Source: Tubulanus polymorphus (lineage: Eukaryota; Animalia; Nemertea). From it: a stretch of DNA of 64,000 bases. The notes under the pieces were generated by a model. It saw only the letters and a list, made by a program, of their open reading frames with translations. It made no database searches and was not told where the DNA came from. Below, piece after piece: positions 1-64,000 of this stretch; the first letter of the stretch is position 1, and each line of letters begins with the position of its first letter. The position numbers and the translations under genes are program-made. The stretch spans positions 20,125,101-20,189,100 of the forward strand of contig NC_134025.1 of NCBI RefSeq assembly GCF_964204645.1, written 5' to 3'.

Positions 1-324
1 CAGGAACCTTGCTTTATGAACTCGCGGGTGTCCTTGGAGCACTGATGCCAATGACCATGAAAACTGCCAAAAACTAAACTTCGAATCCGGACTCACACAT
101 CTAGGTGCGGCGACGATACATTCCACTCATAATAAAATGTCGACTTCTACCAGTGACGACCTGCTACACGTTAAAAACATGGCTACTATACTAAAAACAA
201 AAGATGGATTGCTCCAAAAAAAATCTAACTGCCATCAACAACGTAATAATGTAATAGTAAAAAATGGGGTGAATCCTAATAATGCCTATGGGTGATAAGT
301 ATAGTACATGTGCTAGACAGGACA

Positions 325-2990
325 CTCCCCTCTGAAAAGGAGTTTACGAGTTTTCATCAGAAACGTACTTACAGTATGCAATGTTCAACTTCTACCAACG
401 ATTTATTCTGGTTTTTTGTCTTCATAAGTATCGCTTTCGATCAATCGCAATTTTTGCACTGGTCGCTTTAAAACACCATTTGCTGTCTTAATTGCGACGG
501 AACGGACCAAGTCATCACGACCTGGATAGACTTCAACTACAGGTCCCATTTTCCATTCAGTCTTTTTCACGTTATCCTCAGCGATCAATACAATATCGCC
601 AACTTTCAAGTTCTGCTGAACTACAGTCCTCTTCTTGAATCTATTTAGTTCAGCCAAATATTCTCGATACCATCTGGTCCAAAATGACTTTTCGAGTCTT
701 TGGCGGTACAGCCACCTTTTACCAGGATTAGTACTCTTGGACACAGCATCTACATCAGGCACAGCTTGTAGATTTCGTCCGATCAGGAAGTGAGCTGGAG
801 TGAGTGGTAGTAGATTATTCTTTGCACTTGAAAAACTAGAAATTGGTCTGGAATTGAGTTGACATTCGATACCCGTTCGAATGACTTAAAAAACTCATCA
901 GCCGTCATGTCCTCTAATAGTTCCAGATGGACAGCTCTGATGGTCATACAAATGAATATCAATATGTAGGATTTACTGGTTTTATTTTTACCAGTCTTGA
1001 ACTACAATGGTCCAGCGTAATCACATCCAACATGTGTGAATGGAGATGCATCAACAACTCGCTCAACCGGCAGTTGACCCATTTTTTGTCCCAGCTTTTT
1101 GGGCTCCCTACATTCACACTGGTGTATTATTTGCATGGTTTTCTTTCACACCTTTGAGTAACCATTACTTTAACCTCAGTGTTGCAAGAGTTTGTGTCGG
1201 GCCAGTATGTCCATACAGCCGATGATACCATAAAACTAAATTCTCAACCATTCTTTCACCAGACGGCAAAATAACAGGATGCTTCTGTTCATCAGGCAGT
1301 AGAGAATTATTCAAACGACCACCAACACATATGATTTCATGCTTCTCATCCCACACTGGATCAAGTGACTTTAGACGACTGAACTTGGATACAGGAAGGC
1401 CAGACGTTAAACATCTTATTTCCTCAGGAAAGTATTTTTTCTGGATATAACTAATCCACCATAATTCTTCCTTCTTACGATCAGTCAGAACCAGTGGATC
1501 TTCTTGACCATCAGTTCTTCCCCCATGGGTTTTCTGCACCTTTTTTCGCCAACGTCGAACTATACACATCCCTCGTAGAAACGTGTTGTATGACTTCAAT
1601 TTGCCAATACAACTCTCCAGGAAATCTGCATTTTTCGCAGATACTAACGATACGTTAGCTTTTACTTGTTTCGCTTTTTTCATAGCCGTCTCCTTGGCGG
1701 TCTTGCTAGGATGGTCAGGCTTTGGCCAGTGATCTTCAGACATCTACAAAAGCTCAGGACCATTCCACCAGATAGACGACTGTATCAATTCAGTTGCCGA
1801 GCAACCACGCGAACACAAATCCGCTGGATTACATTTTCCAGGGACATGACAAATGTCTTTCACCAGGCCTTTCACCAGGCCTTTTGGACACCCTGTTACT
1901 CACAAAAGTCTTCCAGGTATATGGTGGTTGACTTATCCATTCGAGAGTAACTTTCGAATCAGTCCAACTGGTCGAATCAGTCCAACGGGTCGATGATTCA
2001 ACAGTTATGTTCTTCAACTGATGTTTTACATAAACCAATAATCGACAAGTAATCAATGCCGCTAGTACTCTAATTCTGGAATGGTTCTTTTTTCTTTCAT
2101 CGGGCTGACCCTGGTTTTAGAACACAACAGGGCAACCTTGACCTCATCATTTGGATTTTCACTACGGATATACACACACGAAGCATATGCCTTTTCACTG
2201 GCATCACCAAATCCGTGCAGGGTATATTTTACATCATGTTTTGTTTCCATGAGAACATATCTGTCAAGTCTAAGATCATCGAGGTTTTTCACATCAGCCT
2301 TCCACTGACACCACTCTTCTTGTAGTTCGGCAGGTAACGAATCATCCTATCCACAGACAACAGTCCACGATCGCTGGAATAACATTTTCGCAGTGATCAA
2401 AAACGGTGAGAGTACCCCATTGGGTCACAAATCCGATGTAGTTGTTTCAGAACGCTACGACGAGTTTCAATCTGTAAATCTTCCATCTTCTCACAGAAGG
2501 AGAACATCAACTGGTCATCGCTCGGTATAAACTTGGTACCAAGTGCCTTCAAACCAGATTCACCCTCGGACAACATTTTGACGTGTTGAGTCGCGAGATC
2601 TTCTTTCTTCAATTGACGGAGAGCTTCAGGTTCATTAGAACTAAACTTCTTCAACAGGAATCCACCAGATTCCAGAACGCCCTTTAACTGTAAGGCTAAG
2701 TCAGAAGCTTCCGAGATCTCATCTTCACCAAATAAAACATCATCGACATAAGTGTTGTTCAATATTTCTTCACAGGCTTTTGGGTATTGTGACTGCAAAT
2801 TCTCAGCATGTTGTTGCACAACTTTGATGCTACTGAACGGTGACGTAGTCAGTCCAAACGTCACTGTGGTTAATCTGTAAATATCTGGTTCAGTATCTGT
2901 GTTCATGTTTCGCCACAGAAAGCGTTGACTATCCTGGTCAACTTCTCTCATCTGTATCTGATGGAACATTTTTTCTATGTAACTAGTATA
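325..2990 (-). mobile_element. Degenerate BEL/Pao LTR retrotransposon, 3' part of pol (RT-RNase H-integrase remnants) ending at a polypurine tract
   Basis: Minus-strand ORF fragments: 2397-3002 RT (IEKMFHQI, VTFGLTTSPF, TYVDD), 2062-2292 Pao RNase H (LHGFGDASEKAY...SKTRVSP...IPELE), 1829-2056 (WTDSKVTLEWI...FVSNRV), 1165-1743 (VGGRL...HPVILP...H), 403-762 integrase C-terminus (FWTRWYREYL...VGDIVLI...GRDDLVRSV...KRPVQKL). Many frameshifts and a deleted integrase core. PPT AGAGGGGAG at 325-333 is followed by TG at 324, the likely start of the 3' LTR. Confidence 0.9.
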
Positions 2991-4720
2991 TTTGAGTAAC
3001 AATCTTTGTATGTATCTTTCAACGTATTGGCGAATGCTGCACCCATGGCCATAGCCATCAATTCCAGTTTTGGGACTGTAAATTCTGCGTGTTTCTTTGA
3101 AACGATCTTGTTCTTCGATCCTAACAACGTAACCTTATCGCCTTGTTTGGCATAAGCCACGCAACCAATAGCCACTTTCAGACAAGCATCACAAAATATG
3201 ATATTTTCTAACGGTTTATTCGATTCAGCTGAAAGATACCTATTAATTTTAATTTCACTAGCATTATTCAGGGAAATCCTTATTCTATCGCAATTGTCAA
3301 CATGTGATTGTTCTAGTTTCTGATCCCAATCAACTTTCTCAAGCCATAAACTATTGACGAATATTTTGGCGGGAACCGTCAAAGGACCTGCAAACCCGAG
3401 CGGGTCATAGATAGAGGCCGCTTGCGATGTGACAATTCGTTTAGTTATATGGTCTCCCCACGTAATTGTTTTATCAGCGAGGAATAACATGTCGGATTCT
3501 GTGTTCCAGGTCAGACCCAGCGTCTTAACATTGCTGTCTGCCTGAGTTTCTAAATCGTTGGCATTGATAACAGATTTCAGATATGTTGAATTAGTAAACC
3601 ATTGGCGTAAATTGAAACCGCCTTCAGCCATTATGTTCTTCGCTTATTCATAGTTATTTTGCGCTTGCTGGTCATTTTTTACATGCGTAAGTAGATTGTC
3701 AACATACAAATTCTCAAGAAGGTCCGATGCAATATCTGTTCTGACGAGTTCGCCGCTAACACAAGGGTCGAAAGTCCAAAAACTGAATTCTCTGACTGTT
3801 CATATTGATGCTCACCGATATTTTCGAGTTCACGATTTAAACTGTCCAAAAATAAGTCCAAATTGTACGCTTTATCTTGACCGCTGGTTCCCATCTTTTC
3901 GCAGGATTGGTTCGGAATTCTCCTTTCCACCATTGGTATGATGAACGCTACACACTCTCTGATGTTGATTCCTAAATTTTCTATCGACCTTATATCCGCA
4001 TTAATTTTATTGTAAAATTCACTCAAAGCACTAAAACAATTGGCTGGCGGGTCGATGTTGAGAAGATTGATGACGTGCACTCTAATGATCTTTCTCGTTG
4101 TACCATATCGGTGAATACCTTGTACTGACTCTTTAGCAGCACCGGTCAGTTGCCCAACGATATAATTAAATTTAGTAATATCAGCATAATTACCGCTCAA
4201 CACGTCGGCTTCCATCGCGTTCCAGAAAGCTGTCCAGTTCGTTACGTAGGTAGTTTCAATTTCAGCAACAGCGCGGTTTTTTGTAGCGTCGAATTCGTTG
4301 AAATTTCCGATGATTCATTTAGTACAGTGGTCTTAATTATTTTCGAGTCCAAATACGTTTTGAATTTCATGAGATTGACTCTGTCTTCGGTACGTCGTTT
4401 TTTCCCTGCTGATATCTCGTTGGCATACTCCGTAGGATTCTTTTCTAAAGCGATTTCAATCTCGTCGTTGAGTTGTAAAATGTTTTCGTGAGTAACTCGC
4501 AATTCTTCTAGACACGCGGACATCTCCGTTGTTTCATCGTCTGATGTCGTTTTCTTCTTGGACCATTTGACAAAGGTTTTTATTTCTTCGTCAAAACTGT
4601 CCATCAGCACCTTTCTCTTGGCGATTTTTCAGTCATCGTGATCCAGGTGATTCTTCCAGTCTTAAACTGGTCAAATTTGCGTTGTGATTTTTAACCGCAA
4701 TAATCCTGGTCACAGCACCA
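2975..4720 (-). mobile_element. Second, different BEL/Pao element fragment (gag, large deletion, RT end, RNase H) with primer-binding site
   Basis: gag-like ORFs 4242-4610 and 3679-4215 (KLKLPT...KFNYIVGQLTGAAK), an NLYVDNLL RT motif near 3685-3715, ORF 2975-3631 (GGFNLRQW, LGLTWN, IYDPLGF, FCDA, TVPKLEL). The RT-RNase H junction is also present in the neighbouring fragment, so these are two copies. Confidence 0.85.
4703..4720 (-). promoter_or_regulatory. Primer-binding site of the BEL element (TGGTGCTGTGACCAGGAT, tRNA-His-like); 5' LTR lies at 4721 to about 5320
   Basis: TGG-starting 18-mer directly after a CA dinucleotide on the minus strand, upstream of gag. The far LTR boundary (TGTCCC at 5320) is a guess. 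Confidence 0.7.
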
Positions 4721-6866
4721 TGTCGATCTTGTTGGCAGATCGAATGGTATCGTCATACGAAATACTGCCTAAGACAGTGAAAACGAACACGTCTTATTCG
4801 GTTGAGTTCAAAATCACTGGTTAAACTTTATGTTCTGCAATCAATATTATCAACTAATGTTTACGTTGTCATTAGCCAATTTTCTTTATTAACAGGCGGG
4901 TAGACCTGAGACCGTGATCATATGATGTATAATGAAATAGATTTATATATCATCATGTGTAAAAAGACATACTCACTTATATGAAATGATGAAATTTTTG
5001 AGAATCAATGTGTAAAAGCGATGTAAAATGCGAGCCAAAACGTGAGCTATACAATTTCGTAAAATTGTATCGTGTTAGATGTATTAAAATTTTCACCAGA
5101 CCGGGACTTCGCACGAGCTGGAGTTCGCTATCTCGAGAATTTCAGGAGAGCATTTATTATACCCACAGGTGCATGCGATTCCATAATTTATATTACGATT
5201 TCGGGTTTTAACTAAGACCAGGTTTTATGATTCCATTGCGGGTTTTATGTATTCTGGGAAATGAAAAGAACGCTTCGTTGAGTATCCTCATTCCTAGTGC
5301 GTCACTAAAATTATGGGACAGTCTTTTCAGTATACGGAAAAAATGCCACCGGTAAAAATGCCACCTACAATTTTTTTCAACAATTTAAAATGATCTAATA
5401 ATGATAAAAATTCCACAGTTTATTTTCAGACAGACTTATAATTTGTAAGATTAACAAGTAATGTACATTTTTTGATTAACAAGTAACATACAATGATTTC
5501 TTTCAACAGTTTGAAACAAACAAAATGATGATAATAGAATTCCACAGTTAATGTTCTGACATTTCCTATCTATGTATGTAAATAATTGTATATATATGTA
5601 TGTATAAATGTTGAAAATAAAAAGGGCATTTTGAGATAAAAACGACATTCTAGAATTTATAAAATCTGCTTTTTGCTGCAATTAGCAAATTAAAGTCCTG
5701 GCACGAGATTTTTGCTACAGTGCACGTGCCTACGGTGCTACCGTCATTATACGCACCTGGATCGCAAAAATAGTCTATTGTCTGCTCAATATTAGCATTT
5801 AACCCAATACATACTGGATGGACCAAGACAGAGCATTCCTTGCTTGCCATATACTACCTATAGCATAGATAATTGAAGTATGTATCACATTTTGCTGTGT
5901 GGTAATAGCTAGAAAACCCTGAATAATTGCCCAGCAGTAACTGAGACTTAACCTTCCATCGACGCTTTTATGACAGAAACTGTATACTTCTGTGGATATG
6001 CTTTTTTTTTCTTTTTTCGAAGCCCATACTCGAAACTGACGATGGTGCAGCGAGGGTGGTTCACATTTGGTCAATCCATACACTGTATATATTAATGCAT
6101 TCTACAACGATACTCACTTTTGGAATTGGATTTCTTCGTAGTTTTTTTCCTTTTTCGTCTTTTTATTTTCTAAAGCGACATAGGGAAGCTCTTGTAAATG
6201 TCATATCTTTATAGGGATATTGTCTTCTGTTCTGCTTTCTGGATCTATGACACTGACTGTGTTTGTCATAGAGCTAGTATAAATCACTACTGGTCACCCT
6301 AAGCAGTCGGGTGTTGATCAGACTAATATGATGAAACCTCTTCATGATATCCCTGCCCGTGAGAAATGGAAAGCGACAAACATTGTTTGAAGCAAAATAA
6401 ACGATACATGTAGTTGATTGATAAAAGGTCATTTATTAATATGAATAAGAGATGAAACTATTGTGATTACGAAATTTATGCTTATTGAAACAGATTCATA
6501 CTTATTTGCGAAAAAAATCACCTCAAGATGTTTGTTTGCGCATACGATAAGTGTGTAATTACGTTTTTAGAACAGTACATGGATGGTGAAGCAGACAACT
6601 TCTGGCCCTCACTCAATCATAATGATACATTTTTGAATAGGACATCATGATACGTTTTTGAATAATTCAAGCACGTGGAGGCAGACAACTATACTGGCCC
6701 TCCACGCACAGCTATAAATTCAAATTGTAATTAAATTCATTCATCATAAATTTTTAAAAATTCATCATAAATTCATGATCATACGATTGTTACTTATAAG
6801 ATACATACACACACAAACGCATGCTTATTATATATCGGTACAGATGAATATGCATATGTATATATA

Positions 6867-7932
6867 CAGTGCTTCATCTAGCATTAAAAAAGGGCAGGGT
6901 GCTGATTTCAAATAAGGGCATTTTTGTGCGTGATTCCATTTGAGCAAGGGCACATAACACACTCACGTCTGTTTTAGGGGCAACCTGCAATGTACCCTAT
7001 TGCATAGAATCGAGGTACCCCCTACTATGATTGAGGACTAGAAACTATGTTTAACTCTGATTTTGCCACGAGTGACACACTTGACCACAGTAAATCCTTA
7101 CACCTATGCCTGTCAATGAACAAAAGTTAATCAATAATATGATAGATATGGCATTCAAAATGATTTGGAAAACCAGTTGTAGACAAAAAAATAGCAGAAA
7201 CAAGCAATCTCTAAAAGCAAATGATACAGCAAAAAAGAGCCAACAATAGTGTATAGGCCTACATGAAATTGCATATTTTTAATCTTAGAAATATAATTGA
7301 TTTAAATCGATAGTGTTAGTGATTGGCAAGTAACTGTTGATAATTGGTAAGCAGCCAGCTTAACACATTATTGCTATTAGGCTACTCAAACTAATTGTCT
7401 CTGCGAGTCTCCTTGTGAGTTCACCGAACAAAGTTTTTCACTTAATATATAAAATTTGTCTAATAGTCTAGATAAAAAGATCCAAAGCGCGCATGACGAT
7501 GTGTTCAAAACGAAACAATCCATCGAATATACACTACAAGCTTTACAACGGCAGTCGCTAGAATGATTGGCAGTAGTTTGGGAGTCAGCCAATTTCCTGG
7601 AAACTTAAACTAGGCCACGGGTCTGAGACACGTTTTCCCTGGATGCACACTGACTGCAGTACATTTAAATATAACCACTGATCACATGTAATCGTTGATA
7701 TACGAGATATTTCATAGCCATCGCAGGATACTTACTAACAGTCCGATGTGACGGCTTATTTTGAAAGCCCTGATTCATTACTCGTGACTCACAAGGGCAG
7801 GATGGCGGACCTACGGCAAGTGATGAGGGCACAAGGGCGAGCATGGGACACATCTGAAGTGCACAAGGGCGGCTATTTTTGGGGGCAGACCGGACCAGAC
7901 CGCCCCTCTATTTTTGGCTAGATGAAGCACTG
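6867..7932. mobile_element. Non-autonomous TIR DNA transposon (hAT-like termini)
   Basis: CAGTGCTTCATCTAGC at 6867 and GCTAGATGAAGCACTG ending at 7932. No TSD preserved. Confidence 0.6.
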
Positions 7933-8899
7933 GCTTTTCAGTGCCTCCGTGTAGATGGGCCTAAAGAGAGAGGAAAGTACATATACTTGCAGGCAGACTG
8001 AAATCTGGCCTTTTTGAAAGCTATCAAAATACTATGGTAAATCATTACCATATTACACACACAAGGTAAAAGATGTGAGGCAGACTAAATCTGGGCATCG
8101 ATAATTCAGTTTTTGCATTACGAATAGTGGCAATGCATCATTAGCTCACTCCCAACCAGGCTGGGCCGATTCTTATATTATGTTTGAATGCATCAAACTC
8201 CTATCGTACTAACTCTTGAAAGAATAATAGCAGCTTTTTTAAGGATTTTGCAAAAAAGGCTTACAATACAGCCACACCATCTCGTAATTGAAGAAACCGA
8301 CCGCACTGCCAACTGAGTCAAAATATCAATTGTTTTGGGTCAATTGGCATGGGGGCTGCTAAGGATGGAATTTTCGACACCTTTTTAGAGTTTTCTTATA
8401 AAGAAAGATGCGGTTGGGTGAGGTAGGCAAGCTGATTTATGATAAAAGCTAGTCGCAGGAATGTTGGACATAATAGTGGCACTGCTATAACCTGAAGGAA
8501 ACAGATGCACTATAAATCTAGATCAGAAATGGAAAAATGATTCTGGTGGCCGATGTTCACTAAGAATTTTTGAAAATGTGTAACCGCGCAACAATATGCA
8601 GCCCTTGTTGAAGGAGCGACGGACCTGGCAAAAATGAATTTTACCATATTCTGTAGCTGGCTGGTGGTTTAGGAGTTGGCTGTCTGTGCAGCAATGGTGC
8701 ATACTGCCTGGCCTCCCGAAAACAGAAAACAGACAACTTGTAACTTATAACATTAGTGTATCCTGCTATATGTTCGCTGCGAATAAATACATTATGGTGA
8801 ATTCTGCATGCAGGCAGTCACAGTATATGTGTAAAATAAGGTCTTTATCAGGTCTGATCAAATTAACATTTCACAGAATGATTTTCTTTTCTTTTTTAG

Positions 8900-11800
8900 T
8901 TCTAGAACTATGTTCGACATACGGTCTGGATGCCAGTGATATGGTCGATGAATGGGTTGCATTTTCTACATCAGCATCAACAATAATATCGCTTGAAAAC
9001 CTCCTACAATTTGAACGCTCAGTAAGTCGCATTTTGTCTCATTCGTTGAGAACCATTGATTTTGATCTTAAAGTAGGGATTGACCCTGTTTATTATTTAA
9101 TTGGCAGGATTTCATTTGATTTGATTCCATTTGATTTTATTGTTGTCTCTTACAAACCCGCCACACCTGGCGGGATTGAAACGGGGTTTGATTTTGAAAT
9201 TCGAAATCGAAGTACAGATATAGTTGTGTGATCGGCGGTCGAAGTTACAGCATTAATTAAATCAACGTACATAATTAGTGTATTGTCTGAATGCTCGCGA
9301 AGTTTGATGTTCTCCACAAGGTGGTGGATTGTCTACTATAGGGCAGGGTCCCTACGACTGGAGGAAGGGCCAGCATTTGTTGCCTTATTAGGTGGTTGAA
9401 GAATTTGTTTACATTACCACCGACTTCAAACCCTCCTCGAAATTTGAAATTTTCTCCCTTACGATTCCTTTAAACCACCACACATCAGGCGATTTTGAGT
9501 TGCAAATTTTTATCAATGGCAATACAAATTGTGGCGCCACAAGTTTTTGATGCCACTTCATTTTAGAGGGCCACCATTTTGTGAATTGCACATGATTTTC
9601 ATCTCAACGCTGATTGATTGTTTGTTTTTTGCTTGTAACCGCACACAAGGCGACTGATGGTGATTTGATGCCAATATTGTCACCAAATATCATGCTAGAT
9701 CAGATCGCTATAGATTATTTCTCAAGCTTGCCAATGGTTGAACACTAAACGATATCATAGCAAATTAGTCGGGTTGAACAAATCATCAAGAAAACGCTTA
9801 ACACTACTGTCGTTGCCATGACATAGGCCTATATGTGTTGTACGTAGATACTACAGGGAAGTGTCTGAAATATTTCGTCCTGTTATTTTGCAGAAACTTC
9901 TGAAAAAAGTAAAGAAGGTTCCGCGCACGCCGATCGGAAAAATAAAGAAGTCCGTCTACAATTCTCCTCAAGCTGGGTATCCTTTTATAATGTGCGAATA
10001 AAAATTGTATAAATCAATTATAAGAATTGTGATAATCGCAAATTCATCGCACATTTACGTGATATCTTTTGTGATGCAGGAAATTTCTATGATTTTCATG
10101 GCTTTATTATAAAACCTTAACTTCTTTGATTAATCACAGACTTGATGAAGATGTTGCTGAAGAATTATTTGATAAATATTCAACTCCCGCTACCAAAGTA
10201 TGACAAATTTCACTTGTGTAAATAGTTTATTCATGATGGGTGGGGTGTAAGTTGGCTTTTACAAACTTGTCTGAGCCAATTATACACGTGGTATATGATT
10301 CAGTTGAACCCCAATATAATTCAGATCTGCTTAATCTAGATCGATTTGGAGCAGTGAAAATAAACCAAATTGAGTGCATCAAATGAAACATTATATTTTA
10401 CATACCGTATATTTATGTATAGGCAGGATGTATAGGCAGTGCAGTAAATAATCGAAGAAGTCCCACAATTTGAGTTTCATATGATAGAATTTATTATTTT
10501 GAAACCACAACATTCGAATCGTGGGACTTCTTCGATTATCTACAGTGTAGACGGATTAAAGTGTTTCATATGACTATTACAGTGAATCTAGATCAAAATC
10601 TGTGGATCAAGCCAATTATTAGCGGTATTCACACAAGGATTTCAGTACAGAAATAAGCGTTCACACAACAAAATTATTTGAGGCCTATTCTGTTCCATAC
10701 TGAAATACTGGGCTTATTAAGCGCAGAAAGTGATACCGCACCAAAATCCCATATTCTCTGTAGTGTGAACATTGATTCTGCGCTTAGCTAGCCATGAATT
10801 ATAGTAGGCTTCCCTCAATGAGAGGGATGAGTGTGGTTTATTCACCCAAATGGCAGTTTTCACTCATGTTTTATTCCTGTTTGCAACATAGGAAGCCACT
10901 ATAAGAACAAAGATATATAGGTGGTTGTAGTTGCATGATTTGATGCTCACTTTTTACGATATTACTAACATTTTGCTCACATTAGCTACAGTTATACTAA
11001 TACACAAAATTGGCAATCTGAACTGCCATTTGGAAGGCAGGAGAGTAGTTTTGGAATGGAAAAATGATAGCATGGAAACGCTATCTTGAAATTATTCTCA
11101 ACATCAGCAAAACTATAAAGTGCATTCTGGCAAATTCGGCACTACACGAGTATGGTACTTAGTATGCCCAGAATCTCATGTGAGCACCGCTAGAATAAAG
11201 TGGGTTTGACTGTTCACATGTATTAGAATTTAGCAGGAAAAAAACCTACGTTTTGACTGAAACATGATGTTGAATTGATACTTGCCAGACATTATGAATT
11301 ATGAGTTACTTGTACATGTATTTATAAACTAACAGCTTTTCTAGTCAATTGTAATTTGGGGTTTTTGCTGTGATTATAATAATTAGTGAACACAGTATGA
11401 ACTTATTTTTGTAGAAAAGTCATAAAAGGCAGCATACTCCGGATACTGGACCAGTGAACAAACGTTTGGGTGCAATTGGTGGTAGCCCTGTTGTACCCTT
11501 TTCTCCAAATAGCTTTTCTCCTGCAGGGTAAGTCTCTGATAAACCAAGAAGCAAGCTGTTTCCATTACCGGTATTCCCTCTTTGCATTAGCCAATGATCT
11601 TACTAGCACAGGGTGGCCACTGACCTGGAAAACCTAGAAAACTCCGGTGAGAAAATCAGGAAATTTTACCCAAAACCTGAACAACTGGGGGAATTTGGAT
11701 GACCTCATGTTTCTTTATCAATACGTTATTCAATGAAAAATAAAAGAATTGTAACATTTTGATCCTAGAAATTTCTCTGATTCACTTTGGAAAACTCAGG

Positions 11801-14800
11801 GGATTTGTAAATTGGTGGAAAGCGGCCACCCTGTAGCACAAAACCAGATGGCAAGGCTAGCATTACAGATATCGTAATAGAATAATTTTTACCTTCATGA
11901 CTACGTCATGAAGGTTTTAAGATGGTAGTGAGTCGATAACATCATTTTCGTGTCACCATTAATAACTTGTTGGTGGGAGTTCAGATGAAGATTTGTCAAA
12001 CGAATGAATACTTTAATATTATTAATGCAGAGTGTGAAATTTTGCTTTTTTTAAATATTTCCCTTAATGATTAGAAAATGTCGATGGTAATAGAGTGGGA
12101 AAGTTTCTATCATTGAATGGGCCAATCGGTAGAGTGCACCTGTGATAATGCGGAAATAGTTCCATATGAGGGCAAAGCTTTTAAATGATTAGACAGTCGT
12201 AGGTGGTTTATCAACTTTTTTGAACTATAGTGCTGCTATTTTCCCAATAAAGTTGCTAGATTTCGATTGTTTCTCATTAGTCAACACTTGTAATTCAAGT
12301 GTGATTTTGATGTACGTAGAGATACATTATGACTAGCGTAATGAATGACATACAACAAATTAACCTTAAAAGAAAGGTACCTAGTGTCTGATTTTTTACT
12401 GAAAAATTCCGAATTGATTCACCACATAGTTTTTTCATAGTGAGCATTTTAGTATATGAATCAATTAAGATGATTGACAGACGCGGGTGCGTTTGTAGCA
12501 GCTGTTGAAGACGTTTGATGTATACAATAATATAAACGATATGCGCGATGCAAACAGGGACATCAAACTAAGAAGGACTGAATTTCTGAATTACATGTGA
12601 TTTGAATAGACATCTGTGCTGGTTTTTCAAAAAGTCGAATCTTAATTGACTCCTATTGCATAGGCCTAAGCCAGCCCCTCTGGAATTGAATTGAATTCGA
12701 CAGTAATTTCGCCTGTAATTTGCGATGAATCTTTTCAAAATAAGCTTGAGGATTGGGTCTGACGAGTTGTCCACCCCTATTGTAAAAAAAGGCCATTGGT
12801 GATCAAATATGGCTGCCATTGGGGTGGTCATCTTGAATTTCTTGTTTGCACGATGCAGCCTGCAATTCTTGGTGGATTTTCGCAACATTAGGTGTGAGGA
12901 TCAGGGTAGGTAAGCTGTCTATGCCTATTGTATATGGAGGTCATCGGCTTTCAAATATGGCCACCAGGATAGCCATCTTGAATTTCTAGCATGAAACGGC
13001 CTGCAATTCTTGATACATTTTCATGATATTAGGTGTAAGAATTTTGGTAGGTGAAATGTCTTCTCCTTATTGAAGTCAAGTATGGCCGCCAGGGTTGCCA
13101 TCCATCTTGGATTTCTTTTCAGCACGATGCCTACAATTCTTTATGCATTTTTTCATGTAGTGTGATCTTTGGGGCAGCGAAAATGGGCTTGTCTTTTCAT
13201 GTAAGGATGTATTAACAGAAAATGAACATTATCGCCACCCTATACCATCTAAACTATTTTAAAACTTGAAACATCTTTACACTGTAAATCTTTCTGTAAA
13301 ACTTTGAATTACTGGATCTTTCTTCTTCTACTGCGTCATGAAGGTATAAGGCCCGTGGGCCTCTTGTTCATCAACATCTTGTAAATTTAGGCTCCAGAAA
13401 TGAAATATCATTCAAGCCACAAAATTATATATTATTGACAATATGCAGTCACTATTATATTAGGTATAGTTTTGGTTGATAACTGCAGAGTCGCCACTTC
13501 TCCGGATTTCTCCGGAATTCCGGATTTTTAAAAAATCCAATTTCATTTCCGGATTTTCGGGAGAAGTCAAATAACCACAAAAGAAAACATCGCGAAAAAA
13601 ATAAAATCAATTCGGGATTCGACCCTAAACATCAAAACGTAACGGCTCCGTAGAGGGTTCGAAAAAGCCGTATTGTCGTAGTGGCAACAACCACGTAGTG
13701 GCAACAACCCCGCAGTACACGATTAAACCAAGATGACGCGATGATCGAAATCGACTGACGCTTCGTTTGTTTTTGGCTCTGGTTTATATATGAGGCGTAT
13801 TTGACGGAACCAATCGCTATTTGAAAAAATGATCTATACACATTGTTGTTATTGGAGTGAGTGAGTGTATAACCTTTGAGAAAATGCTTACTGAAAGTTT
13901 TAAGCGACAGATTTTCATTGGATTGTAATTGACAGACGTGAAAATTGATACACACATCCGGTAATGAATGCACCAGAACGTATCTCCTGGCGTTCTAATT
14001 TCAAAAATTTTCTGGGGGGCCCCAGACCCCCCGACTTATTTTCCAGATTTTTAGCTTCACATAAGTGGCAACTCTGTAACTGAGAAATACACAAATATAG
14101 TGTTATTCTGATAAAAGTAGAGTTCATTTTGAAAACTCAATATATCGCAATAAATTCTGCCATTGTCAGGCGTTAACAGAGTTAACGATTTCCTTGTTAT
14201 TTTTGAATTGATATCGATAGCCCTTTGTAGCTTTTGATAACAAATTCATCAATAAATGACAGGATAATTTCGACTGTAGTAGCACTATTCAGTGACGGGA
14301 ACCATTTCACGAATTAAGAGGTGTTGGGCTATTGAGAGCACTGGAGTACAAGGGAGACACATCTTTTCTGATCACACTGTTCAAAGAGTTACTCCCAATA
14401 TTTGCTAGTAATCAAAAGGAGAGATTTTAAGTTTGTGACCAGCGCAGGAAGAGATATAAATTGTGTGTTCGATTACAAAGGCTCTCCAACGTTCTTCATT
14501 AGTGAGGGGCACTGCATACCTTGGAGTAGATTGCTGAAAGAATAGTTCCAGGAACGCAACGTCACTTATTGCTTGTCTAATTCTTCAGAGATAGTCATTC
14601 ACACTTTGTAAAGTCATTCATTGCCCCTAAGGTGGCCCTTTTCCCATAGATGTGGGGAAATTTTTCTTTTGCAAATCTTGGACCTCTAATTTTTGTCTGT
14701 GCAGGCTTATCTGTTTATGCAACCGTCAATTGTAACCCTGAACCCCCCCTCCTCAGGCATACGACACTTTATCGACGCATTTGGTATTTCTAATCGACCA

Positions 14801-17800
14801 GGGAACGACCCTGTTTCACCATGGTATTTCATGCTGAATGACATTTTATCACTAGAGCATTGCTACGCAAGAGTCAGGTAAGAGACGCTAAACCACCTGC
14901 TACCATTTTCATGAACGTCAGGGTATCGACAGCTGATGCAGTATGTCTAAATTTCGATATTTTTACCACTGGACATGCAAAACTATCCTTTTTTAAATGA
15001 AAAATTAAAAAAAGATTTGATCTTATCTGGGTTAGCGTTGTACATAGTTTTTTTCATAAACAGAATTCGCTGCAAAGTAGTGATTTATATGCATACGGTT
15101 TGACTTTACTTGGCCTTGTTAATAGCTTATGCTGACATTCAGTTATAGTTTCATTTCATATCATTAATCATCAAGACAAAAGTAATCACCTCCTGTCAGC
15201 CGGTTCAGCCAACACGAGCAGTTAACGATAAACCATACACTGCAAATCCATTTGTGACGTCACCATCGTTGTAGCATGGTCGAATCCCACATTTAGTAAA
15301 TTATATTTAACTTATCCGATGATCATCCTTGCCCCGAACTCGCTACGCCGATGATGTAAGAAACCCGAAATAAGTTTGATAAATTGAACGACAGGCTATC
15401 ATTGCATAATATTCTTTATTTACGCCAAGATATCACCAATCAGACTAAAATCTATATGACAGGCACACACCATTTCATTTTGCTCTTAACGCCACCCAGT
15501 CGACTATGTTGAAAAAATAGATCGTCCAGGTGACGACACTCTAACGACGTCGATCAAGTGTCGATCCCTGAGGAGGGGGGGTTCAGGGTTACAATTGACG
15601 GCTGCATTAGTTTGCTAAGGGATGTTTCCGACGTCAGTACAGGAAGCCCACAATATCGTAGCCCAAAGCGCTCCTGGATCAACACTGCACAAGATGACCG
15701 TTTCAGCCCAGCGGCCTACATCCATTGCCTATGCAAGTTCCATGTCGGCAGAGACACCAAACTAACAAATTGTACAAAAGAAGCACAGTACACCGCCCCA
15801 ACCGCTGCATTTACCGGCAAAAATGCCAGTTTTTGGATAGGAACCAGTTCGAAAAAGTCCTTCATCAGTCCCAAAGCTTGAGATGTTAGTGTCCAGACAA
15901 ATCTACACAAGCCTTCATACACGCTACTTCATGACCATAATGGAGTCAAATTCTTGGGTTATGGTGGTGAACCATATTATTGTTGCAGTGTATGGTATAC
16001 TTTGCCCAACATGAACAATTTTTGTTGTAATTTTTTCAATGGAGAACTCTCTCCATTAAATTAGTTTCAAACATAGCGTATCATTCTTCTTCTTTGAGTT
16101 ATATTACCCTCATCATCGCATTGTGATGCGCTGACCAACTTTGAATTTCGCTCGCCAGGGTTAAAACGCCTCTCGCTGAAGCTCAGCCAACACAAACCCT
16201 GGCCGCAGACCCTTCATTGGTCTATCTATTACCATGCCCAAGATTTCTTGTGCGGACAGGTTGCCGCTCAGCCACCCCGTCTATAAATCTAGCTAATCTA
16301 GTCAGATGTGTAGTATTCATAGAGCGAATCTGCTGGTGGAAAACGCATCTGATTGGCTTAATACGTAGACTGGTGGCCACTGGAGCAGCAACCTGTCCGA
16401 CATTTTGTTGACTTACTGAAATTGTTTGCTGATGTATTTGTTGTAAAAGAGACCAAAGAGCATTATCTGTAGGTGTAATCTCATTTTAGTGCCGAGACAT
16501 CTGAAGAGTATGCATCTCGGCCAAATAGCGGTAAAGTAGAATGTAGTCATGGTGGACGCGATATACAGTGGAAAAACACTCGAGGAGGCACACCACCTAC
16601 GATTACGTCCAATAACGATGAGTACTGCTTGGATAAGGGATTTAAGTTCATGTTTCAAAAGTTTGCTGATCAAGTCGATAGTATGTGTTGCTAATTATCG
16701 TTTTTTTAGTTTCTTTTCTGTTTAGAATATATACTGATGTTTGTCAATTTTTTCAGTCCTCAATTATATGATTGAAGAGATGGGATTATTTATGAGAGAA
16801 CAGTATAAACTTTCTGATGATGAACAATTTTCTCACGTTGGTTTACCTGCACAGGTAATTTCAAATAGCATAAGTAAAAATATCTTAGATATTGGAAGCC
16901 ATATCTCATTCTTGAATTTTAGTCGATGTGCTCTAGTTGATACGGCTTGAGTTTCATGAACTTTTATAAGATATCTATATTCAAATCGATTAAGTTAAAT
17001 CTTGAAGCTAATTCAATTCAGCAAAAAAATCAAATCCAATTCAATTTTATTTAGCAGGAATCATGGGGAAATAATTGACCAGAAGTATTTTTTCACATCG
17101 GCTGTCAGCGTTAATTGAAAAATGAGAAAAGAATATCTTGTTAGGTCCTCTCTGAAAATATGGTTCAATATCAGCCAATCCAAAGAATACATGTTCTTCG
17201 ATTTAATTGATAACATAAGTACCAAAGCTTCTTGGCCCGCAGGCCTCTTGTTATTATTTTATTATTATGAATAGGCACAGAGTTAAAAGGTGACTCGAGG
17301 ATCAGTCGCAAAAGGTTTAACTACCCGGTATTCTCTAATCTATTTTAGTTTCTCCATTTATTCAGTTTGTCTCAAATCGATTTAGGAGTTGATCTGTTTT
17401 GTGAAACCAGGCTCTGCACAAAGGTTGCCATCGCTAACTATTCGTTATTTTGATGCTGGTCTAGGATGAAGTTACCGTTTGTGGTCGGATTTGTTGCGAT
17501 TCTGTGGGTAAATTAAACTCGAAATCAGTTGTATTGCAAGGATCACAGGAGACATCAAGCGGACGTACGATTCCTCTGGACTTAACTGAATTACAGCAAT
17601 ACTCTTTATTTCCTGGACAGGTAACCTCATTGACATTTAGTGCATTCGTGTCTCACTTGTACTGCATCAGACCACACAACTCATAAGAATTCAGTGAATC
17701 GATTGCCTAGTATCAAAACACTAGTTATTGCGAAAGAATTTCGCTGCTCTTGATGCTTTGAAATGATTTGAACATTAGAATAGATCTTCAGGCTGAGATT

Positions 17801-20800
17801 CCAATAGTCTTAATGATCTTAGAAAAATTTGGACTACATTTTACGCTAACATGAATTTTTTAGGAACCGGTATACAGGTTTCACCTTACTGGTATTCACA
17901 TTGGCCTGACCAGTATACCTATATTTTGATTCTGAATTCAGGTAGTTGTTATGAATGGTATCAATAATATTGGTAATAGATTGGTCGTAAAGAAATTATA
18001 CGAGGTAATTCTACAGGTTTTCAATTTCATCTTCCGGCATGTTATTTTTTAATTTTTGAAAGATTATTTCATCGTTTTCCAATAGGCATTAATCAATTAC
18101 TGGCATTTGAGGAACTAAATCAACCTAAAACTTGTATTATTCATTTCGGTGTTTCTTTTCTAGCCTATAATGCCACCACCTATAGGACTTGAAAATGTTG
18201 TAGGTATGTTATTGATTTTCACCCTGGGTAGAAACCATTCCAAATTAACTAAATTAGTTGAACCAGCTCGAAAATATGATGAGTATTTAAGAAATGATTA
18301 CTTTTCACAATCACTGTTTATTGGTACTTATGAAAAAAGTGGCGGCAGAATTTTTCAAGGTGCATTGAATAGAAACCAGCCATTTTGGGTAGTTCCGTAG
18401 TACATGTAGTATTGATCATCAACCGGAATGTCATCGCATTTTTGGTTGCTCCTTCCTTATCTGGAAAACTGTTTTCCATGTTCTTAAGTTAATAGATTGT
18501 TATTTATTCTGCATTCATTATAGGTCCATTAAATGTTATGGTAGCTTGTGGTCCATTCACTACTTCTACCAGTCTTGCCTATGAACCCCTGGTAGATCTG
18601 ATAAAAGTGATTCAAGAGGACAGTCCCGATGTTTGTATATTCGTAAGTAAAACTCTGCATTTTTGGCGAACCGTAGGTTTGCCTATGCAAACGGTCTGAT
18701 GAAGCAGTTTTCATCGAAAATGAATAGAGTACCGGTGTGTCAACAAGGCACAAACATTGGCTGTTGAACCGATTGTGTTGATTTTTGGTTTCATGGTTTG
18801 GCTTAATGAGTTCTCGAGCCCACAAAAATTTCATAGTGATCAAGTTATTTTTAGGGGACTTATTCTTGAAAAACACGCAAAAACCCTGCTTTTTAGCACT
18901 TAGTAATGGCACGTTTTTATATATGACAATTTGCATGCTTGAAATTGAAATATATAAAAGTTCAATCCTTCCTGGAAGTGTCGCCGTTTTTAGTTCGACT
19001 GATCTCAATGTACTTTTCGACCTACATGCCCTCACTTTATAAACCCCCTAAATTTCCTCGCTTCTATTTATTTGAGTTGACCTTGTAACCTGAGCTACAA
19101 TGAATGTCATTGGCTGTTTGTGGGATATACGGGAAATTCCGGGAATTTCAGCGTCTCTGATGTAATTGGGAAAGCCTAATGTGAAACCCAAGACAAAACG
19201 GCGAACATTTTATTCGATTAGGTATCGTACGTTTGCTTATAATTTGTTCGTTGACACGAATATAATCGAGGAGGCTATTCAATTCAGTTGCAATTCTGAA
19301 CTAGCAAGTATGACGATACCAATGACAGGGTTCGTAGTGGGTATTCCAATCATAGCCGGTATTTTTTTATTTCTAGAAAAAAAAAAGTCCGTATATGTTT
19401 GATGGATGTATTCTGACTTGTGAAATTACGGCCAATCTAATACTGCGTCGCTAGTACATTTGTGTATACCCGCGTCAGCAGTCAGCGAATATAGGTTACA
19501 GTATATAGCTGTGGGTGTTAGTAATCACCTGAGTGAGTCTATATATAGCACAGTGACTCGGCAATGATAGTATACACAGATCTCTAACACATCTGCAGGC
19601 GCATATATTGTCAGCCTCATACATCTTCAATCCAAAATATAGCTGCAAAGCAGCGATAACGGGTTTTCTGGATGCATGTGATCGAAAGGAAAAATGAATT
19701 ACCGGGTATTCGATGGAAAAAAAAATGAGATGATTTGGATATTATCGGAGCAATCCTCTTTTTGGTTGAATGGTCTAACCCCAGTATAGTCCCCCGTGAT
19801 TTGGAAATTCTTGGAGCCCTCCTTTATTTACTTACTAAATGACGTCACAAACTGTTATTTCGCCGGTGCTTGTTGTCTAACAATTCAATTCAATTCTTTA
19901 TTTACAGTAACCTAATAAGTAATTTTAAGTTTAAATAGGATGGAAAGTACATTCAGACAATCTGTTGGTTCAGAGAGACCGTTATTACAGTATCAATTTA
20001 TACATTTCGTTTCGAAGCTGTCAGTTGCCGAATCTGAATGAAGATGAATTTTATTTGACGAAATCGGCGGAAAATATATAATAATAATAATCAACAGAAT
20101 TTCAAGAGGGTTTTCGACGAAAGTCAGAAAACCCTAATTTTATATTTAGTATAATATTTTTGACAATATATGCACTAAATGATTTAAGGCCCGGACACAC
20201 TGGGCGATTTCGTCGCCCGACGAAATCGCCGGTAAAATCGCCCAGTGTGTCCGAAATCGCCCGAATCCAACATGTTGGATTCTGTCGCCGGCGACAGAAT
20301 CGCCCAGTGTGTCCGGGTACGGCGATCAGTCGCCTCGAGCGCCGTATTAACCAGCCAATCACGGCTCTGATTTATTAAAGGTGGCGCTAGCAGCTGGTCG
20401 TTTCAAAATAAGCGGCGCTGTTCGTCGATTTCGTCACCGATGAAATCGCCCAGTGTGTCCGGGTCTGACGGCGATCAAATCGGTCATAAAATCGGCGACG
20501 ATTTCGTCGGCCGACGAAATCGCCCAGTGTGTCCGCGGCTTTAATGGTGAGCTACAGGGCCATTGGACCTTTATTTGCTAGTGTAGACAGTGAACCCGTG
20601 TTCAATGCAGGGTTCAGGCGTCACAATTGACCTTGAACTTGAACTACAGATGTTGCTTCTTACTACCGAAACTGCGTTAAGTGTAGACGCTACTCACAGC
20701 GAACGCAGGTTTTCGTTGGACCCGGGTACGTTGAAACCTGGGTACAACGCGCTAGTGTAGACGAGGTTTATATATGATACTGCAATTTTATAATTGAGAA

Positions 20801-23800
20801 GAAATAGATTATGACTATGAAATTTCCAGTTCCATTTAAAATATAACCATTTTATTCAGCCGGAATTTTTTATGTTTCTTTCTGATATACTTGGTTTGAT
20901 TGTTAGCTCCGCTGTGACCGAAGGTCAGTGGAGCTAATGGGTTAGTTGGTGGGTTCGTTCGTTCGTTCGTTCGTTCGTTCGTTCGTTCGTTCGTTCGTTC
21001 GTTCGTTCGTTCGTTCGTTCGTTCGTTCGTTCGTTCGTTCGTCTGTCAACTTTTTCTTCAAATCGCTACTTGTCCTACAGTTTTAATCAGATCAATTCCA
21101 AATTTGGTATGAATGTTCTATGGACCAAGGCCTATAAAGTTACAGAGCTATTTTTTGGATTTGTCCCCCAGGGAGTGGAGTTTCTATTTCTTCAAATGGC
21201 TATTCGTCCTACAGTTTTAATCAGATCAATTCAAAATTTGGTATGAATGTTCTATGGACCAAGGCCTATCAAGCTACAGAGCCAGTTGTTGGTAAGTTCT
21301 CCAGGGGGCGCCCCTGGGGGTGGAGTTTTTATTTCTTCAAATTGCAATTAGTCCTACAGTTTTAATCAGATCAAGTCCAAATTTGGTATGAATGTTCTAT
21401 GGACCAATACCTACAAAGTACAGAGGCTTTTTTGGATTTGGCCAAAAGGTGGCACCCCTAGGTATGCAGCTTCTATTTCTTCAAATCACACAGCGGAGCT
21501 ATATAAGCTGATAGGCTCCTTGTTTTATAAGCCATAAGAATATAATTTCTGTCTGGTACTCTTGATTTTATTTCAATATCAGATACCTGTCCTATAAATA
21601 TTAGATTTGATATTATAACACTAAATTGTTCATAATGCCAGCATCATTCGGTCCTGGTACTCTTGATTTTATTTCAATATCAGATACCTGTCCTATAAAT
21701 ATTAGATTTGATATTATAACACTAAATTGTTCATAATGCCAGCATCATTCGGTTTTGTGACTGGTGTTCATATTTTTGCCCACTTGGGCTTAAACCCCAA
21801 CAAGGGATTGTGCTCACCCATGCATCTTTGCAGAAGGAATTATGTTTTTGGGGAAAATTTTCAACACTGTCATTCATGTGACTCCACTCGAAATACCGGG
21901 TATCTGCAACCGAAAATTTAGCCAATCGAAATCAAAATCACAACCCAAAGGCTTCCTGGTATTATTCTGTCAACGGGTTTCAGCGAGCTCAGGGTGTCTC
22001 TGGACCCCTCATATCTTCACTAATGTTTGTTTCTATTTCTCATGTTTTATGCAGCTTGGACCATTCATTGACTGCAAGAATAAATTGGTTCAAGATTTTA
22101 CGGATTCAACGTACGACGAAATGTTTGCTAATCAAATAAAACAGATTGTACATGCCACAGAACGGTTAGTTTATGACATGTTTGAAACATGCTTTAGTTA
22201 ATGCATTATCATTCAGGTGGGCTAGAGCAGGAACCTGGTGTGTGGCGCTCTACCACCCACCGTCAGTATATCATTTTAGACTTTAATCAATTTATAATGG
22301 GACTCAAACATTTCCCATCTTCTCTCAATTCCTTACAATATATGTTACATATTTTTCCAGATGCAATACTCAATTAATATTTGTACCATCAAGTCGAGAT
22401 GTACATCATGATTTCATTTACCCCCAGCCACCGTTTCTGAGCGGTGATGATTCTACTGTGAGTAGTCCTGGCAATTTTTCATGTTTTTTCGTTGGTAGAT
22501 CTGTTATACTAGGCTTATATATAGGGACACATACAACAAGACAAGTATTACCATAAAGGTTAACTACTTTATTTGACGCACGAGCTTTCGCTACTAATGT
22601 ATAGTAGCTTCATCAGGTGAATAAGATTCATCAGCTACTATACATTAGTAGTGAAAGCTTGTGTGTGAAATAAGATAGTTAACCTATATAGTATTATTTA
22701 TTCTTCACCTTTATAACATGGCTCCTCTACGAATCTTCCTATCATGACTGGTAGAACAGTCAATCCTTGATTATCCTTTCATAACTGTCCATAACTTGCT
22801 GTTTGTTTGATTGTAGCGGGTCCATATGGTGTCCGATCCTTGTACGTTTTCCATCAATGGACTGATCATCGGTCTAACGTCTACGGATGTATTACTTCAC
22901 CTCGGGGGAGAAGAAATTTCGGTATTGTAAGTACCATACGTAAGAACCTCGTTAATATGAATATATATCATGGGCAAAGACCAATCAACTGATCAGGCTA
23001 GACAAAAATTCTAGTTGATTCATTTTCAATTACTGATGTGTTCAGGTTTTAAATGCAGGTAAAACCTGATCGTAAATTGAATGAATGGCGATAAAAGTTA
23101 TGATAAAAAATTGTTACTCTACAAGTACATACATTTTCAACAAACTCGATTGGTCTGTACCTGTAGGTCATAGCTATTTAATTGATATAACTATTGAAAT
23201 GATTTTTTGACGCCTAATAAAACGTTACCATTATGAAACCTAAACAATGTGAACCATTCAGCGTCATTTTTCAAACGACAACTGTAAATCGATGTGCAGA
23301 TGTGTACACATAAAAGCTAGTTGGCAAAACATTACTGACAAAGATGTAGAATGTCTTCCTGTGATTATATAATGAGCTCTATTTGAACGTCGAAATGTTA
23401 TATTGCATTGAATATCATTAGAAGACGCATTGTAATAGAAATGGAGGTATGATTATATCAGAAGTGGCAGGCATAGATAGAAATGATAAGTAAATCAGAT
23501 TATTCGGTTAGATGGCGGATGTATACACGATGCGGAAGTCTGATATAAAAGTCAGAACTCTGACTGTCAGAACCTGAACCTGAGTGGGAGTCAGAACCTG
23601 AATGGGGATGCCGGTGGAATGACGAAGCTATGTACAATCTGTGTAGGGCCGGCGTGAATTTTATCGGCGGCTGCAATCGATCAATAGAAAAATGTATAAA
23701 CATATTTACAAATTAAAAGAAATCTAAAATCGAGAATTTATTAATTGAAACAATCTAAAATATAAGAACACGACGTTTCGATCTCACACTAGAGATCATC

Positions 23801-26800
23801 GTCAGGTGTGAGATCGAAACGTCGTGTTCTTATATTTTAGATTGTTTAAATTGATAAATTCTCGATTTTAGATTTCTTTTAATTTGTAAATAGTGGATTT
23901 TTATCTTATCATCTGTTCACCACGTTTGAGTGTGGTTATCGTACCATATAATTTCAATATTCCAATGTTTTAGAAAATGTATTCGATATTAGGGCCGGGT
24001 ATGCCGGTTTCATGAGAACGATTCCCATTAGCAATTTATAATAGCATAGCTGTTGTATACGGCTCCGCGTCCACTGATCATATGAGTTTCAGGTGACAAT
24101 TCAATTCTTTATTGATACTTATGTTAAACATTACATGAGATTCCCAAATTCAATAAAGTTACAAATTTTAAAATAAGAAAACACAACATACAAAACACTA
24201 GTTAGTTACCTAATCGTTGGTGGTAAGCTTTTTATAATCGGATGGGCTTGTACCAACTATAAATATGATGTGGTTTGTGAAAATATCCGATCGTGAAACT
24301 AAACCACAGACAGGTTACTGACTAACAAAACACATGCGTAACTCATACAGAATAACATAAACAAGCCCATTGCCATTTCAAATGACGATATCTACTTTAA
24401 CCCAGACTCAAGGGATCGAGTGGCAGCCTCGGGACTTAATGCCAGGTCGACCTGCTACCCAATCGCCAAATCTCACAATTCCCCGGATTTCTTAAAACTT
24501 TGATTTCAAATTTCCAATCCCACATTAGCTTATCCCAAAAATTCTACATTTTTCGCAGGCGTCAAATAATTTATTAAAATTAATTTTCTTGTTTCTTTCA
24601 GTCCACCAGGATCTACAGATCGATTGACACGGCTATGTAAACATATAATTTCTCAGAGGAGGTATGTACACTATTAGAAAATGTTAGAAACTGCATCTAT
24701 GTATATTCACTAAAGCTCAGCTTATAAAGTTGTATACCACTGAATTGTTGTGTGATATACAACTTGTATAAGTTTTATTTCATTTTATTGAAGTTTCCAT
24801 GAATGTGTTGTGCAATAAAACTCTGTATGCAGTCAATAAATGATCAGTCAGTCCCAATGCTACAGAGTAAGCAGGGCGGAGTTTGCAGTGTAACGTTTCA
24901 TGTATTTAGCGCAATCGATTGATATGATGAACTGAATTTTTTTTTTTAATACATCACATGATACGGGATAAGGGCTGTGGCTTTGCTGATTTATTGTACA
25001 TGCAAAAATGAAATCTGAACTAACACATCTGTACAGCTTGGCCGCTTATACATGTACTGCTTTAAAACTATGACTTATATGCAGTCATCGACGTGTTCTC
25101 AATTTCTATGTGCACTTGACCCTAGTTTTTCTGCCAATTATTGGAACCACGGCTTTTTGGGCACGTAATCTACGGTGTTGTCATATCACGGAATCGCGGA
25201 ATTTTTTCATTTTCACTATGCATCGTAACCGTGTTTTTGCATGGTTGGACAATGCACCGGACGCATGTTTTCATTACCGGTACCTGGTAGGCCTATGTGA
25301 TAATCTATTACTATCGTCACTCAACAAATTAACGATAGGCCAGTAGTATACAAAATAGCGGTTCTGGCGCAGCCCATCCTTACCCCGGTATACCGTGTAC
25401 CCTCTCAAAGCTTTATCTCCACCTAAATACCCTAAGAAGACAACCCCTGTGGACCGCGGTTCTGGCGCAGCCCATCCTTACCCCGGTGTACCATGTACCC
25501 CCTCAAAGCTTTTTCTCCACCTAAATACCCTAAGAAGACAACCCCTGTGGACCATGGAAAACACGCCAAGGGGCCGGCAAACCCCCTCCGGCCCCTATTA
25601 ACCAACCGCTATAATGCACCTACAACAAAGTGTTATTTACATAGATATTTACAGTATATACAAGTATGTGAAACGCTCTGACCTGGAATTCACCTCTTAA
25701 GCTGACGCTATCAGCGGTGCGCTGCGACCTGATTGTCACTGATTGCGAAATAGCCTAGAAAGTTCTATGCTGACGCAGAAGCCGGCAAACAACCGAGACA
25801 TCGACAGGCAACCAGAGTCATGTCCCTTGGACATGGCCAGGCCGGCCAACACACCAGGTGAAGCGCATCTCGTGAGAGTCCTGGTTCACTCACCAAGGTG
25901 GATATAGATTCTGCGTGGTCAGAAATGGACACAGATCTGATCTATCAAAACCTGGTGAGTGACATTAAAGCCGGGTTGCCGAAAACCCTGAAACAGCGGA
26001 AATGTGAATTACGGAAGACGCTGTTCAAGAATGAAGCCAGCTCGAAAGAATTCTTCGGCCTAGTGAGAAAAATCAGCAAACTCAACAGGGCAAATCGGTT
26101 CTTTACAACAGCCAAGCAGATTATTACGGGTTCCCCGAGCAATCAAACGCAGGAGGATGCATTTCCGACTAAACGACGGGTGAAGGAATACTTCACGGAC
26201 CTGTATTCTAGTAAGCAGACCGGTCCTATTCCTAAGCCACCCGTCAAGAACGTTGCGTTCCCGTTCGATATGTCACCGATAACCGCAGCTGAAATCGAAA
26301 AAGCCTTGAAGAGCAGCAACCCAAAGTCCGCTCCAGGTCTAGACAGGATCAAATACGGACATCTCCGTCAGCACACCCATCGACTCGCGCGATTTTACAA
26401 CGACATACTAGATACGGGAAGGCCACCTTCGAAAATCTCGGCGTGGTGCACCAGTATTGTGACGCTTCTATTCAAGAAAGGGGACCGCCGGGATCCTGCT
26501 AACTATCGTCCGATTGCGGTTACAAGCGTGATCTCGAGGCTCCTTCATTGGATAATGGCGAAACGCATAGAACGCCACGTCATTAGGAACGGATTCATCG
26601 ACACTGCCGTACAAAAAGGATTCGTGTCGGGCCTTCACGGGACACTGGAACATTCTGAATTATTAGAGACTAAAATCATCGAAGCCGAAAAAACTGAAAA
26701 TGACTCATTTGTGACTTTATTTGACCTTAAAAATGCATTCGGTTCAATCGAACACGAACTGGTAAGTGAAACGCTATCTGTCATTGGAATTCCCGCAAGC

Positions 26801-29800
26801 TGGTATAGGTACCTAACGGCGCTGTATTCTCAAATTTCTAGCAAATTCAAAGGTCCTTGGGGCACGGTCGATATCCCCTACAAACGAGGGGTCTTTCAGG
26901 GTTGCCCTCTTAGCCCCCTAATTTTCATCCTGTGCGTAGAACCCCTCGTTAGAATACTGTCAACCGGGACATCCCTAGCCTATGCAGATGACACAACGCT
27001 GGAAACAAAATCGGCAAAAGCCCACTTAGATATAACGTACGTGTTTAACAAAAAAGCCAAGGAAATGAACCTCGAACTCAGGCCGGACAAATGCGTTTCC
27101 CTGAGCGTTAGATGCGGACGAATTGAGCCATTCAAAAACGAGATAGAGGGCAAAGACACCGCGACCCTCACCGATTTGGACAGAATAACGTATCTAGGCA
27201 AAATTTTCAGTCCCAAGGGACAGGATGGGGTGGGTGAAATTCTCCTCACAAAATTCAGGCAACGACTCGCAAACATAGATAACGCCGATATACAAAGCGG
27301 GACAAAGGTTCATATCGCTATAGACTATATGCTGAGAGCTGATTACCATGACCTCATGATCAACAACCTGTCTGATAATTGCTTGCAGTTAATCGACAGT
27401 GTCTTTGTAAACACGCTACATAAATGGGGTCACCGTCGATTGCTCACTTTTCAAGTACCGTCCACCGTATACCACTGGCTTCATGCGTTGAAGGTCTACT
27501 TCCTTATCACTTCTCCCGACGAAAAAATCGTTGAAGTAGCCATCTCGAAATTCGAAAACAGCCATTATCTCGATCTCGCTTTCGAATCCCTCAACCATAA
27601 AAACTCGAAGGCGTTCATAAAACGCCACTACTTAGGAATATTCGCGCACGCCACCCCCGACCCAGAAAAATTCCCCTGTAGCTCTAAGGCGTTTGACGTA
27701 TTCGACATCTATCCGGAGCATATACCCGAAGTGTATACAGACGGCTCGTGCCTGAGAAACGGTGCAGACGAGGCTCGTGCGGGCTACGGCGTCTACTGGG
27801 GACCAGACAGTCCCTTAAACACCTGTGGCGTCGTCTATCCACCTACCAACAACAGAGGTGAATTAACCGCTGTGGTCGTGGCTCTCAATCAGGCCATCCA
27901 GCTTGGTATTAACTCCTTGCAAATTTTCACCGACTCGAAATACGTTATAAACGGTATCACTGATTGGATCAAGACGTGGAAAGCCAGGTGCTGGAAAAAC
28001 GTCAAAAACCGCGATCTCTGGACACAACTGGATGGTCTGAATAACCGAGTCTCCGTATCTTTCAAATACGTCAGGGGTCACCAGGGGGTACACGGGAATG
28101 AGATGGCGGACCAACTAGCTAAATCGGGAGCAGCTCTCAATGGTAGTAATCCGGGGGTGACGTGTCTCTGTTAAACTCTAACGTTAACCTCCATCCAGCT
28201 TTTTTATGATGGAAGCCCTGGCCTGCTCCCTGCCCTGCCTGATGAGGTCCTTTTTTGTAGCCTCGTCGATCGTGATCGACCCGTGTTTTTTACGAGCCTG
28301 TGACTTGATATCCTGCTTCAAAGTCTGATAGTTCCTCTGTTCGGCTAGAATCAGCTTGAACTCGTCATCCGAAACAACTCCATCACTTATTGCCCTCGAT
28401 ACAAGATCTGACACGGTGCTTAGTTTGGAAGAGGCTAACACTCGAATTTCGTCGTGCTTTTTACCCTTGATCAGAAGCTTCCGACCGACTATCTTCCCAG
28501 ACACGCCTAAGACGCCTAGGACGGTCGCAACGGGGATGGTGATTATGTTTGTAAGCACGCCAGCGGCTCCCGTAGCCGCGACTGCTATGCTAGCCGTCAC
28601 GAAAGCCGCGTCAAATCCATCTATGGTTTTCACCGCCCTTTTATACTTCTTGTAGAGCGCAGCGCGGGATTGTCCCTCGGACTCTAAAATTTTCTGGACT
28701 TCGCATATTTTCTGCAGTCGGAAGTTCGACGCATCTTCAGTTGGAGCACTAGGCTCAGTTGGAACCATTGGGTAAAGTTTAGTGTCGCTATCCATGCTAT
28801 ATACTATGCGGGAAAATGTCGAGCTCGATGAGGAGTGAAGCTATCGTAGCTATTGCTCGAGTAGCGGGCGATCTTGACGACTTGAAATTGATGACGTCGC
28901 CCTCGGCCATTCGACTGGTGGAGAGAACGTTTTGACCGCGGCTTGGAAGACTCCTTTACCTTGGGGTTTGATCGGGCCCTGTAAAAGCCGAGCCTCTTTC
29001 GTGATTTCTCCTTTTTCCACCCTGTTGACGGTCAACACTACTGTGGTATTAGTTGTCAAGTCGCCACCGGAGAGGCCCATTTTTAGCACTCTCCCCACAT
29101 CATCGTGTAGCCCGCGTACTGGGATCGCGACCCATCACCGTACGAAAATTCGTAAGAGCCCTCACCAAGGGGTCCTTTTTCCTCGGCCCAAACGGTTATC
29201 ACAGGTTTTGTGGTGGACTGTGTTTTCCCTAATCCCCTGTACAAGTTCATCTCTATTCTAATGCGAGCAAAATTTGGAGCGGTTCCTGGAATCGAATCTC
29301 CTCCATGTCCTGATTGAAAACCTTGACCACTACGTCGGCGAAGCCGCCTTCCTTAATTGGTATCGGTACCCCGTAAACATACTCGAATGAGTCGCCGTAT
29401 TGACCTGCTTTCGGATGTAAAATGGCGATCAGGTCCGAGGGCACCCCGTTTAGGAAGTTTCTCGATTCGTCAACGAGATTGCACGTTACGCGGTATTCCG
29501 TATGCCTGGTAAACCTACATTCTTTCGTACCCCTTACACTAGCCTCTTTACCTTCGACGTTTGGGTAATATCCTTCTGGGACTCCCAACAGATCGGTGAT
29601 GGAGCCGCTGAAGAGCACTCAGTACGGTTTTGACATTGAGTTCGATGCGCCCCCTCGCCTCCACGTAGGCTATGTTAATGAAGCCCGGTTTGTGACCGTT
29701 TCGGGTTATGACTCGCTGAATTTCGTCGTTCAAACTCTCAACCGTGTAAAGTCCATTCCTGATAATCAAGTTGAACACTTTTTGTTGGTGCTCGTCCACC

Positions 29801-32800
29801 CTTTCTCCGGTCATGTAGCGAAACCTGTGGTTGTTCAGTTTGTCGGAAACGTTGAAGTAAGCCAGAGGAATGACAGCCCGTCTTAAGGCCACAGTTTTGA
29901 AGCCACCCGTGTCGAGATGCGTTTTTAGACGCACGGTCGGATCCTTACCGTAACAGTGGATGACTAACATCCTTCCTATTTCTAACGCGAGAATTTCTTG
30001 CTCAGGACTTGGAAAGACAGACCGACTGCAGCGATAAACCACAACACCAAGTGCTCGACTGCTTCTCCGGCTTTCCTCAACAGGAAGCTAACCACCGTTC
30101 CGATCATTCCCGGCAACGCGGCAGCTCCTTTCCCTGCGAGATATTTAAGAAACGCCGTGAACTTTTTCAGAGCTTCTCGAATCCTGGACTTGGGTTCTTT
30201 TCCCGGTCCAACCGGCGGACTGGGTGTTACTACGCTTTTGAGCCCGTTCGCGATTGCGAGCCCGATGCTCGTGATAGTCATAACGACGGTCGATTATCTT
30301 CGTTCTTCAGAAGCCTCTTCAACCTCTCGATCTGAGAAGTCTCCCCCTGCCGTAGAGCCTCGTAGGTCCGCCCTTATATTGCTTCCTGAGCTTCGAACCT
30401 TTCTACTTCGTCGTCCCAGTATCGGATGTCTTGTACGGACACCGCGTCATCGCGCTCTTTCTGAGCCTTTTCTAGTTCTCGTTGGGCCCATTCCACGTTT
30501 ACAGCTGCTGACTTAATTTTGCTGGACGTAGAAACCAAAGTAGTAGCTACCCCCCGGAGTTCACGTCTGTCTTCTGGTCTCAGCGGAGCCCTGTCATCAT
30601 TGACGATGTCCTCTATTTCCTGCTGCAAACTCAACTCGTTATCCACCGACAAGCGCTCCACGATAGATGGTTCCAACAGGTCTCGTTCCATTCTCACCGG
30701 TCTGTCCGGGCCCAGAGCATGGAAAAACTCAGAGCCCCCTTTCGCTTTCGAGATGGTACTATGCGCGAGTACTTGACCGCTCCTACCGGTAAGTTTCACC
30801 CAAACTGGATCACCGTTCAGTTCCGTCTGAAAGAACCAGGTATCGTCTTGTTTTTGTAGTTGCAGGCGCATCAGGGCTCGCTCCATGTCCAGGTTACCGC
30901 CGAATTTACCGAGCAGCGAGTCGATGATGACATCTTTTTCTCCCAGGTTTTCCATGGGAATGAGCTCGCCTACGGTGTCATCTTGAGGCTCCACGTCCCA
31001 GTCTATCGGATCAACGTCGAATTCCGCCATCGTCTATAATTAAGCCAGGAATTTCTGCAAGAATCGTAAACATCAAACTCGTCCATTTGTTTTTGGATCC
31101 ACTCCTCGTACGCTTCCCACAAATTCCAGTTTTGTGCCAAAGCAAATTTCGACACTGGTTCTTTCCCGAACTTACGTTCCGGCTTTCCATGTAGCTCGAG
31201 GATTCGGTTTAAGAAGAATCCGTAGGAAAGGAAGTTTTTCCGACGAGGGAACTTTTCGAGGAAGAGTTGATAGACGTCGGCGAAGCAATATCTGATCATC
31301 GCGCATGTAGGAATGTCGAGAAACCCACCGTCCAAACCGCGATTCGATAGTCTAATTCGCCGGAGGGATGTGGACTTGTTTCGGTTTCGGAACCTTTTTG
31401 ATCTGCAACCGAAGAGGAGGGTTTACGTAGTCTTCGAGTTCTCTCTCGAGCCTTTCGAGATCAAACTCCTTAGGCAATATACCGTAGGGGTCGTCCATAA
31501 CTTACAGATATTTGTACGCGATGACGCCGGTCAGAATTACACTGCCTAATATAAAGGCCTACTCACTGTTCAATTGGGCGTCTGAAGGGGAATAGAAATC
31601 GCCTAGCACCGGCCGCTGGCTCAAAGATAGTTTGTCGTTCCTGGTACTGTTGTAAAGCCTAAGGGCCTCATCGACGTCCGAAAAGTCGGATTTTGTCTGC
31701 ATCTCTTTTTGCAGCTCCCTGTTGAGGTAGTCCAGTGTCTTTTGCCGTTTCTCGTTCCAGGTCACCATTGCCGCGTTCAATCGCTCCATAGCCTTGTCGT
31801 GCCTCTCTCGTTCTTGGGCAGCTCCGGAGTCGCCTTGTACCGCTCTATAGATTGCTTGGCCTCCGGTAAATGCCACAGCGTTCGCTATGGCGCCGCCGAT
31901 GATAACCGCTGCAGTAGCCATGATTAGGTCCCTATATTTGGGGGCAGAATTTTCGACTTCTCCAGGTAATCCTTGGAGATGGTTGCTAAAGAAACCGCAA
32001 CCGTGAGTTTCATAGCTTCGGAAAGGTCAGCCTTGGAGGGATCACCCACATCGAAGCGTAGCATTTTCTTCCCGAGCATCGCGTACCCTACGGTCAGTCC
32101 GCTTAGAATGGCCGAGTGATAAAGTACGTTTGCGATTGTTCGATAGTCTGGATTCGTTGCCATCGTGCTATATCCATCTACAGAAAATTTAGGTCATCTC
32201 CACAAGGCGACAAGTTAAAGGTTCGGGTGTTGGTTCCGTGTTTTCTTCGGGTTTCGGGGTTTGGTTTAGCGCCATTCTCTGATAGTATAGAGCTCCGAGG
32301 CCCACTAACAACCTGCCTATCGCGATCCACATTTGCAGGTGTTTTGACTGGGTTCTGTTTTCGTCGTCGGAACCGACAATCGGGGCAGCCGTTTTCTTCG
32401 AGGCTCGCTGCTGCCTACTTATTTCGGCAAGCTTTTTGCCCCATGCGACTCGACCAGGGGACTTTTGTTTATGCGGGTTAGTCGTCACTTGTTCCACTTG
32501 TTCAAGTTCCATCCCTATATGCAAGAGAGGAAAATATGACTTACGGGAAAGTGGACAAGTTACTTATCGGCAAGTGGACTAGTTACTTGCGGACAAGTGG
32601 ACAAGTCACTTTCCTCAGAATCTGCCATATTCTTCCCGGTGATTACCGCCACGTTCGCGATTGCGAGTATGGGAGTCTTCAGAATCCTACCCAGATGGCC
32701 GAGCTGGTTTTTCATCTCGGCGGTGATAACAAAGTTTTCAGTCAACTCCTTGTTTAGCTGTTCTGTGTCTACTTTAGGTCTGACCCACTTGCAGAGCTTG

Positions 32801-35800
32801 GAATAACCGTAGAGTATGCTGTTGATCAGACTGTCGGAAACCGCGGCGGAATAATGGTTTTCGTACTCCGTCCACACCCGTTCGAGCGCTTTCGAGTTCA
32901 TCTTCTTAAGTTGACCTTCGGATTTCTTGATACCTATTTTTGCAAGCAACCCGCTCTGAGAAAGCCCGACAAGTAGCTGCCTGCGCCCTTCCGACTCGTC
33001 GTCTTCGGGTGATTCTACATCCAACCCAATGTCACTCAGTAGTTCGTCGTAGACTTCGTCCATGTTCGCTATATGTTAGTCGTCCGAAATTTAGAATACC
33101 CCGTAGGCGAATGGATACTCGAGGCGCATGACGAGACGGGCCCGATTCCTAGCAGAGAGATCTGCGATCACACGTTCCCTTTTGGTTTTCGGGACGATGT
33201 TGTTTTCACGCAGAGCATCCTTTAAACCATCCTCGTCTTTTTGGTGGTACAGGACTAACATTCTCAGGTTTTCTCGGAAATCTTTCACAACGGCGTTGTA
33301 TTTTTGAGTGAGCACCCACACTGAGATATTCAGATGACGGCCCGAGAACGCGAGTTTCGTCAATTCGGACGACTTGGTTTTAGTATCCCTCAAGTTGGCA
33401 CAGTCGTCTATAAGAAACAGAGTTTGACAATGAGGATCGCCGTATACTTTGGTGCACGTGGAAAGCAAACCGTCTAGGTCGTTTAACACCGAACCCGGGT
33501 TCATGACGAAGATATTGGGGTCCTTCATCACAAACGATCTATCGTAGGTGGTGTTCTCGAGGAAAGTCGGGCAGAAAATCACTATATTGTGGAATTTGCC
33601 GCGATAGACAGATTGTAGGAGGTCGAGCACGTAGTCCGCAGTTTTTCCGCAGTTCGTTTGCCTCGACACAATCATGTTGAACGGGGGCTGTAACCAAAGC
33701 CTATCCATCTCCGCTATACATTAGAACAGAATCGCCTTTAATTGGTTGTTCTGGATGTTTACTTGGGCGTCGGCTACGACGTAAATGAACATCGTGTACT
33801 CCGTTGTGCTGGTACGGGTGATGGCTAACTGAACGCCGTCCTTTGTGTTGACCAACCTTAGACCAGATCCGTGAAGCGAGTTATCGTCTGTGCTTCTGAG
33901 ATCGATCCACAATGCGTATTTGTCGTCGACGAAGAACGAGAACTCGTCTATGTGCGACTCGTCGGTTTCTTTGGCCGATTCTGGCATCAGAAATCTTCTG
34001 CACTCTTCCCATTGTTGGTAAGGTTTCAGTCCTTGCTTGTAAACTTTGTGAGATATTCCTTCGATCGTGACATCGACGTTCTTGATTTTAGGGTTCTGAA
34101 ACGAGGTGGATTCGGAATCGTACTGCCCGTTGTCAAACTCTTCTTGAAAGAATATCAACAGGCCCTTCATCGACCTTCGGGGAACGTTAACGTTTACGTT
34201 CAGAATTGTTGAGGTTCCCGTGGATTGACTCCTGAAGAACGTGACGTAGTCGTACAAGAAGCTTACCCCGGCGGACAGGTCGCCTTCGATCTGTCTGGCG
34301 AGCTCCGCCGAATGCACGGTGTCGTATTCGAGGGCTATATTTTTCACGGAGTATCCCCATGCCTCCGCACTCCCGTTTACAGTGAACTTGATTTCGTTGA
34401 AAGTGATCTCCCTAACAAAGTCTTCGTTGATTGCGAACGGATAGAAAGGACCGTGGTCCGTGTACAGTTCGAAATCAATGGGTATGGCGTACCTGTTCTT
34501 AAACACCGACTTGATCATCGTTTCCTTGGTGTTGGTTTTCAAGGCGTCTTCTGCATCCGATCTGAGTTTCCTCAAGTTCTCGTTGCCGATTCCTTCCAGA
34601 ATCATGTTACTTCGCCTTTTGTCCGTAAGCCACAGATCTTTGTAGGTCTGGAAGACGAAGCTGTAGTTCAAATCAGATAAGATTTCACCACCCAGTTTGT
34701 CAACAATTCTGGCCATTAGGTTCCTCGAAATGTTGTTCACGAAGAAGTTATTAGCCGGACCCTCTTTGCTGAGGTCGAACGCGAGTTTCAAGCTTCCGGG
34801 TACCAGCAGCGTGTTCACCTGCAGTTTTGGTATCCTTACGTAAAGGGTTTCCCCCGGTGACACGGACGAAGGGTTGTGGGTAATAACCTCGTGGTGTCGA
34901 TCCGCCTTGACACCTAGCGGTGTTCGAATCTGTCTCGAAGGGTTCAAGTGTTTACCGTATGCAGACATAGTAGCTATACTGTAAGCCAGAAAAAACTCGC
35001 TTTTCCGTCTCATGGTAATTCTGACCAGCCACCTTGCTCGATAACCCAGTATGCGAGATTGTCGTTAAAGAACTCCCTCGTTCTAAATGCGATCTCTTCG
35101 ACGTAATAGAGGTTATCGGTGACTCGGAAGAAATGCTTAGCCAGATAGCTAGCGAATGCGATTAACGTGACTATTCGACCCCAGTTTACGCGGTTGTCGG
35201 TGAACATCTTCCAAATCGCTTCCAGATTTATTTCCTCCCAGGCGAAGCCGGACAGAGCCATGAACTGCAAACTGTATCGTTCAATGCCTGCGACCACATT
35301 CCCTTTCAGTTTTCTGCTGAGATCGTTGTCTTGAATAGGCTGCCCGGTAGCATACCATACTATCAAGTCACTCACAGGATGCATTTTGTCTCTACTATAT
35401 ATACCGCAGGAAAATGTTTCCACCAGAATTTGTGTACGATCCATCGTCGCGTTACTCCGTACCGGTGGTACCATTCAAAGACAAGCTCGACTACAGAGGT
35501 GACATTCACAAAGCTTTGACGTCGTTGAGGATACAAGTGTCGAGTAGGGTTGACGATTACTTTCAGACAACTGTACCGGACATATTCAGGATTTACCCGA
35601 TCCGCTTTAACAATCTCGGCGAGTTTCGAGTTTGGAGGCGCACGAACACGAAGTTCTGGCAGAACCAACTCAACTTTGCCATTTGGTGCGCCACAAGCGG
35701 TTGCGGGGTCTCCTGGAAGAACCACATGAACAACTCCTCTCCGTTGGTAACCAGTTTGTTCCGATTTCACGTTTATTATCAAACGAGGAAGATCCTATCG

Positions 35801-38800
35801 GAGATGAAATGTCCCCTACCAGCCAACAGCGGTTTCAACATGCTCGATAATCCCGTGAACGAACTAGCGTTTGAACGTATCTGCGGCGAATTCAATGTCC
35901 CCCAAAACACTGACTTTAGGTATTGGATCGGAGAAGCAGGCGATCTGGGCACGCTTTACACGAAACAGTACCTGAACGAAAAAGGATGGGTTAACTTCGT
36001 GGCACCCGAAAGTCACTGTCTGACCAAAGCCCGGGTGGAACGCCTGAACGACTCCATTCGGGCGTACGTTTACTGCATCCTAGGAGCCCAAGCACAAACT
36101 CGAAACGTCATCGTCGGTGACACCAGTACTGCGTTTGACGCTCAGAAACAATTCTTGGCCCTATTCGAGGACGCCGTACACGGCGAAGGCTCTCAGACTT
36201 TGGTAGATTCCATTCGGCGCTATCAAAACGCTATCAGTCAGACGCACAGTAAACTCGATTTCGCCGTCGGACCAAACCTCTACCTGATGCCGAGTGACAT
36301 GGTGCTGAAAATGGGAAGCTTGGTACGCTACAATAACAACATTAGAGTGGCTACCGACAAAATGAAGTTCGGAATCGATGACGTCAATGAGGCACGGCCA
36401 CCGCCAAAAATAGTTACCACGGAAAAGAGCAAAGTGGTTCGCGATATGCAAACAGCAGTACGCGAGGCCCCTCCCCCACCTAGGCCCTCACATCCTCCCA
36501 ACACTCCTCTTACGGTCAGACAAAAGGACAAACTAGCGTTCGCGTTAGGTACAGCAGTAATCGTAGCGTCTGGTGTGCATTTTCTCAAGAAGTAGGTATA
36601 GGGAAAGATGGAAGAGGTTTGGACGAAACACGGCTACTCGTCGGCCCTGAAACTGTACAGAATTATGAAAAAGCGTGATCCCGGTGTTACGTTCGCAGAA
36701 GTTGACAAGTTTGTATCGGCGAAGAAGACTTATCAGCTACATAAAAAGACGCGCAGACAAATTCAAGGACATATCGTAGCCTACTGCGAGAACTGCCTTT
36801 GGTTCGCGGACCTACTGGATCTGTCGAACTACGGTCGACGAAACAAGGGATACAAGTGGATTCTACTTTGCGTTGACGTATTCACTCGAAAGGCCTACGC
36901 GCAGCCGTTGAAAAAGAAGACCAAGGAAGCCGTCAAAGAGGGATTCGAGGCAATCATGGAAGGTCTCGGCGAGGAGAAAGTGACTCTAGTCACCGATTCT
37001 GAATCGGAGTTTCTAAACAAACCGATGCAAGAACTGTTTAGGACGCTGGGAATTGAACACAGGACTGTTGATGTTGGCGACCACAAAGCGCTTGGCATCA
37101 TCGACAGGCTGTCTAGGACGATAAAGGAGATCATTTTCAAGGATTTCACCGAAAGAGAAACCGTCGTGTGGTACGATCGTTTGCCAGATTACGTAGATGG
37201 CTACAACGCTACACCTCACGGGGGTATTTCAGATATGACTCCCGAAGAGGCCGGAGAATCCCGAAATGAAGAAAGGTTACTGTTCGAAAATATCGGCAAA
37301 TCCGAACCCCCTAAGAGCCCGTTCAAGCCAGGCGACAGCGTAAGGAAAAAGCTGAAAAGACCCGTGTTCAAAAAGGGTTCAAACAGTGCACTCCCTCGCG
37401 TCTGTGGAAGGCTTAAAAGGGGTCCTCGATAATGGAGAATCAGCTAGGTTGGACGATCTGCAACTAGTGATACCTCCAGCTGAAGAGAAGACGACGGTAG
37501 ACGCTGTGTCCGTAGCCGACAAAGAGCACAAGATAGAGCAGACTATCAAGCACAAGGAGGGTTTGTCACCCGAAGCGGTAATGCCCTCGAATAGCAGGTA
37601 CAGCCTGCGATCTAAAGCTCGTTGAGCAATTCCTCGACGTACTCGTCCAACGGAGTCCTGGCATTTTTGTGGCCGTAAGCGAGCGTAGCGATACCATCGT
37701 CGGCGATCCACCTCTTACTGTCGAAGGGACTGAGACTCTGCTTTGTCATACGCAGGCCGTACATTTTGTGACCCTCGCTTCTCAGCATATTCATTCCGTG
37801 CTGGAAGACCTTCTTTTGGAACAGACATTCCTTGTATTGCTCGTGGCGGATCTGTTTCTTCACCACGTTCTTTTTCACACCCTTGGCCTTCTTGATGTTA
37901 GTCTGATCGGCTTTTAAGATGCTGTACATCTTCGGTCTGAGCCCGACGTACTCCTGGATGGGTGTACCCGCGCACTCGTCTTTCATCTTACCTAGAACCT
38001 TCTTGTTGACGTTGCTATGCAGCGGGTGATTTCCCGGGTAATCGCTAGTATCGTAAAGGTCGTTGTTCGATTCCATGTCTTCGTAGATGTCTTCCGTCTC
38101 AATCTCTAGCAGAAGACTGTCGGTGTCAGTGTACAGCAATCGAGTACAATCGCCGTATACCTGTTTCATGTGGTTATAGTAGAAGTCGTACATCAGCAGC
38201 TTGCTGAGATCGAGCACAGACATCCCTACGTAAACGGGCCTATTCAGGTACAGATTAGTCTTGTACATGTGCATCGCGGCAAGATCGTCGTCAAACACCT
38301 TGGACCTGGCGAAGTTCGGCTTGGCTATCAACTTCCTCAACCTGTCTTCCTCGTTTCATCTGACAAGCTTCACGTCTACCCTGCGTCTAAGATTTTCCAT
38401 GGTCTTGCCGAATACGGAGTTATTCATCAGCTTGTACAGGTTCTTCTCGAAGTCGCTGGTTGCTAGCTTTCTTAGTTTTGTGTTCAGTCTTATATACGGC
38501 TCCATCCACGGCGATTGGTCGAATTCGAGGGCGCGATGAATCTTTGTGAGCTTCAGTCCTAGCTCCAGGTACAACTTAAGGTTCCTGTAATGAACGACGT
38601 ATCTCTCCTTGTTGCGGAGATTAGGCACCAGTTTTTCCGTTTCGGTCGAACCCCCCAGTCTTCCTAACAGATCTTGCTGGTACTGCGACATCCAAGCTTC
38701 TTGAACCTTAAGCCTTTCCGGTGCCAGTGGGTACTCGTTGTGCGAGTCGTGCAGCCCCCTGGGGTATTCCAAGTCTACCTCTAGAATGTAACCTTTCTCT

Positions 38801-41800
38801 GCGTCATCCGGATGTCCCGATACATTGAGTTCTTGCGGCCTTTCAACCCACTCGAATCCGCCCGTAGGCAGGTGTTGCGACATAGCCCAGCCATATAAGA
38901 TATTCGCGTCAAGGTACATTACGTGTGTCGTCGGCTTCTTTGGATCGTGACCGGGAACCAAAGGATTGTTGGCCCTGCAGTGGCGTTTGCTGACCATGGA
39001 AATGCCACCTCGCAGACCCTTTTCGATGAATAAGAACTGGTCGTAGTCCATTAAGAGCTCTAGTTTAACCTCTGTTTTCTTAAGTAGAGCGTCCCAGCTA
39101 AGACCCGGGCTGGTGTAATACTGTGCGGGATCTAGGCCGTACTGCTTCACGCAAGTGGACCTGAAATTCTCGAATACATCGGCGAGAAGAACCGTATCGG
39201 TCCTCAGATAGAGGTCGTGGTAGTCACCCATAGTACGGCACTGAAACTGAAACTACGGCACTAGTCTTGATCGCTGATTCCCGCCTCTGATAGCTTGCTG
39301 TAGAAGGCTCCTTTTGACGGAAGCTGGGTATCCTGGAATTTCTCCCAACTGTCCATGTACTCGTATGGGTATACGCCCTTTCTCAGTAACAGCTCTAGTT
39401 TTTCAGGTACAGGTTCGGCCGCGGCTGTCAGCGTAAAGCTCCCCTTAGCGGCTGACGCAACCAGTCTGTCAGTCTGTCAGGTGGGGCCAGCAAGAACTGC
39501 ACAGAATCGATGAACCGCAAATTACCGAGACTGAATGAGATGTACTTCTCCATGTTATTCGGGATGCACGTTATCTTTCCTTCAGTCCGACAGATTGCCT
39601 GCATGATGAGATGAGAGTCGTAACCGCGGAGGTTGTGAAACACAGCCGGTATAGGCGTGTATTTCGCGGACAGTCGCAACTTGAGATTGCACTCGTTGTG
39701 GGCCGGGCCCCGGTAGTCACCCGTTATGTGATCGTGATCCCTGACCCGATCCTCATAGAGTGGTTTGTCGCATACGTAGCAATTTTCCGCTTCCTCGAAT
39801 GACGTTTGCTCCTCCCGAGTAGTTACCATAGGCGCGGGATGGGCGAGCACGCCCTTGATTTTCTCCTCTTCCCCTTGGAGGTGCTGAAGGAATACCGCCG
39901 CAGCGTCTTGGCCTCTATAAAGGACGGGTGGTTCTTGTTTACCGTCGCTTCTCACTACCACGTACGAGAACCCGCACGCCTTGTGAAGTTGAGTCTTTTC
40001 GCTACCTTTCTGGTTAGGGTTCCTTCCCGGCCCCTCGAATTTGGTTGTAATGGCTTCGAAGTCGGCATAGATGACGAACGGAATCTTGAGCTGCTTGTGA
40101 TGATTGGTGAACCGCAGCACTTTGTCCTCCTCCGAGGGCATACTGGTACGCATCGGACCTCCGTTGACTCCTCGACAATCTGACCTGTGCCTCTCCAGGA
40201 GATCTTCTCTGGTGAAACAATGAAGGCACCGCTCGCAGCAGTGTTTCCTCCCTTCAAACTTACTCTGGGTGAACAACAGGCGATTGAGGTCTTTGATCCA
40301 TGTGTAATGCTGTTTCTCACCGCTCTCTACGAGTAGCAAGTTAATTCTAGGAATGGGGGCCGGGCCATCGCTGATATGCAGTGGGTACACGCCTTTGTCA
40401 TACCCGAACACGTTGATTGCCAGTCCGTTTTGTCGTTCGACCATAGGAATCTGACTCAATGGTGTTGGTGAATCGATGCCTGTAAAGTCAAGCTGGTCCC
40501 AGTGATTCGCATACTTCGATGGCCTCCGGGGGTCTCTCTCTACGGGGTATTTCGAGGCCAGTATTGACCACTTAAGGCAGTGATCATCTCTATTTTTGAC
40601 ATTTACGACGGCGTGTCTTCTCTTGACTGCGACGGGGAGGTCGATATAAGAACCGCCTCTCAACGGTTGATATCTGGCGATATTCAGGAATAGTTCGACT
40701 ACCCTCTCTACAGCCCATCCGGAACCTTCTCTCATATAATTCTCAATACTCTGTAAAACCCTAGCTTCAGCTTTACCCAACTCCTCATTTATGTTAGCCG
40801 CCTTCGATAGAACGTATTGCTTCGACCAGAAGGGCGGCTCGACGTGCGCATAGGTGCCGTCGTTCTTCTCCTTCCTCAACGAAACCCGCAGAGCAATGGA
40901 GAATTTTACACCCTTAAGGTCAATGATCTCCTCGACTAACTTCTCCCTTACATTGTTCCGCTGTTCGCGCAAGAATATCGACGGATCAGTCACATCGGTG
41001 GCTGGTCTCAAAACCCAGGCCCTCAGATAATTTTGGATAGCAAACGGGGCCCTATGAAACGCGGGTTCTGGCTCCGGTAGAATCTCATCCCAAATCGGAT
41101 CATCGTCCGGTATAATGTTTTCTACCTTGTACTTGGGTTTTCTGGGGGCGGGTTTTGGCTTTCTCGGAGCAGGCGTCGGTCTGCGGGTCAACTGGTTGAT
41201 GGCATCGGCATATGTTACGACAGTAATCTGCCCGTCTCGAAGTAAATCGGTCAGACTTTTTACCGCGCTGTCCATCTTGCTTTCGCATATATGAGAAATA
41301 TATGTCTCTAAATGGAAATTTTTGGGGGGCCCCTCGTCAGAAGTCGGCACACGCCGAATGTTGGCCGGGCCTGGCCATGTCCAAGGGACATGACTCTGGT
41401 TGCCTGCCGATGTCTTGGTTGTTTGCCGGCTTCTGCGTCAGCATAGAACTTTCTAGGCTATTTCGCAATCAGGTGGCAGCGCACCGCTGATAGCGTCAGC
41501 TTAAGAGGTGAATTCCAGGTCAGAGCGTTTCACATACTTGTATATACTGTAAATATCTATGTAAATAACACTTTGTTGTAGGTGCATTATAGCGGTTGGT
41601 TTATAGGGGCCGGAGGGGGTTTGCCGGCCCCTTGGTGTGTTTTCCATGGTCCACAGGGGTTGTCTTCTTAGGGTATTTAGGTGGAGAAAAAGCTTTGAGA
41701 GGGTACACGGTACACCGGGGTAAGGATAGGCTGCGCCAGAACCGGGGTCGGGCTGCGCCAGAACCGCGGTCCACAGGGGTTTTCTTCTTAGGGTATTTAG

Positions 41801-43767
41801 GTGGAGATAAAGCTTTGAGAGGGTACACAGTATACCGGGGTAAGGATGGGCTGCGCCAGAACCGCGGTCCACAGGGGTTGTCTTCTTAGGGTATTTAGGT
41901 GGAGATAAAGCTTTGAGAGGGTACACGGTATACCGGGGTAAGGGTGCGCTGCGCCAGAACCGCTATTTTGTATACTACTTAGGCCTACTTCCAGAGAAAA
42001 TGGAGAACCTACGAAGGCAGTTAATCTATCAACACTTTGACCGTATCTATGAGGTGTATGTTGTAGAATTATATAAAAGAGAAATATCCCAAAATGAACG
42101 ATGTCAGACAAAAACAGATACACATTATGCATATTTTGGCTTTGGATTTTTAATGCGTCTCGTGCATGTAAATTATGATTTATGCGAGTGTGGTGTATCT
42201 AGAAGAGTTAATAGAAGTTGAATGATATTAAAGATTATATATATAAAATGGTATCTTTTTTAACACTGTTATTTGTGGAGAGAAAGCTGTTACTTAGTTG
42301 CTTCTCTGTGTTGATTCCTTGGGTCAAAAAATGTAATATCTGTAATAGACGGAGGTTTCTATCAAAATAATTTTTAAGGAACCGCGGTACATGTTTGGTA
42401 GTAGCACATTTCACGCTTGCAGCCATCTGAAACTAGAGCGACCATGCTCAAATCTACTAAGATCACAAAAAATCGATTAACTTCGATAACCGATGTTTGC
42501 CCTGTTGCCATACTCTTTGTCCGACTACATGCTGACTGCTGCTGCAGCTGGTAACTGAACGTAATCAATGTCAGATAAAATTGCGTGCTAGTAGTGTGAT
42601 TCGTAGCTAACTCAGTGAATCAATTGGTCTTGTGCCCTGTCCGACACCGGGTATCCCTGTGGGAAAACCCGGTTACTGTTTATAGTGAAAGTGAAGAAAT
42701 TCCATGTTTTTTTTTTTTTTAATTTCGTGATTCCGTCATTCCGCGTCATGACAACACCGGGTAATCTAGGATGCTGGGTAGCTTAACGTTATTTTGATTC
42801 ACAATGAACTGAATACTTGTGAGCAGGAATTTTGATATAACTGATTTCATGTCGTTGATAATTGAGGCGTGACTGCATGTGATTATCGATTACTTTTCAG
42901 TTATTATCCACTTTATCCTCCTGGTGAAGATGTTAATCTGGAATTTGAAACGTTCGAAAACCATGCCCGACTACCATCTGTGCCTCATATACTTCTGGTC
43001 CCATCAGATCTACGATATTTCATCAAGGCAAGTTTCAAATTTAAATTAGCTGCATTATGCAGTAGATTCGATGTATCTTGGATCCTTTTACTCTGTAATA
43101 TTGCTCTTCTATGAGACGAGTCAGAAGTCTTAAGAACTGCAGTCTGCTGCATGTCCTATAGAGGTTATGCAAAGAGGTCATACACATTGTTTGTCATCAT
43201 AGTGTCCATCAATTGTGACTTAGCTTCAGGTAGCCCCTTGCACTAGATAGGCAATATGGCGCGCATCATGTGCATGATCACTATTGAGTACACTTGGCGA
43301 TCTCAAAAATATGAAGATATGTTCACTGAAGCATTTCTTCTCAATAGGTTCCTAGTGCACCAGCAAGAACACAAGACGCCAAAAATTCAAAATCCCTGAT
43401 TTCCAATTAGAGTCGGAATGCCCCAATTTTCCGGAAAAGATATACTGTATCTGAAATTCCTTAATTTCCTTGGAAAGAACTGATAGCGTCTCTTAGCAAT
43501 AAATAATTGCCCTTTTCATCAGGTGCTGCCCCTCCATATATGCACTGGATCCGCCCCTGGTCTACTGGTACATCCATTATTGTTTACTCGATGTACTTAA
43601 CGGTTTATGTTTTATGATTTTAGGAGGTTTCCAAGTGTTGTTGCATAAATCCTGGAAGATTGGCGAAAGGGAAAAGTGGTGGCACGTACGCTCGATTCTA
43701 TCTGCCTCACGTTGACAGTTCAAAACCGTTATTTCAACAACTTTCCGCTCAAGTGTTGAAAATTTAG
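8900..43767 (+). CDS. POLA2: DNA polymerase alpha subunit B, multi-exon; first coding exon not located in the window
   Basis: Exons read by hand with consistent phases: 8900-9021, 9894-9976, 10140-10197, 11415-11527, 16490-16680, 16757-16854, 17465-17620, 17942-18004, 18164-18203, 18524-18642, 22055-22164, 22361-22457, 22817-22926, 24602-24661, 42901-43027, 43624-43767. Conserved motifs: FMFQK, GRICCDS.GKLN, YSLFPGQVV, VACGPFTTS, LGPFID, VPSSRDVHH..YPQPPF, DPC...ING..IGLTSTD, QRSYYPLYPP, PSDLRYFIK, CINPGRLAKG..GGTYAR. Confidence 0.95.
9977..10139 (+). other. U12-type (minor spliceosome) GT-AG intron in POLA2
   Basis: 5' site GTATCCTTTT, branch point CCTTAAC at 10115-10121 about 18 nt before the CAG, little polypyrimidine tract, reading frame preserved. 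Confidence 0.85.
10443..10543. repeat. Short inverted-repeat element (MITE-like)
   Basis: ATAATCGAAGAAGTCCCAC ... GTGGGACTTCTTCGATTAT. Confidence 0.55.
11609..11833. mobile_element. MITE with CAGGGTGGCC termini and 5-bp TSD
   Basis: CAGGGTGGCCAC...GCGGCCACCCTG, flanked by TAGCA on both sides. Confidence 0.7.
11888..13368 (+). mobile_element. Helentron-associated interspersed element (HINE/DINE-1-like)
   Basis: 5' ACCTTCATGAC...GTCATGAAGGT hairpin, 3' subterminal inverted copy GTCATGAAGGT then stem-loop AGGCCCGTGGGCCT, T-run flanks, internal ~120-bp degenerate tandem repeats at 12.8-13.15 kb. Confidence 0.6.
13486..14076. mobile_element. hAT-like non-autonomous element with 6-bp TSD
   Basis: CAGAGTCGCCACTT...AAGTGGCAACTCTG, flanked by TAACTG on both sides. 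Confidence 0.75.
14718..15606. mobile_element. Non-autonomous DNA transposon with ~50-bp TIRs and TTA TSD (PIF/Harbinger-like)
   Basis: TGCAACCGTCAATTGTAACCCTGAACCCCCCCTCCTCAGG and its inverted copy ending at 15606; TTA on both sides. Confidence 0.75.
20187..20541. mobile_element. GC-rich palindromic MITE (PIF/Harbinger-like, TAA/TTA flanks)
   Basis: GGACACACTGGGCGATTTCGTCG and inverted terminal copy; several internal AATCGCCCAGTGTGTCCG repeats. Confidence 0.75.
20903..21524 (+). mobile_element. HINE/DINE-1-like element containing a (GTTC)n microsatellite and three ~120-bp tandem units
   Basis: 5' TTAGCTCCGCTGTG, 3' CACAGCGGAGCT plus short stem-loop and T-run; (GTTC)n at about 20953-21041; repeated GTCCTACAGTTTTAATCAGATCAA units. 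Confidence 0.7.
21553..21753. repeat. Near-perfect 101-bp tandem duplication in an intron
   Basis: CTGGTACTCTTGATTTTATTTC...GCATCATTCGGT starts at 21553 and again at 21654. Confidence 0.9.
22579..22619 (-). ncRNA. Minimal type I hammerhead ribozyme in a Penelope-like pseudo-LTR relic
   Basis: Minus strand CAC-CTGATGA-A-GCTACTA-TACAT-TAGTAGC-GAAA-GC-TC-GTG: complete core, 7-bp stem II, stem I CAC/GTG. Lies in an inverted duplication at about 22547-22697. Confidence 0.75.
23768..23809 (-). ncRNA. Second minimal hammerhead ribozyme (different Penelope-like family) at the centre of a ~190-bp palindrome
   Basis: Minus strand ACAC-CTGACGA-T-GATCTC-TAGTGT-GAGATC-GAAA-CG-TC-GTGT. Palindrome spans about 23704-23891. 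Confidence 0.65.
25342..25851 (+). repeat. Left terminal inverted repeat (~510 bp; two 98-bp tandem units at 25358-25553)
   Basis: Reverse complement of 41359-41979 apart from unit number and small indels; the match ends at ...GGCCAACA. Confidence 0.93.
25925..28174 (+). CDS. Non-LTR-type reverse transcriptase fused to C-terminal RNase H, no endonuclease (749 aa from the first ATG)
   Basis: RT motifs SAPGLDRI.Y, LLFKKGD...PANYRPI, QKGF...G..EH, DLKNAFGSIEH, RGVFQGCPLSP, YADD (26981-26992), YLG. RNase HI from 27731: YTDGSC, AGYGVYWG, TNNRGEL, FTDSKY, NRDLW, VRGHQGVHGNEMADQLA. Frame opens at 25862 after a TGA at 25859-25861. Confidence 0.95.
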   Translation: MDTDLIYQNLVSDIKAGLPKTLKQRKCELRKTLFKNEASSKEFFGLVRKISKLNRANRFFTTAKQIITGSPSNQTQEDAFPTKRRVKEYFTDLYSSKQTGPIPKPPVKNVAFPFDMSPITAAEIEKALKSSNPKSAPGLDRIKYGHLRQHTHRLARFYNDILDTGRPPSKISAWCTSIVTLLFKKGDRRDPANYRPIAVTSVISRLLHWIMAKRIERHVIRNGFIDTAVQKGFVSGLHGTLEHSELLETKIIEAEKTENDSFVTLFDLKNAFGSIEHELVSETLSVIGIPASWYRYLTALYSQISSKFKGPWGTVDIPYKRGVFQGCPLSPLIFILCVEPLVRILSTGTSLAYADDTTLETKSAKAHLDITYVFNKKAKEMNLELRPDKCVSLSVRCGRIEPFKNEIEGKDTATLTDLDRITYLGKIFSPKGQDGVGEILLTKFRQRLANIDNADIQSGTKVHIAIDYMLRADYHDLMINNLSDNCLQLIDSVFVNTLHKWGHRRLLTFQVPSTVYHWLHALKVYFLITSPDEKIVEVAISKFENSHYLDLAFESLNHKNSKAFIKRHYLGIFAHATPDPEKFPCSSKAFDVFDIYPEHIPEVYTDGSCLRNGADEARAGYGVYWGPDSPLNTCGVVYPPTNNRGELTAVVVALNQAIQLGINSLQIFTDSKYVINGITDWIKTWKARCWKNVKNRDLWTQLDGLNNRVSVSFKYVRGHQGVHGNEMADQLAKSGAALNGSNPGVTCLC
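28184..28795 (-). CDS. Polinton membrane-associated protein with central hydrophobic hairpin and N-terminal LYP/PSAP motifs
   Basis: Intact 203-aa ORF; hydrophobic AAFVTASIAVAATGAAGVLTNIITIPVATVLGVLGVSG; TATAG 1 nt before ATG. Confidence 0.8.
   Translation of the reverse strand: MDSDTKLYPMVPTEPSAPTEDASNFRLQKICEVQKILESEGQSRAALYKKYKRAVKTIDGFDAAFVTASIAVAATGAAGVLTNIITIPVATVLGVLGVSGKIVGRKLLIKGKKHDEIRVLASSKLSTVSDLVSRAISDGVVSDDEFKLILAEQRNYQTLKQDIKSQARKKHGSITIDEATKKDLIRQGREQARASIIKKLDGG
28797..29250 (-). pseudogene. Small beta-rich Polinton structural-type protein, two frameshifts
   Basis: MNLYRG...ITVWAEEKGPLGEGSYEFSYGDG...GYTMM / GRVLKMGLS...TFSPPVE / AEGDVINFKS...ASLLIELDIFPHSI*, joined across frames; fills the gap between penton and the next gene exactly. 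Confidence 0.6.
29253..29970 (-). pseudogene. Minor capsid protein (penton), one frameshift near 29610
   Basis: ORFs 29548-30042 and 29253-29618 join into about 240 aa with penton-type motifs YFNVS..NN.F.Y, NGLYTVESLN, VTCNLVD...NG..SDLIA, IPI...V.VKVFNQD...I.F. Confidence 0.75.
29982..31030 (-). pseudogene. Coiled-coil plus C-terminal membrane protein, interrupted by a stop (30374-30376) and a frameshift/deletion near 30285
   Basis: ORF 30374-31030 (acidic N-terminus, coiled coil) reads on past TAA, then shifts into ORF 29982-30281 (LAGKGAAALPGMIGTVVSFLL...LVLWFIAAVGL). Confidence 0.65.
31003..31498 (-). pseudogene. VLTF3-like (poxvirus A2 / NCLDV late transcription factor 3) C-terminal domain protein, one frameshift
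   Basis: F...FPRRKNFLSYGFFLNRILELHG...K...Q...LWE resembles the RKNFLSY.Y.L..L.ELLG signature as I recall it. The upstream part MDDPYGILP... (ATG 31498) is in another frame. Confidence 0.6.
31502..31921 (-). CDS. Small Polinton membrane/coiled-coil protein with an in-frame TAG at 31559-31561 before a C-terminal TM helix
   Basis: MATAAVIIGGAIANAVAFTGG...ERERHDKAMERL...; the frame continues after TAG as AFILGSVILTGVIAYKYL*. Confidence 0.7.
31924..32163 (-). CDS. Small hydrophobic Polinton protein (79 aa)
   Basis: Two hydrophobic segments, tight packing with neighbours, TATAG 4 nt upstream. Confidence 0.7.
   Translation of the reverse strand: MATNPDYRTIANVLYHSAILSGLTVGYAMLGKKMLRFDVGDPSKADLSEAMKLTVAVSLATISKDYLEKSKILPPNIGT
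32189..32512 (-). CDS. Small basic protein with a single TM segment
   Basis: MELEQVE...KQKSPGRVAWGKKLAE...WIAIGRLLVGLGALYY; TATAG 2 nt before ATG 32512. Confidence 0.65.
   Translation of the reverse strand: MELEQVEQVTTNPHKQKSPGRVAWGKKLAEISRQQRASKKTAAPIVGSDDENRTQSKHLQMWIAIGRLLVGLGALYYQRMALNQTPKPEENTEPTPEPLTCRLVEMT
32560..33063 (-). CDS. Polinton hypothetical protein (167 aa, acidic N-terminus)
   Basis: Intact ORF between ATPase and the small membrane genes; TATAG 5 nt upstream. Confidence 0.7.
   Translation of the reverse strand: MDEVYDELLSDIGLDVESPEDDESEGRRQLLVGLSQSGLLAKIGIKKSEGQLKKMNSKALERVWTEYENHYSAAVSDSLINSILYGYSKLCKWVRPKVDTEQLNKELTENFVITAEMKNQLGHLGRILKTPILAIANVAVITGKNMADSEESDLSTCPQVTSPLADK
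33091..33708 (-). CDS. A32/FtsK-HerA family DNA packaging ATPase
   Basis: PFNMIVS-RQTNCGKT (Walker A with the first G replaced by R), LFLIDD (Walker B), SGRHLNISVWVLTQ. Confidence 0.9.
   Translation of the reverse strand: MDRLWLQPPFNMIVSRQTNCGKTADYVLDLLQSVYRGKFHNIVIFCPTFLENTTYDRSFVMKDPNIFVMNPGSVLNDLDGLLSTCTKVYGDPHCQTLFLIDDCANLRDTKTKSSELTKLAFSGRHLNISVWVLTQKYNAVVKDFRENLRMLVLYHQKDEDGLKDALRENNIVPKTKRERVIADLSARNRARLVMRLEYPFAYGVF
33721..34968 (-). CDS. Major capsid protein (double jelly-roll, hexon-like)
   Basis: Intact ~415-aa beta-rich ORF next to the ATPase (NPSSVSPGETLYVRIP, LVPGSLKLAFDL, NIALEYD, NVNVPRRSMKGLL, LWIDLRS..D..LHGSG). Start placed at MSAYG after TATAG. Confidence 0.8.
   Translation of the reverse strand: MSAYGKHLNPSRQIRTPLGVKADRHHEVITHNPSSVSPGETLYVRIPKLQVNTLLVPGSLKLAFDLSKEGPANNFFVNNISRNLMARIVDKLGGEILSDLNYSFVFQTYKDLWLTDKRRSNMILEGIGNENLRKLRSDAEDALKTNTKETMIKSVFKNRYAIPIDFELYTDHGPFYPFAINEDFVREITFNEIKFTVNGSAEAWGYSVKNIALEYDTVHSAELARQIEGDLSAGVSFLYDYVTFFRSQSTGTSTILNVNVNVPRRSMKGLLIFFQEEFDNGQYDSESTSFQNPKIKNVDVTIEGISHKVYKQGLKPYQQWEECRRFLMPESAKETDESHIDEFSFFVDDKYALWIDLRSTDDNSLHGSGLRLVNTKDGVQLAITRTSTTEYTMFIYVVADAQVNIQNNQLKAILF
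35010..35384 (-). CDS. Viral Bcl-2 family protein (BH1 + BH2, no TM anchor)
   Basis: MFTDNRVNWGRIVTLIAF (BH1 NWGR) and WVIEQGGW (BH2). Start placed at 35384 from the TATAG motif; the ORF could extend to ATG 35444. Confidence 0.88.
   Translation of the reverse strand: MHPVSDLIVWYATGQPIQDNDLSRKLKGNVVAGIERYSLQFMALSGFAWEEINLEAIWKMFTDNRVNWGRIVTLIAFASYLAKHFFRVTDNLYYVEEIAFRTREFFNDNLAYWVIEQGGWSELP
35414..36595 (+). CDS. Polinton hypothetical protein, 393 aa, Pro-rich linker and C-terminal TM anchor
   Basis: Intact ORF; QLNFAIWCATSGCGVS, FHVYYQTRKIL, YVYCILGAQAQTR; C-terminal LAFALGTAVIVASGVHFLKK. Confidence 0.8.
   Translation: MFPPEFVYDPSSRYSVPVVPFKDKLDYRGDIHKALTSLRIQVSSRVDDYFQTTVPDIFRIYPIRFNNLGEFRVWRRTNTKFWQNQLNFAIWCATSGCGVSWKNHMNNSSPLVTSLFRFHVYYQTRKILSEMKCPLPANSGFNMLDNPVNELAFERICGEFNVPQNTDFRYWIGEAGDLGTLYTKQYLNEKGWVNFVAPESHCLTKARVERLNDSIRAYVYCILGAQAQTRNVIVGDTSTAFDAQKQFLALFEDAVHGEGSQTLVDSIRRYQNAISQTHSKLDFAVGPNLYLMPSDMVLKMGSLVRYNNNIRVATDKMKFGIDDVNEARPPPKIVTTEKSKVVRDMQTAVREAPPPPRPSHPPNTPLTVRQKDKLAFALGTAVIVASGVHFLKK
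36608..37625 (+). CDS. Retroviral-like (rve) Polinton integrase, frameshift near 37385 in the C-terminal part
   Basis: WFADLLDL...NKGYKWILLCVDVFTRKAYA.PLKKK, LVTDSESEF, GIIDRLSRTIKE, YNATPH...MTP, FKPGDSVR; tail continues in ORF 37386-37625. Confidence 0.92.
37612..41275 (-). pseudogene. Protein-primed family B DNA polymerase (pPolB), at least 3 frameshifts/indels
   Basis: Exo YADFE, FHNLRGYD, YLRTD..LLADVFENFR; KGVYPYEY (39.35 kb); Pol YLDANILYGWAM, KLMNNSVFGKT, YTDTDS, K.KGV; zinc module C..C...RDHDHITG.YRG.AH..CN; N-terminal NVKN.DDHCLKW...HYTWI (vOTU-like protease region). Confidence 0.95.
41359..41979 (-). repeat. Right terminal inverted repeat (~620 bp; three 98-bp units plus a ~22-bp internal duplication)
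   Basis: Reverse complement of the left TIR; units span about 41648-41963. Confidence 0.93.
43028..43623 (+). other. GC-AG intron (last POLA2 intron)
   Basis: AAG|GCAAGT donor right after the conserved PSDLRYFIK; joins in frame to EVSKCCCINPGRL. Confidence 0.8.
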
Positions 43768-44644
43768 AAAAGCTCAGCTGCAGACCTATGTTTTAGAGAG
43801 TAAAGGTCATTAATTTGCTTTTATACAGCATTTGTTTAATGAAATAAATATAACATTATGTAATCTAATGATATAATGCGTTTTAATCAATTTAGATTAG
43901 ACACGTTCTTTACAAGTTAATTGTTTAAGCCAGTCGCATAACAGTTGAATAACATGTTTACAACAGAAACAAAATTTTCTAGTGTATGACACTTGAAAAT
44001 AATATTGGTTTACCTTTGTCAGCGATATGATGTTGGCTTTGAGCCAATTAATGTAAAATCGCGGTACATTTTTTTATGTGAGTATTTGTTTCATTGGTTC
44101 TGGGCTGAAACGACGTATAATCGATGCTATTGAAGACATGGCGAACCTCCGTCGATGACATGGTCAACTGAGTTAAAATTCTACGAAAACCTGTTTTTGG
44201 CGGGAAAATTCTTAGCTCTCGCGTTTAAAATTGCAATGACCTTGATTGGGGGGCTTCGTCCTACGAGCGAATGGGATTGGCAATTAGACATCCATACTAA
44301 CATTTTACCGAAGTTTTATCAAGATCAACCCTCTCCTCAAAGTTAAGTTGCTGAAATGTTTCACGGTTACTACCACGGTGAAATGTAGCAGGAATTCTGT
44401 AAAATTTCAAATGCAAGGGTACAATTTCCCTAACATTTTACAATTGCTTCAGTTTCACGTTAACCACCACACCGGGTGAAATTTTTCACGTTAACTTCCA
44501 CAGGGTGAAATGTAGCGGCAATCTGTAAAATGAAAAGGGTACAATTACCCTAACATTTTACAATTGATTCCGTGAGCACCTTCCATATAGGTACCTATGT
44601 TACGCATATACGACAAGGAAGCTGTATAACTTCTGATAAAGTGG

Positions 44645-44720
44645 ACTAGTTCTTTTGGTCTACTGGTCAGCACGCTTGCTTTTTACGCACAAGATCCAGG
44701 TTCGTTCCCCGGTGAGTGCG
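44645..44720 (+). repeat. tRNA-derived SINE head or tRNA pseudogene
   Basis: A-box-like TGGTCTACTGG and B-box-like GGTTCGTTCCCC at tRNA spacing, but no good acceptor stem. Confidence 0.45.
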
Positions 44721-44973
44721 CGTAATTTCACTGTCACTTCTCTCAATCGTTAGTACACCTATTCGATTCCTGGAGGTCTTACCGGTATTTGCTATCAGAA
44801 CAAATCCCTCTGACAGAATTCATCATGGATGTCGCACATTCGTCCAGAAGTGGTCAAAACCATTAAGACTCTTCGTGACAGCGATGTCCCACTATAAACC
44901 GATCTATTTTCATTGCACAGAAAAGTAATTGTTTTATTGTGAATCGCACAGATAATTGATGAGTAAAACCTGT

Positions 44974-46044
44974 TTAGCTTTTTTTTCTAAATGTGTCATT
45001 CGTTGCGCAGTAAACAAAGAAATTTACGGATGAGTCAAAAACACTTAGCAAAATTCCTACTTTGCGGATGACCATTTGTTCATTTTCAGATAAACTATTA
45101 CCTATTCTTATTCCAAGCCACTCGCGGAAGAAATTTAATAAACGATCTAAAGATGCCGGTATTTCAAATATAAAATACATCAATACAATCATAAAAACCA
45201 TTTTTAATATTTTCAATTCAGTGGATGTGTTTTGAGTTTTCTCTCTGGGCGCTATTGTGTCCATGTGAAATTGTTTCTTATGATTTCGTTTTCTAAGTAT
45301 CATGACTCCAAACAGAGTTAAATTTAATACTATTAAGACATTAATTGGTACAATTACACACATGAACATGAAGGTCAAAAAAGTGAAGTTATACGCATAC
45401 CAATTGTTATAACTAAACGGATTTTTAGTTGTTTTGGCTCCAAATGCTCCCATTGTGAATAATCCCAAAGCACAAGGATGTGTGGCCCTTCCGGGTAAAT
45501 AACACGGAAAATAATGCGGCCAGTAACAAACTGCGGAAAAAAACGTGTTGAAAACTGATAAAGCAATAATTTGTTTTTTGTCCCAGAATCGTCTAAAATA
45601 CAGCGGACTCGCAACAACCAGAAGTCTTTCAAAATTTACTATTACAACGGTCCAATTTTTGGCAGTTTGAAATGTATGGAATAATGGAAGCGCCCATATT
45701 GTAATTTCGTGTCCAAAATACCAATCATCATAACGAGTGAGAATATAATGCCTGTGGGAGTTGCTGATCTCGATAATGATAATACGAAGTGGATAAAGTA
45801 AAAACACTGAAACAAGAAACAGTAAATCAAACCAGGCGAGAATTATAATTGTTTGATAAGTGGAGCGACCGATCCTTCTGAATATTACAATAGAAATAGA
45901 GTTTAGAACCATTCCTGGAATTGAAGCTATTGAATAACTGTAAATATAAATGTTGTAACTGAACACGTAATCCCATCGTTCTGGCGGCAAAATACATTGA
46001 GGAGACTCAGTCGCGGTGGATGTGAGTTGTGTTGTAAAATTCAT
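44974..46044 (-). CDS. Intronless rhodopsin-class GPCR (FMRFamide-receptor-like / invertebrate peptide- or chemoreceptor-like)
   Basis: 356 aa, about 7 hydrophobic helices, N-glycosylation site NFT, LAWFD (TM2), FERL..V..P (DRY position), FEIP (TM6), SSVNFFVY (NPxxY position). Confidence 0.85.
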   Translation of the reverse strand: MNFTTQLTSTATESPQCILPPERWDYVFSYNIYIYSYSIASIPGMVLNSISIVIFRRIGRSTYQTIIILAWFDLLFLVSVFLLYPLRIIIIEISNSHRHYILTRYDDWYFGHEITIWALPLFHTFQTAKNWTVVIVNFERLLVVASPLYFRRFWDKKQIIALSVFNTFFSAVCYWPHYFPCYLPGRATHPCALGLFTMGAFGAKTTKNPFSYNNWYAYNFTFLTFMFMCVIVPINVLIVLNLTLFGVMILRKRNHKKQFHMDTIAPREKTQNTSTELKILKMVFMIVLMYFIFEIPASLDRLLNFFREWLGIRIGNSLSENEQMVIRKVGILLSVFDSSVNFFVYCATNDTFRKKS

Positions 46045-48530
46045 ATTTCACCAGCAGCATTCCCAGTGAAATTAGAGATACTTCAGACTGCGTTCAACTC
46101 TCTTCGACGGTGCAATAACGCATGTGATACATACAGTCTGCTATCAGCCGTATGATAACGCCCATCTCCACTCTGCAGCTGAAATTGTCATGCAAGAAAC
46201 TTTCTCTTTTTATTCACTCTCTACAATAGAATAGATCTATATACAATGTATGATTAAAATAGTAGAATTCTGCGAGTCGCGCTATACCAGAACTACCAGG
46301 CAGTTTCATTTGACTCTATCTACATCAGGTGACTAGACCGGTCAAGAAATTTACGTCAAAACAAGACGAAAATATGTTACAGATAATGAATCCACATTGT
46401 TGATGACACGATGTCATTAGGTGATGTGGCATCTGATGGAAATTTGTGCGGCTGTGTTTTATAGGTTACTTTATCAGCACTCGAGTCGTCGTCTAGTATA
46501 AATCGTCACATTAGTTAAATCCTTTTTAGAGTCCTGATTAGTATTTAGTTGAGATAAATTACAGGACTAGTGAACTAGACCAAACAATACAATTATCAAA
46601 TCTGATATAATGTTAGCTTATATAATAGATTATATATGCTCAAAATTCTTCACAGTGTATTCGCGTGGTAAGGCAGATGCCATTCAAGCACTTTAGAGGC
46701 CATGACTTTCAAGGACCGCCATCAACCCTGCGTTACACTCTTTCTGAGGAGCAAATTCCGGAACAAGGTTTCATACAACAAACATCGACAAATCGGGAAC
46801 ATCATTGTATTCGCAAGGAGAGGAGTTAAACTTTTACAGATTTAGAAACTTTATTTGAATAAACAGCGCTTTTTCAGCCTTAGAGAGCTAACTCTCAAAA
46901 CTTAGCCATTCTTTTGGTTGGTGGCGAGCATAGGGGAGAGCATAGGGGCCAGACCATCCTTATGATAGATATTAGAAATATTGTATTGGCTGAAAATTCA
47001 GTGAAAATTAGATTCAGAGATACATCAAAACCACAAGACCAGGTTTTCCACTCATGAGTCCCTACAGTTCAGTCATTCCATAATTCAAGAACATTTTAAA
47101 TTTCGTTAAGTGTCTGCATCACTCACATATCCCTACTACAGACAGACTCCTAAATCGTTACTGTTTATCTCGGTAACCCATTTAATTCTGTGGAATCAGT
47201 GTGTAAGGCATACGACTACTAACTAGACCTAAATCCTATAGTTTCTAATTGCCAATTTCTCAAAATTCAAGTTGTTTTCTAGGACTTTTGGGTATTAAGA
47301 CAAAATTAAAATTATAACTATGCTCCGGATATGAAGCTCTGTCACATTACGGTCTTGAAGGAATACCTAAGTCATACTGATGATTTAAGAAACACCTTTC
47401 AGTTGTTTATAAGCCCCATGGCTGTGTCTAGAGATACCTTATCTAGATGACAATGCAAAAGGCTGGAATTTCCAGCCTTTTGCATTTTCATCTAGATAGA
47501 ATAGATGTACATAAATTTACCACCCATTTAATTCGTGGGATAAGTACAACTGAATCAACTGCGAATTTCTAGAATTTGATATCTTCACGGAGACAGTAGA
47601 ATACATGAAACTAGATATAAAGTGAATATCAAGACAGTTAAACATCAACAAGTCCATTTTGTTATTTGGTTTTCTGATACTGAATGTGGAAAGTTGCACT
47701 AAGGATTTGGAGGTTAACACTACAATGTACTTAAAACATCTCCTGGTATGACAAAGGACCAATAAACATCGAGGTAAGAATTTACTGATTAAACGATATT
47801 TACCAAGAAGTTGAAATTTGAACATAATTCTACCGAGCCGTTAATTCCTTGAGATAAGATCATTATCTAAGAGATTTCTAGATGATGTAGGCATTCATAT
47901 CCTTTAGCAAGAAAACTGATTTGCATCGACTGTTGTACATTTTGTATCTATCAACTCCTAAATAGGGGGAATTGATAATACAGAAATGAAAGGAACAAGT
48001 ATTTTCCTGCTAGAAACATTATATACGAGCGACTTTTCAAGTTTTATCAGACACTCGCAAGTGGTGGTAGTAGCTACCGATGTGGCGAAGACGTAGTTTA
48101 TGACTCCAGAACAAACTTGTGCCACCTCGTGATAAAATAATTATTCTAGATGATGTAGGCGTTCATTCTTTAGCATGAAAACTGATTAGAATTGACTGTT
48201 TTACATCTTGAAAATTCTTGTTCCATTCCTGATGTCAACAGCAAAACCATCAGTGCTGGCATCATCGAAACCATCCAATGGTTTCACATACTAAGTATCT
48301 ATTCCACACGAGGAGGGCGTTAGCCACAAGGTTCACTGCATCTTACCAAGGATAAGAAAGATCGATGTGAAGATGATTTACGGTGGCAATGGTTACAGAA
48401 CTATGGTAAATCTCGAAGTCGACAGCCAAAGTCCCAACCTGGCTAAAAACGAGACCATGCAAACCATCAATAATTCAAGTTTAGGCTTATTCTTTCGATT
48501 TATTAATAACCTTTTTAAACATATTATTAT

Positions 48531-50409
<1,879 letters not shown>

Positions 50410-50877
50410 GTTGGCTTCCTCGCACCTAAAAAAGAGGGTTCATACGCGTTACTTCCGGCGCAGTGTAGCACTACGCTGTCGGTTCTTATATCAGCTTTTT
50501 TATCCGTACATAGATCAGATTTCGAATTCTGCACCCTTAGTTCATCTAATTATAGTTTGACATACGATTAAGTGGAAAAAATTTTGTAGTTCGTAGCGAA
50601 TATATATATAAATCTAATTTCAATTAGAACTATTTTTGATAATCTTTTCAATCCAATTAAATGAATGACTTTATTGGGCTATTTTGCAGAATAAGAGCAG
50701 GTAGGGCCTATGTATTCTACTTTTCCTATTCTATCCTATTCATATATTCAATCTCGGGTTATTCACATAGAAGCCCAAAGGTTTTCTTAGAATAATTTTT
50801 CTGACGCCATTATTTTGTTCGAAACGGCGTGCCATATGACTGAAAAGATCGTCGATAGGCGGTGCTAGTGTCGCAAA
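50410..50877. promoter_or_regulatory. Divergent promoter region shared by RPS26 and FBXO28; 5'TOP/TCT-like CCCTCTTTTTT at 50428-50438 (-)
   Basis: Head-to-head ATGs about 470 bp apart; pyrimidine tract 18 nt upstream of the RPS26 ATG; ETS-like ACTTCCGG at 50451. Confidence 0.6.
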
Positions 50878-53800
50878 ATGGAGACTGAAAGATTGAATTT
50901 GTTGAGTTTTCCTCAAGAAATTCTTATTAAAATACTCCGGCAGCTTTCTTATGACGAAATAAGTTCTATGAGACTCGTAAGTTTTTTCCTGTTCCCAGTC
51001 CTATATAAGTAAGGTAACAGTTTGTTTCACCCTCTTCGCCATCTGACCTACTACACACCAACAAATTTTTTAGTGCTGCTGCTGAATTCTGAAAAATGCC
51101 AGACAAATTACTCGTGAGACAAATTGACTCACGAAAATTTTTTTGAAAAATGACCTTCCCATCCCTGACTGTGGTTTGTGAAAATATCCGATCATGTAGT
51201 CTGAATACCAGTCGTTGTTACCGGTTCCCCACGTCTGACGCTAAAGCCTAAAGTATCATATAGAGGTTAACTCCTGTTAATTGAAATGCAACAACTGATT
51301 TTAGTGTCAAATCAAACCTTTGTACTAAAATAAATAAATTAGTTACCTTGTTGACTTTGAAAACGTGTTTTATAATAAAATTTTTGATGATTTAAATTGC
51401 GAACCGGAGAATTTATTGATTTGATTTGAATTGAATTGATTGCCACTATCGGGATTTCCAATACGGACTAAATTAATAAAATGTGAAAATTCAATATGTC
51501 TCTCTTAAATTACTCTAAATGTTATTTTTTGTTGATAAAATGCATAAATTTTGGTCAATTTTAACCTTAATAATTTGAAACAAGAATAATATCTGCATTG
51601 GCACCAAGATTGAGTTCCAATCCGTAATTTACACTCCCATCATGCACCACGAAAAGCCGCCATATTTGTTATGTTGCTTCACTTCAACTGTTTTTTGAGG
51701 CGACTAGTCAAAAGTTTTGAGCTACTACGATCGTCAAAAACTACTTAGGATTACACATTTATGCACAAACAATAGTTAACTTCCATCTAATTACAGAACA
51801 GTCAGTTTGAGGTAAGTTGATGGTGTTTTAAGGGGTGAAATAGACGCTCAAAGCCTCGTCCCTCAAAATGAGGGACGAAAATTAACCTTATATGAGAACT
51901 TGCGCCCTAGACGTTGTTTCAGGAACAACGGCTAGGTACTAGACTACCGATCGTGAAACTAAACTAACTCCTTCTTCCCGTCAACTATCCGTCTATGGAA
52001 TAGTGTACCAGCCAGAAGAGATATGTGCTGCGTCCTCAGCAGATGCATGCAAGGCTGCGCTCCTCCGGGAGTGGAGCTCCAAATAGATGTCACCTACTCA
52101 GCCAACATTGTTAGCCCACTTGGGACTTTAGTCCCAGCGGGCTATTGCGTTCACTTTTCGTCTGTCGTCCGTCTGTTCGTCCGTCCGTAGACGGAATCCA
52201 GTTATTTTGGGAAGTTTTGAAGACGCTTCAAGGTAATGTCTTGATATTTGGGTTACACATGTATCTACCCTAGACACATCTTCAGCCCAAAAACTGGCCC
52301 TGTCAGATTCAAGATGGCAGCCATTGTTGTTCGCCAAAATCAGCACTTTTTACACATTTTTGAACTTTTTGAGGGAAATTTTGAAGACGCTTTGATCAAT
52401 TACCTTGATCTTTCGGATATATGTGAATTCCCCCAGGGCCCATCAGCATAACAAAAATTGGGTCGATCGGATTCAAGATGGCCGTCCTATGACCTTTTTA
52501 GTGCCCAAAAATGTTAATTTTGGCCCAAATTCTGAGTCCTGTAGCTTCCTACTGGTTTATCATTTCTCATTGCAATTTGTGATGGGTATTCTTTGGAAAG
52601 GGATGTTTTATACCTGAGACAGGTATTTTTCATCAGCCAATTATGACGCAATTGGCGGCCATCTTGGTGTCAGCAGTACTCATTCGTAAGTGGGAAAAAG
52701 TTTTTCCACATTATATCGATACCTAAGCGTATTTTGTTACCACAATCATTTAGAAAATTGTAGCTCATAACGTGTTCTATGATTGTGGTGAGTTTCAAGG
52801 TCATTGGTTTTTGTATATGGCCACCAGGGGGCGTTGAATGATGCAATATCTTAGTATTTCTATATTATATTCGTATCAATGCATATTTTGTAACCACAAT
52901 CAATTGCAAATTTGTAGCTCATGACATCATCTATGATTGTGGCAAGTTTTAAGGCCATTAGTTATTCTATATGGTCACCAGGGGGCGTTGAATAGTAGAA
53001 TAACTTAGTATTTCCTTATTATATTGGTACCTAGGCATATTTTGTTACCATGATCAATTACAAAGTTATAGTTCATGACATGTTCTATGATTATGGTGAG
53101 TTTCAAGGTCATTGGGTTTTGAATATGGTCACCAGGGGGCGTTGAATAGTAGAATAACTTAGTATTTCCATATTAAATTGGTAACGAGGCATATTTTGTT
53201 ATCAAAATCGATTACAAAATCGTAGCTGCTGACATGTTCTATGATTGTGGTGAGTTTCAAGGTCATTGGATTCTGTATATGGTCACCAGGGGGCGTTGAA
53301 TATTGAAATTGTTAGATTGTTGAGCATTTGGAACCACTTCCCAAGTGGGCATGGTGTCCCTGGACCCCTAGTTTTCTTTTTTTTTTAACTGTACATATTT
53401 GAATTTTAACCGTAACTGATATCCAGTCCGAGCATCGCTGACAAACGCTGTGGGACAATGCCCAACTACGGGTCCTCCACATTACTCTAAAGAAGAAGAA
53501 GAAGGAACCACAGTCAGGTTACTGACTAGTCCACTCCAGCAGCGACTCAGTCAGATCTTATTTGTATTGTAGGCCTATAACTAATTTATCTAGCTAATTG
53601 TAAACTGTTGCCCGATAAATCAATTCAAATCAATTCTCAGCTATAAATCATCAAAAATCTACTCAAAAATAAGACAAATCAAAAAGCAGCAAATATCCAC
53701 TTTCTATACGGTAATTGCCTAGGCAAACTTCAAATGACCGACAAAACACTTTATATTTGATAGTTGAATTGAATGCATTTCACAGTATCAGTCGTCTTCG

Positions 53801-56800
53801 AACTAGCATTTGTGCATTTCATTGCAGAAAAACAAGTCTCATCCATCTTTGAATGGACAATAGGCCTAGTGTCCAGCAGCAGCTGTTGTTTCCTGGCAGA
53901 GAAGATTAATCTATAGATTTTCTGATATTCAGACTTGTTTCGTGCGTCATGAAGTTCCCTCAAAGTTTTAAGTTCAACACTTCAAATTTATTTCACGGAA
54001 AGCATATTAGGCTACAGGCTACAGAGATTAAAGGAGAAAGAATAGAAACAATAAGATTTACAGTTTTTCAAGCACAAAGAGAGAGAAAAAATGCTTTCTC
54101 TGTCGGTTTACTCTGGCCATACCTCCCCCATCGATCATTGAGATCGGTTTTTTTGAAAATAAATTGCTGTTTTTTCTTTTATTCAGATATGTTCACAGTT
54201 TGAGAAAATATGTCAAGGCATTTTGAATCGTGGTTTTACTCGAGTTGATCGTTTGCATTCTGCTTGCCTCAAATCGATCAAGGCTCTGTTACCGAGGCGA
54301 GAGTCAGAAAGGCGAAACCATCCGCTTTCTCGCCACGTCGACATACTGACCGCGCTAGAGACAAGGCTGTCCCTATTGGGCATGACCTATGTGAAGTATA
54401 TAGACATGGGTGTTTGTTGCTTTATTCCCGGAAAGGTAAGAGCTGTTTAATATAATAACTATTTTTATTTCTGCAAAAGGTAATTCTTAATTCCTTTTAG
54501 AGGGCCTACTGTGGGGGACCAAGTCTTCAAGTTTAGTCATGGTGCTCGATGAAATACTCAAAATCTTGGTCCTGGTGTCAATAATTTTCATGCTCTGTTC
54601 CATTGAACTCTATCTGGTAAACTCACTGAGTATGGAACGAACAGTTCAAATGGAGGATGTTTGCGGTCAAGAAAGCAGTGCATGATGGGGGTGTTTAACC
54701 CTTTCATACAGACTTATTTTTGCCCTAAAGTGCTGGAGATGATTTGAAAATTTTTAGAAAAATGAGAACCCTGTGCGTTGTTAAGATGGGCACACGGTGC
54801 ATAGTTACTAACTAATATATCAACATGTTTGACAGGTGCTGCCATCGTTCAGTAGAAATAATAACTAACTACTAATTATGTCGATAAACTGCCTTGCAGA
54901 GTCCATCAGCGATTCATACACCACACTGCAGTGTAGATGCATTGAAAGGGCTGGCAGTTTTCTATATTGCTGTCTACAATTTTTGATAATTATACAGCAG
55001 AGCAGTGTTATATAATATATAATGTATAACGGATTTACTGCTCCAATGCGATGTATCGTCAGTTTTAAGATTCAACAGTATTGCCGACTGTTGCCTTTGT
55101 TCATTCAAAAAGTGCATTATACGGGGTTTCCAGCTGTCCTTCTTTTGGAAGGTCCATCTTTGCGAATTCGACCGTTGAAGTATTTCATTACTCAGTAACT
55201 GGTAATTTCTGGTACCGGCTAATTCAATTATCAGTAAGATTGAATCTACAGGAAAGTGTTATGGAATTACCCTAAAATATATGACTAGTCTACAATTCAA
55301 TTCAATGAAACTATTTATTATACTGTTATATCCATTACGGATTGAGGTGTACAGAGTATACAAATAGAATAAAAATAATAAAACGATACTGATGAAACAA
55401 ATGACTAATTACAGCTACATACAAGGGATAATCACTAGTATTCGGGCAAAGGCATTGCAAAAATGCTCCTTTATGGGCCCTCATTTTACTGGAAAGTACA
55501 TATTTCCGAGTCAAAAAGTCCTTCCTTTTGGGTCTTAAATTGCCGAAAAAGTCCTTCTCAGTACTTCTTTTTACCCTGGCCTTACCACTGGAAACCCTGA
55601 TTATACCATCAAGCATTTAGTTTATTTGTGTTTGTTACAGGTGCTCGACGAAATACTCAAAATTTTGGACATCGTTCAAACGACTGAGAATCTTCCGCGA
55701 GCTCATGAGATATTGCAGGAACTCAGAGATATATCGTCGATGGCCATGGAACACTTTGAGGAGAAAATTCGACCGCGCTTGAAGGCACAGTTGAGTCCAC
55801 AAAAATTTGCCAGCGATGATGGAGACAATTCTGCTGATAATATGCCAGGTAAACCAACGCACATATACCTTCAAAACAGTTGCTTTATTTACTGCCATAG
55901 GCCTCTCTTACATGATTGATTTGAAATCCATATGTTTGATAATTGATTATCGACAGTGATTTTTTAAGCAGTCTAAGTTTGTATCTTGTAAATTCTAACT
56001 CTGTTTAAAAAACAATATCTGGATCCAATTCCAAGCTTCTCAGACGAAGTATGAACATGTAGTTTTTACATGAGGCCCTTGTCTTCTTTCTTCCAATGAG
56101 GAGATACTTCGACACTTACTGCAAACTTCACGGGACCAGAAAACCTGTTCGTTATAACCGATAGTTCTTTATATCCAGTATGAAATTAATTTAATTTTCT
56201 TACATGGGACGATGTTCTATATTCGATGAATTGTTGTACCGGAGTTCGTTATGACGAGTTCCACTGTATCTAGTCAACAAAAATGCGAGTACCGGCAAGG
56301 TGGAGTGTGCCGTTTATTGAATCCATTTACATTTTCAGGTTCTTCATCGCAATTGCTTCCGATCAGCAACGTACCGGTCAACCGGCCTCCAACCATGAGA
56401 AACGACATAATGAAATTGCAATCACAAGCTCGCGGTCACAATTCGTATCTAGTCAACTTCAAAAAAGATCTGAACGATTACAAGCTGCGCGTCGCAGAAT
56501 TGAACAAAACTGTCATCGAGCAGGAGAAAAAGATCATCAAACAGAATCGATTGATCAGTTCTCAGGGGAAAAAGTTAGCCGCTCAGGAGAAAAAGATAAA
56601 CGATATCTCATCGAAGTCGCACGAACATAGTATGCTCTTCGAAGAACTACTCGGTGAGAGGAACTCGCAGAGAAAACACATTAAAATCGAAACGAAAAAT
56701 ACGGCGAACAATTTGCCATGTGTTAAAGATAGCGACGCGGATAATGACTGTGTGTCTACTACGCTAACCACGCGACAAGGGAAACTTCGACCCGGGCAGA

Positions 56801-56859
56801 AGCGAAAATCGAGCTCTAAGTCTTCCGCGGTTGCGACGTCGAAGAGAAAACTTCGATAG
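50878..56859 (+). CDS. FBXO28: F-box only protein 28, 4 exons
   Basis: Exons 50878-50976 (F-box LLSFPQEILIKIL..LSYDEIS), 54187-54435 (LPRRESERRNHPLSRH.DILTALETRLSLL.MTY.KYID...CCFIPGK), 55641-55848 (VLDEI...RAHEILQELRDISSMAMEHFEEKI), 56339-56859 (coiled coil, basic tail). Confidence 0.93.
52111..53373 (+). mobile_element. HINE/DINE-1-like element, copy 1 (FBXO28 intron 1)
   Basis: 5' TTAGCCCACTTGGGAC, 3' TCCCAAGTGGGC plus stem-loop and T-run; (GTCC)-type microsatellite; ~150-bp tandem units with CACCAGGGGGCGTTGAA. Confidence 0.75.
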
Positions 56860-57869
56860 AAATTCGTGACGATTTAGAAATGTACATGATTCTACAGGGT
56901 CATTTCACAGAATGACCTAACGTTTCATTGAAGTTTCATCAGTAGTATTGTCTTACTCTATAGCTAACGAAACATTCTGTTGCACGAGTCTCTCGTGTAA
57001 TGAATGGGTTGTTTGACCAAATGAATATACTGGGGTTGTACATACATACATCCATACATACGTATCACTGTCATTTAAAGGTCATTGGCAGATTAATTCC
57101 TTGAATTTCTATTTTATAGTTTGACACAATGCTTTTAACCTAAGTTTGCATTTGCCATAATAATTTTACAAAATTATTTCGGTAATGCACTGTGAAATTA
57201 AGATTTAACATACAAGGACAGCATGCGGTTTCATTGTGTGTTGTTCAGTAGAGTGGTTGAGTGACGTGAACAGATCTACACATAAGGCGCCTGCTGCAAA
57301 GACCGTCCACGCACACATTGAGACACATTTTATTCAGTGCATTCTGTTGCTGTTTTGTTGAATAGCAGTACATAACAATCCTCCGTATTCACTGAATCTT
57401 CCTCCCAGTCTTTATCGCTATCCATAAATGATGCCATTTAAAAGATGGTGTACATCATATAAGAGCTGTAAAATTACATAAAAGTGTTAAGCTATGTTTT
57501 CATAGTGTGATAGCGCTGTGAGTAAATCCGTTAACATCACAAATCGCAACTGTGATGAACTAGAAGCAATGCATATCGAATCCTGTTATGCCTTCTTTTT
57601 TCATTCCTTACTGAAACAGATTCCAAGCATTTTACCTAATTCAATCCATAAGGTTAGGAGATATTCTTGAATTCTGAATCTAATTTTCCAATGACCTTTT
57701 AAAGTCAGGCCTTGGGTGTTAATTTTTACAGTAGGCCTAATTCAGTGAAATTAAACGTGATAATGGGTACGGTACACTCTGTTATCCCGGAGTCAATTGC
57801 CTCGGCTTTTTGCATACCTACCCACTGTGTATTTTCTTACTCCAATTTATTGTGATAATGACCAATCAT

Positions 57870-58147
57870 GCAGGCGCGGATCTAGGGGGGTCTTTTCTAA
57901 GTGCCCTCAATAAACTTTGTTCGCAAAACAATTTCATGACTCAAAATGCAGGAAATGACTTCAAATCAGTGCTGGAATCTCAAAATTGTCTGGGGGGCCT
58001 CAGACCACCCCCCCCGGAAGGGCTTTCAGTAAAGCAGTGTTAGCCTCCTCGTTCGCTGCGCTCGGTGTGTTGTCAGTGCCCCTTTCTTTTAGGTATGCCC
58101 CTAGAATTCTGAGAAGACCCTCAGATTTACCCCTAGATCCACCCCTG
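57870..58147. mobile_element. hAT-like MITE
   Basis: CAGGCGCGGATCTAGGG...CCCTAGATCCACCCCTG termini. Confidence 0.55.
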
Positions 58148-59711
58148 CCATCCCTGCTCTAACTAGCCCGAAATTTGAACATAAAAGTTTGTATTCCATG
58201 CCTATTGCTTTACCTTATTCTGTGCATACTGTGGAAAATGCATGATACAGAACACAAGAGTTTTTTATATGATCATTTATAATATTTAGATCTCCATGTA
58301 GTGTACGTATTTTATGAATGGTTAAACTGTTATGGGAACAGAATGGTATCCTGCGGTGTTGTGTACACCCAAAAAAAGTCACAAAGCTTTAAATGTTTGT
58401 GCCCATGGTTTCCTTCACAATCCACTGGGCAGTAATAGACCCGGATGCCTACCTTATGCCTGGTCCCAAAAATATATTCAATATTAGATATTTCGACTGA
58501 CTATCGATTTCTAATGAAGCTCTATTTTAGTCAATTAAATTCAGTCATAAATTGATCAATGATCAGTTATTTTATATGCCTAAATGTTTTCTAAATTATT
58601 TCTAGTGTGTTAAGTGCTTTGTTGGTCGTTTGGTGGTTAACACCCATCGATTATGAAATTTTTCACTCTTAATGTCCAGCCAAACTCGCCTAACTTGTAG
58701 AATCATGTGGGTTGTAGTAGTCAAACCTGCTAAATGCGGATCAGTTTATTCCGCATTTTTGTCTGAGCGGGGTATTATTTTCGGTCTGCGATGTAAACAG
58801 GCCCATAGCCTGAGTGAGGACTATGAGGGAAGGTTCATTTTCAAGATATTACCATCGGCTTGTACGTTAACCTTAGTTTCTGAGTTGTATAATCATGTCA
58901 ACCTGTTACCGATATCCAGTGGCTCATTTAACTGTTCAGTGTACAGAGTTCTGCCGCTTGAAATAAGATGGTTGCTCGTATTAACTCCAGTTTAATTTAG
59001 GGGAGAGATGAGTGCAATTGTGTACTCTAAGTAACGCATAATGAAAAATTAATTTTGATGTAACCCAGATATTAGCTAAGGTCCATGGTATACATGAATG
59101 TATACACGTGTATAATACGATGGTTCGGATTTCTCAGTCCTCTGTTCTACATTTTAGGCAAATTTCATTGCGTTCATATTGTTTGTGTTTGTTTCTTGAT
59201 AAGTGTATTTTCCGACATGTTTATGCAACATATGAATAAATGTTTAGCCCACTTGGGGCAGAGCCCCAGCAGACTGCTGAATTCACTACATCCAACCATC
59301 TATAGGCAGAATCAAGATAGGGCTAAAGATGTGTCGTGTCTAGATTATATGTCCATGAGTAGATACATACATAAACCAAATATCAAGACCATACATCAAA
59401 GCATGTCGAAAACTTCCCAATGAAACTAGATTGTGCCTACAGATGGACAAAAAAAAGAATGTAATAGCCTGCTGGAGCTTAGCCCAAATGGGCTAAAATC
59501 CAACTTACTGGGTATCGAGCAAAGCGGAGTCAGCTATACACAAATTTGAGTGGATTATCAAACCACTATAAATCAATAAAAATTTTTATTGTAGTTACCA
59601 GTGATTGAATATCTCATATATGAGGTTGTAAAATATAATGTTTTTGTTTTTATGCGTGATAATTAAGGTTTAAGCCTTTGCATTGTTAAGGTTTTAAGTC
59701 ATTGCAGTGTA

Positions 59712-59826
59712 TAAGGGGTCATTCATTTATTACGTACGCATTAGGGGAGGGATAGGTGCAATTGCGTATAAACGCATAGTGAAAAATTAAAATCTTATGC
59801 GTACGTAATAAATGAATGATCCCTAA
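59712..59826. repeat. Short palindromic MITE
   Basis: GGGGTCATTCATTTATTACGTACGCAT ... ATGCGTACGTAATAAATGAATGATCCC. Confidence 0.65.
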
Positions 59827-61840
59827 TCCACCAGCCCATATTTTGTGGATATCGTGTTAAATACACATAAGTTTAAAATCTCTATGGAAAGATGATAGCA
59901 CCTGTCAAATATTGTGAACTATCAATACACTGCACCACAATAATAGCGTTATATCTGTTATACAGTAAACCTTGCGTACTATGCCCTCGGATAAACTGGA
60001 TACTCACTTATCACACTGAAACTCCCAGTCCCGTTCCTGTATCACTAAAATTCTGATAAAAAACATTGCATATACCAGCCTCTGTATATTGGTATATCAG
60101 GGGTTGACTGTACAATGTATATCGAAATCTTCGGTCCCAGCAAAATGCATTTTCTAATCCTTTAAAATCCCTTCATATGAGGTACTCCTCCCGAGATGAA
60201 GTTTAGTTACCATCGTGGAAATAAATGAAAATCTGCCAGAATCGGTAAACTTTTCTTAATGTTTGTATTGTATAGAGTACGGTATACATACTGGCCAATG
60301 TACCTGTATGTATAACAGACAAAATAGTGTACAAATTAATGGATAATGTACGAAATACACAGCAATACTGGTTCCATCTGGTATGCTATACGCAAGGTTT
60401 ACTAGAGCTATGTCTACACTAGCATTTTGTACCTGGGTTACGCGTCTCCACTACGCTCAAAACGCAGGTTCAATATAGAGTTTTCCGTAAAACCCGGGTT
60501 TTAGTAACCTTTCTTGAAAAAGAAGGGTATACTCCACATTGAACCTGCGTTCGCATAAAACTCGACATTTGTGAAGACGGTAAACCCGCGTTCAATGCAG
60601 TGTTCGGCGTCACTATTGACCTTCACCTTGCACTACGGATATGGGTTCTTACTACCGAAACTGTGTTAAGTGTGCTACTTGCTTCTAACGCGGTTTTTCG
60701 TTGAAGCCCGGAGCATCAAACCCAATAACCTGGGTTCGTTTGATGCGCTAGTGTAGATGTGGTTTATGCAATGCAGTGGAATCTTCTCCAGCAATACAAG
60801 GTGGAGAAGTGTCAGCAGTGACAGGGTTAATATATTTCCTTTATGATCACACAATTTAATTACCAAACTAAGACAAAGTAATTGAAATACATACATTTTT
60901 TATTAAAATCATGATTATAGTTAGTAGAACTAGGAGATCGTCATTTTGATTAGGAAGTTTTTGTTCATTAAAGCCACAACTGATTTGAGGTACATTTTAT
61001 AATCAAATAATGAATGGAATGAGGGCTTTTCTATGGCAAGGATAATCGTCAAATTTTTGTTGGTACATTCTGAAAGAGAACCATAGAATAAAATAGTTTT
61101 TTTTTAAAGAACAGTAAACAGTCAGATTTTTTGGGTCTGGAAGATTTCCTAAGTCTGACTTTTTAGCTTTTTTTAATGAAATGAGCTTGTATTTTGGTGG
61201 ATACAGGTAGTGCCCTAAAAGTGTCCTAAATTTGGTTCCAATACTATCTAGCCTGAACTCTGGATCCGTGCAAGAATTATGCTGTTTTTCCTATGGTCAT
61301 CTGAGCCTATAGACCGCTATCCGTGCGATAGGTTTTTAGGACCATTCACATTGAGAGGTTTTACGGTATTAACGACATAGTTGACAATTGGCAAGCACAA
61401 TTTAAGAGAGGTACTTCTTCTGACACTAAATATCTAATTTAAGAGGCTGTCTGTATATACAGGCCTATGGCCTTCTTTGATGATAAAAAATGATATGATA
61501 TGACATTGACTCCTCGTAAATAGAAAACCCAGGTTACAATTGATTGGAGTTAAGAGTCTACCACATTACTTTTACATTCAGAATAAACTCCGGGATTCAT
61601 AACGTGATAAAACTACGCAATAAATCGCGAGAGACGAATGAAATACGAGTCCCACAATCACAAGTTGAAAGATTTTAAAACATCAAAACTATTAAGAATT
61701 TATTAAAAACTCGAATTTTCGGTTTTATCCTAAAACTATTCTCAAGAGTGAATAAATCGCGAGAGACGAATGAAATAAGAGTCCCACAATCACAAGTTCG
61801 AAAGAGATTTTAAAACATCAAAACTATTAAGAATTCATTA

Positions 61841-63428
61841 ACTAGGGGTCCAGGGACACCATGCCCACTTGGGAAGTGGTTTCAAATGCTCAACAATCTA
61901 ACAATTTCAATACATAACGCCCCCTAGTGACCATATACAAAAACCAATGACCTTGAAACCCACCACAATCATAGAACATGTCAGCAGCTATGATTTTGTA
62001 ATTGATTGTAATAACAAAATATGGCTCGTTACACATTTGATATGGAAATACTAAGTTATTCTACTATTCAACGCCCCCTGGTGACCATATTGAAAACCCA
62101 ATGACCTTAAAACTCATCACAATCGTAGAACATGTCATGAAATACAACTTTGCAATTAATCATGGTAACCAAATATGCCTAGGTACCAATCTAATAAAGA
62201 AATACTAAGCTATTCTACTATTCAACACCCCCTGGTGACTATATGGAATAACAAATGTCCTTAAAAACTCACCACAATCATAGACGATGTCATGAACTAG
62301 AACTTTGCAATTGATCATGGTAAAAAAATATGCCTAGGTACCAATCTAATAAGGAAATACTAAGCTATTCTACTATTCAATGCCCCTGGTGACTAAATGG
62401 AATAACTAATGTCCTTAAAAACTCACCACAATCATAGACGATGTCATGAACTACAACTTTGCAATTGATCATGGTAGCAAAATATCCCTAGTTTCCAATC
62501 TAATAAGGAAATATTAAGTTATTCTAATATTCAACGCCCCCTGGTGACCATATAGAATAACTAATGTCCTTAAAACTCAACAAAATCATGGAAGATGTCA
62601 TGAGCTACAACTTTGCAATTGATTGTGGTAACAAAATATGCATAGGTTCAGATATAAAATAGAAATACTAAGTTATTGTATTATTCCACGCCCCCTGGTG
62701 GCCACATACAAAAACCAATGACCTTGAAACTCACCAAAATCATAGAACACGTTATGAGCTACAACTTTCCAACTGAATATAGTAACACAATATGCTTAGG
62801 TATCAATTTTATGTGGAAAAACATTTTCCCACCTACGAATGAGTACTGATGACACCAAGATGGCCGCCAATTGCGTCATAATTGGCTGATCAAAAATACC
62901 GCCTCAGGTATAATACATCCCTTTCCAAAGAATACCCATCACAAATTGCAATGAGAAATGGCAAACCAGTAGGAAGCAACAGGACCTAGAATTCTGGCCA
63001 AAATTGACATTTTTGGGCACTAAAAAGGTCATAGGACGGCCATCTTGAGTCAGATCGACCCAATTTTTCTTATGCTGATGGGCCCTTGGTAGATTCAAAT
63101 ATAAGCGAAAGATCAAGGTAATTTATCAAAGCGTCTTCAAAATTTCCCTCAAAAACTTCAAAAATGTGTAAAAAGTGCTGATTTTGGCGAACAACAATGG
63201 CTGCCAGTCGGCCATCTTGAATCTGACAGGGCCAGTTTTTGGGCTGAAGATGTGTCTAAGGTAGATACATGTGTAATCCAAATATCAAGCCATTACCTTG
63301 AAGCGTCTTCTAAACTTCCCAAAATAACTGGATTCCGTCTATGGACGGACGGACGCTACGACGAACGGACGGACGACGGACGAAAGTGAATGCAATAGCC
63401 CGCTGGGACTAAAGTCCCAAGTGGGCTA
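61841..63428 (-). mobile_element. HINE copy 2 (same family as 52111-53373, more tandem units)
   Basis: Reverse complement of copy 1 end to end, with additional ~150-bp units. Confidence 0.8.
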
Positions 63429-63521
63429 AAAACTCGAAATCTCGGTTTTATCCTAAAAACCATTCTCAAGAGTGGTTTTTCTTGAGAATGGTTTTTAGGA
63501 TAAAACTGAAAATTCGAGTTT

Positions 63522-64000
63522 TTAGCCCACTTGGGACTTTAGTCCCAGCGGGCTATTGCGTTCACTTTTCGTCCGTCATCCGTCCGTCCGTCCGTAGTCC
63601 GGAATCCAGTTATTTTGGGAAGTTTTGAAGACGCTTCAAGGTTATGTCTTGATATTTGGGTTACACATGTATCTACCCTAGACACATCTTCAGCCCAAAA
63701 ACTGGCCCTGTCAGATTCAAGATGGCAGCCATTGTTGTTCGCCAAAATCAGCATTTTTTACACATTTTTGAACTTTTTGAGGTAAATTTTGAAGACGCTT
63801 TGATCAATTACCTTGATCTTTCGGATATATGTGAATTCCCCGAGGGCCCATCAGCATAACAAAAATTGGGTCGATCGGATTCAAGATGGCCGTCCTATGA
63901 CCTTTTTAGTGCCCAAAAACGTTAATTTTGGCCCAAATTCTGAGTCCTGTAGCTTCCTACTGGTTTATCATTTCTCATTGCAATTTGTGATGGGTATTCT
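63522..64000 (+). mobile_element. HINE copy 3, cut by the window end
   Basis: Nearly identical to 52111-52590. Confidence 0.8.

Follow-up and report, generated by a model that had tools for sequence, protein, structure and literature searches.

The integrated virus described here carries a reverse transcriptase (RT) fused to RNase H that is very probably a resident gene of its lineage. The virus is a Maverick/Polinton-type unit of 16.6 kb, bounded by terminal inverted repeats (TIRs), at 25342-41979 of the window, by which we mean the whole 64-kb stretch of DNA that was analysed. On balance, we favour a combined reading in which the gene is resident and acts as an accessory RNA-templated repair polymerase rather than a jumping gene. 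If residency is taken as given, RNA-templated repair of the viral genome is a tentative proposal for its job, made from sequence. The features of the element and its boundaries are as follows.

25336-25341, no strand: target-site duplication TAGGCC, left (sequence at the boundary and an empty-site allele in X4)
25342-25843, no strand: left TIR (AGTAGT terminus; two 98-bp tandem units)
25903-25907, + strand: TATAG motif, candidate viral promoter element (22 nt before the RT start; common to eight other element ORFs)
25925-28174, + strand: intact 749-aa ORF for an endonuclease-less non-LTR-type RT joined to an RNase H1-type domain (ORF, Pfam, structure, tree)
28184-28795, - strand: 203-aa protein with a hydrophobic middle (ORF; tail-to-tail neighbour of the RT, here and in L001)
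29253-31030, - strand: several ORFs or ORF pieces (29253-29618, 29548-29970, 29982-30281, 30374-31030), no Pfam match
31003-31422, - strand: VLTF3-like late transcription factor piece (weak match to PF04947, E 1.5e-4, under the curated cut-off)
31559-33063, - strand: small ORFs with TATAG upstream of each (ORF list, Pfam scan, motif count)
33091-33708, - strand: A32-type packaging ATPase (Pfam E 2.9e-14)
33721-35013, - strand: double jelly-roll capsid protein, 430-aa ORF (384 homologs; predicted fold, structural matches)
35010-35474, - strand: Bcl-2-family ORF, intronless (Pfam E 1.9e-13)
35414-36595, + strand: 393-aa protein (ORF; no domain match)
36608-37432, + strand: rve integrase (Pfam E 1.4e-11)
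37612-41275, - strand: B-family DNA polymerase of the protein-primed type (pPolB), three ORF pieces (DNA_pol_B_2, PF03175, E 1e-12)
41368-41979, no strand: right TIR (additional 98- and 22-bp units)
41980-41985, no strand: target-site duplication TAGGCC, right (sequence at the boundary)

The defining ends of Mavericks/Polintons are long TIRs that terminate in AG-type sequence, flanked by a target-site duplication (TSD) of 6 bp, and the element has all of these. Its two TIRs of about 500 bp are 94-98% identical, AGTAGT starts both ends, and TAGGCC lies on both sides, confirming the intact ends that the initial annotation had claimed. One X4 contig represents the empty-site allele, passing from 25341 directly into the right flank, and a second joins the element terminus to another flank. 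The number of TIR repeats varies among reads. GC content is 46-53% in the element and about 38% in the flanks. When repeats were compared across the window, no long direct terminal repeats or LTRs were found in the element. The insertion lies within a host repeat, inverted arms of which are found at 25173-25237 and 42664-42759. The flanks contain remnants of Pao-type retrotransposon sequence together with an ORF for a rhodopsin-family receptor, suggesting an animal host.

The gene content is likewise that of a Polinton, with pPolB, rve integrase, double jelly-roll capsid and A32 ATPase all present. The capsid ORF is predicted to fold as a double jelly-roll (pLDDT 89.5) and its structural matches include the capsids of PBCV-1, SGIV and mavirus, at E values down to 5e-17. 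The usual Polinton/adintovirus module that had been annotated is therefore recovered in its capsid, ATPase, integrase and pPolB, but with two exceptions. pPolB is split into three pieces in this copy, so that the element ends are intact and the replicase is not. In addition, the adenain-like cysteine maturation protease that marks group 1 Maverick-Polintons and adintoviruses was not found among the 17 ORFs scanned with Pfam, a scan that a very divergent protease could escape. The candidate ORFs for a minor capsid protein have no Pfam match. VLTF3 and Bcl-2 accessory genes are reported for polintoviruses and adintoviruses in excerpts of PMC11131425 and PMC8502044.

The RT gene is placed and composed like the other genes of the element. 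Its ORF begins 82 bp inside the left TIR, as pPolB lies 93 bp inside the right TIR, and its stop codon is 9 bp from the stop of the 28184 gene. GC content is 0.48 in the RT and 0.47-0.54 in the element, and GC3 and CpG are also element-like, unlike the host. TATAG, a motif chosen after looking at the sequences, occurs no more than 30 nt upstream of 9 of the 15 element ORF starts (chance, about 0.02 per upstream window). These nine include the RT, capsid, ATPase and integrase genes. The spacing is 22 nt at the RT, compared with 6-15 nt at the other eight ORFs.

As the initial annotation had stated, the 749-aa ORF runs without a stop and both of its domains were matched with Pfam: RVT_1 (E 7e-30) at aa 185-425 and RNase_H (E 4e-35) at aa 602-736. 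The catalytic motifs of the RT (FDLKNAF at 266, YADD at 353) and of the RNase H (YTDGS at 604, NNRGE at 642, FTDS at 668, RGH at 717, ADQLA at 728) are present. Within the ORF we found neither an APE (no Exo_endo_phos match) nor an RLE endonuclease, no zinc knuckle, and no integrase or recombinase domain; upstream, the frame opens just 21 codons before the ATG. Around the ORF there is no poly(A) tract or AATAAA, and no flanking direct repeat of at least 6 bp was found. The structure predicted from a 12-sequence alignment (mean pLDDT 82) resembles R2 retrotransposon proteins first and then LINE-1 ORF2p, with human RNase H1 as the match for the last domain. In this predicted model, RT core and thumb match R2 (PDB 8gh6) at E 2.6e-23. 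Directly before the RNase H lies D-I-Y-P-E, in a linker that is unmodelled (pLDDT <50).

The initial annotation had also likened the RT, RNase H and integrase to a retroviral pol. This framing has to be given up, because the RNase H resembles animal RNase H1: its best match in sequence and structure is cellular RNase H1, at about 40% identity (human PDB 2qk9/6vrd; nematode P0227 and P0228). The RT is of the R2/RLE non-LTR type, the integrase has a gene of its own, 8.4 kb off, and there are no long direct terminal repeats.

Known retroelement classes were considered as identities for the ORF and rejected. A retrovirus or LTR-retrotransposon pol would be an LTR-type RT-RNase H-integrase polyprotein with LTRs, neither of which is present. 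An APE-type LINE with RNase H would have an N-terminal AP endonuclease, which is missing, and the RT lies outside the APE branch of the tree. An RLE-type non-LTR retrotransposon proper has the RT domain found here, but its zinc knuckle and RLE, 3' UTR or tail, own TSD and dispersed copies were not found.

If the RT had arrived in this copy by a recent LINE insertion, then sister copies should differ from it. We judged the state of these copies from reads, using a raw run (X5) from a different sample and study than the best holders X1-X4. Mean depth in X5 was 61.6 for the RT, 61.8 for the capsid, 60.9 for 28268-33631 and 58.9 for most of pPolB. A finer mapping gave 62.0 for the RT, 144 for the TIR and 8.2 for the flank, or about 7-8 times the flank for the RT, ratios that are based on three 144-bp flank bins and the one raw-read run. 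Of 153 reads at the inner edge of the TIR, 64 run on into the RT side and 67 into the pPolB side, and a contig from X1 covers 25824-27723, from the TIR into the RT. Because RT depth equals capsid depth and the reads leaving the TIR are evenly split, nearly every element has the RT at one end. With a TIR/RT ratio of 2.3, a minority of copies may still be without it. Free-standing RT copies would have appeared as excess RT depth, of which there was none in the X5 reads at a likeness of at least 85-90%. The depth parity and the 64/67 split rule out a recent LINE insertion into this copy. They also dispose of the prospect, raised in the initial annotation, that most sister copies lack the RT and that it matches a free-standing LINE family.

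Alternatively, the RT could belong to a specialised retroelement that uses Polintons as carriers and inserts selectively next to the TIR, comparable to Ngaro in mavirus-type virophages. The RT is of retrotransposon descent, and retrotransposons nested in virophages and PLVs are known from excerpts of PMC8547959 and PMC12220804. Yet the ORF here encodes no endonuclease, integrase or recombinase, leaves no space for a 3' UTR and has no repeats of its own. Its GC content is that of the virus, unlike the GC-distinct nested elements described in the same sources, and the depth data show no free copies. We consider this explanation improbable.

The reads further indicate that the RT copies in the host genome are not maintained. 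Frame-breaking deletions in the RT were seen in 10/67, 14/55 and 6/46 reads. Of the 332 differences, 17 RT positions are listed, and these divide into 5 synonymous and 12 non-synonymous changes, with a site ratio of 508:1739. Endogenous RT copies decay like neutral sequence. The decay of endogenous copies, RT included, argues against host use, and because other copies are broken in the RT, the intact frame in the window is not evidence of selection after insertion. As judged from sequence comparisons, selection on the RT is visible between lineages only and not on the endogenous copies.

Neutral decay is also what a passenger would show. A LINE truncated at both its 5' and 3' ends could have landed in the founder of the family and been carried passively ever since, and one founder could yield all copies in one species. 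The relatives of the protein speak to this point. There are two further RT-RNase H fusions, P0001 (733 aa, 41% identity) and P0002 (51%), together with seven relatives, 522-686 aa long, that have an RT but neither RNase H nor nuclease; one of these (P0141) is possibly shortened by a contig end. RNase H is present in 3 of the 10 members outside the giant viruses. DNA context was readable for one of the nine non-giant-virus relatives, on a metagenome contig of 2.1 kb (L001). This contig carries the P0002 RT-RNase H, and its tail-to-tail neighbour is homologous to the 28184 gene (36% identity, E 5e-16). L001 alone, out of the 74 loci from the metagenome search and out of 77 loci compared, had a match to a second element protein. 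Over 476 codons, the window RT and the L001 RT differ by a pS of 0.81, which is saturated, and a pN of 0.33. Finding this fusion next to this gene again at saturated distance is what one would expect of a viral gene that has been kept for a long time. The contig has a frame break in the N-terminal part of its RT, and neither capsid nor pPolB lies on its 2.1 kb, so its Polinton nature follows from a single neighbour gene.

The recurrence of both fusion and neighbour at saturated synonymous distance largely refutes passive carriage. In addition, the nuclease-less design is common to nine relatives, and forcing the window group into the nearest RLE group was rejected (AU p=0.0003). A passively carried LINE is therefore very improbable. 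The RT-bearing Polinton lineage proposed in the initial annotation gains support instead, with the RT adjacent to the TIR in sister copies and the neighbour gene retained in L001.

Other searches returned more distant sequences. Viral contigs searched with the RT alone, the MCP, the 35414 ORF or an MCP alignment yielded no relative, and with RT alignments they yielded only distant RTs of large DNA viruses. A search of genome contigs gave 45 loci, the best of which (L080) is a complete RLE-type retrotransposon.

We placed the RT in trees built on 389 columns with 89, 53 and 28 rows, the last set being hand-thinned for run time. There it falls within a clade made up of ten nuclease-less proteins, itself among them, plus four RTs of giant-virus type, and this clade is nested among non-LTR RTs that bear an RLE. 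Support for the clade was SH-aLRT 95 with 89 rows, 96/99 with 53 rows and 99/97 with 28 rows under LG+C20 PMSF, where the clade comprised 11 rows. The PD..ELT nuclease motif is found in none of the 14 clade members, compared with 13 of 18 neighbouring rows, and the nearest full elements combine RT, zinc knuckle and RLE. Moving the long giant-virus branch to the outgroup was not rejected (AU p=0.073). The window RT probably belongs to one clade with the stand-alone RTs of giant viruses. Contigs L050, L056, L062 and L079 carry their giant-virus RTs in synteny, as stand-alone genes next to an RNA polymerase subunit and a P9 capsid gene. The nearest Atlas cluster is a 605-aa Nucleocytoviricota RT (score 0.93), which we treat as a lead only, and matches in BFVD were RTs from Bodo saltans virus, Hokovirus, an entomopoxvirus and lymphocystis virus. 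L075-L077 encode RTs that branch with APE-type LINEs and, on this placement, are a separate capture. The three RNase H domains cluster weakly (81) and are placed with animal RNase H1 (95).

These trees suggest a route by which the gene may have arisen. An ancestor would have taken up an RT core from an RLE-type non-LTR retrotransposon, presumably with HERO as the donor clade, and then lost the nuclease. One branch may subsequently have fused the catalytic domain of an animal RNase H1 at the former nuclease position.

What might such an enzyme do for the virus? Without a nuclease the RT would be unable to open DNA and so must extend pre-existing 3' ends. Strand-displacement replication of a linear genome, as in protein-primed replicons, exposes long single strands to viral mRNA. 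We propose that the RT could extend 3' ends at breaks, at stalled strand-displacement intermediates or on displaced single strands annealed to viral mRNA, with RNA or DNA as template. The tethered RNase H would clear RNA from the hybrid, and pPolB or host repair would complete the product. Occasional capture of host mRNAs as cDNA may be a by-product. Most Polintons replicate without any RT, so this job cannot be essential. RTs have been implicated in comparable tasks elsewhere: excerpts of PMC11761039 describe a G2L4 RT that acts in break repair, and those of PMC11369119 describe the use of L1 ORF2p by HCMV to relieve replication stress.

A different use for a resident RT-RNase H would be an attack on RNA. 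Primed host RNAs, such as immune transcripts or small-RNA precursors, or the RNA of a co-infecting virus could be converted to cDNA and destroyed, as in defence-associated RTs. Both active sites are intact in sequence, the element has another gene for host interference (Bcl-2), and late expression and packaging would agree with the TATAG that the RT has in common with the capsid, ATPase and integrase genes. Against such a role, no partner ncRNA was found, with no Rfam match at gathering level, and the RT leader is outside the 18 best-folding of 276 tiled windows. A 377-nt TIR-leader stretch had a fold z of -3.7 as one hand-picked region, with z of -0.5 to -1.5 in its sub-regions and no signal in the tiling. 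A priming mechanism is also not evident. We regard an anti-RNA role as unlikely.

The two enzymes could also serve a true RNA-intermediate step. The RT, possibly protein-primed through an acidic tyrosine tail, would then make a copy of a viral transcript or of the TIR repeats, the RNase H would remove the template and the product would be inserted by the rve integrase. The symmetric placement of RT and pPolB just inside identical TIRs and the variation in TIR repeat number between reads are consistent with this scheme. So is an acidic Y-P tail at the end of 6 of 9 relatives, with D-I-Y-P-E before the RNase H in the window protein. However, phenylalanine replaces the tyrosine in P0002, and the window linker is modelled at pLDDT <50. 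The genes lie on both strands across 16.6 kb, there are no LTRs, and a full-length-type pPolB is kept. An RNA-intermediate step of this kind thus has only a small chance of being correct. The broader statement, that a capsid-coding, integrating dsDNA animal virus lineage packages RT-RNase H with integrase and, by protein-primed or TIR-templated reverse transcription, goes through RNA for part of its cycle, is rather improbable. We rank an RNA-intermediate life cycle as less likely than repair at existing DNA ends. If true, this lineage would be the first among the jelly-roll DNA viruses to reverse-transcribe, and it would have a domesticated RT clade in common with giant viruses.

Polintons are taken to replicate from DNA to DNA. 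Our full-text literature search found no description of a resident Polinton RT, although supplements, Repbase, the genome maps of bioRxiv 2024.03.25.586562 or coral-paper tables could contain one. The terms 'reverse transcript' and 'RNase H' have no occurrence in the main texts of bioRxiv 10.64898/2026.06.19.733378, bioRxiv 10.64898/2026.10.13.758929, PMC11131425, PMC8502044 and PMC11161782. In excerpts of PMC12220804 and PMC8547959, RTs in PLVs and virophages are described only as nested retrotransposons. Passages of bioRxiv 2024.03.25.586562 report group II intron-like RTs in one megavirus and one poxvirus and note none for adintoviruses.

RTs in Polintons have so far been read as nested retrotransposons, whereas the RT described here has no means of jumping and is fixed and conserved as a gene in a virus genome of 16.6 kb. 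Since a small genome keeps few dispensable genes, this may be the simplest setting in which to ask what a domesticated RT does in DNA viruses. It also raises the question of whether a virus-encoded RT contributes to host-gene capture, which has been shown to occur via host LINE-1 in poxviruses (excerpts of PMC9578709). In addition, enzymologists may find use for a non-LTR RT that is compact and has its own RNase H.

The element can be set against several known systems. With Mavericks/Polintons (Polintoviricetes; bioRxiv 10.64898/2026.06.19.733378) it shares TIRs, 6-bp TSD, pPolB, rve integrase, double jelly-roll capsid and A32 ATPase; it differs in adding a resident RT-RNase H, and no maturation protease was found. 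Nested retrotransposons, such as Ngaro in EMALEs (PMC8547959) and those of cryptophyte PLVs (PMC12220804), likewise place RT and RNase H inside a TIR-bounded capsid element. As portrayed in excerpts of these sources, they are 4-9.5 kb long, GC-distinct and repeat-flanked, have their own recombinase or integrase and occupy varied sites, in contrast to the single 2.2-kb ORF at one fixed site here. RLE-type non-LTR retrotransposons (R2, NeSL/Utopia and HERO, as covered in passages of PMC4640811) have a similar RT core and thumb fold. Unlike them, the RT here has no zinc knuckle or RLE and carries a C-terminal RNase H1 in their place, lacks a 3' UTR, tail and TSD, and is fixed in a virus; oomycete Utopia has its RNase H upstream of the RT and keeps its RLE. 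The RNase H differs from cellular RNase H1 in lacking the N-terminal hybrid-binding domain and in being fused to an RT thumb. Large DNA viruses for which a stand-alone RT is annotated (Hokovirus HKV1 A0A1V0SEZ1, Mimivirus LCMiAC01, Bodo saltans virus, entomopoxvirus MSV061 and lymphocystis disease virus Q678G0) likewise keep an RT of non-LTR type in a dsDNA virus. The window gene shares with the giant-virus family of such RTs a nuclease-less non-LTR enzyme kept as a virus gene, but those RTs are without RNase H and reside in large genomes, whereas this one is fused to RNase H in an integrating element of 16.6 kb.

Read depth varied along the 16.6-kb Maverick/Polinton (window 25342-41979). In the raw reads of X5, depth was 23.5 across the 393-aa ORF and integrase (window 35420-37207) vs about 60 in the rest of the element, and the X1 data set exhibited the same dip over this interval. 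Therefore, this block is absent or divergent in many copies of the element. Within the window's copy, the 393-aa ORF (35414-36595) and an intronless Bcl-2 ORF (35010-35474) overlap head-to-head by 61 bp.

Contigs from X1 and X2 continue beyond the inner end of the left TIR (window 25843) into sequence resembling neither end of the window's element. These contigs represent a further junction type, present at at least one locus. The host repeat that received the Polinton is high-copy and MITE-like, with inverted arms at window 25173-25237 and 42664-42759. The surrounding host DNA also contains the following features:

403-4314, minus strand: broken Pao/BEL LTR retrotransposon (DUF1759, Peptidase_A17, RT, DUF5641)
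44974-46047, minus strand: single-exon rhodopsin-family receptor ORF, 357 aa (7tm_1, E 3e-4)

Six RT-only relatives of the window RT (P0003, P0004, P0005, P0285, P0139 and P0170) end C-terminally in an acidic Y-P tail. The same motif lies at aa 593-598 of the window RT, directly ahead of RNase H, while the RT-RNase H fusion P0002 has phenylalanine at the tyrosine position. The motif is a candidate priming or binding tail. One family member, P0005, carries two C2H2-like zinc fingers (aa about 135-200) as an insertion ahead of the RT domain.

A complete eukaryotic RLE-type retrotransposon lies in a bacterial genome bin (L080:370-3357), where it is probably contamination.

Stand-alone nuclease-less RTs of 617-681 aa are encoded on giant-virus contigs:

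L056:8302-10344
L062
L079
L050:4116-5966
L060:5225-7087

On L050, L056, L062 and L079, the RT shows synteny with two genes, one encoding a P9 capsid protein and the other a tubulin-tyrosine-ligase-like protein.

What the first reader, a model, noticed from the sequence alone, without database searches (positions are those of the whole stretch)
25852..28183. The RT gene has no hallmarks of a LINE insertion and is packed like a viral gene, mirroring pPolB
Seen: the reading frame opens about 10 nt after the left TIR ends, and the first ATG (25925) is 74 nt inside it, while the pPolB ATG (41275) is 84 nt inside the right TIR. Both point inward. The RT stop (28174) is 9 nt from the stop of the convergent 28184 gene. 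There is no 3' UTR, poly(A) or simple-repeat tail and no TSD, and GATATAG (25901-25907) precedes the ATG as for other viral genes. Inference: the two TIRs act as twin inward promoters driving the two polymerases, and the RT is a domesticated resident gene.
Basis: partly seen in the sequence, partly recalled or inferred. Interest (0 to 1): 0.82.

Follow-up and report, generated by a model that had tools for sequence, protein, structure and literature searches.

The report
Maverick element carries resident reverse transcriptase
A virus-like DNA transposon (a Maverick) in an animal genome carries an intact reverse transcriptase-RNase H gene with no endonuclease; it sits beside the same neighbour gene in a distant relative, so it is likely a long-kept gene of the element rather than a stray insertion, and it would let a DNA virus copy RNA into its own DNA.

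Summary
A 16.6-kb Maverick (25342-41979, 6-bp TSD) starts with an intact 749-aa RT + RNase H gene, with no endonuclease, tail or TSD. 'Resident gene' is now supported by data:
- Read depth puts the RT in about as many copies as the capsid block (about 7 per haploid genome), at one RT per two TIRs.
- An unrelated contig (L004) holds a 49%-identical RT-RNase H with near-saturated silent sites, tail-to-tail with a homologue of the same neighbour gene.
- The RT descends from R2-group (restriction-like endonuclease) LINEs, keeps their 5' part and has lost the 3' endonuclease end, the reverse of a LINE insertion.
- Endonuclease-less relatives exist; some giant viruses carry similar RTs.
'Twin TIR promoters' is untested and partly at odds with the RT's own TATAG motif outside the TIR. 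Weak points: only one relative has context, copies in this host drift neutrally, no RNA data, and the wider family is unresolved under a mixture model. The likeliest job, inferred only, is RNA-templated synthesis on free DNA ends of the replicating element (repair, gene capture). Ten literature searches found no resident Maverick RT.

The parts
25336..25341 (.). Left target-site duplication TAGGCC
25342..25851 (+). Left terminal inverted repeat (starts AGTAGT; two 98-nt tandem units; TATAA 25610, TATATA 25655, TGACG 25703 and 25771)
25903..25907 (+). TATAG motif, 17 nt before the RT ATG and outside the TIR; candidate start-site motif (untested)
25925..28174 (+). Intact 749-aa reverse transcriptase-RNase H gene; no endonuclease or zinc knuckle
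26477..27199 (+). RT domain (Pfam RVT_1, residues 185-425; D267 and YADD D355/D356); best fold match R2 retrotransposon protein
27728..28132 (+). RNase H domain (residues 602-736; D606, E646, D670, H719, D729); best solved match human RNase H1
28184..28795 (-). 203-aa convergent gene of a Polinton-associated family; homologue also tail-to-tail with the RT in L004
31003..31299 (-). VLTF3-like late transcription factor fragment (below Pfam cut-off)
33091..33708 (-). A32-type packaging ATPase
33721..34968 (-). Likely double-jelly-roll major capsid protein (415 aa from the TATAG-marked ATG)
   Evidence: feature scores 0.97-0.98 to capsid clusters; no Pfam hit; single-sequence fold failed
35010..35474 (-). 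Intron-free Bcl-2 family gene
36608..37432 (+). Retroviral-type (rve) integrase
37612..41275 (-). Protein-primed DNA polymerase B, broken into three ORFs in this copy
41359..41979 (-). Right terminal inverted repeat
41980..41985 (.). Right target-site duplication TAGGCC

Best explanation
This Maverick carries an intact reverse transcriptase-RNase H gene without an endonuclease, which is likely a long-resident accessory gene of one Maverick lineage and would copy RNA into DNA starting from free DNA ends of the replicating element. Shown: the gene, its active-site residues, its presence in about all copies in this host, and one distant relative with the same neighbour. Inferred origin: an R2-group (RLE) LINE protein lost its zinc knuckle and endonuclease, became a 580-690-aa stand-alone RT, and one branch gained a cellular-type RNase H1 at its C-terminus. 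Inferred mechanism: lacking a nuclease it cannot retrotranspose by the usual route and is copied with the element by pPolB and integrase. It would extend 3' ends at breaks or stalled strands of the linear element DNA on RNA templates, and its RNase H would clear the RNA for second-strand synthesis. That would give RNA-templated repair and occasional capture of host mRNAs. Odds: resident and under protein-level selection about 0.75; this particular activity about 0.35.
For: Same depth as the element core in an independent WGS run: RT 60.5 against 60.4 over 13 central bins; 7.4 times the single-copy flank; inner TIR: RT start = 2.05. Contig 25824-27723 in X1 and pieces in X2-X4 run from the TIR edge into the RT. 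L004: 49% amino-acid identity over 525 codons with four-fold sites 31% identical (n=121), and a homologue of the 28184-28795 gene 65 nt downstream, convergent. That neighbour family also lies in Polinton-like contig L080, with pPolB, A32 ATPase, DJR capsid and a weak protease match. P0001: the same RT + RNase H layout, 733 aa, 41% over 98%. Residues 22-521 align at 30% to a full RLE element (L078, residues 94-643 of 979), whose zinc knuckle and endonuclease are missing here. Five of seven RNase-H-less relatives end in YP[ED], matched by YPE 596-598 just before the RNase H. GC3 0.54 and codon score 0.148, within the 0.065-0.30 of 13 element ORFs; host-side ORFs score -0.10 to -0.25. All catalytic residues are present.
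Against: Only 1 relative has genomic context, and it shows one neighbour gene, not a whole Maverick; it also has a frameshift near its 5' end. The neighbour gene has much closer homologues (79%, 63%, 62%) of unknown context, and L080 has no RT in the 16.8 of 17.6 kb held, so the RT is patchy. Variants among copies in this host show no selection: 6 of 19 synonymous, 5.9 expected (other genes 4 of 17), and some copies have deletions inside the RT. Two of the three 750-nt k-mer windows over the RT score lower (0.009, 0.020) than the rest of the element (0.040-0.069). No host LINE was available for comparison. The wider endonuclease-less clade is strong under LG+G but unresolved under LG+C20, where only window + P0002 holds (99/96). 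No expression or activity data, and no captured gene with a poly(A) scar was found.
Confidence: 0.6

Rival explanations
1. A selfish, endonuclease-free retroelement that specialises on Mavericks and other DNA viruses. It copies its own RNA into free ends or breaks near the left TIR, has virus-like expression signals, and gives the element nothing.
For: Patchy distribution: L080 lacks it, and the L004 neighbour gene (34%) is more distant than many homologues of unknown context. Protein-level selection is also expected of a selfish element. Retroelements nested in Polinton-like viruses are published (PMC12220804 and 10.64898/2026.07.28.741278, passages).
Against: No UTR room (73 nt 5', 9 nt 3'), no tail, TSD or repeat, no Rfam match. 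No RT-less copy class in depth ratios. The same neighbour in a distant lineage would need repeated targeting without a nuclease.
Confidence: 0.2
2. Resident gene with an interference role: the RT makes cDNA on transcripts of a helper giant virus or of the host, and the RNase H destroys the RNA in the hybrid.
For: RT and RNase H are fused and both are conserved (RNase H 56% to L004). The VLTF3-like gene and TATAG motif hint at contact with giant-virus transcription. Giant-virus contigs carry RTs that may be related.
Against: No primer source or partner RNA is identified. Most relatives lack the RNase H. No direct evidence.
Confidence: 0.1
3. A recent LINE fragment that landed in the founder copy and was amplified passively; it has no function.
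For: Neutral variant pattern among copies; the family is young (most reads 95-100% alike), so an intact frame needs no selection.
Against: The syntenic relative at 49% identity with saturated silent sites. The 3' end of the donor is what is missing. No endonuclease-bearing protein is close: the best full-length ones are 33-35% identical. No TSD or tail.
Confidence: 0.07
4. First reader's promoter claim, scored on its own (not exclusive of the others): both TIRs act as inward promoters that co-express RT and pPolB as early genes.
For: Both ATGs lie 74 and 84 nt inside identical TIR ends and point inward. The TIR holds TATA-like and TGACG words. RT and pPolB both deviate from the tight TATAG spacing of the capsid-block genes. 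Promoters next to adenovirus ITRs are a recalled analogy.
Against: The spacers are unrelated. The RT has its own TATAG outside the TIR. The TIR holds 7 ATGs that a long leader would have to pass. Such short words are common by chance.
Confidence: 0.3

Closest known systems
Polintons/Mavericks (adintoviruses, coral polintoviruses)
   Same: TIRs, 6-bp TSD, pPolB, rve integrase, A32 ATPase, likely DJR capsid. Bcl-2 genes (PMC8502044, passage) and VLTF3 genes (PMC11131425, passage) are known accessory genes.
   Different: It carries an RT-RNase H gene at one end. The main texts of PMC8502044, PMC11131425 and 10.64898/2026.06.19.733378 hold no 'reverse transcr' or 'RNase'. No cysteine protease was detected.
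Retrotransposons nested in Polinton-like viruses and virophages (cryptophyte PLVs, Halocafeteria LINEs, Ngaro in Cafeteria)
   Same: An RT gene inside a Polinton-like element.
   Different: Those are described as 4-9.5-kb GC-deviant insertions, often with repeats or integrase, some disrupting genes (PMC12220804 passages). This one is a single 2.25-kb ORF of matching GC, has no mobility enzyme, and is in about all copies.
RLE (R2-group) non-LTR retrotransposons; the label 'HERO-like' for the nearest group is recalled, not tested against reference sequences
   Same: RT sequence and fold: best matches R2Bm 8gh6; nearest tree neighbours carry RT + CCHC + PD-(D/E)xK motifs.
   Different: No zinc knuckle, endonuclease, 3' UTR or tail. 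C-terminal RNase H with His at the fourth catalytic position, whereas the RLE precedent (oomycete Utopia) has an archaeal-type RNase H upstream of the RT (PMC4640811 passages).
Stand-alone RT genes of large DNA viruses (loci L001-L003; L053, L059, L063; 'MegaRT' in PMC11071296)
   Same: Endonuclease-less LINE-type RT ORFs (483-681 aa) packed among viral genes.
   Different: None has RNase H. L001-L003 group with APE-type LINEs, a separate origin. L053/L059/L063 fall inside this family under LG+G (98) but are long, AT-biased branches and unresolved under C20. MegaRT is described as group II intron-like (passage).

Membership tests
Polinton/Maverick | Long TIRs with AG..CT termini and 6-bp TSD | tested here: met
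   510/621-nt TIRs, AGTAGT..ACTACT, TAGGCC twice
Polinton/Maverick | Protein-primed PolB | tested here: met
   DNA_pol_B_2 E 1e-12; three ORFs match the intact pPolB of L080; broken in this copy
Polinton/Maverick | Retroviral-type integrase | tested here: met
   rve E 1.4e-11
Polinton/Maverick | Packaging ATPase | tested here: met
   Pox_A32 E 2.9e-14
Polinton/Maverick | Double-jelly-roll major capsid protein | tested here: inconclusive
   Atlas feature scores 0.97-0.98 to clusters with DJR/Capsid_N on 10-24% of members; no Pfam hit; BLASTP to the L080 capsid E 1.1; fold pLDDT 30
Polinton/Maverick | Adenovirus-type cysteine protease (common, not universal) | tested here: inconclusive
   no Pfam hit among 19 element ORFs and no tblastn hit with the L080 protease; a divergent or broken one could be missed
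RLE non-LTR retrotransposon (R2 group) | R2-type RT domain | tested here: met
RLE non-LTR retrotransposon (R2 group) | C-terminal CCHC knuckle and PD-(D/E)xK endonuclease | tested here: not met
   (only RVT_1, RNase_H, RVT_3); alignment to L078 ends at residue 521
RLE non-LTR retrotransposon (R2 group) | 3' UTR or tail, target duplication, independent insertions | tested here: not met
   depth equal to the element core
APE non-LTR elements with RNase H (I group, L1-type) | N-terminal APE endonuclease and RT grouping with APE clades | tested here: not met
   no APE domain; RT groups with RLE rows; RNase H groups weakly with cellular RNase H1 rows, not with those elements
LTR / DIRS / Ngaro nested element | Terminal repeats, gag, integrase or tyrosine recombinase with the RT | tested here: not met
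Domesticated viral RT gene | Expressed and required or beneficial for the element | not testable with these tools
   no RNA run, no assay
Domesticated viral RT gene | Conserved position and protein-level constraint across lineages | tested here: met
   one relative only:

The most novel reading that the evidence does not exclude
A lineage of Mavericks has built reverse transcription into its life cycle: a second, virus-encoded polymerase with RNase H that repairs, completes or enlarges the DNA genome from RNA. It would be drawn from an unrecognised endonuclease-free RT family shared with giant DNA viruses.
Probability: 0.15. Interest if true: 0.92.

Novelty: new variant of a known kind. Interest (0 to 1): 0.7.

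Why it matters
Polintons are defined as DNA-to-DNA replicators, and the RTs reported inside Polinton-like elements in the papers read here are described as parasites. A kept, nuclease-free RT-RNase H would be a retrotransposon enzyme turned into a viral gene. How DNA viruses capture intron-free host genes is an open question; in poxviruses the host's LINE-1 does it (PMC9578709, abstract and passages). Here the element encodes a candidate enzyme itself, as one intact 749-aa protein that can be expressed and assayed. The search also turned up a small family of stand-alone RTs and similar genes in giant-virus contigs whose function could be tested the same way.

Tried and rejected
No whole genome is held for this window, so copies were judged from reads. 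No RNA holder was listed; this says nothing about expression. Scans of viral contigs with RT alignments gave only L001-L003 or nothing, and scans with the capsid and the single 203-aa protein gave nothing. The genome-contig scan gave 2 loci, both ordinary eukaryote-type retrotransposons. Of 77 loci, only L004 matched any of 19 element proteins. The context of P0001, P0003-P0005, P0048, P0053, P0070, P0136 and P0254 could not be fetched; they are unnamed and on short contigs. The record behind L080 is not held, so its first 846 nt were not searched. Within-host synonymous test: uninformative, since all genes drift (only the best-supported variants were listed). The sigma-70 scan does not apply. 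Rfam: 0 matches. The single-sequence capsid fold failed. Monophyly of the endonuclease-less family and its link to giant-virus RTs are not claimed as shown; no AU test was run. Earlier-findings look-ups by sequence, words and place gave nothing on this element. Rejected: LTR/DIRS insertion, APE-LINE origin, 5'-truncated LINE, assembly chimera (reads and contigs from two studies cross the TIR-RT and RT-neighbour borders).
Full report
1. The element. Composition rises from about 0.37 to 0.49 GC between 25.3 and 42 kb. The ends are TIRs at 25342-25851 and 41359-41979, beginning AGTAGT and flanked by TAGGCC on both sides. Inside are an rve integrase, an A32 ATPase, a pPolB in three ORFs, a VLTF3-like fragment and a Bcl-2 gene, and a likely jelly-roll capsid gene. 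No protease was detected. This is a Maverick/Polinton. The host is an animal (7tm_1 gene, BEL/Pao element). A mollusc is a guess from one atlas cluster; no genome is held.

2. The observation. The motif needs correcting. The shared word is TATAG, 1-10 nt before the ATG in 9 of 16 other ORF starts, 17 nt in the RT, and TATATG at 11 nt in pPolB. A TATAG within 20 nt has a chance of about 0.02, so the RT's motif is probably real but atypical.

3. The protein. 25925-28174 encodes 749 aa with RVT_1 at 185-425 and RNase_H at 602-736 and nothing else. The RT aspartates (D267, D355, D356) and the RNase H residues (D606, E646, D670, H719, D729) are present. The best solved sequence matches are human RNase H1 (E 5e-30) and the R2Bm protein (E 2e-22). 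The model (pLDDT 73.5) matches R2 proteins first. Residues 22-521 align at 30% with residues 94-643 of a complete 979-aa RLE element, L078; its zinc knuckle and endonuclease have no counterpart. LINE insertions start at the 3' end and lose the 5' end (established knowledge), and this gene shows the reverse.

4. Is it in all copies? Four runs hold the stretch, all from one study, and a raw WGS run from a second study was added by species label. In that run (X5) depth is 60.5 over the RT and 60.4 over 13 central bins. It is 62 against 8.4 on the single-copy flank, about 7 copies per haploid genome, and the inner TIR is 2.05 times the start of the RT. A large RT-less class would raise that ratio. 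No listed joint skips the whole RT, but only 15 of 31 and 15 of 160 joints were shown. Some copies have deletions inside the RT, and others across the integrase. Listed RT variants are 6 of 19 synonymous against 5.9 expected; other genes give 4 of 17. Integrated copies therefore drift, and this test cannot show selection.

5. Is it old? Among 47 hits, two have the same RT + RNase H layout at high similarity: P0001 (733 aa, 41% over 98%) and P0002 (51%). The all-length search has the same top hits, and the best full-length endonuclease-bearing proteins are 33-35% identical. The contig of P0002 was recovered as L004, 1 of 74 metagenome loci. It carries, 65 nt past the RT stop and convergent, a homologue of the 28184-28795 gene (35% over 111 aa, E 9e-12). 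Over 525 codons the RTs are 49% identical in amino acids but only 31% at four-fold sites, so both domains have long been constrained as protein. The neighbour family is Polinton-associated: L080 has it together with pPolB, ATPase, DJR capsid and a weak protease match, but no RT in the part held. Limits: one syntenic case, one neighbour, a frameshift near the 5' end of the L004 gene, and closer homologues of the neighbour (79%, 63%, 62%) with unknown context.

6. A wider family. Seven more relatives lack both endonuclease and RNase H; five of them are 580-686 aa and end in YP[ED], matched by YPE at 596-598 here. A profile search added P0254. Under LG+G these form one clade among RLE elements (0.992). 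In a smaller tree that clade also takes in three giant-virus RTs (SH-aLRT 98; 58 rows chosen by me from the 194, plus L059). Under LG+C20 (41 rows) it is unresolved, and only window + P0002 is firm (99/96). The RNase H groups weakly with cellular RNase H1 proteins, away from the RNase H of APE elements. The name HERO for the neighbouring RLE group is recalled.

7. Composition. RT GC 0.48, GC3 0.54, CpG ratio 1.14; codon score 0.148 within the 0.065-0.30 of 13 element ORFs, against -0.10 to -0.25 for five host-side ORFs. Two of three k-mer windows over the RT are the lowest in the element's interior but still on its side. No host LINE was at hand.

8. Promoters. The TIR holds TATAA, TATATA and two TGACG words, but also 7 ATGs, and the two spacers are unrelated. 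If TATAG marks start sites, the RT does not need the TIR. If the TIR drives early genes, the odd spacing in RT and pPolB would fit. There are no RNA data, so this stays open (about 0.3).

9. How it likely works. Shown: an intact two-domain enzyme gene, carried by about all copies, conserved in place in one distant lineage. Inferred: without a nuclease it is not self-mobile by target-primed reverse transcription. It would use 3' ends that arise on the linear element DNA, copy an RNA, and remove the RNA with its own RNase H, giving RNA-templated repair and occasional mRNA capture. The Bcl-2 gene is the kind of product expected, but no scar ties it to this enzyme. Rivals are a virus-specialised selfish retroelement (0.2), RNA interference with a helper virus or host (0.1) and a recent passenger (0.07).

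10. What is known. Ten searches found no report of a resident RT in a Maverick. Passages were read in PMC12220804 and 10.64898/2026.07.28.741278 (RTs as nested insertions), PMC11071296 (RTs in large DNA viruses), PMC8502044, PMC11131425 and 10.64898/2026.06.19.733378 (no RT or RNase in the main text), PMC6431247, PMC4640811 and PMC9578709 (abstract, passages). PMC8547959 was seen as a listing only. Supplements, Repbase and most subscription journals were not seen and could hold an annotated Polinton with this gene. One earlier scan note (e1-8577180, unchecked) describes gene sharing between a Polinton-like element and an LTR element, a loose parallel only.

11. Verdict. Observation confirmed; resident gene likely; twin-promoter idea untested; function inferred. 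New variant of a known kind, interest 0.7.

Noticed in passing
window 28184-36608: TATAG sits 1-10 nt before the ATG of 9 genes (capsid, ATPase, integrase and six small ones), and the element has a VLTF3-like fragment; this suggests a shared late-type start motif.
   Followed up: partly
window 27319-27331: A TATAG 5 nt before an in-frame ATG inside the RT could give a 281-aa product holding the RNase H; the Met is not kept in P0001 or P0002, so probably chance.
   Followed up: partly
window 34924-39625: Read depth falls to about 28 against 60 across the integrase region because some copies carry large deletions there, while the RT keeps full depth.
   Followed up: partly
window 35010-35474: Intron-free Bcl-2 family gene, a candidate captured host gene; no poly(A) scar was looked for.
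   Followed up: no
window 39428-41275: The N-terminal part of pPolB holds an endonuclease VII-like motif, residues 493-532; whether it could nick DNA for the RT is untested.
   Followed up: no
L053:4116-5966, L059:8302-10344, L063:5225-7087: Giant-virus-like contigs carry 617-681-aa endonuclease-less RTs; L053 and L059 share P9_TM and TTL-like neighbours; L058 and L065 match like L059.
   Followed up: partly
L001-L003, about 9614-11170: Three 186-211-kb large DNA virus contigs (NCLDV capsid, D5 primase nearby) carry 483-487-aa endonuclease-less RTs of the APE-LINE side of the tree; they recall fish iridoviruses (recalled, not tested).
   Followed up: partly
L078, L079: Complete or near-complete eukaryote-type non-LTR retrotransposons on short contigs of bacterial MAGs, probably binning contamination.
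   Followed up: no
L080: AT-rich Polinton-like contig with all genes on one strand, pPolB 49-52% identical to this element's, no integrase or RT seen.
   Followed up: partly
window 1165-4604: Fragmented BEL/Pao LTR retrotransposon.
   Followed up: no
window 52108-64000: Several copies of a non-coding element with 154-nt tandem units, in both orientations and partly nested.
   Followed up: no
window 25358-25553 and 41648-41967: The TIRs differ in the number of 98-nt tandem units (two left, three plus a short duplication right).
   Followed up: no

Follow-up and report, generated by a model that had tools for sequence, protein, structure and literature searches.

Polintons are thought to replicate via DNA only, and reverse transcriptase (RT) genes in such viruses have so far been reported as nested parasites. 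Some LINEs join a non-LTR RT and an RNase H in one protein, and those of the I group, plant L1, Proto1 and Dualen keep an endonuclease. Together with oomycete Utopia, these are the RNase H-bearing LINEs named in the consulted part of PMC4640811; Utopia also keeps its endonuclease, and its RNase H is archaeal-type (Arg for His) and lies upstream of the RT. The same source lists CRE, R2, R4, NeSL and HERO as the REL-clade non-LTR retrotransposons. RTs that have no endonuclease and use exposed 3' ends are known from the endonuclease-deficient Athena and Coprina PLEs (PMC8557442).

The gene described here lies in a 64,000-nucleotide stretch of Tubulanus polymorphus DNA (the window). Its product is like REL-clade LINEs in RT sequence and fold, and in RT trees it nests among REL-bearing members with short N-termini, which are provisionally labelled HERO-like from architecture and motifs. 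Unlike them, it lacks CCHC, REL, UTR and tail, carries a C-terminal RNase H and is copied inside a DNA virus. Its RNase H is downstream of the RT and His-type, in contrast to that of Utopia, and the endonuclease is missing. It also differs from the I group, plant L1 and Proto1 in having no N-terminal APE, and both its RT and its RNase H group apart from theirs. The PLE RT is telomerase-related, whereas the RT here best matches R2 and L1. Telomeric repeats, hammerheads and chromosome-end targets are described for Athena and Coprina, and the consulted portion of PMC8557442 does not mention a fused RNase H.

The host element shares AGTAGT terminal inverted repeats (TIRs), a 6-bp target site duplication (TSD), protein-primed DNA polymerase B (pPolB), rve integrase, ATPase, capsid and a Bcl-2 accessory gene with Polintons, Mavericks and adintoviruses (PMC8097293, PMC8502044, as far as consulted), but differs from them in its resident RT-RNase H gene. 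The strings "transcriptase" and "reverse transcript" have 0 occurrences in the main texts searched on these elements. RT genes do occur in other dsDNA virus genomes. In virophages and Polinton-like viruses, the nested Ngaro, Copia and LINE elements are insertions that bring repeats or integration enzymes of their own. The RT here shows no boundaries of such an element, and its composition and copy number agree with those of the virus. A group II intron-like RT, MegaRT, is carried by large DNA viruses, according to the part of 10.1101/2024.03.25.586562 consulted. We found no description of a resident Polinton RT in the openly accessible literature searched. The Fig. 1 legend of the Buck preprint lists RT. 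Four motif strings gave 0 matches in the first 4 MB of file 2 of the PMC11071296 supplement, where a motif broken across two lines could be missed, and the 21 RT labels examined, out of 41, have the look of ordinary LINE/LTR pieces of the host in uncurated contigs. Motif matches in the PMC8502044 supplement were also 0.

Anatomy of the RT-RNase H protein

The gene spans 25925..28174 on the plus strand as a single open frame of 749 aa and is recognised by Pfam (RVT_1, E 7e-30; RNase_H, E 4e-35), and it has a full-length relative, P0001. The frame (25898/25925-28174) is real and intact and encodes a LINE-type RT with a complete set of catalytic residues. The start at ATG 25925 is backed by the N-terminus of P0001. 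Extension of the ORF further upstream was ruled out because of an in-frame stop at 25859, and the interval between the TIR and the start is too short to hold a nuclease exon.

Numbered from this ATG, the RT motifs are SAPGLD at 135, QKGF at 230, EH at 242, DLKNAFGS at 267 and YADD at 353. The protein begins with an all-helical extension (residues ~1-120, 25925..26284), equivalent to the L1 tower and the R2 N-terminal extension and not to APE. It is followed by the fingers and palm with motifs 0-7 and the catalytic D267, D355 and D356 (26327..27214), and by the thumb and wrist/linker helices (residues ~432-575, 27218..27649), which hold neither CCHC nor REL. An acidic-Tyr-Pro-acidic motif at residues 594-598 (27704..27718) is the putative fusion point, and the RNase H1-type domain follows at 27728..28138. 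A preliminary description had proposed a REL-clade RT from the QKGF, EH and DLKNAFGS motifs, and the motif positions, the RT trees and the R2 matches (top solved sequence matches, E 3.5e-43) bear this out.

The same description had called the RNase H complete and of cellular type, with a His loop and a basic protrusion. We confirmed this: the top solved match is human RNase H1 (E 7.5e-31), the loop and the protrusion (WIKTWK at 681) are in register, and the D-E-D-H-D residues are D606, E646, D670, H719 and D729. Cellular RNase H1 also has an N-terminal hybrid-binding domain. Pfam finds none in this protein, and the RT sits at that place.

The reported absence of APE, CCHC and PD-(D/E)xK endonuclease held as well. 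The Pfam scan of the whole product returned no endonuclease family, and residues 1-130 and 441-600 gave no Pfam match at E < 0.1. Regex searches found neither a CCHC knuckle nor a PD-(D/E)xK motif in the protein and seven close relatives, while both were found in all seven full-length REL LINEs used as control. We also looked for a hidden endonuclease fold at the ends and in the linker. A first structure model, built on six aligned rows, scored low (pLDDT 63) and was set aside; the model used covers residues 1-594 (pLDDT 89, pTM 0.85) and is all-helical at 1-93 and 432-570. Residues 1-575 align to 282-1062 of L1 ORF2p and residues 1-583 to 242-885 of R2 (Z 31-33). The fold-match lists of this model, compared as one piece, are filled by RTs and contain no nuclease family. 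In the predicted fold, residues 1-580 overlay the endonuclease-free core of L1 and R2 RTs and leave no space for a nuclease.

The L1 core reaches from the tower (240-440) to the wrist (863-1061), the span matched by residues 1-575 here, and without its endonuclease it is still an active RT and DNA polymerase that primes on 5-nt DNA ends and short RNA hairpins (PMC10830420, in the part consulted). The earlier deduction of an enzyme unable to nick DNA and dependent on 3' ends of other origin stands on domain anatomy, but its restriction to DNA 3' ends was too strict, since the corresponding L1 core can prime on RNA hairpins too.

Residency in a 16.6-kb Polinton

The host element of the gene is a 16.6-kb Polinton. 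Its left TIR (25342..25851, plus strand) begins with AGTAGT and has two 98-bp tandem units, and its right TIR (41359..41979, minus strand) ends with ACTACT and has three ~100-bp units. Both are flanked by the TSD TAGGCC (25336..25341 and 41980..41985). The preliminary description was right about the RT architecture, and its title missed this context. It had named linear viral ends and integrase as possible sources of 3' ends, and these are at hand since the gene sits inside a Polinton.

On the minus strand, an A32-type packaging ATPase (33091..33708; Pox_A32, E 3e-14) lies next to a likely double jelly-roll major capsid protein (33721..35013), which is identified by language-model look-alikes only (0.97-0.98 to viral clusters, with a minority of the members assigned to DJR-like and Capsid_N families). 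The rve integrase, recognised by Pfam, is a 274-aa ORF in this copy (36608..37432, plus strand). pPolB (37612..41350, minus strand) begins just inside the right TIR and is broken into three ORFs, the first with an EndoVII-like (His-Me) domain. The Polinton also carries a Bcl-2 gene. No Pfam or PHROG match to an adenain-type protease or minor capsid protein was found among the ORFs scanned, several of which are unassigned or broken. Rfam gave no hammerhead over 25200-42100, a search that minimal variants could escape.

The RT gene is the first gene, 74 nt from the left TIR, and mirrors pPolB at the right TIR. A convergent gene of 203 aa (28184..28795, minus strand), putatively of GasderminX/PW type, ends with a stop codon only 9 nt away from that of the RT. 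We saw no 3' UTR, poly(A) or TSD belonging to the RT gene, and AATAAA and ATTAAA are absent within 28001-28400. Its GC3 of 0.54 compares with 0.55-0.71 in nine other viral ORFs, 0.33 in a host gene and 0.36-0.50 in eight free REL LINEs.

Raw reads of run X5 cover the RT at a depth of 53-68 and the 28.0-35.2 kb region at 46-83, with no 3' bias. The RT thus has the depth of the virus structural genes, roughly 5-10 copies. X5 depth gives no sign of extra, 5'-truncated or dispersed RT copies, nor of viral copies in this host that lack the RT, and none of the 15 joints listed out of 62 skips the RT. Internal deletions that remove the integrase and most of pPolB are frequent among the copies, as one joint shows (35296-39625, 21 reads). 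Run X7 gave only five short partial matches.

A second contig, L001, encodes an RT 50% identical to that of the window, with a homologous neighbour gene in the same tail-to-tail position. It is 2.1 kb long, its RT is frameshifted, and its link to Polintons is through one gene only. The stop-to-stop gap is 65 nt there, so the 3' junctions differ. Identity at codon positions 1, 2 and 3 is 0.61, 0.71 and 0.35, and 81 of 115 four-fold sites differ (synonymous sites are saturated), a pattern that shows long-term protein-level constraint on the RT-RNase H. Purifying selection of this kind is just as compatible with a selfish element. The open RT frame of this copy may be chance, since the Polinton copy is decaying, with pPolB in three ORFs.

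The inner left TIR with the leader has a strong predicted RNA fold (z -3.8). We dropped it as RT-specific evidence because the right TIR beside pPolB folds equally strongly (z -4.2) and z < -2 is reached by 4 of 61 windows over 25.3-29.0 kb and by 3 of 52 elsewhere.

Relatives and probable origin of the fusion

Ten endonuclease-less RTs, this one included, form one clade (SH-aLRT 99; FastTree 0.994, 83 rows) nested in the REL LINEs (98). In the RNase H tree the domain falls outside the LINE RNase H domains, which form a separate group (UFBoot 98), and is closest to animal RNase H1. We had looked for a placement within an RNase H-bearing LINE clade, and neither tree gives one. An acidic-Tyr-Pro tail ends six of the seven RT-only members and recurs here directly ahead of the RNase H; its Tyr is present in those six, in our protein and in P0001, and is Phe in P0002. 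Judging from these alignments, the RNase H was probably appended behind a tail motif common to endonuclease-less RTs. Protein-primed RTs have a conserved priming tyrosine.

P0001 (41% identity, 98% coverage) has the same start and end. Only two RT-RNase H relatives were found, while the neighbour gene has 57 database relatives, 56 of them closer to the window copy than the L001 copy is (37%). Most Polintons of this kind therefore seem to do without the RT-RNase H, although members can escape notice in short contigs or through clustering at 50%. Among the best 150 of 58,234 matches from a search with no limit on length, none was a longer parent spanning RT and RNase H. In the viral contig collection there were no close relatives of the RT protein, P0109, the neighbour gene or the capsid, and scans with alignments A1 and A3 found only distant RTs (24-26%). 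A genome contig scan gave one unrelated LINE-bearing contig only.

Possible roles and rival explanations

The first gene of this Polinton joins an endonuclease-less REL-clade LINE RT to an RNase H1 of animal type. Our best explanation, held with about even confidence, is that the virus probably keeps it as an accessory gene, whose product would extend 3' ends supplied in trans on RNA and then remove the RNA. A HERO-like LINE RT would have lost its C-terminal nuclease half, the RNase H1 catalytic domain would then have joined behind the leftover tail, and the gene would be copied passively by pPolB and integrase. It may be expressed early, together with pPolB, from a promoter duplicated in both TIRs. 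Its job, the least certain step, may be RNA-templated extension or repair of viral DNA ends broken or nicked by replication, integrase or the EndoVII-like domain of pPolB. The RNase H would free the cDNA for re-annealing to viral DNA, and host mRNAs could be captured as intronless genes as a by-product.

The main rival, which we consider rather unlikely, is a selfish gene that homes to Polinton ends. Its RT would bind its own TIR-initiated mRNA, prime near the terminus on a 3' end that is broken or stalled, and copy itself with the inner TIR; the RNase H-freed cDNA would anneal to the TIR, as in retroviral strand transfer, and spread the gene into Polintons without it. Nuclease loss and RNase H gain are what such a route requires, and the gene is patchily distributed and takes the same slot in two neighbour-gene lineages that are far apart. 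The RT 5' end faces the terminus, as it does in end-capping retroelements, but chance alone would give this orientation half the time, and pPolB has it too. Endonuclease-less PLEs attach to exposed ends (PMC8557442, in the part consulted). The fold of the inner TIR and leader would also fit, were it not shared by the right TIR. Against this reading, the RT gene has no 3' UTR, poly(A) or TSD, its 3' junctions in the window and L001 are unlike, and X5 depth shows neither extra or 5'-truncated copies nor RT-less viral ones. We find it improbable that the protein is a counter-defence nuclease. By priming promiscuously it would convert host or antisense RNAs into RNA:DNA hybrids for the RNase H to destroy, or its RNase H would remove hybrids and R-loops from viral DNA. 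The RNase H1-type active site is complete, L1 cores without endonuclease produce cytosolic hybrids (PMC10830420, in the part consulted) and the virus has a Bcl-2 host-modulation gene. However, RT-only relatives persist without RNase H, and hybrid clearing would need no retained RT.

Two further readings are very improbable. Polinton-like viruses and virophages with nested retroelements are on record (PMC12220804; 10.64898/2026.07.28.741278; both consulted in part), and a truncated LINE or chimera could have landed in one proviral copy. This is largely refuted by full-length P0001, the shared neighbour gene in L001, the equal depth of RT and virus, the missing longer two-domain parent among those best 150 matches and the position of the RNase H outside the LINE domains. 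RT, RNase H and rve integrase in one element also make up a retrovirus-like set, by which a genome-length proviral transcript might be copied to DNA for exit or replication, and the common deletion copies without integrase and most of pPolB would suit it. Yet pPolB, standard TIR ends and the 6-bp TSD are kept, both strands carry genes, we saw neither terminal redundancy nor a primer site, and most relatives seem to have no RT.

A resident, constrained RT-RNase H, as in the accessory-gene explanation, would mean that a LINE enzyme was taken up by a DNA virus, and that the RT, RNase H and separate integrase of LTR elements and retroviruses were repeated from a LINE starting point. Possible, though doubtful, is a whole class of endonuclease-free LINE derivatives in linear DNA viruses, primed by viral ends or by their own tail tyrosine. 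RNase H-assisted strand transfer at terminal repeats would give Polintons an RNA-to-DNA route, be it gene end-homing, telomerase-like end repair or, at the extreme, retro-type provirus exit with the viral integrase. The role of a LINE RT without its nuclease, Polinton end repair and chromosome exit, and the gain of intronless host genes become testable. The 749-aa natural RT-RNase H and the RT-only relatives of ~620 aa are compact LINE-type polymerases of practical interest.

Domain architecture of the RT-RNase H protein

The open frame at 25925-28174 (+) encodes 749 aa, in which Pfam detected RVT_1 and RNase_H and nothing else. The RT motif series extends from SAPGLD at residue 135 through YADD at 353, and the catalytic D267, D355 and D356 did not vary across a 38-row alignment. 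The preliminary description had proposed a complete cellular-type RNase H1, which we could confirm: D606, E646, D670, H719 and D729 are present together with the basic protrusion, and human RNase H1 was the top solved-structure match of the domain. Seven of its ten best stand-alone matches were named; all seven were animal proteins and six were labelled RNase H or RNase H1.

The claim that the protein carries neither an APE nor a REL (PD-(D/E)xK) nuclease also held. CCHC and REL motifs were absent by regex search from the protein and seven close relatives, while the same expressions were positive in 7/7 full-length controls. The structure model of residues 1-594, built from 38 sequences, was confident (pLDDT 89, pTM 0.85) and predicted only helices beyond the RT palm region. 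It overlaid L1 ORF2p 282-1062 and R2 242-885 with Z 31-33 and rmsd 3.6-6.7 Å over 488-554 residues. This L1 stretch corresponds to what PMC10830420 defines as the L1 core, from tower to wrist. Residues 1-130 and 480-600, where an endonuclease fold might have been hidden, are thus ordinary RT flanks, in agreement with Pfam and the motif searches.

Residency in the Polinton

The gene is contained in a 16.6-kb island of ~49% GC set in ~37% GC surroundings. The island has a left TIR at 25342-25851 (terminus AGTAGT), a right TIR at 41359-41979 (terminus ACTACT) and a TAGGCC duplication at its boundaries. It encodes the protein-primed polymerase pPolB (three ORFs here), an rve integrase, an A32 ATPase, Bcl-2 and a likely double jelly-roll capsid, and is a Polinton by the criteria in PMC8097293. 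The RT start lies 74 nt inward of the left TIR, that of the pPolB frame 9 nt inward of the right one. Only 9 nt separate the RT stop from that of the convergent viral neighbour gene (28184-28795, (-)), and no tail was found at this junction. The GC3 of the RT (0.54) is like that of the viral genes (0.55-0.71) and unlike the values of one host gene (0.33) and of eight free REL LINEs (0.36-0.50).

Raw DNA reads of the host (X5, ~12% of the run read, from a different study than X1-X4) gave a summed depth of 53-68 in three bins within the RT versus 46-83 in twelve bins over 28.0-35.2 kb. Contig depth in X1 agreed (197-224 versus 164-215). We observed neither a depth excess nor a 3' bias across the RT, and none of the 15 read junctions listed of 62 skipped it. 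Since its depth is flat and equal to that of the virus and no RT-skipping junction is listed, the gene behaves as a virus component rather than a free LINE. The anatomy and the viral residency are very probably as described here. A single flank position, with depth 6 (X5) or 35 (X1), suggests roughly 5-10 Polinton copies in the host.

Junctions 35296-39625 (21 reads, X5) and 34924-37576 mark internally deleted copies from which the integrase region is missing along with a portion of pPolB, and depth drops alongside over 35.2-38.8 kb. The insertion site (25337 / 41994) is a multicopy host repeat, and flank-flank reads without the element were numerous. The Polinton also holds an intronless Bcl-2 family gene (35010-35474, (-), Pfam E 2e-13), homologs of which are found in adintoviruses as well (PMC8502044), a VLTF3-like fragment below cut-off (31003-31335, (-), Pfam E 1e-4) and three tandem 23-bp repeats (32539-32611). 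The inner TIR and RT leader form a strong predicted RNA fold (25554-26001, z -3.8; 25882-26001, z -3.9), and so does the right TIR. Outside lie a broken BEL/Pao retrotransposon (2397-4610, (-)) and an 87-bp inverted repeat of 98% identity with a 16-nt spacer (23703-23892).

Relatives and origin of the two domains

Only two of 108 protein matches were collinear over both domains: P0001 (733 aa, 41% identity, start and end coinciding) and the partial P0002 (51%). A search without length limit again returned only these two among the best 150 of 58,234 matches. Among 80 metagenome loci kept of at least 316 confirmed (5 gave no parsable frame), only contig L001 had RNase H downstream of the RT; 19 of the next 23 loci had the REL motif. 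L001 is just 2.1 kb long and has a frameshift in the RT; the gene that comes next, in convergent orientation, is homologous to the neighbour gene (36%, E 5e-16). The agreement of L001 with the window by codon position was 61/71/35% (493 codons) and 81/115 four-fold sites differ, which indicates long separation under protein-level constraint. Nevertheless, 56 of 57 other neighbour-gene relatives are nearer to the window's copy than the L001 copy is. This runs against a simple vertical story: RT-RNase H is either patchy or has moved between Polinton lineages, a conclusion limited by short contigs and clustering. Another contig, L085, carries two full-length tandem REL LINEs with N-terminal zinc fingers (2205-12518); it is filed in a bacterial genome bin and is likely eukaryotic contamination.

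FastTree (83 of 195 extracted RT segments, omitting near-duplicates, multi-RT and short rows) and IQ-TREE (48 hand-picked rows) both placed the protein with P0002 and P0001 in an endonuclease-less RT clade (10 rows, SH-aLRT 99). This clade is nested among short-N-terminus REL LINEs (support 98), away from APE LINEs, so the RT does not fall in an RNase H-bearing LINE clade as a truncated member. We take the surrounding LINEs to be HERO-like from their architecture and motifs, not from a named reference sequence. An acidic-Tyr-Pro tail ends 6/7 RT-only members, four of these six being close kin (about three lineages), and the motif recurs at 594-598, directly before the RNase H. This suggests that RNase H was gained only after the loss of the nuclease. 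The RT-only family (P0003, P0004, P0005, P0262, P0109, P0131) measures 580-690 aa, and an insert in P0005 carries two C2H2-like motifs. An atlas row for a giant-virus RT-only cluster (605 aa, score 0.84) is a lead only.

In the RNase H tree (51 rows, 133 columns, five near-duplicates left out) the domain grouped with P0002, two unnamed short RNase H proteins and three from nematodes (UFBoot 99), with P0001 next to them (support 75). Most LINE RNase H domains formed a separate group (98), deeper nodes being weakly supported. The two short stand-alone proteins, P0159 and P0160, and the three nematode RNase H1 form the group nearest to the domain.

Novelty and possible function

RNase H is known in the I group, plant L1, Proto1, Dualen and oomycete Utopia (PMC4640811), virophage and Polinton-like-virus retroelements are nested insertions (PMC12220804; 10.64898/2026.07.28.741278), and large DNA viruses have MegaRT, which is group II intron-like (10.1101/2024.03.25.586562). 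No resident Polinton RT was found in literature searches and the portions consulted of Polinton main texts and supplements; Repbase, subscription papers and other supplements were beyond this scope. RT-RNase H is a real, conserved Polinton gene, apparently undescribed.

For its function we count as established the absent nuclease, the intact RT and RNase H sites, the viral residency and the constraint. The L1 core that the protein matches copies RNA as well as DNA, can be primed by DNA ends of 5 nt or by RNA hairpins, and undergoes template switching (PMC10830420); endonuclease-less PLEs use exposed ends (PMC8557442). RT-RNase H would be co-expressed early with pPolB from the TIR and would prime on ends from replication, integrase or an EndoVII-like domain; once the RNA was removed, the cDNA could re-anneal to viral DNA. 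We give an even chance to a kept accessory gene of the Polinton acting by such end priming and RNA removal. The same end-priming chemistry would serve a selfish end-homing variant, which we consider possible though clearly less probable. A counter-defence role is unlikely, and we hold it still more improbable, to a similar degree, that the gene is debris or that it lets the virus as a whole pass through an RNA intermediate.

The EndoVII-like domain lies in the first pPolB ORF (39428-41350, (-), Pfam E 2e-5 and PHROG matches), from where it might supply nicks in trans. Polinton pPolBs with homing-endonuclease inserts have been reported (10.1101/2024.03.18.585575).
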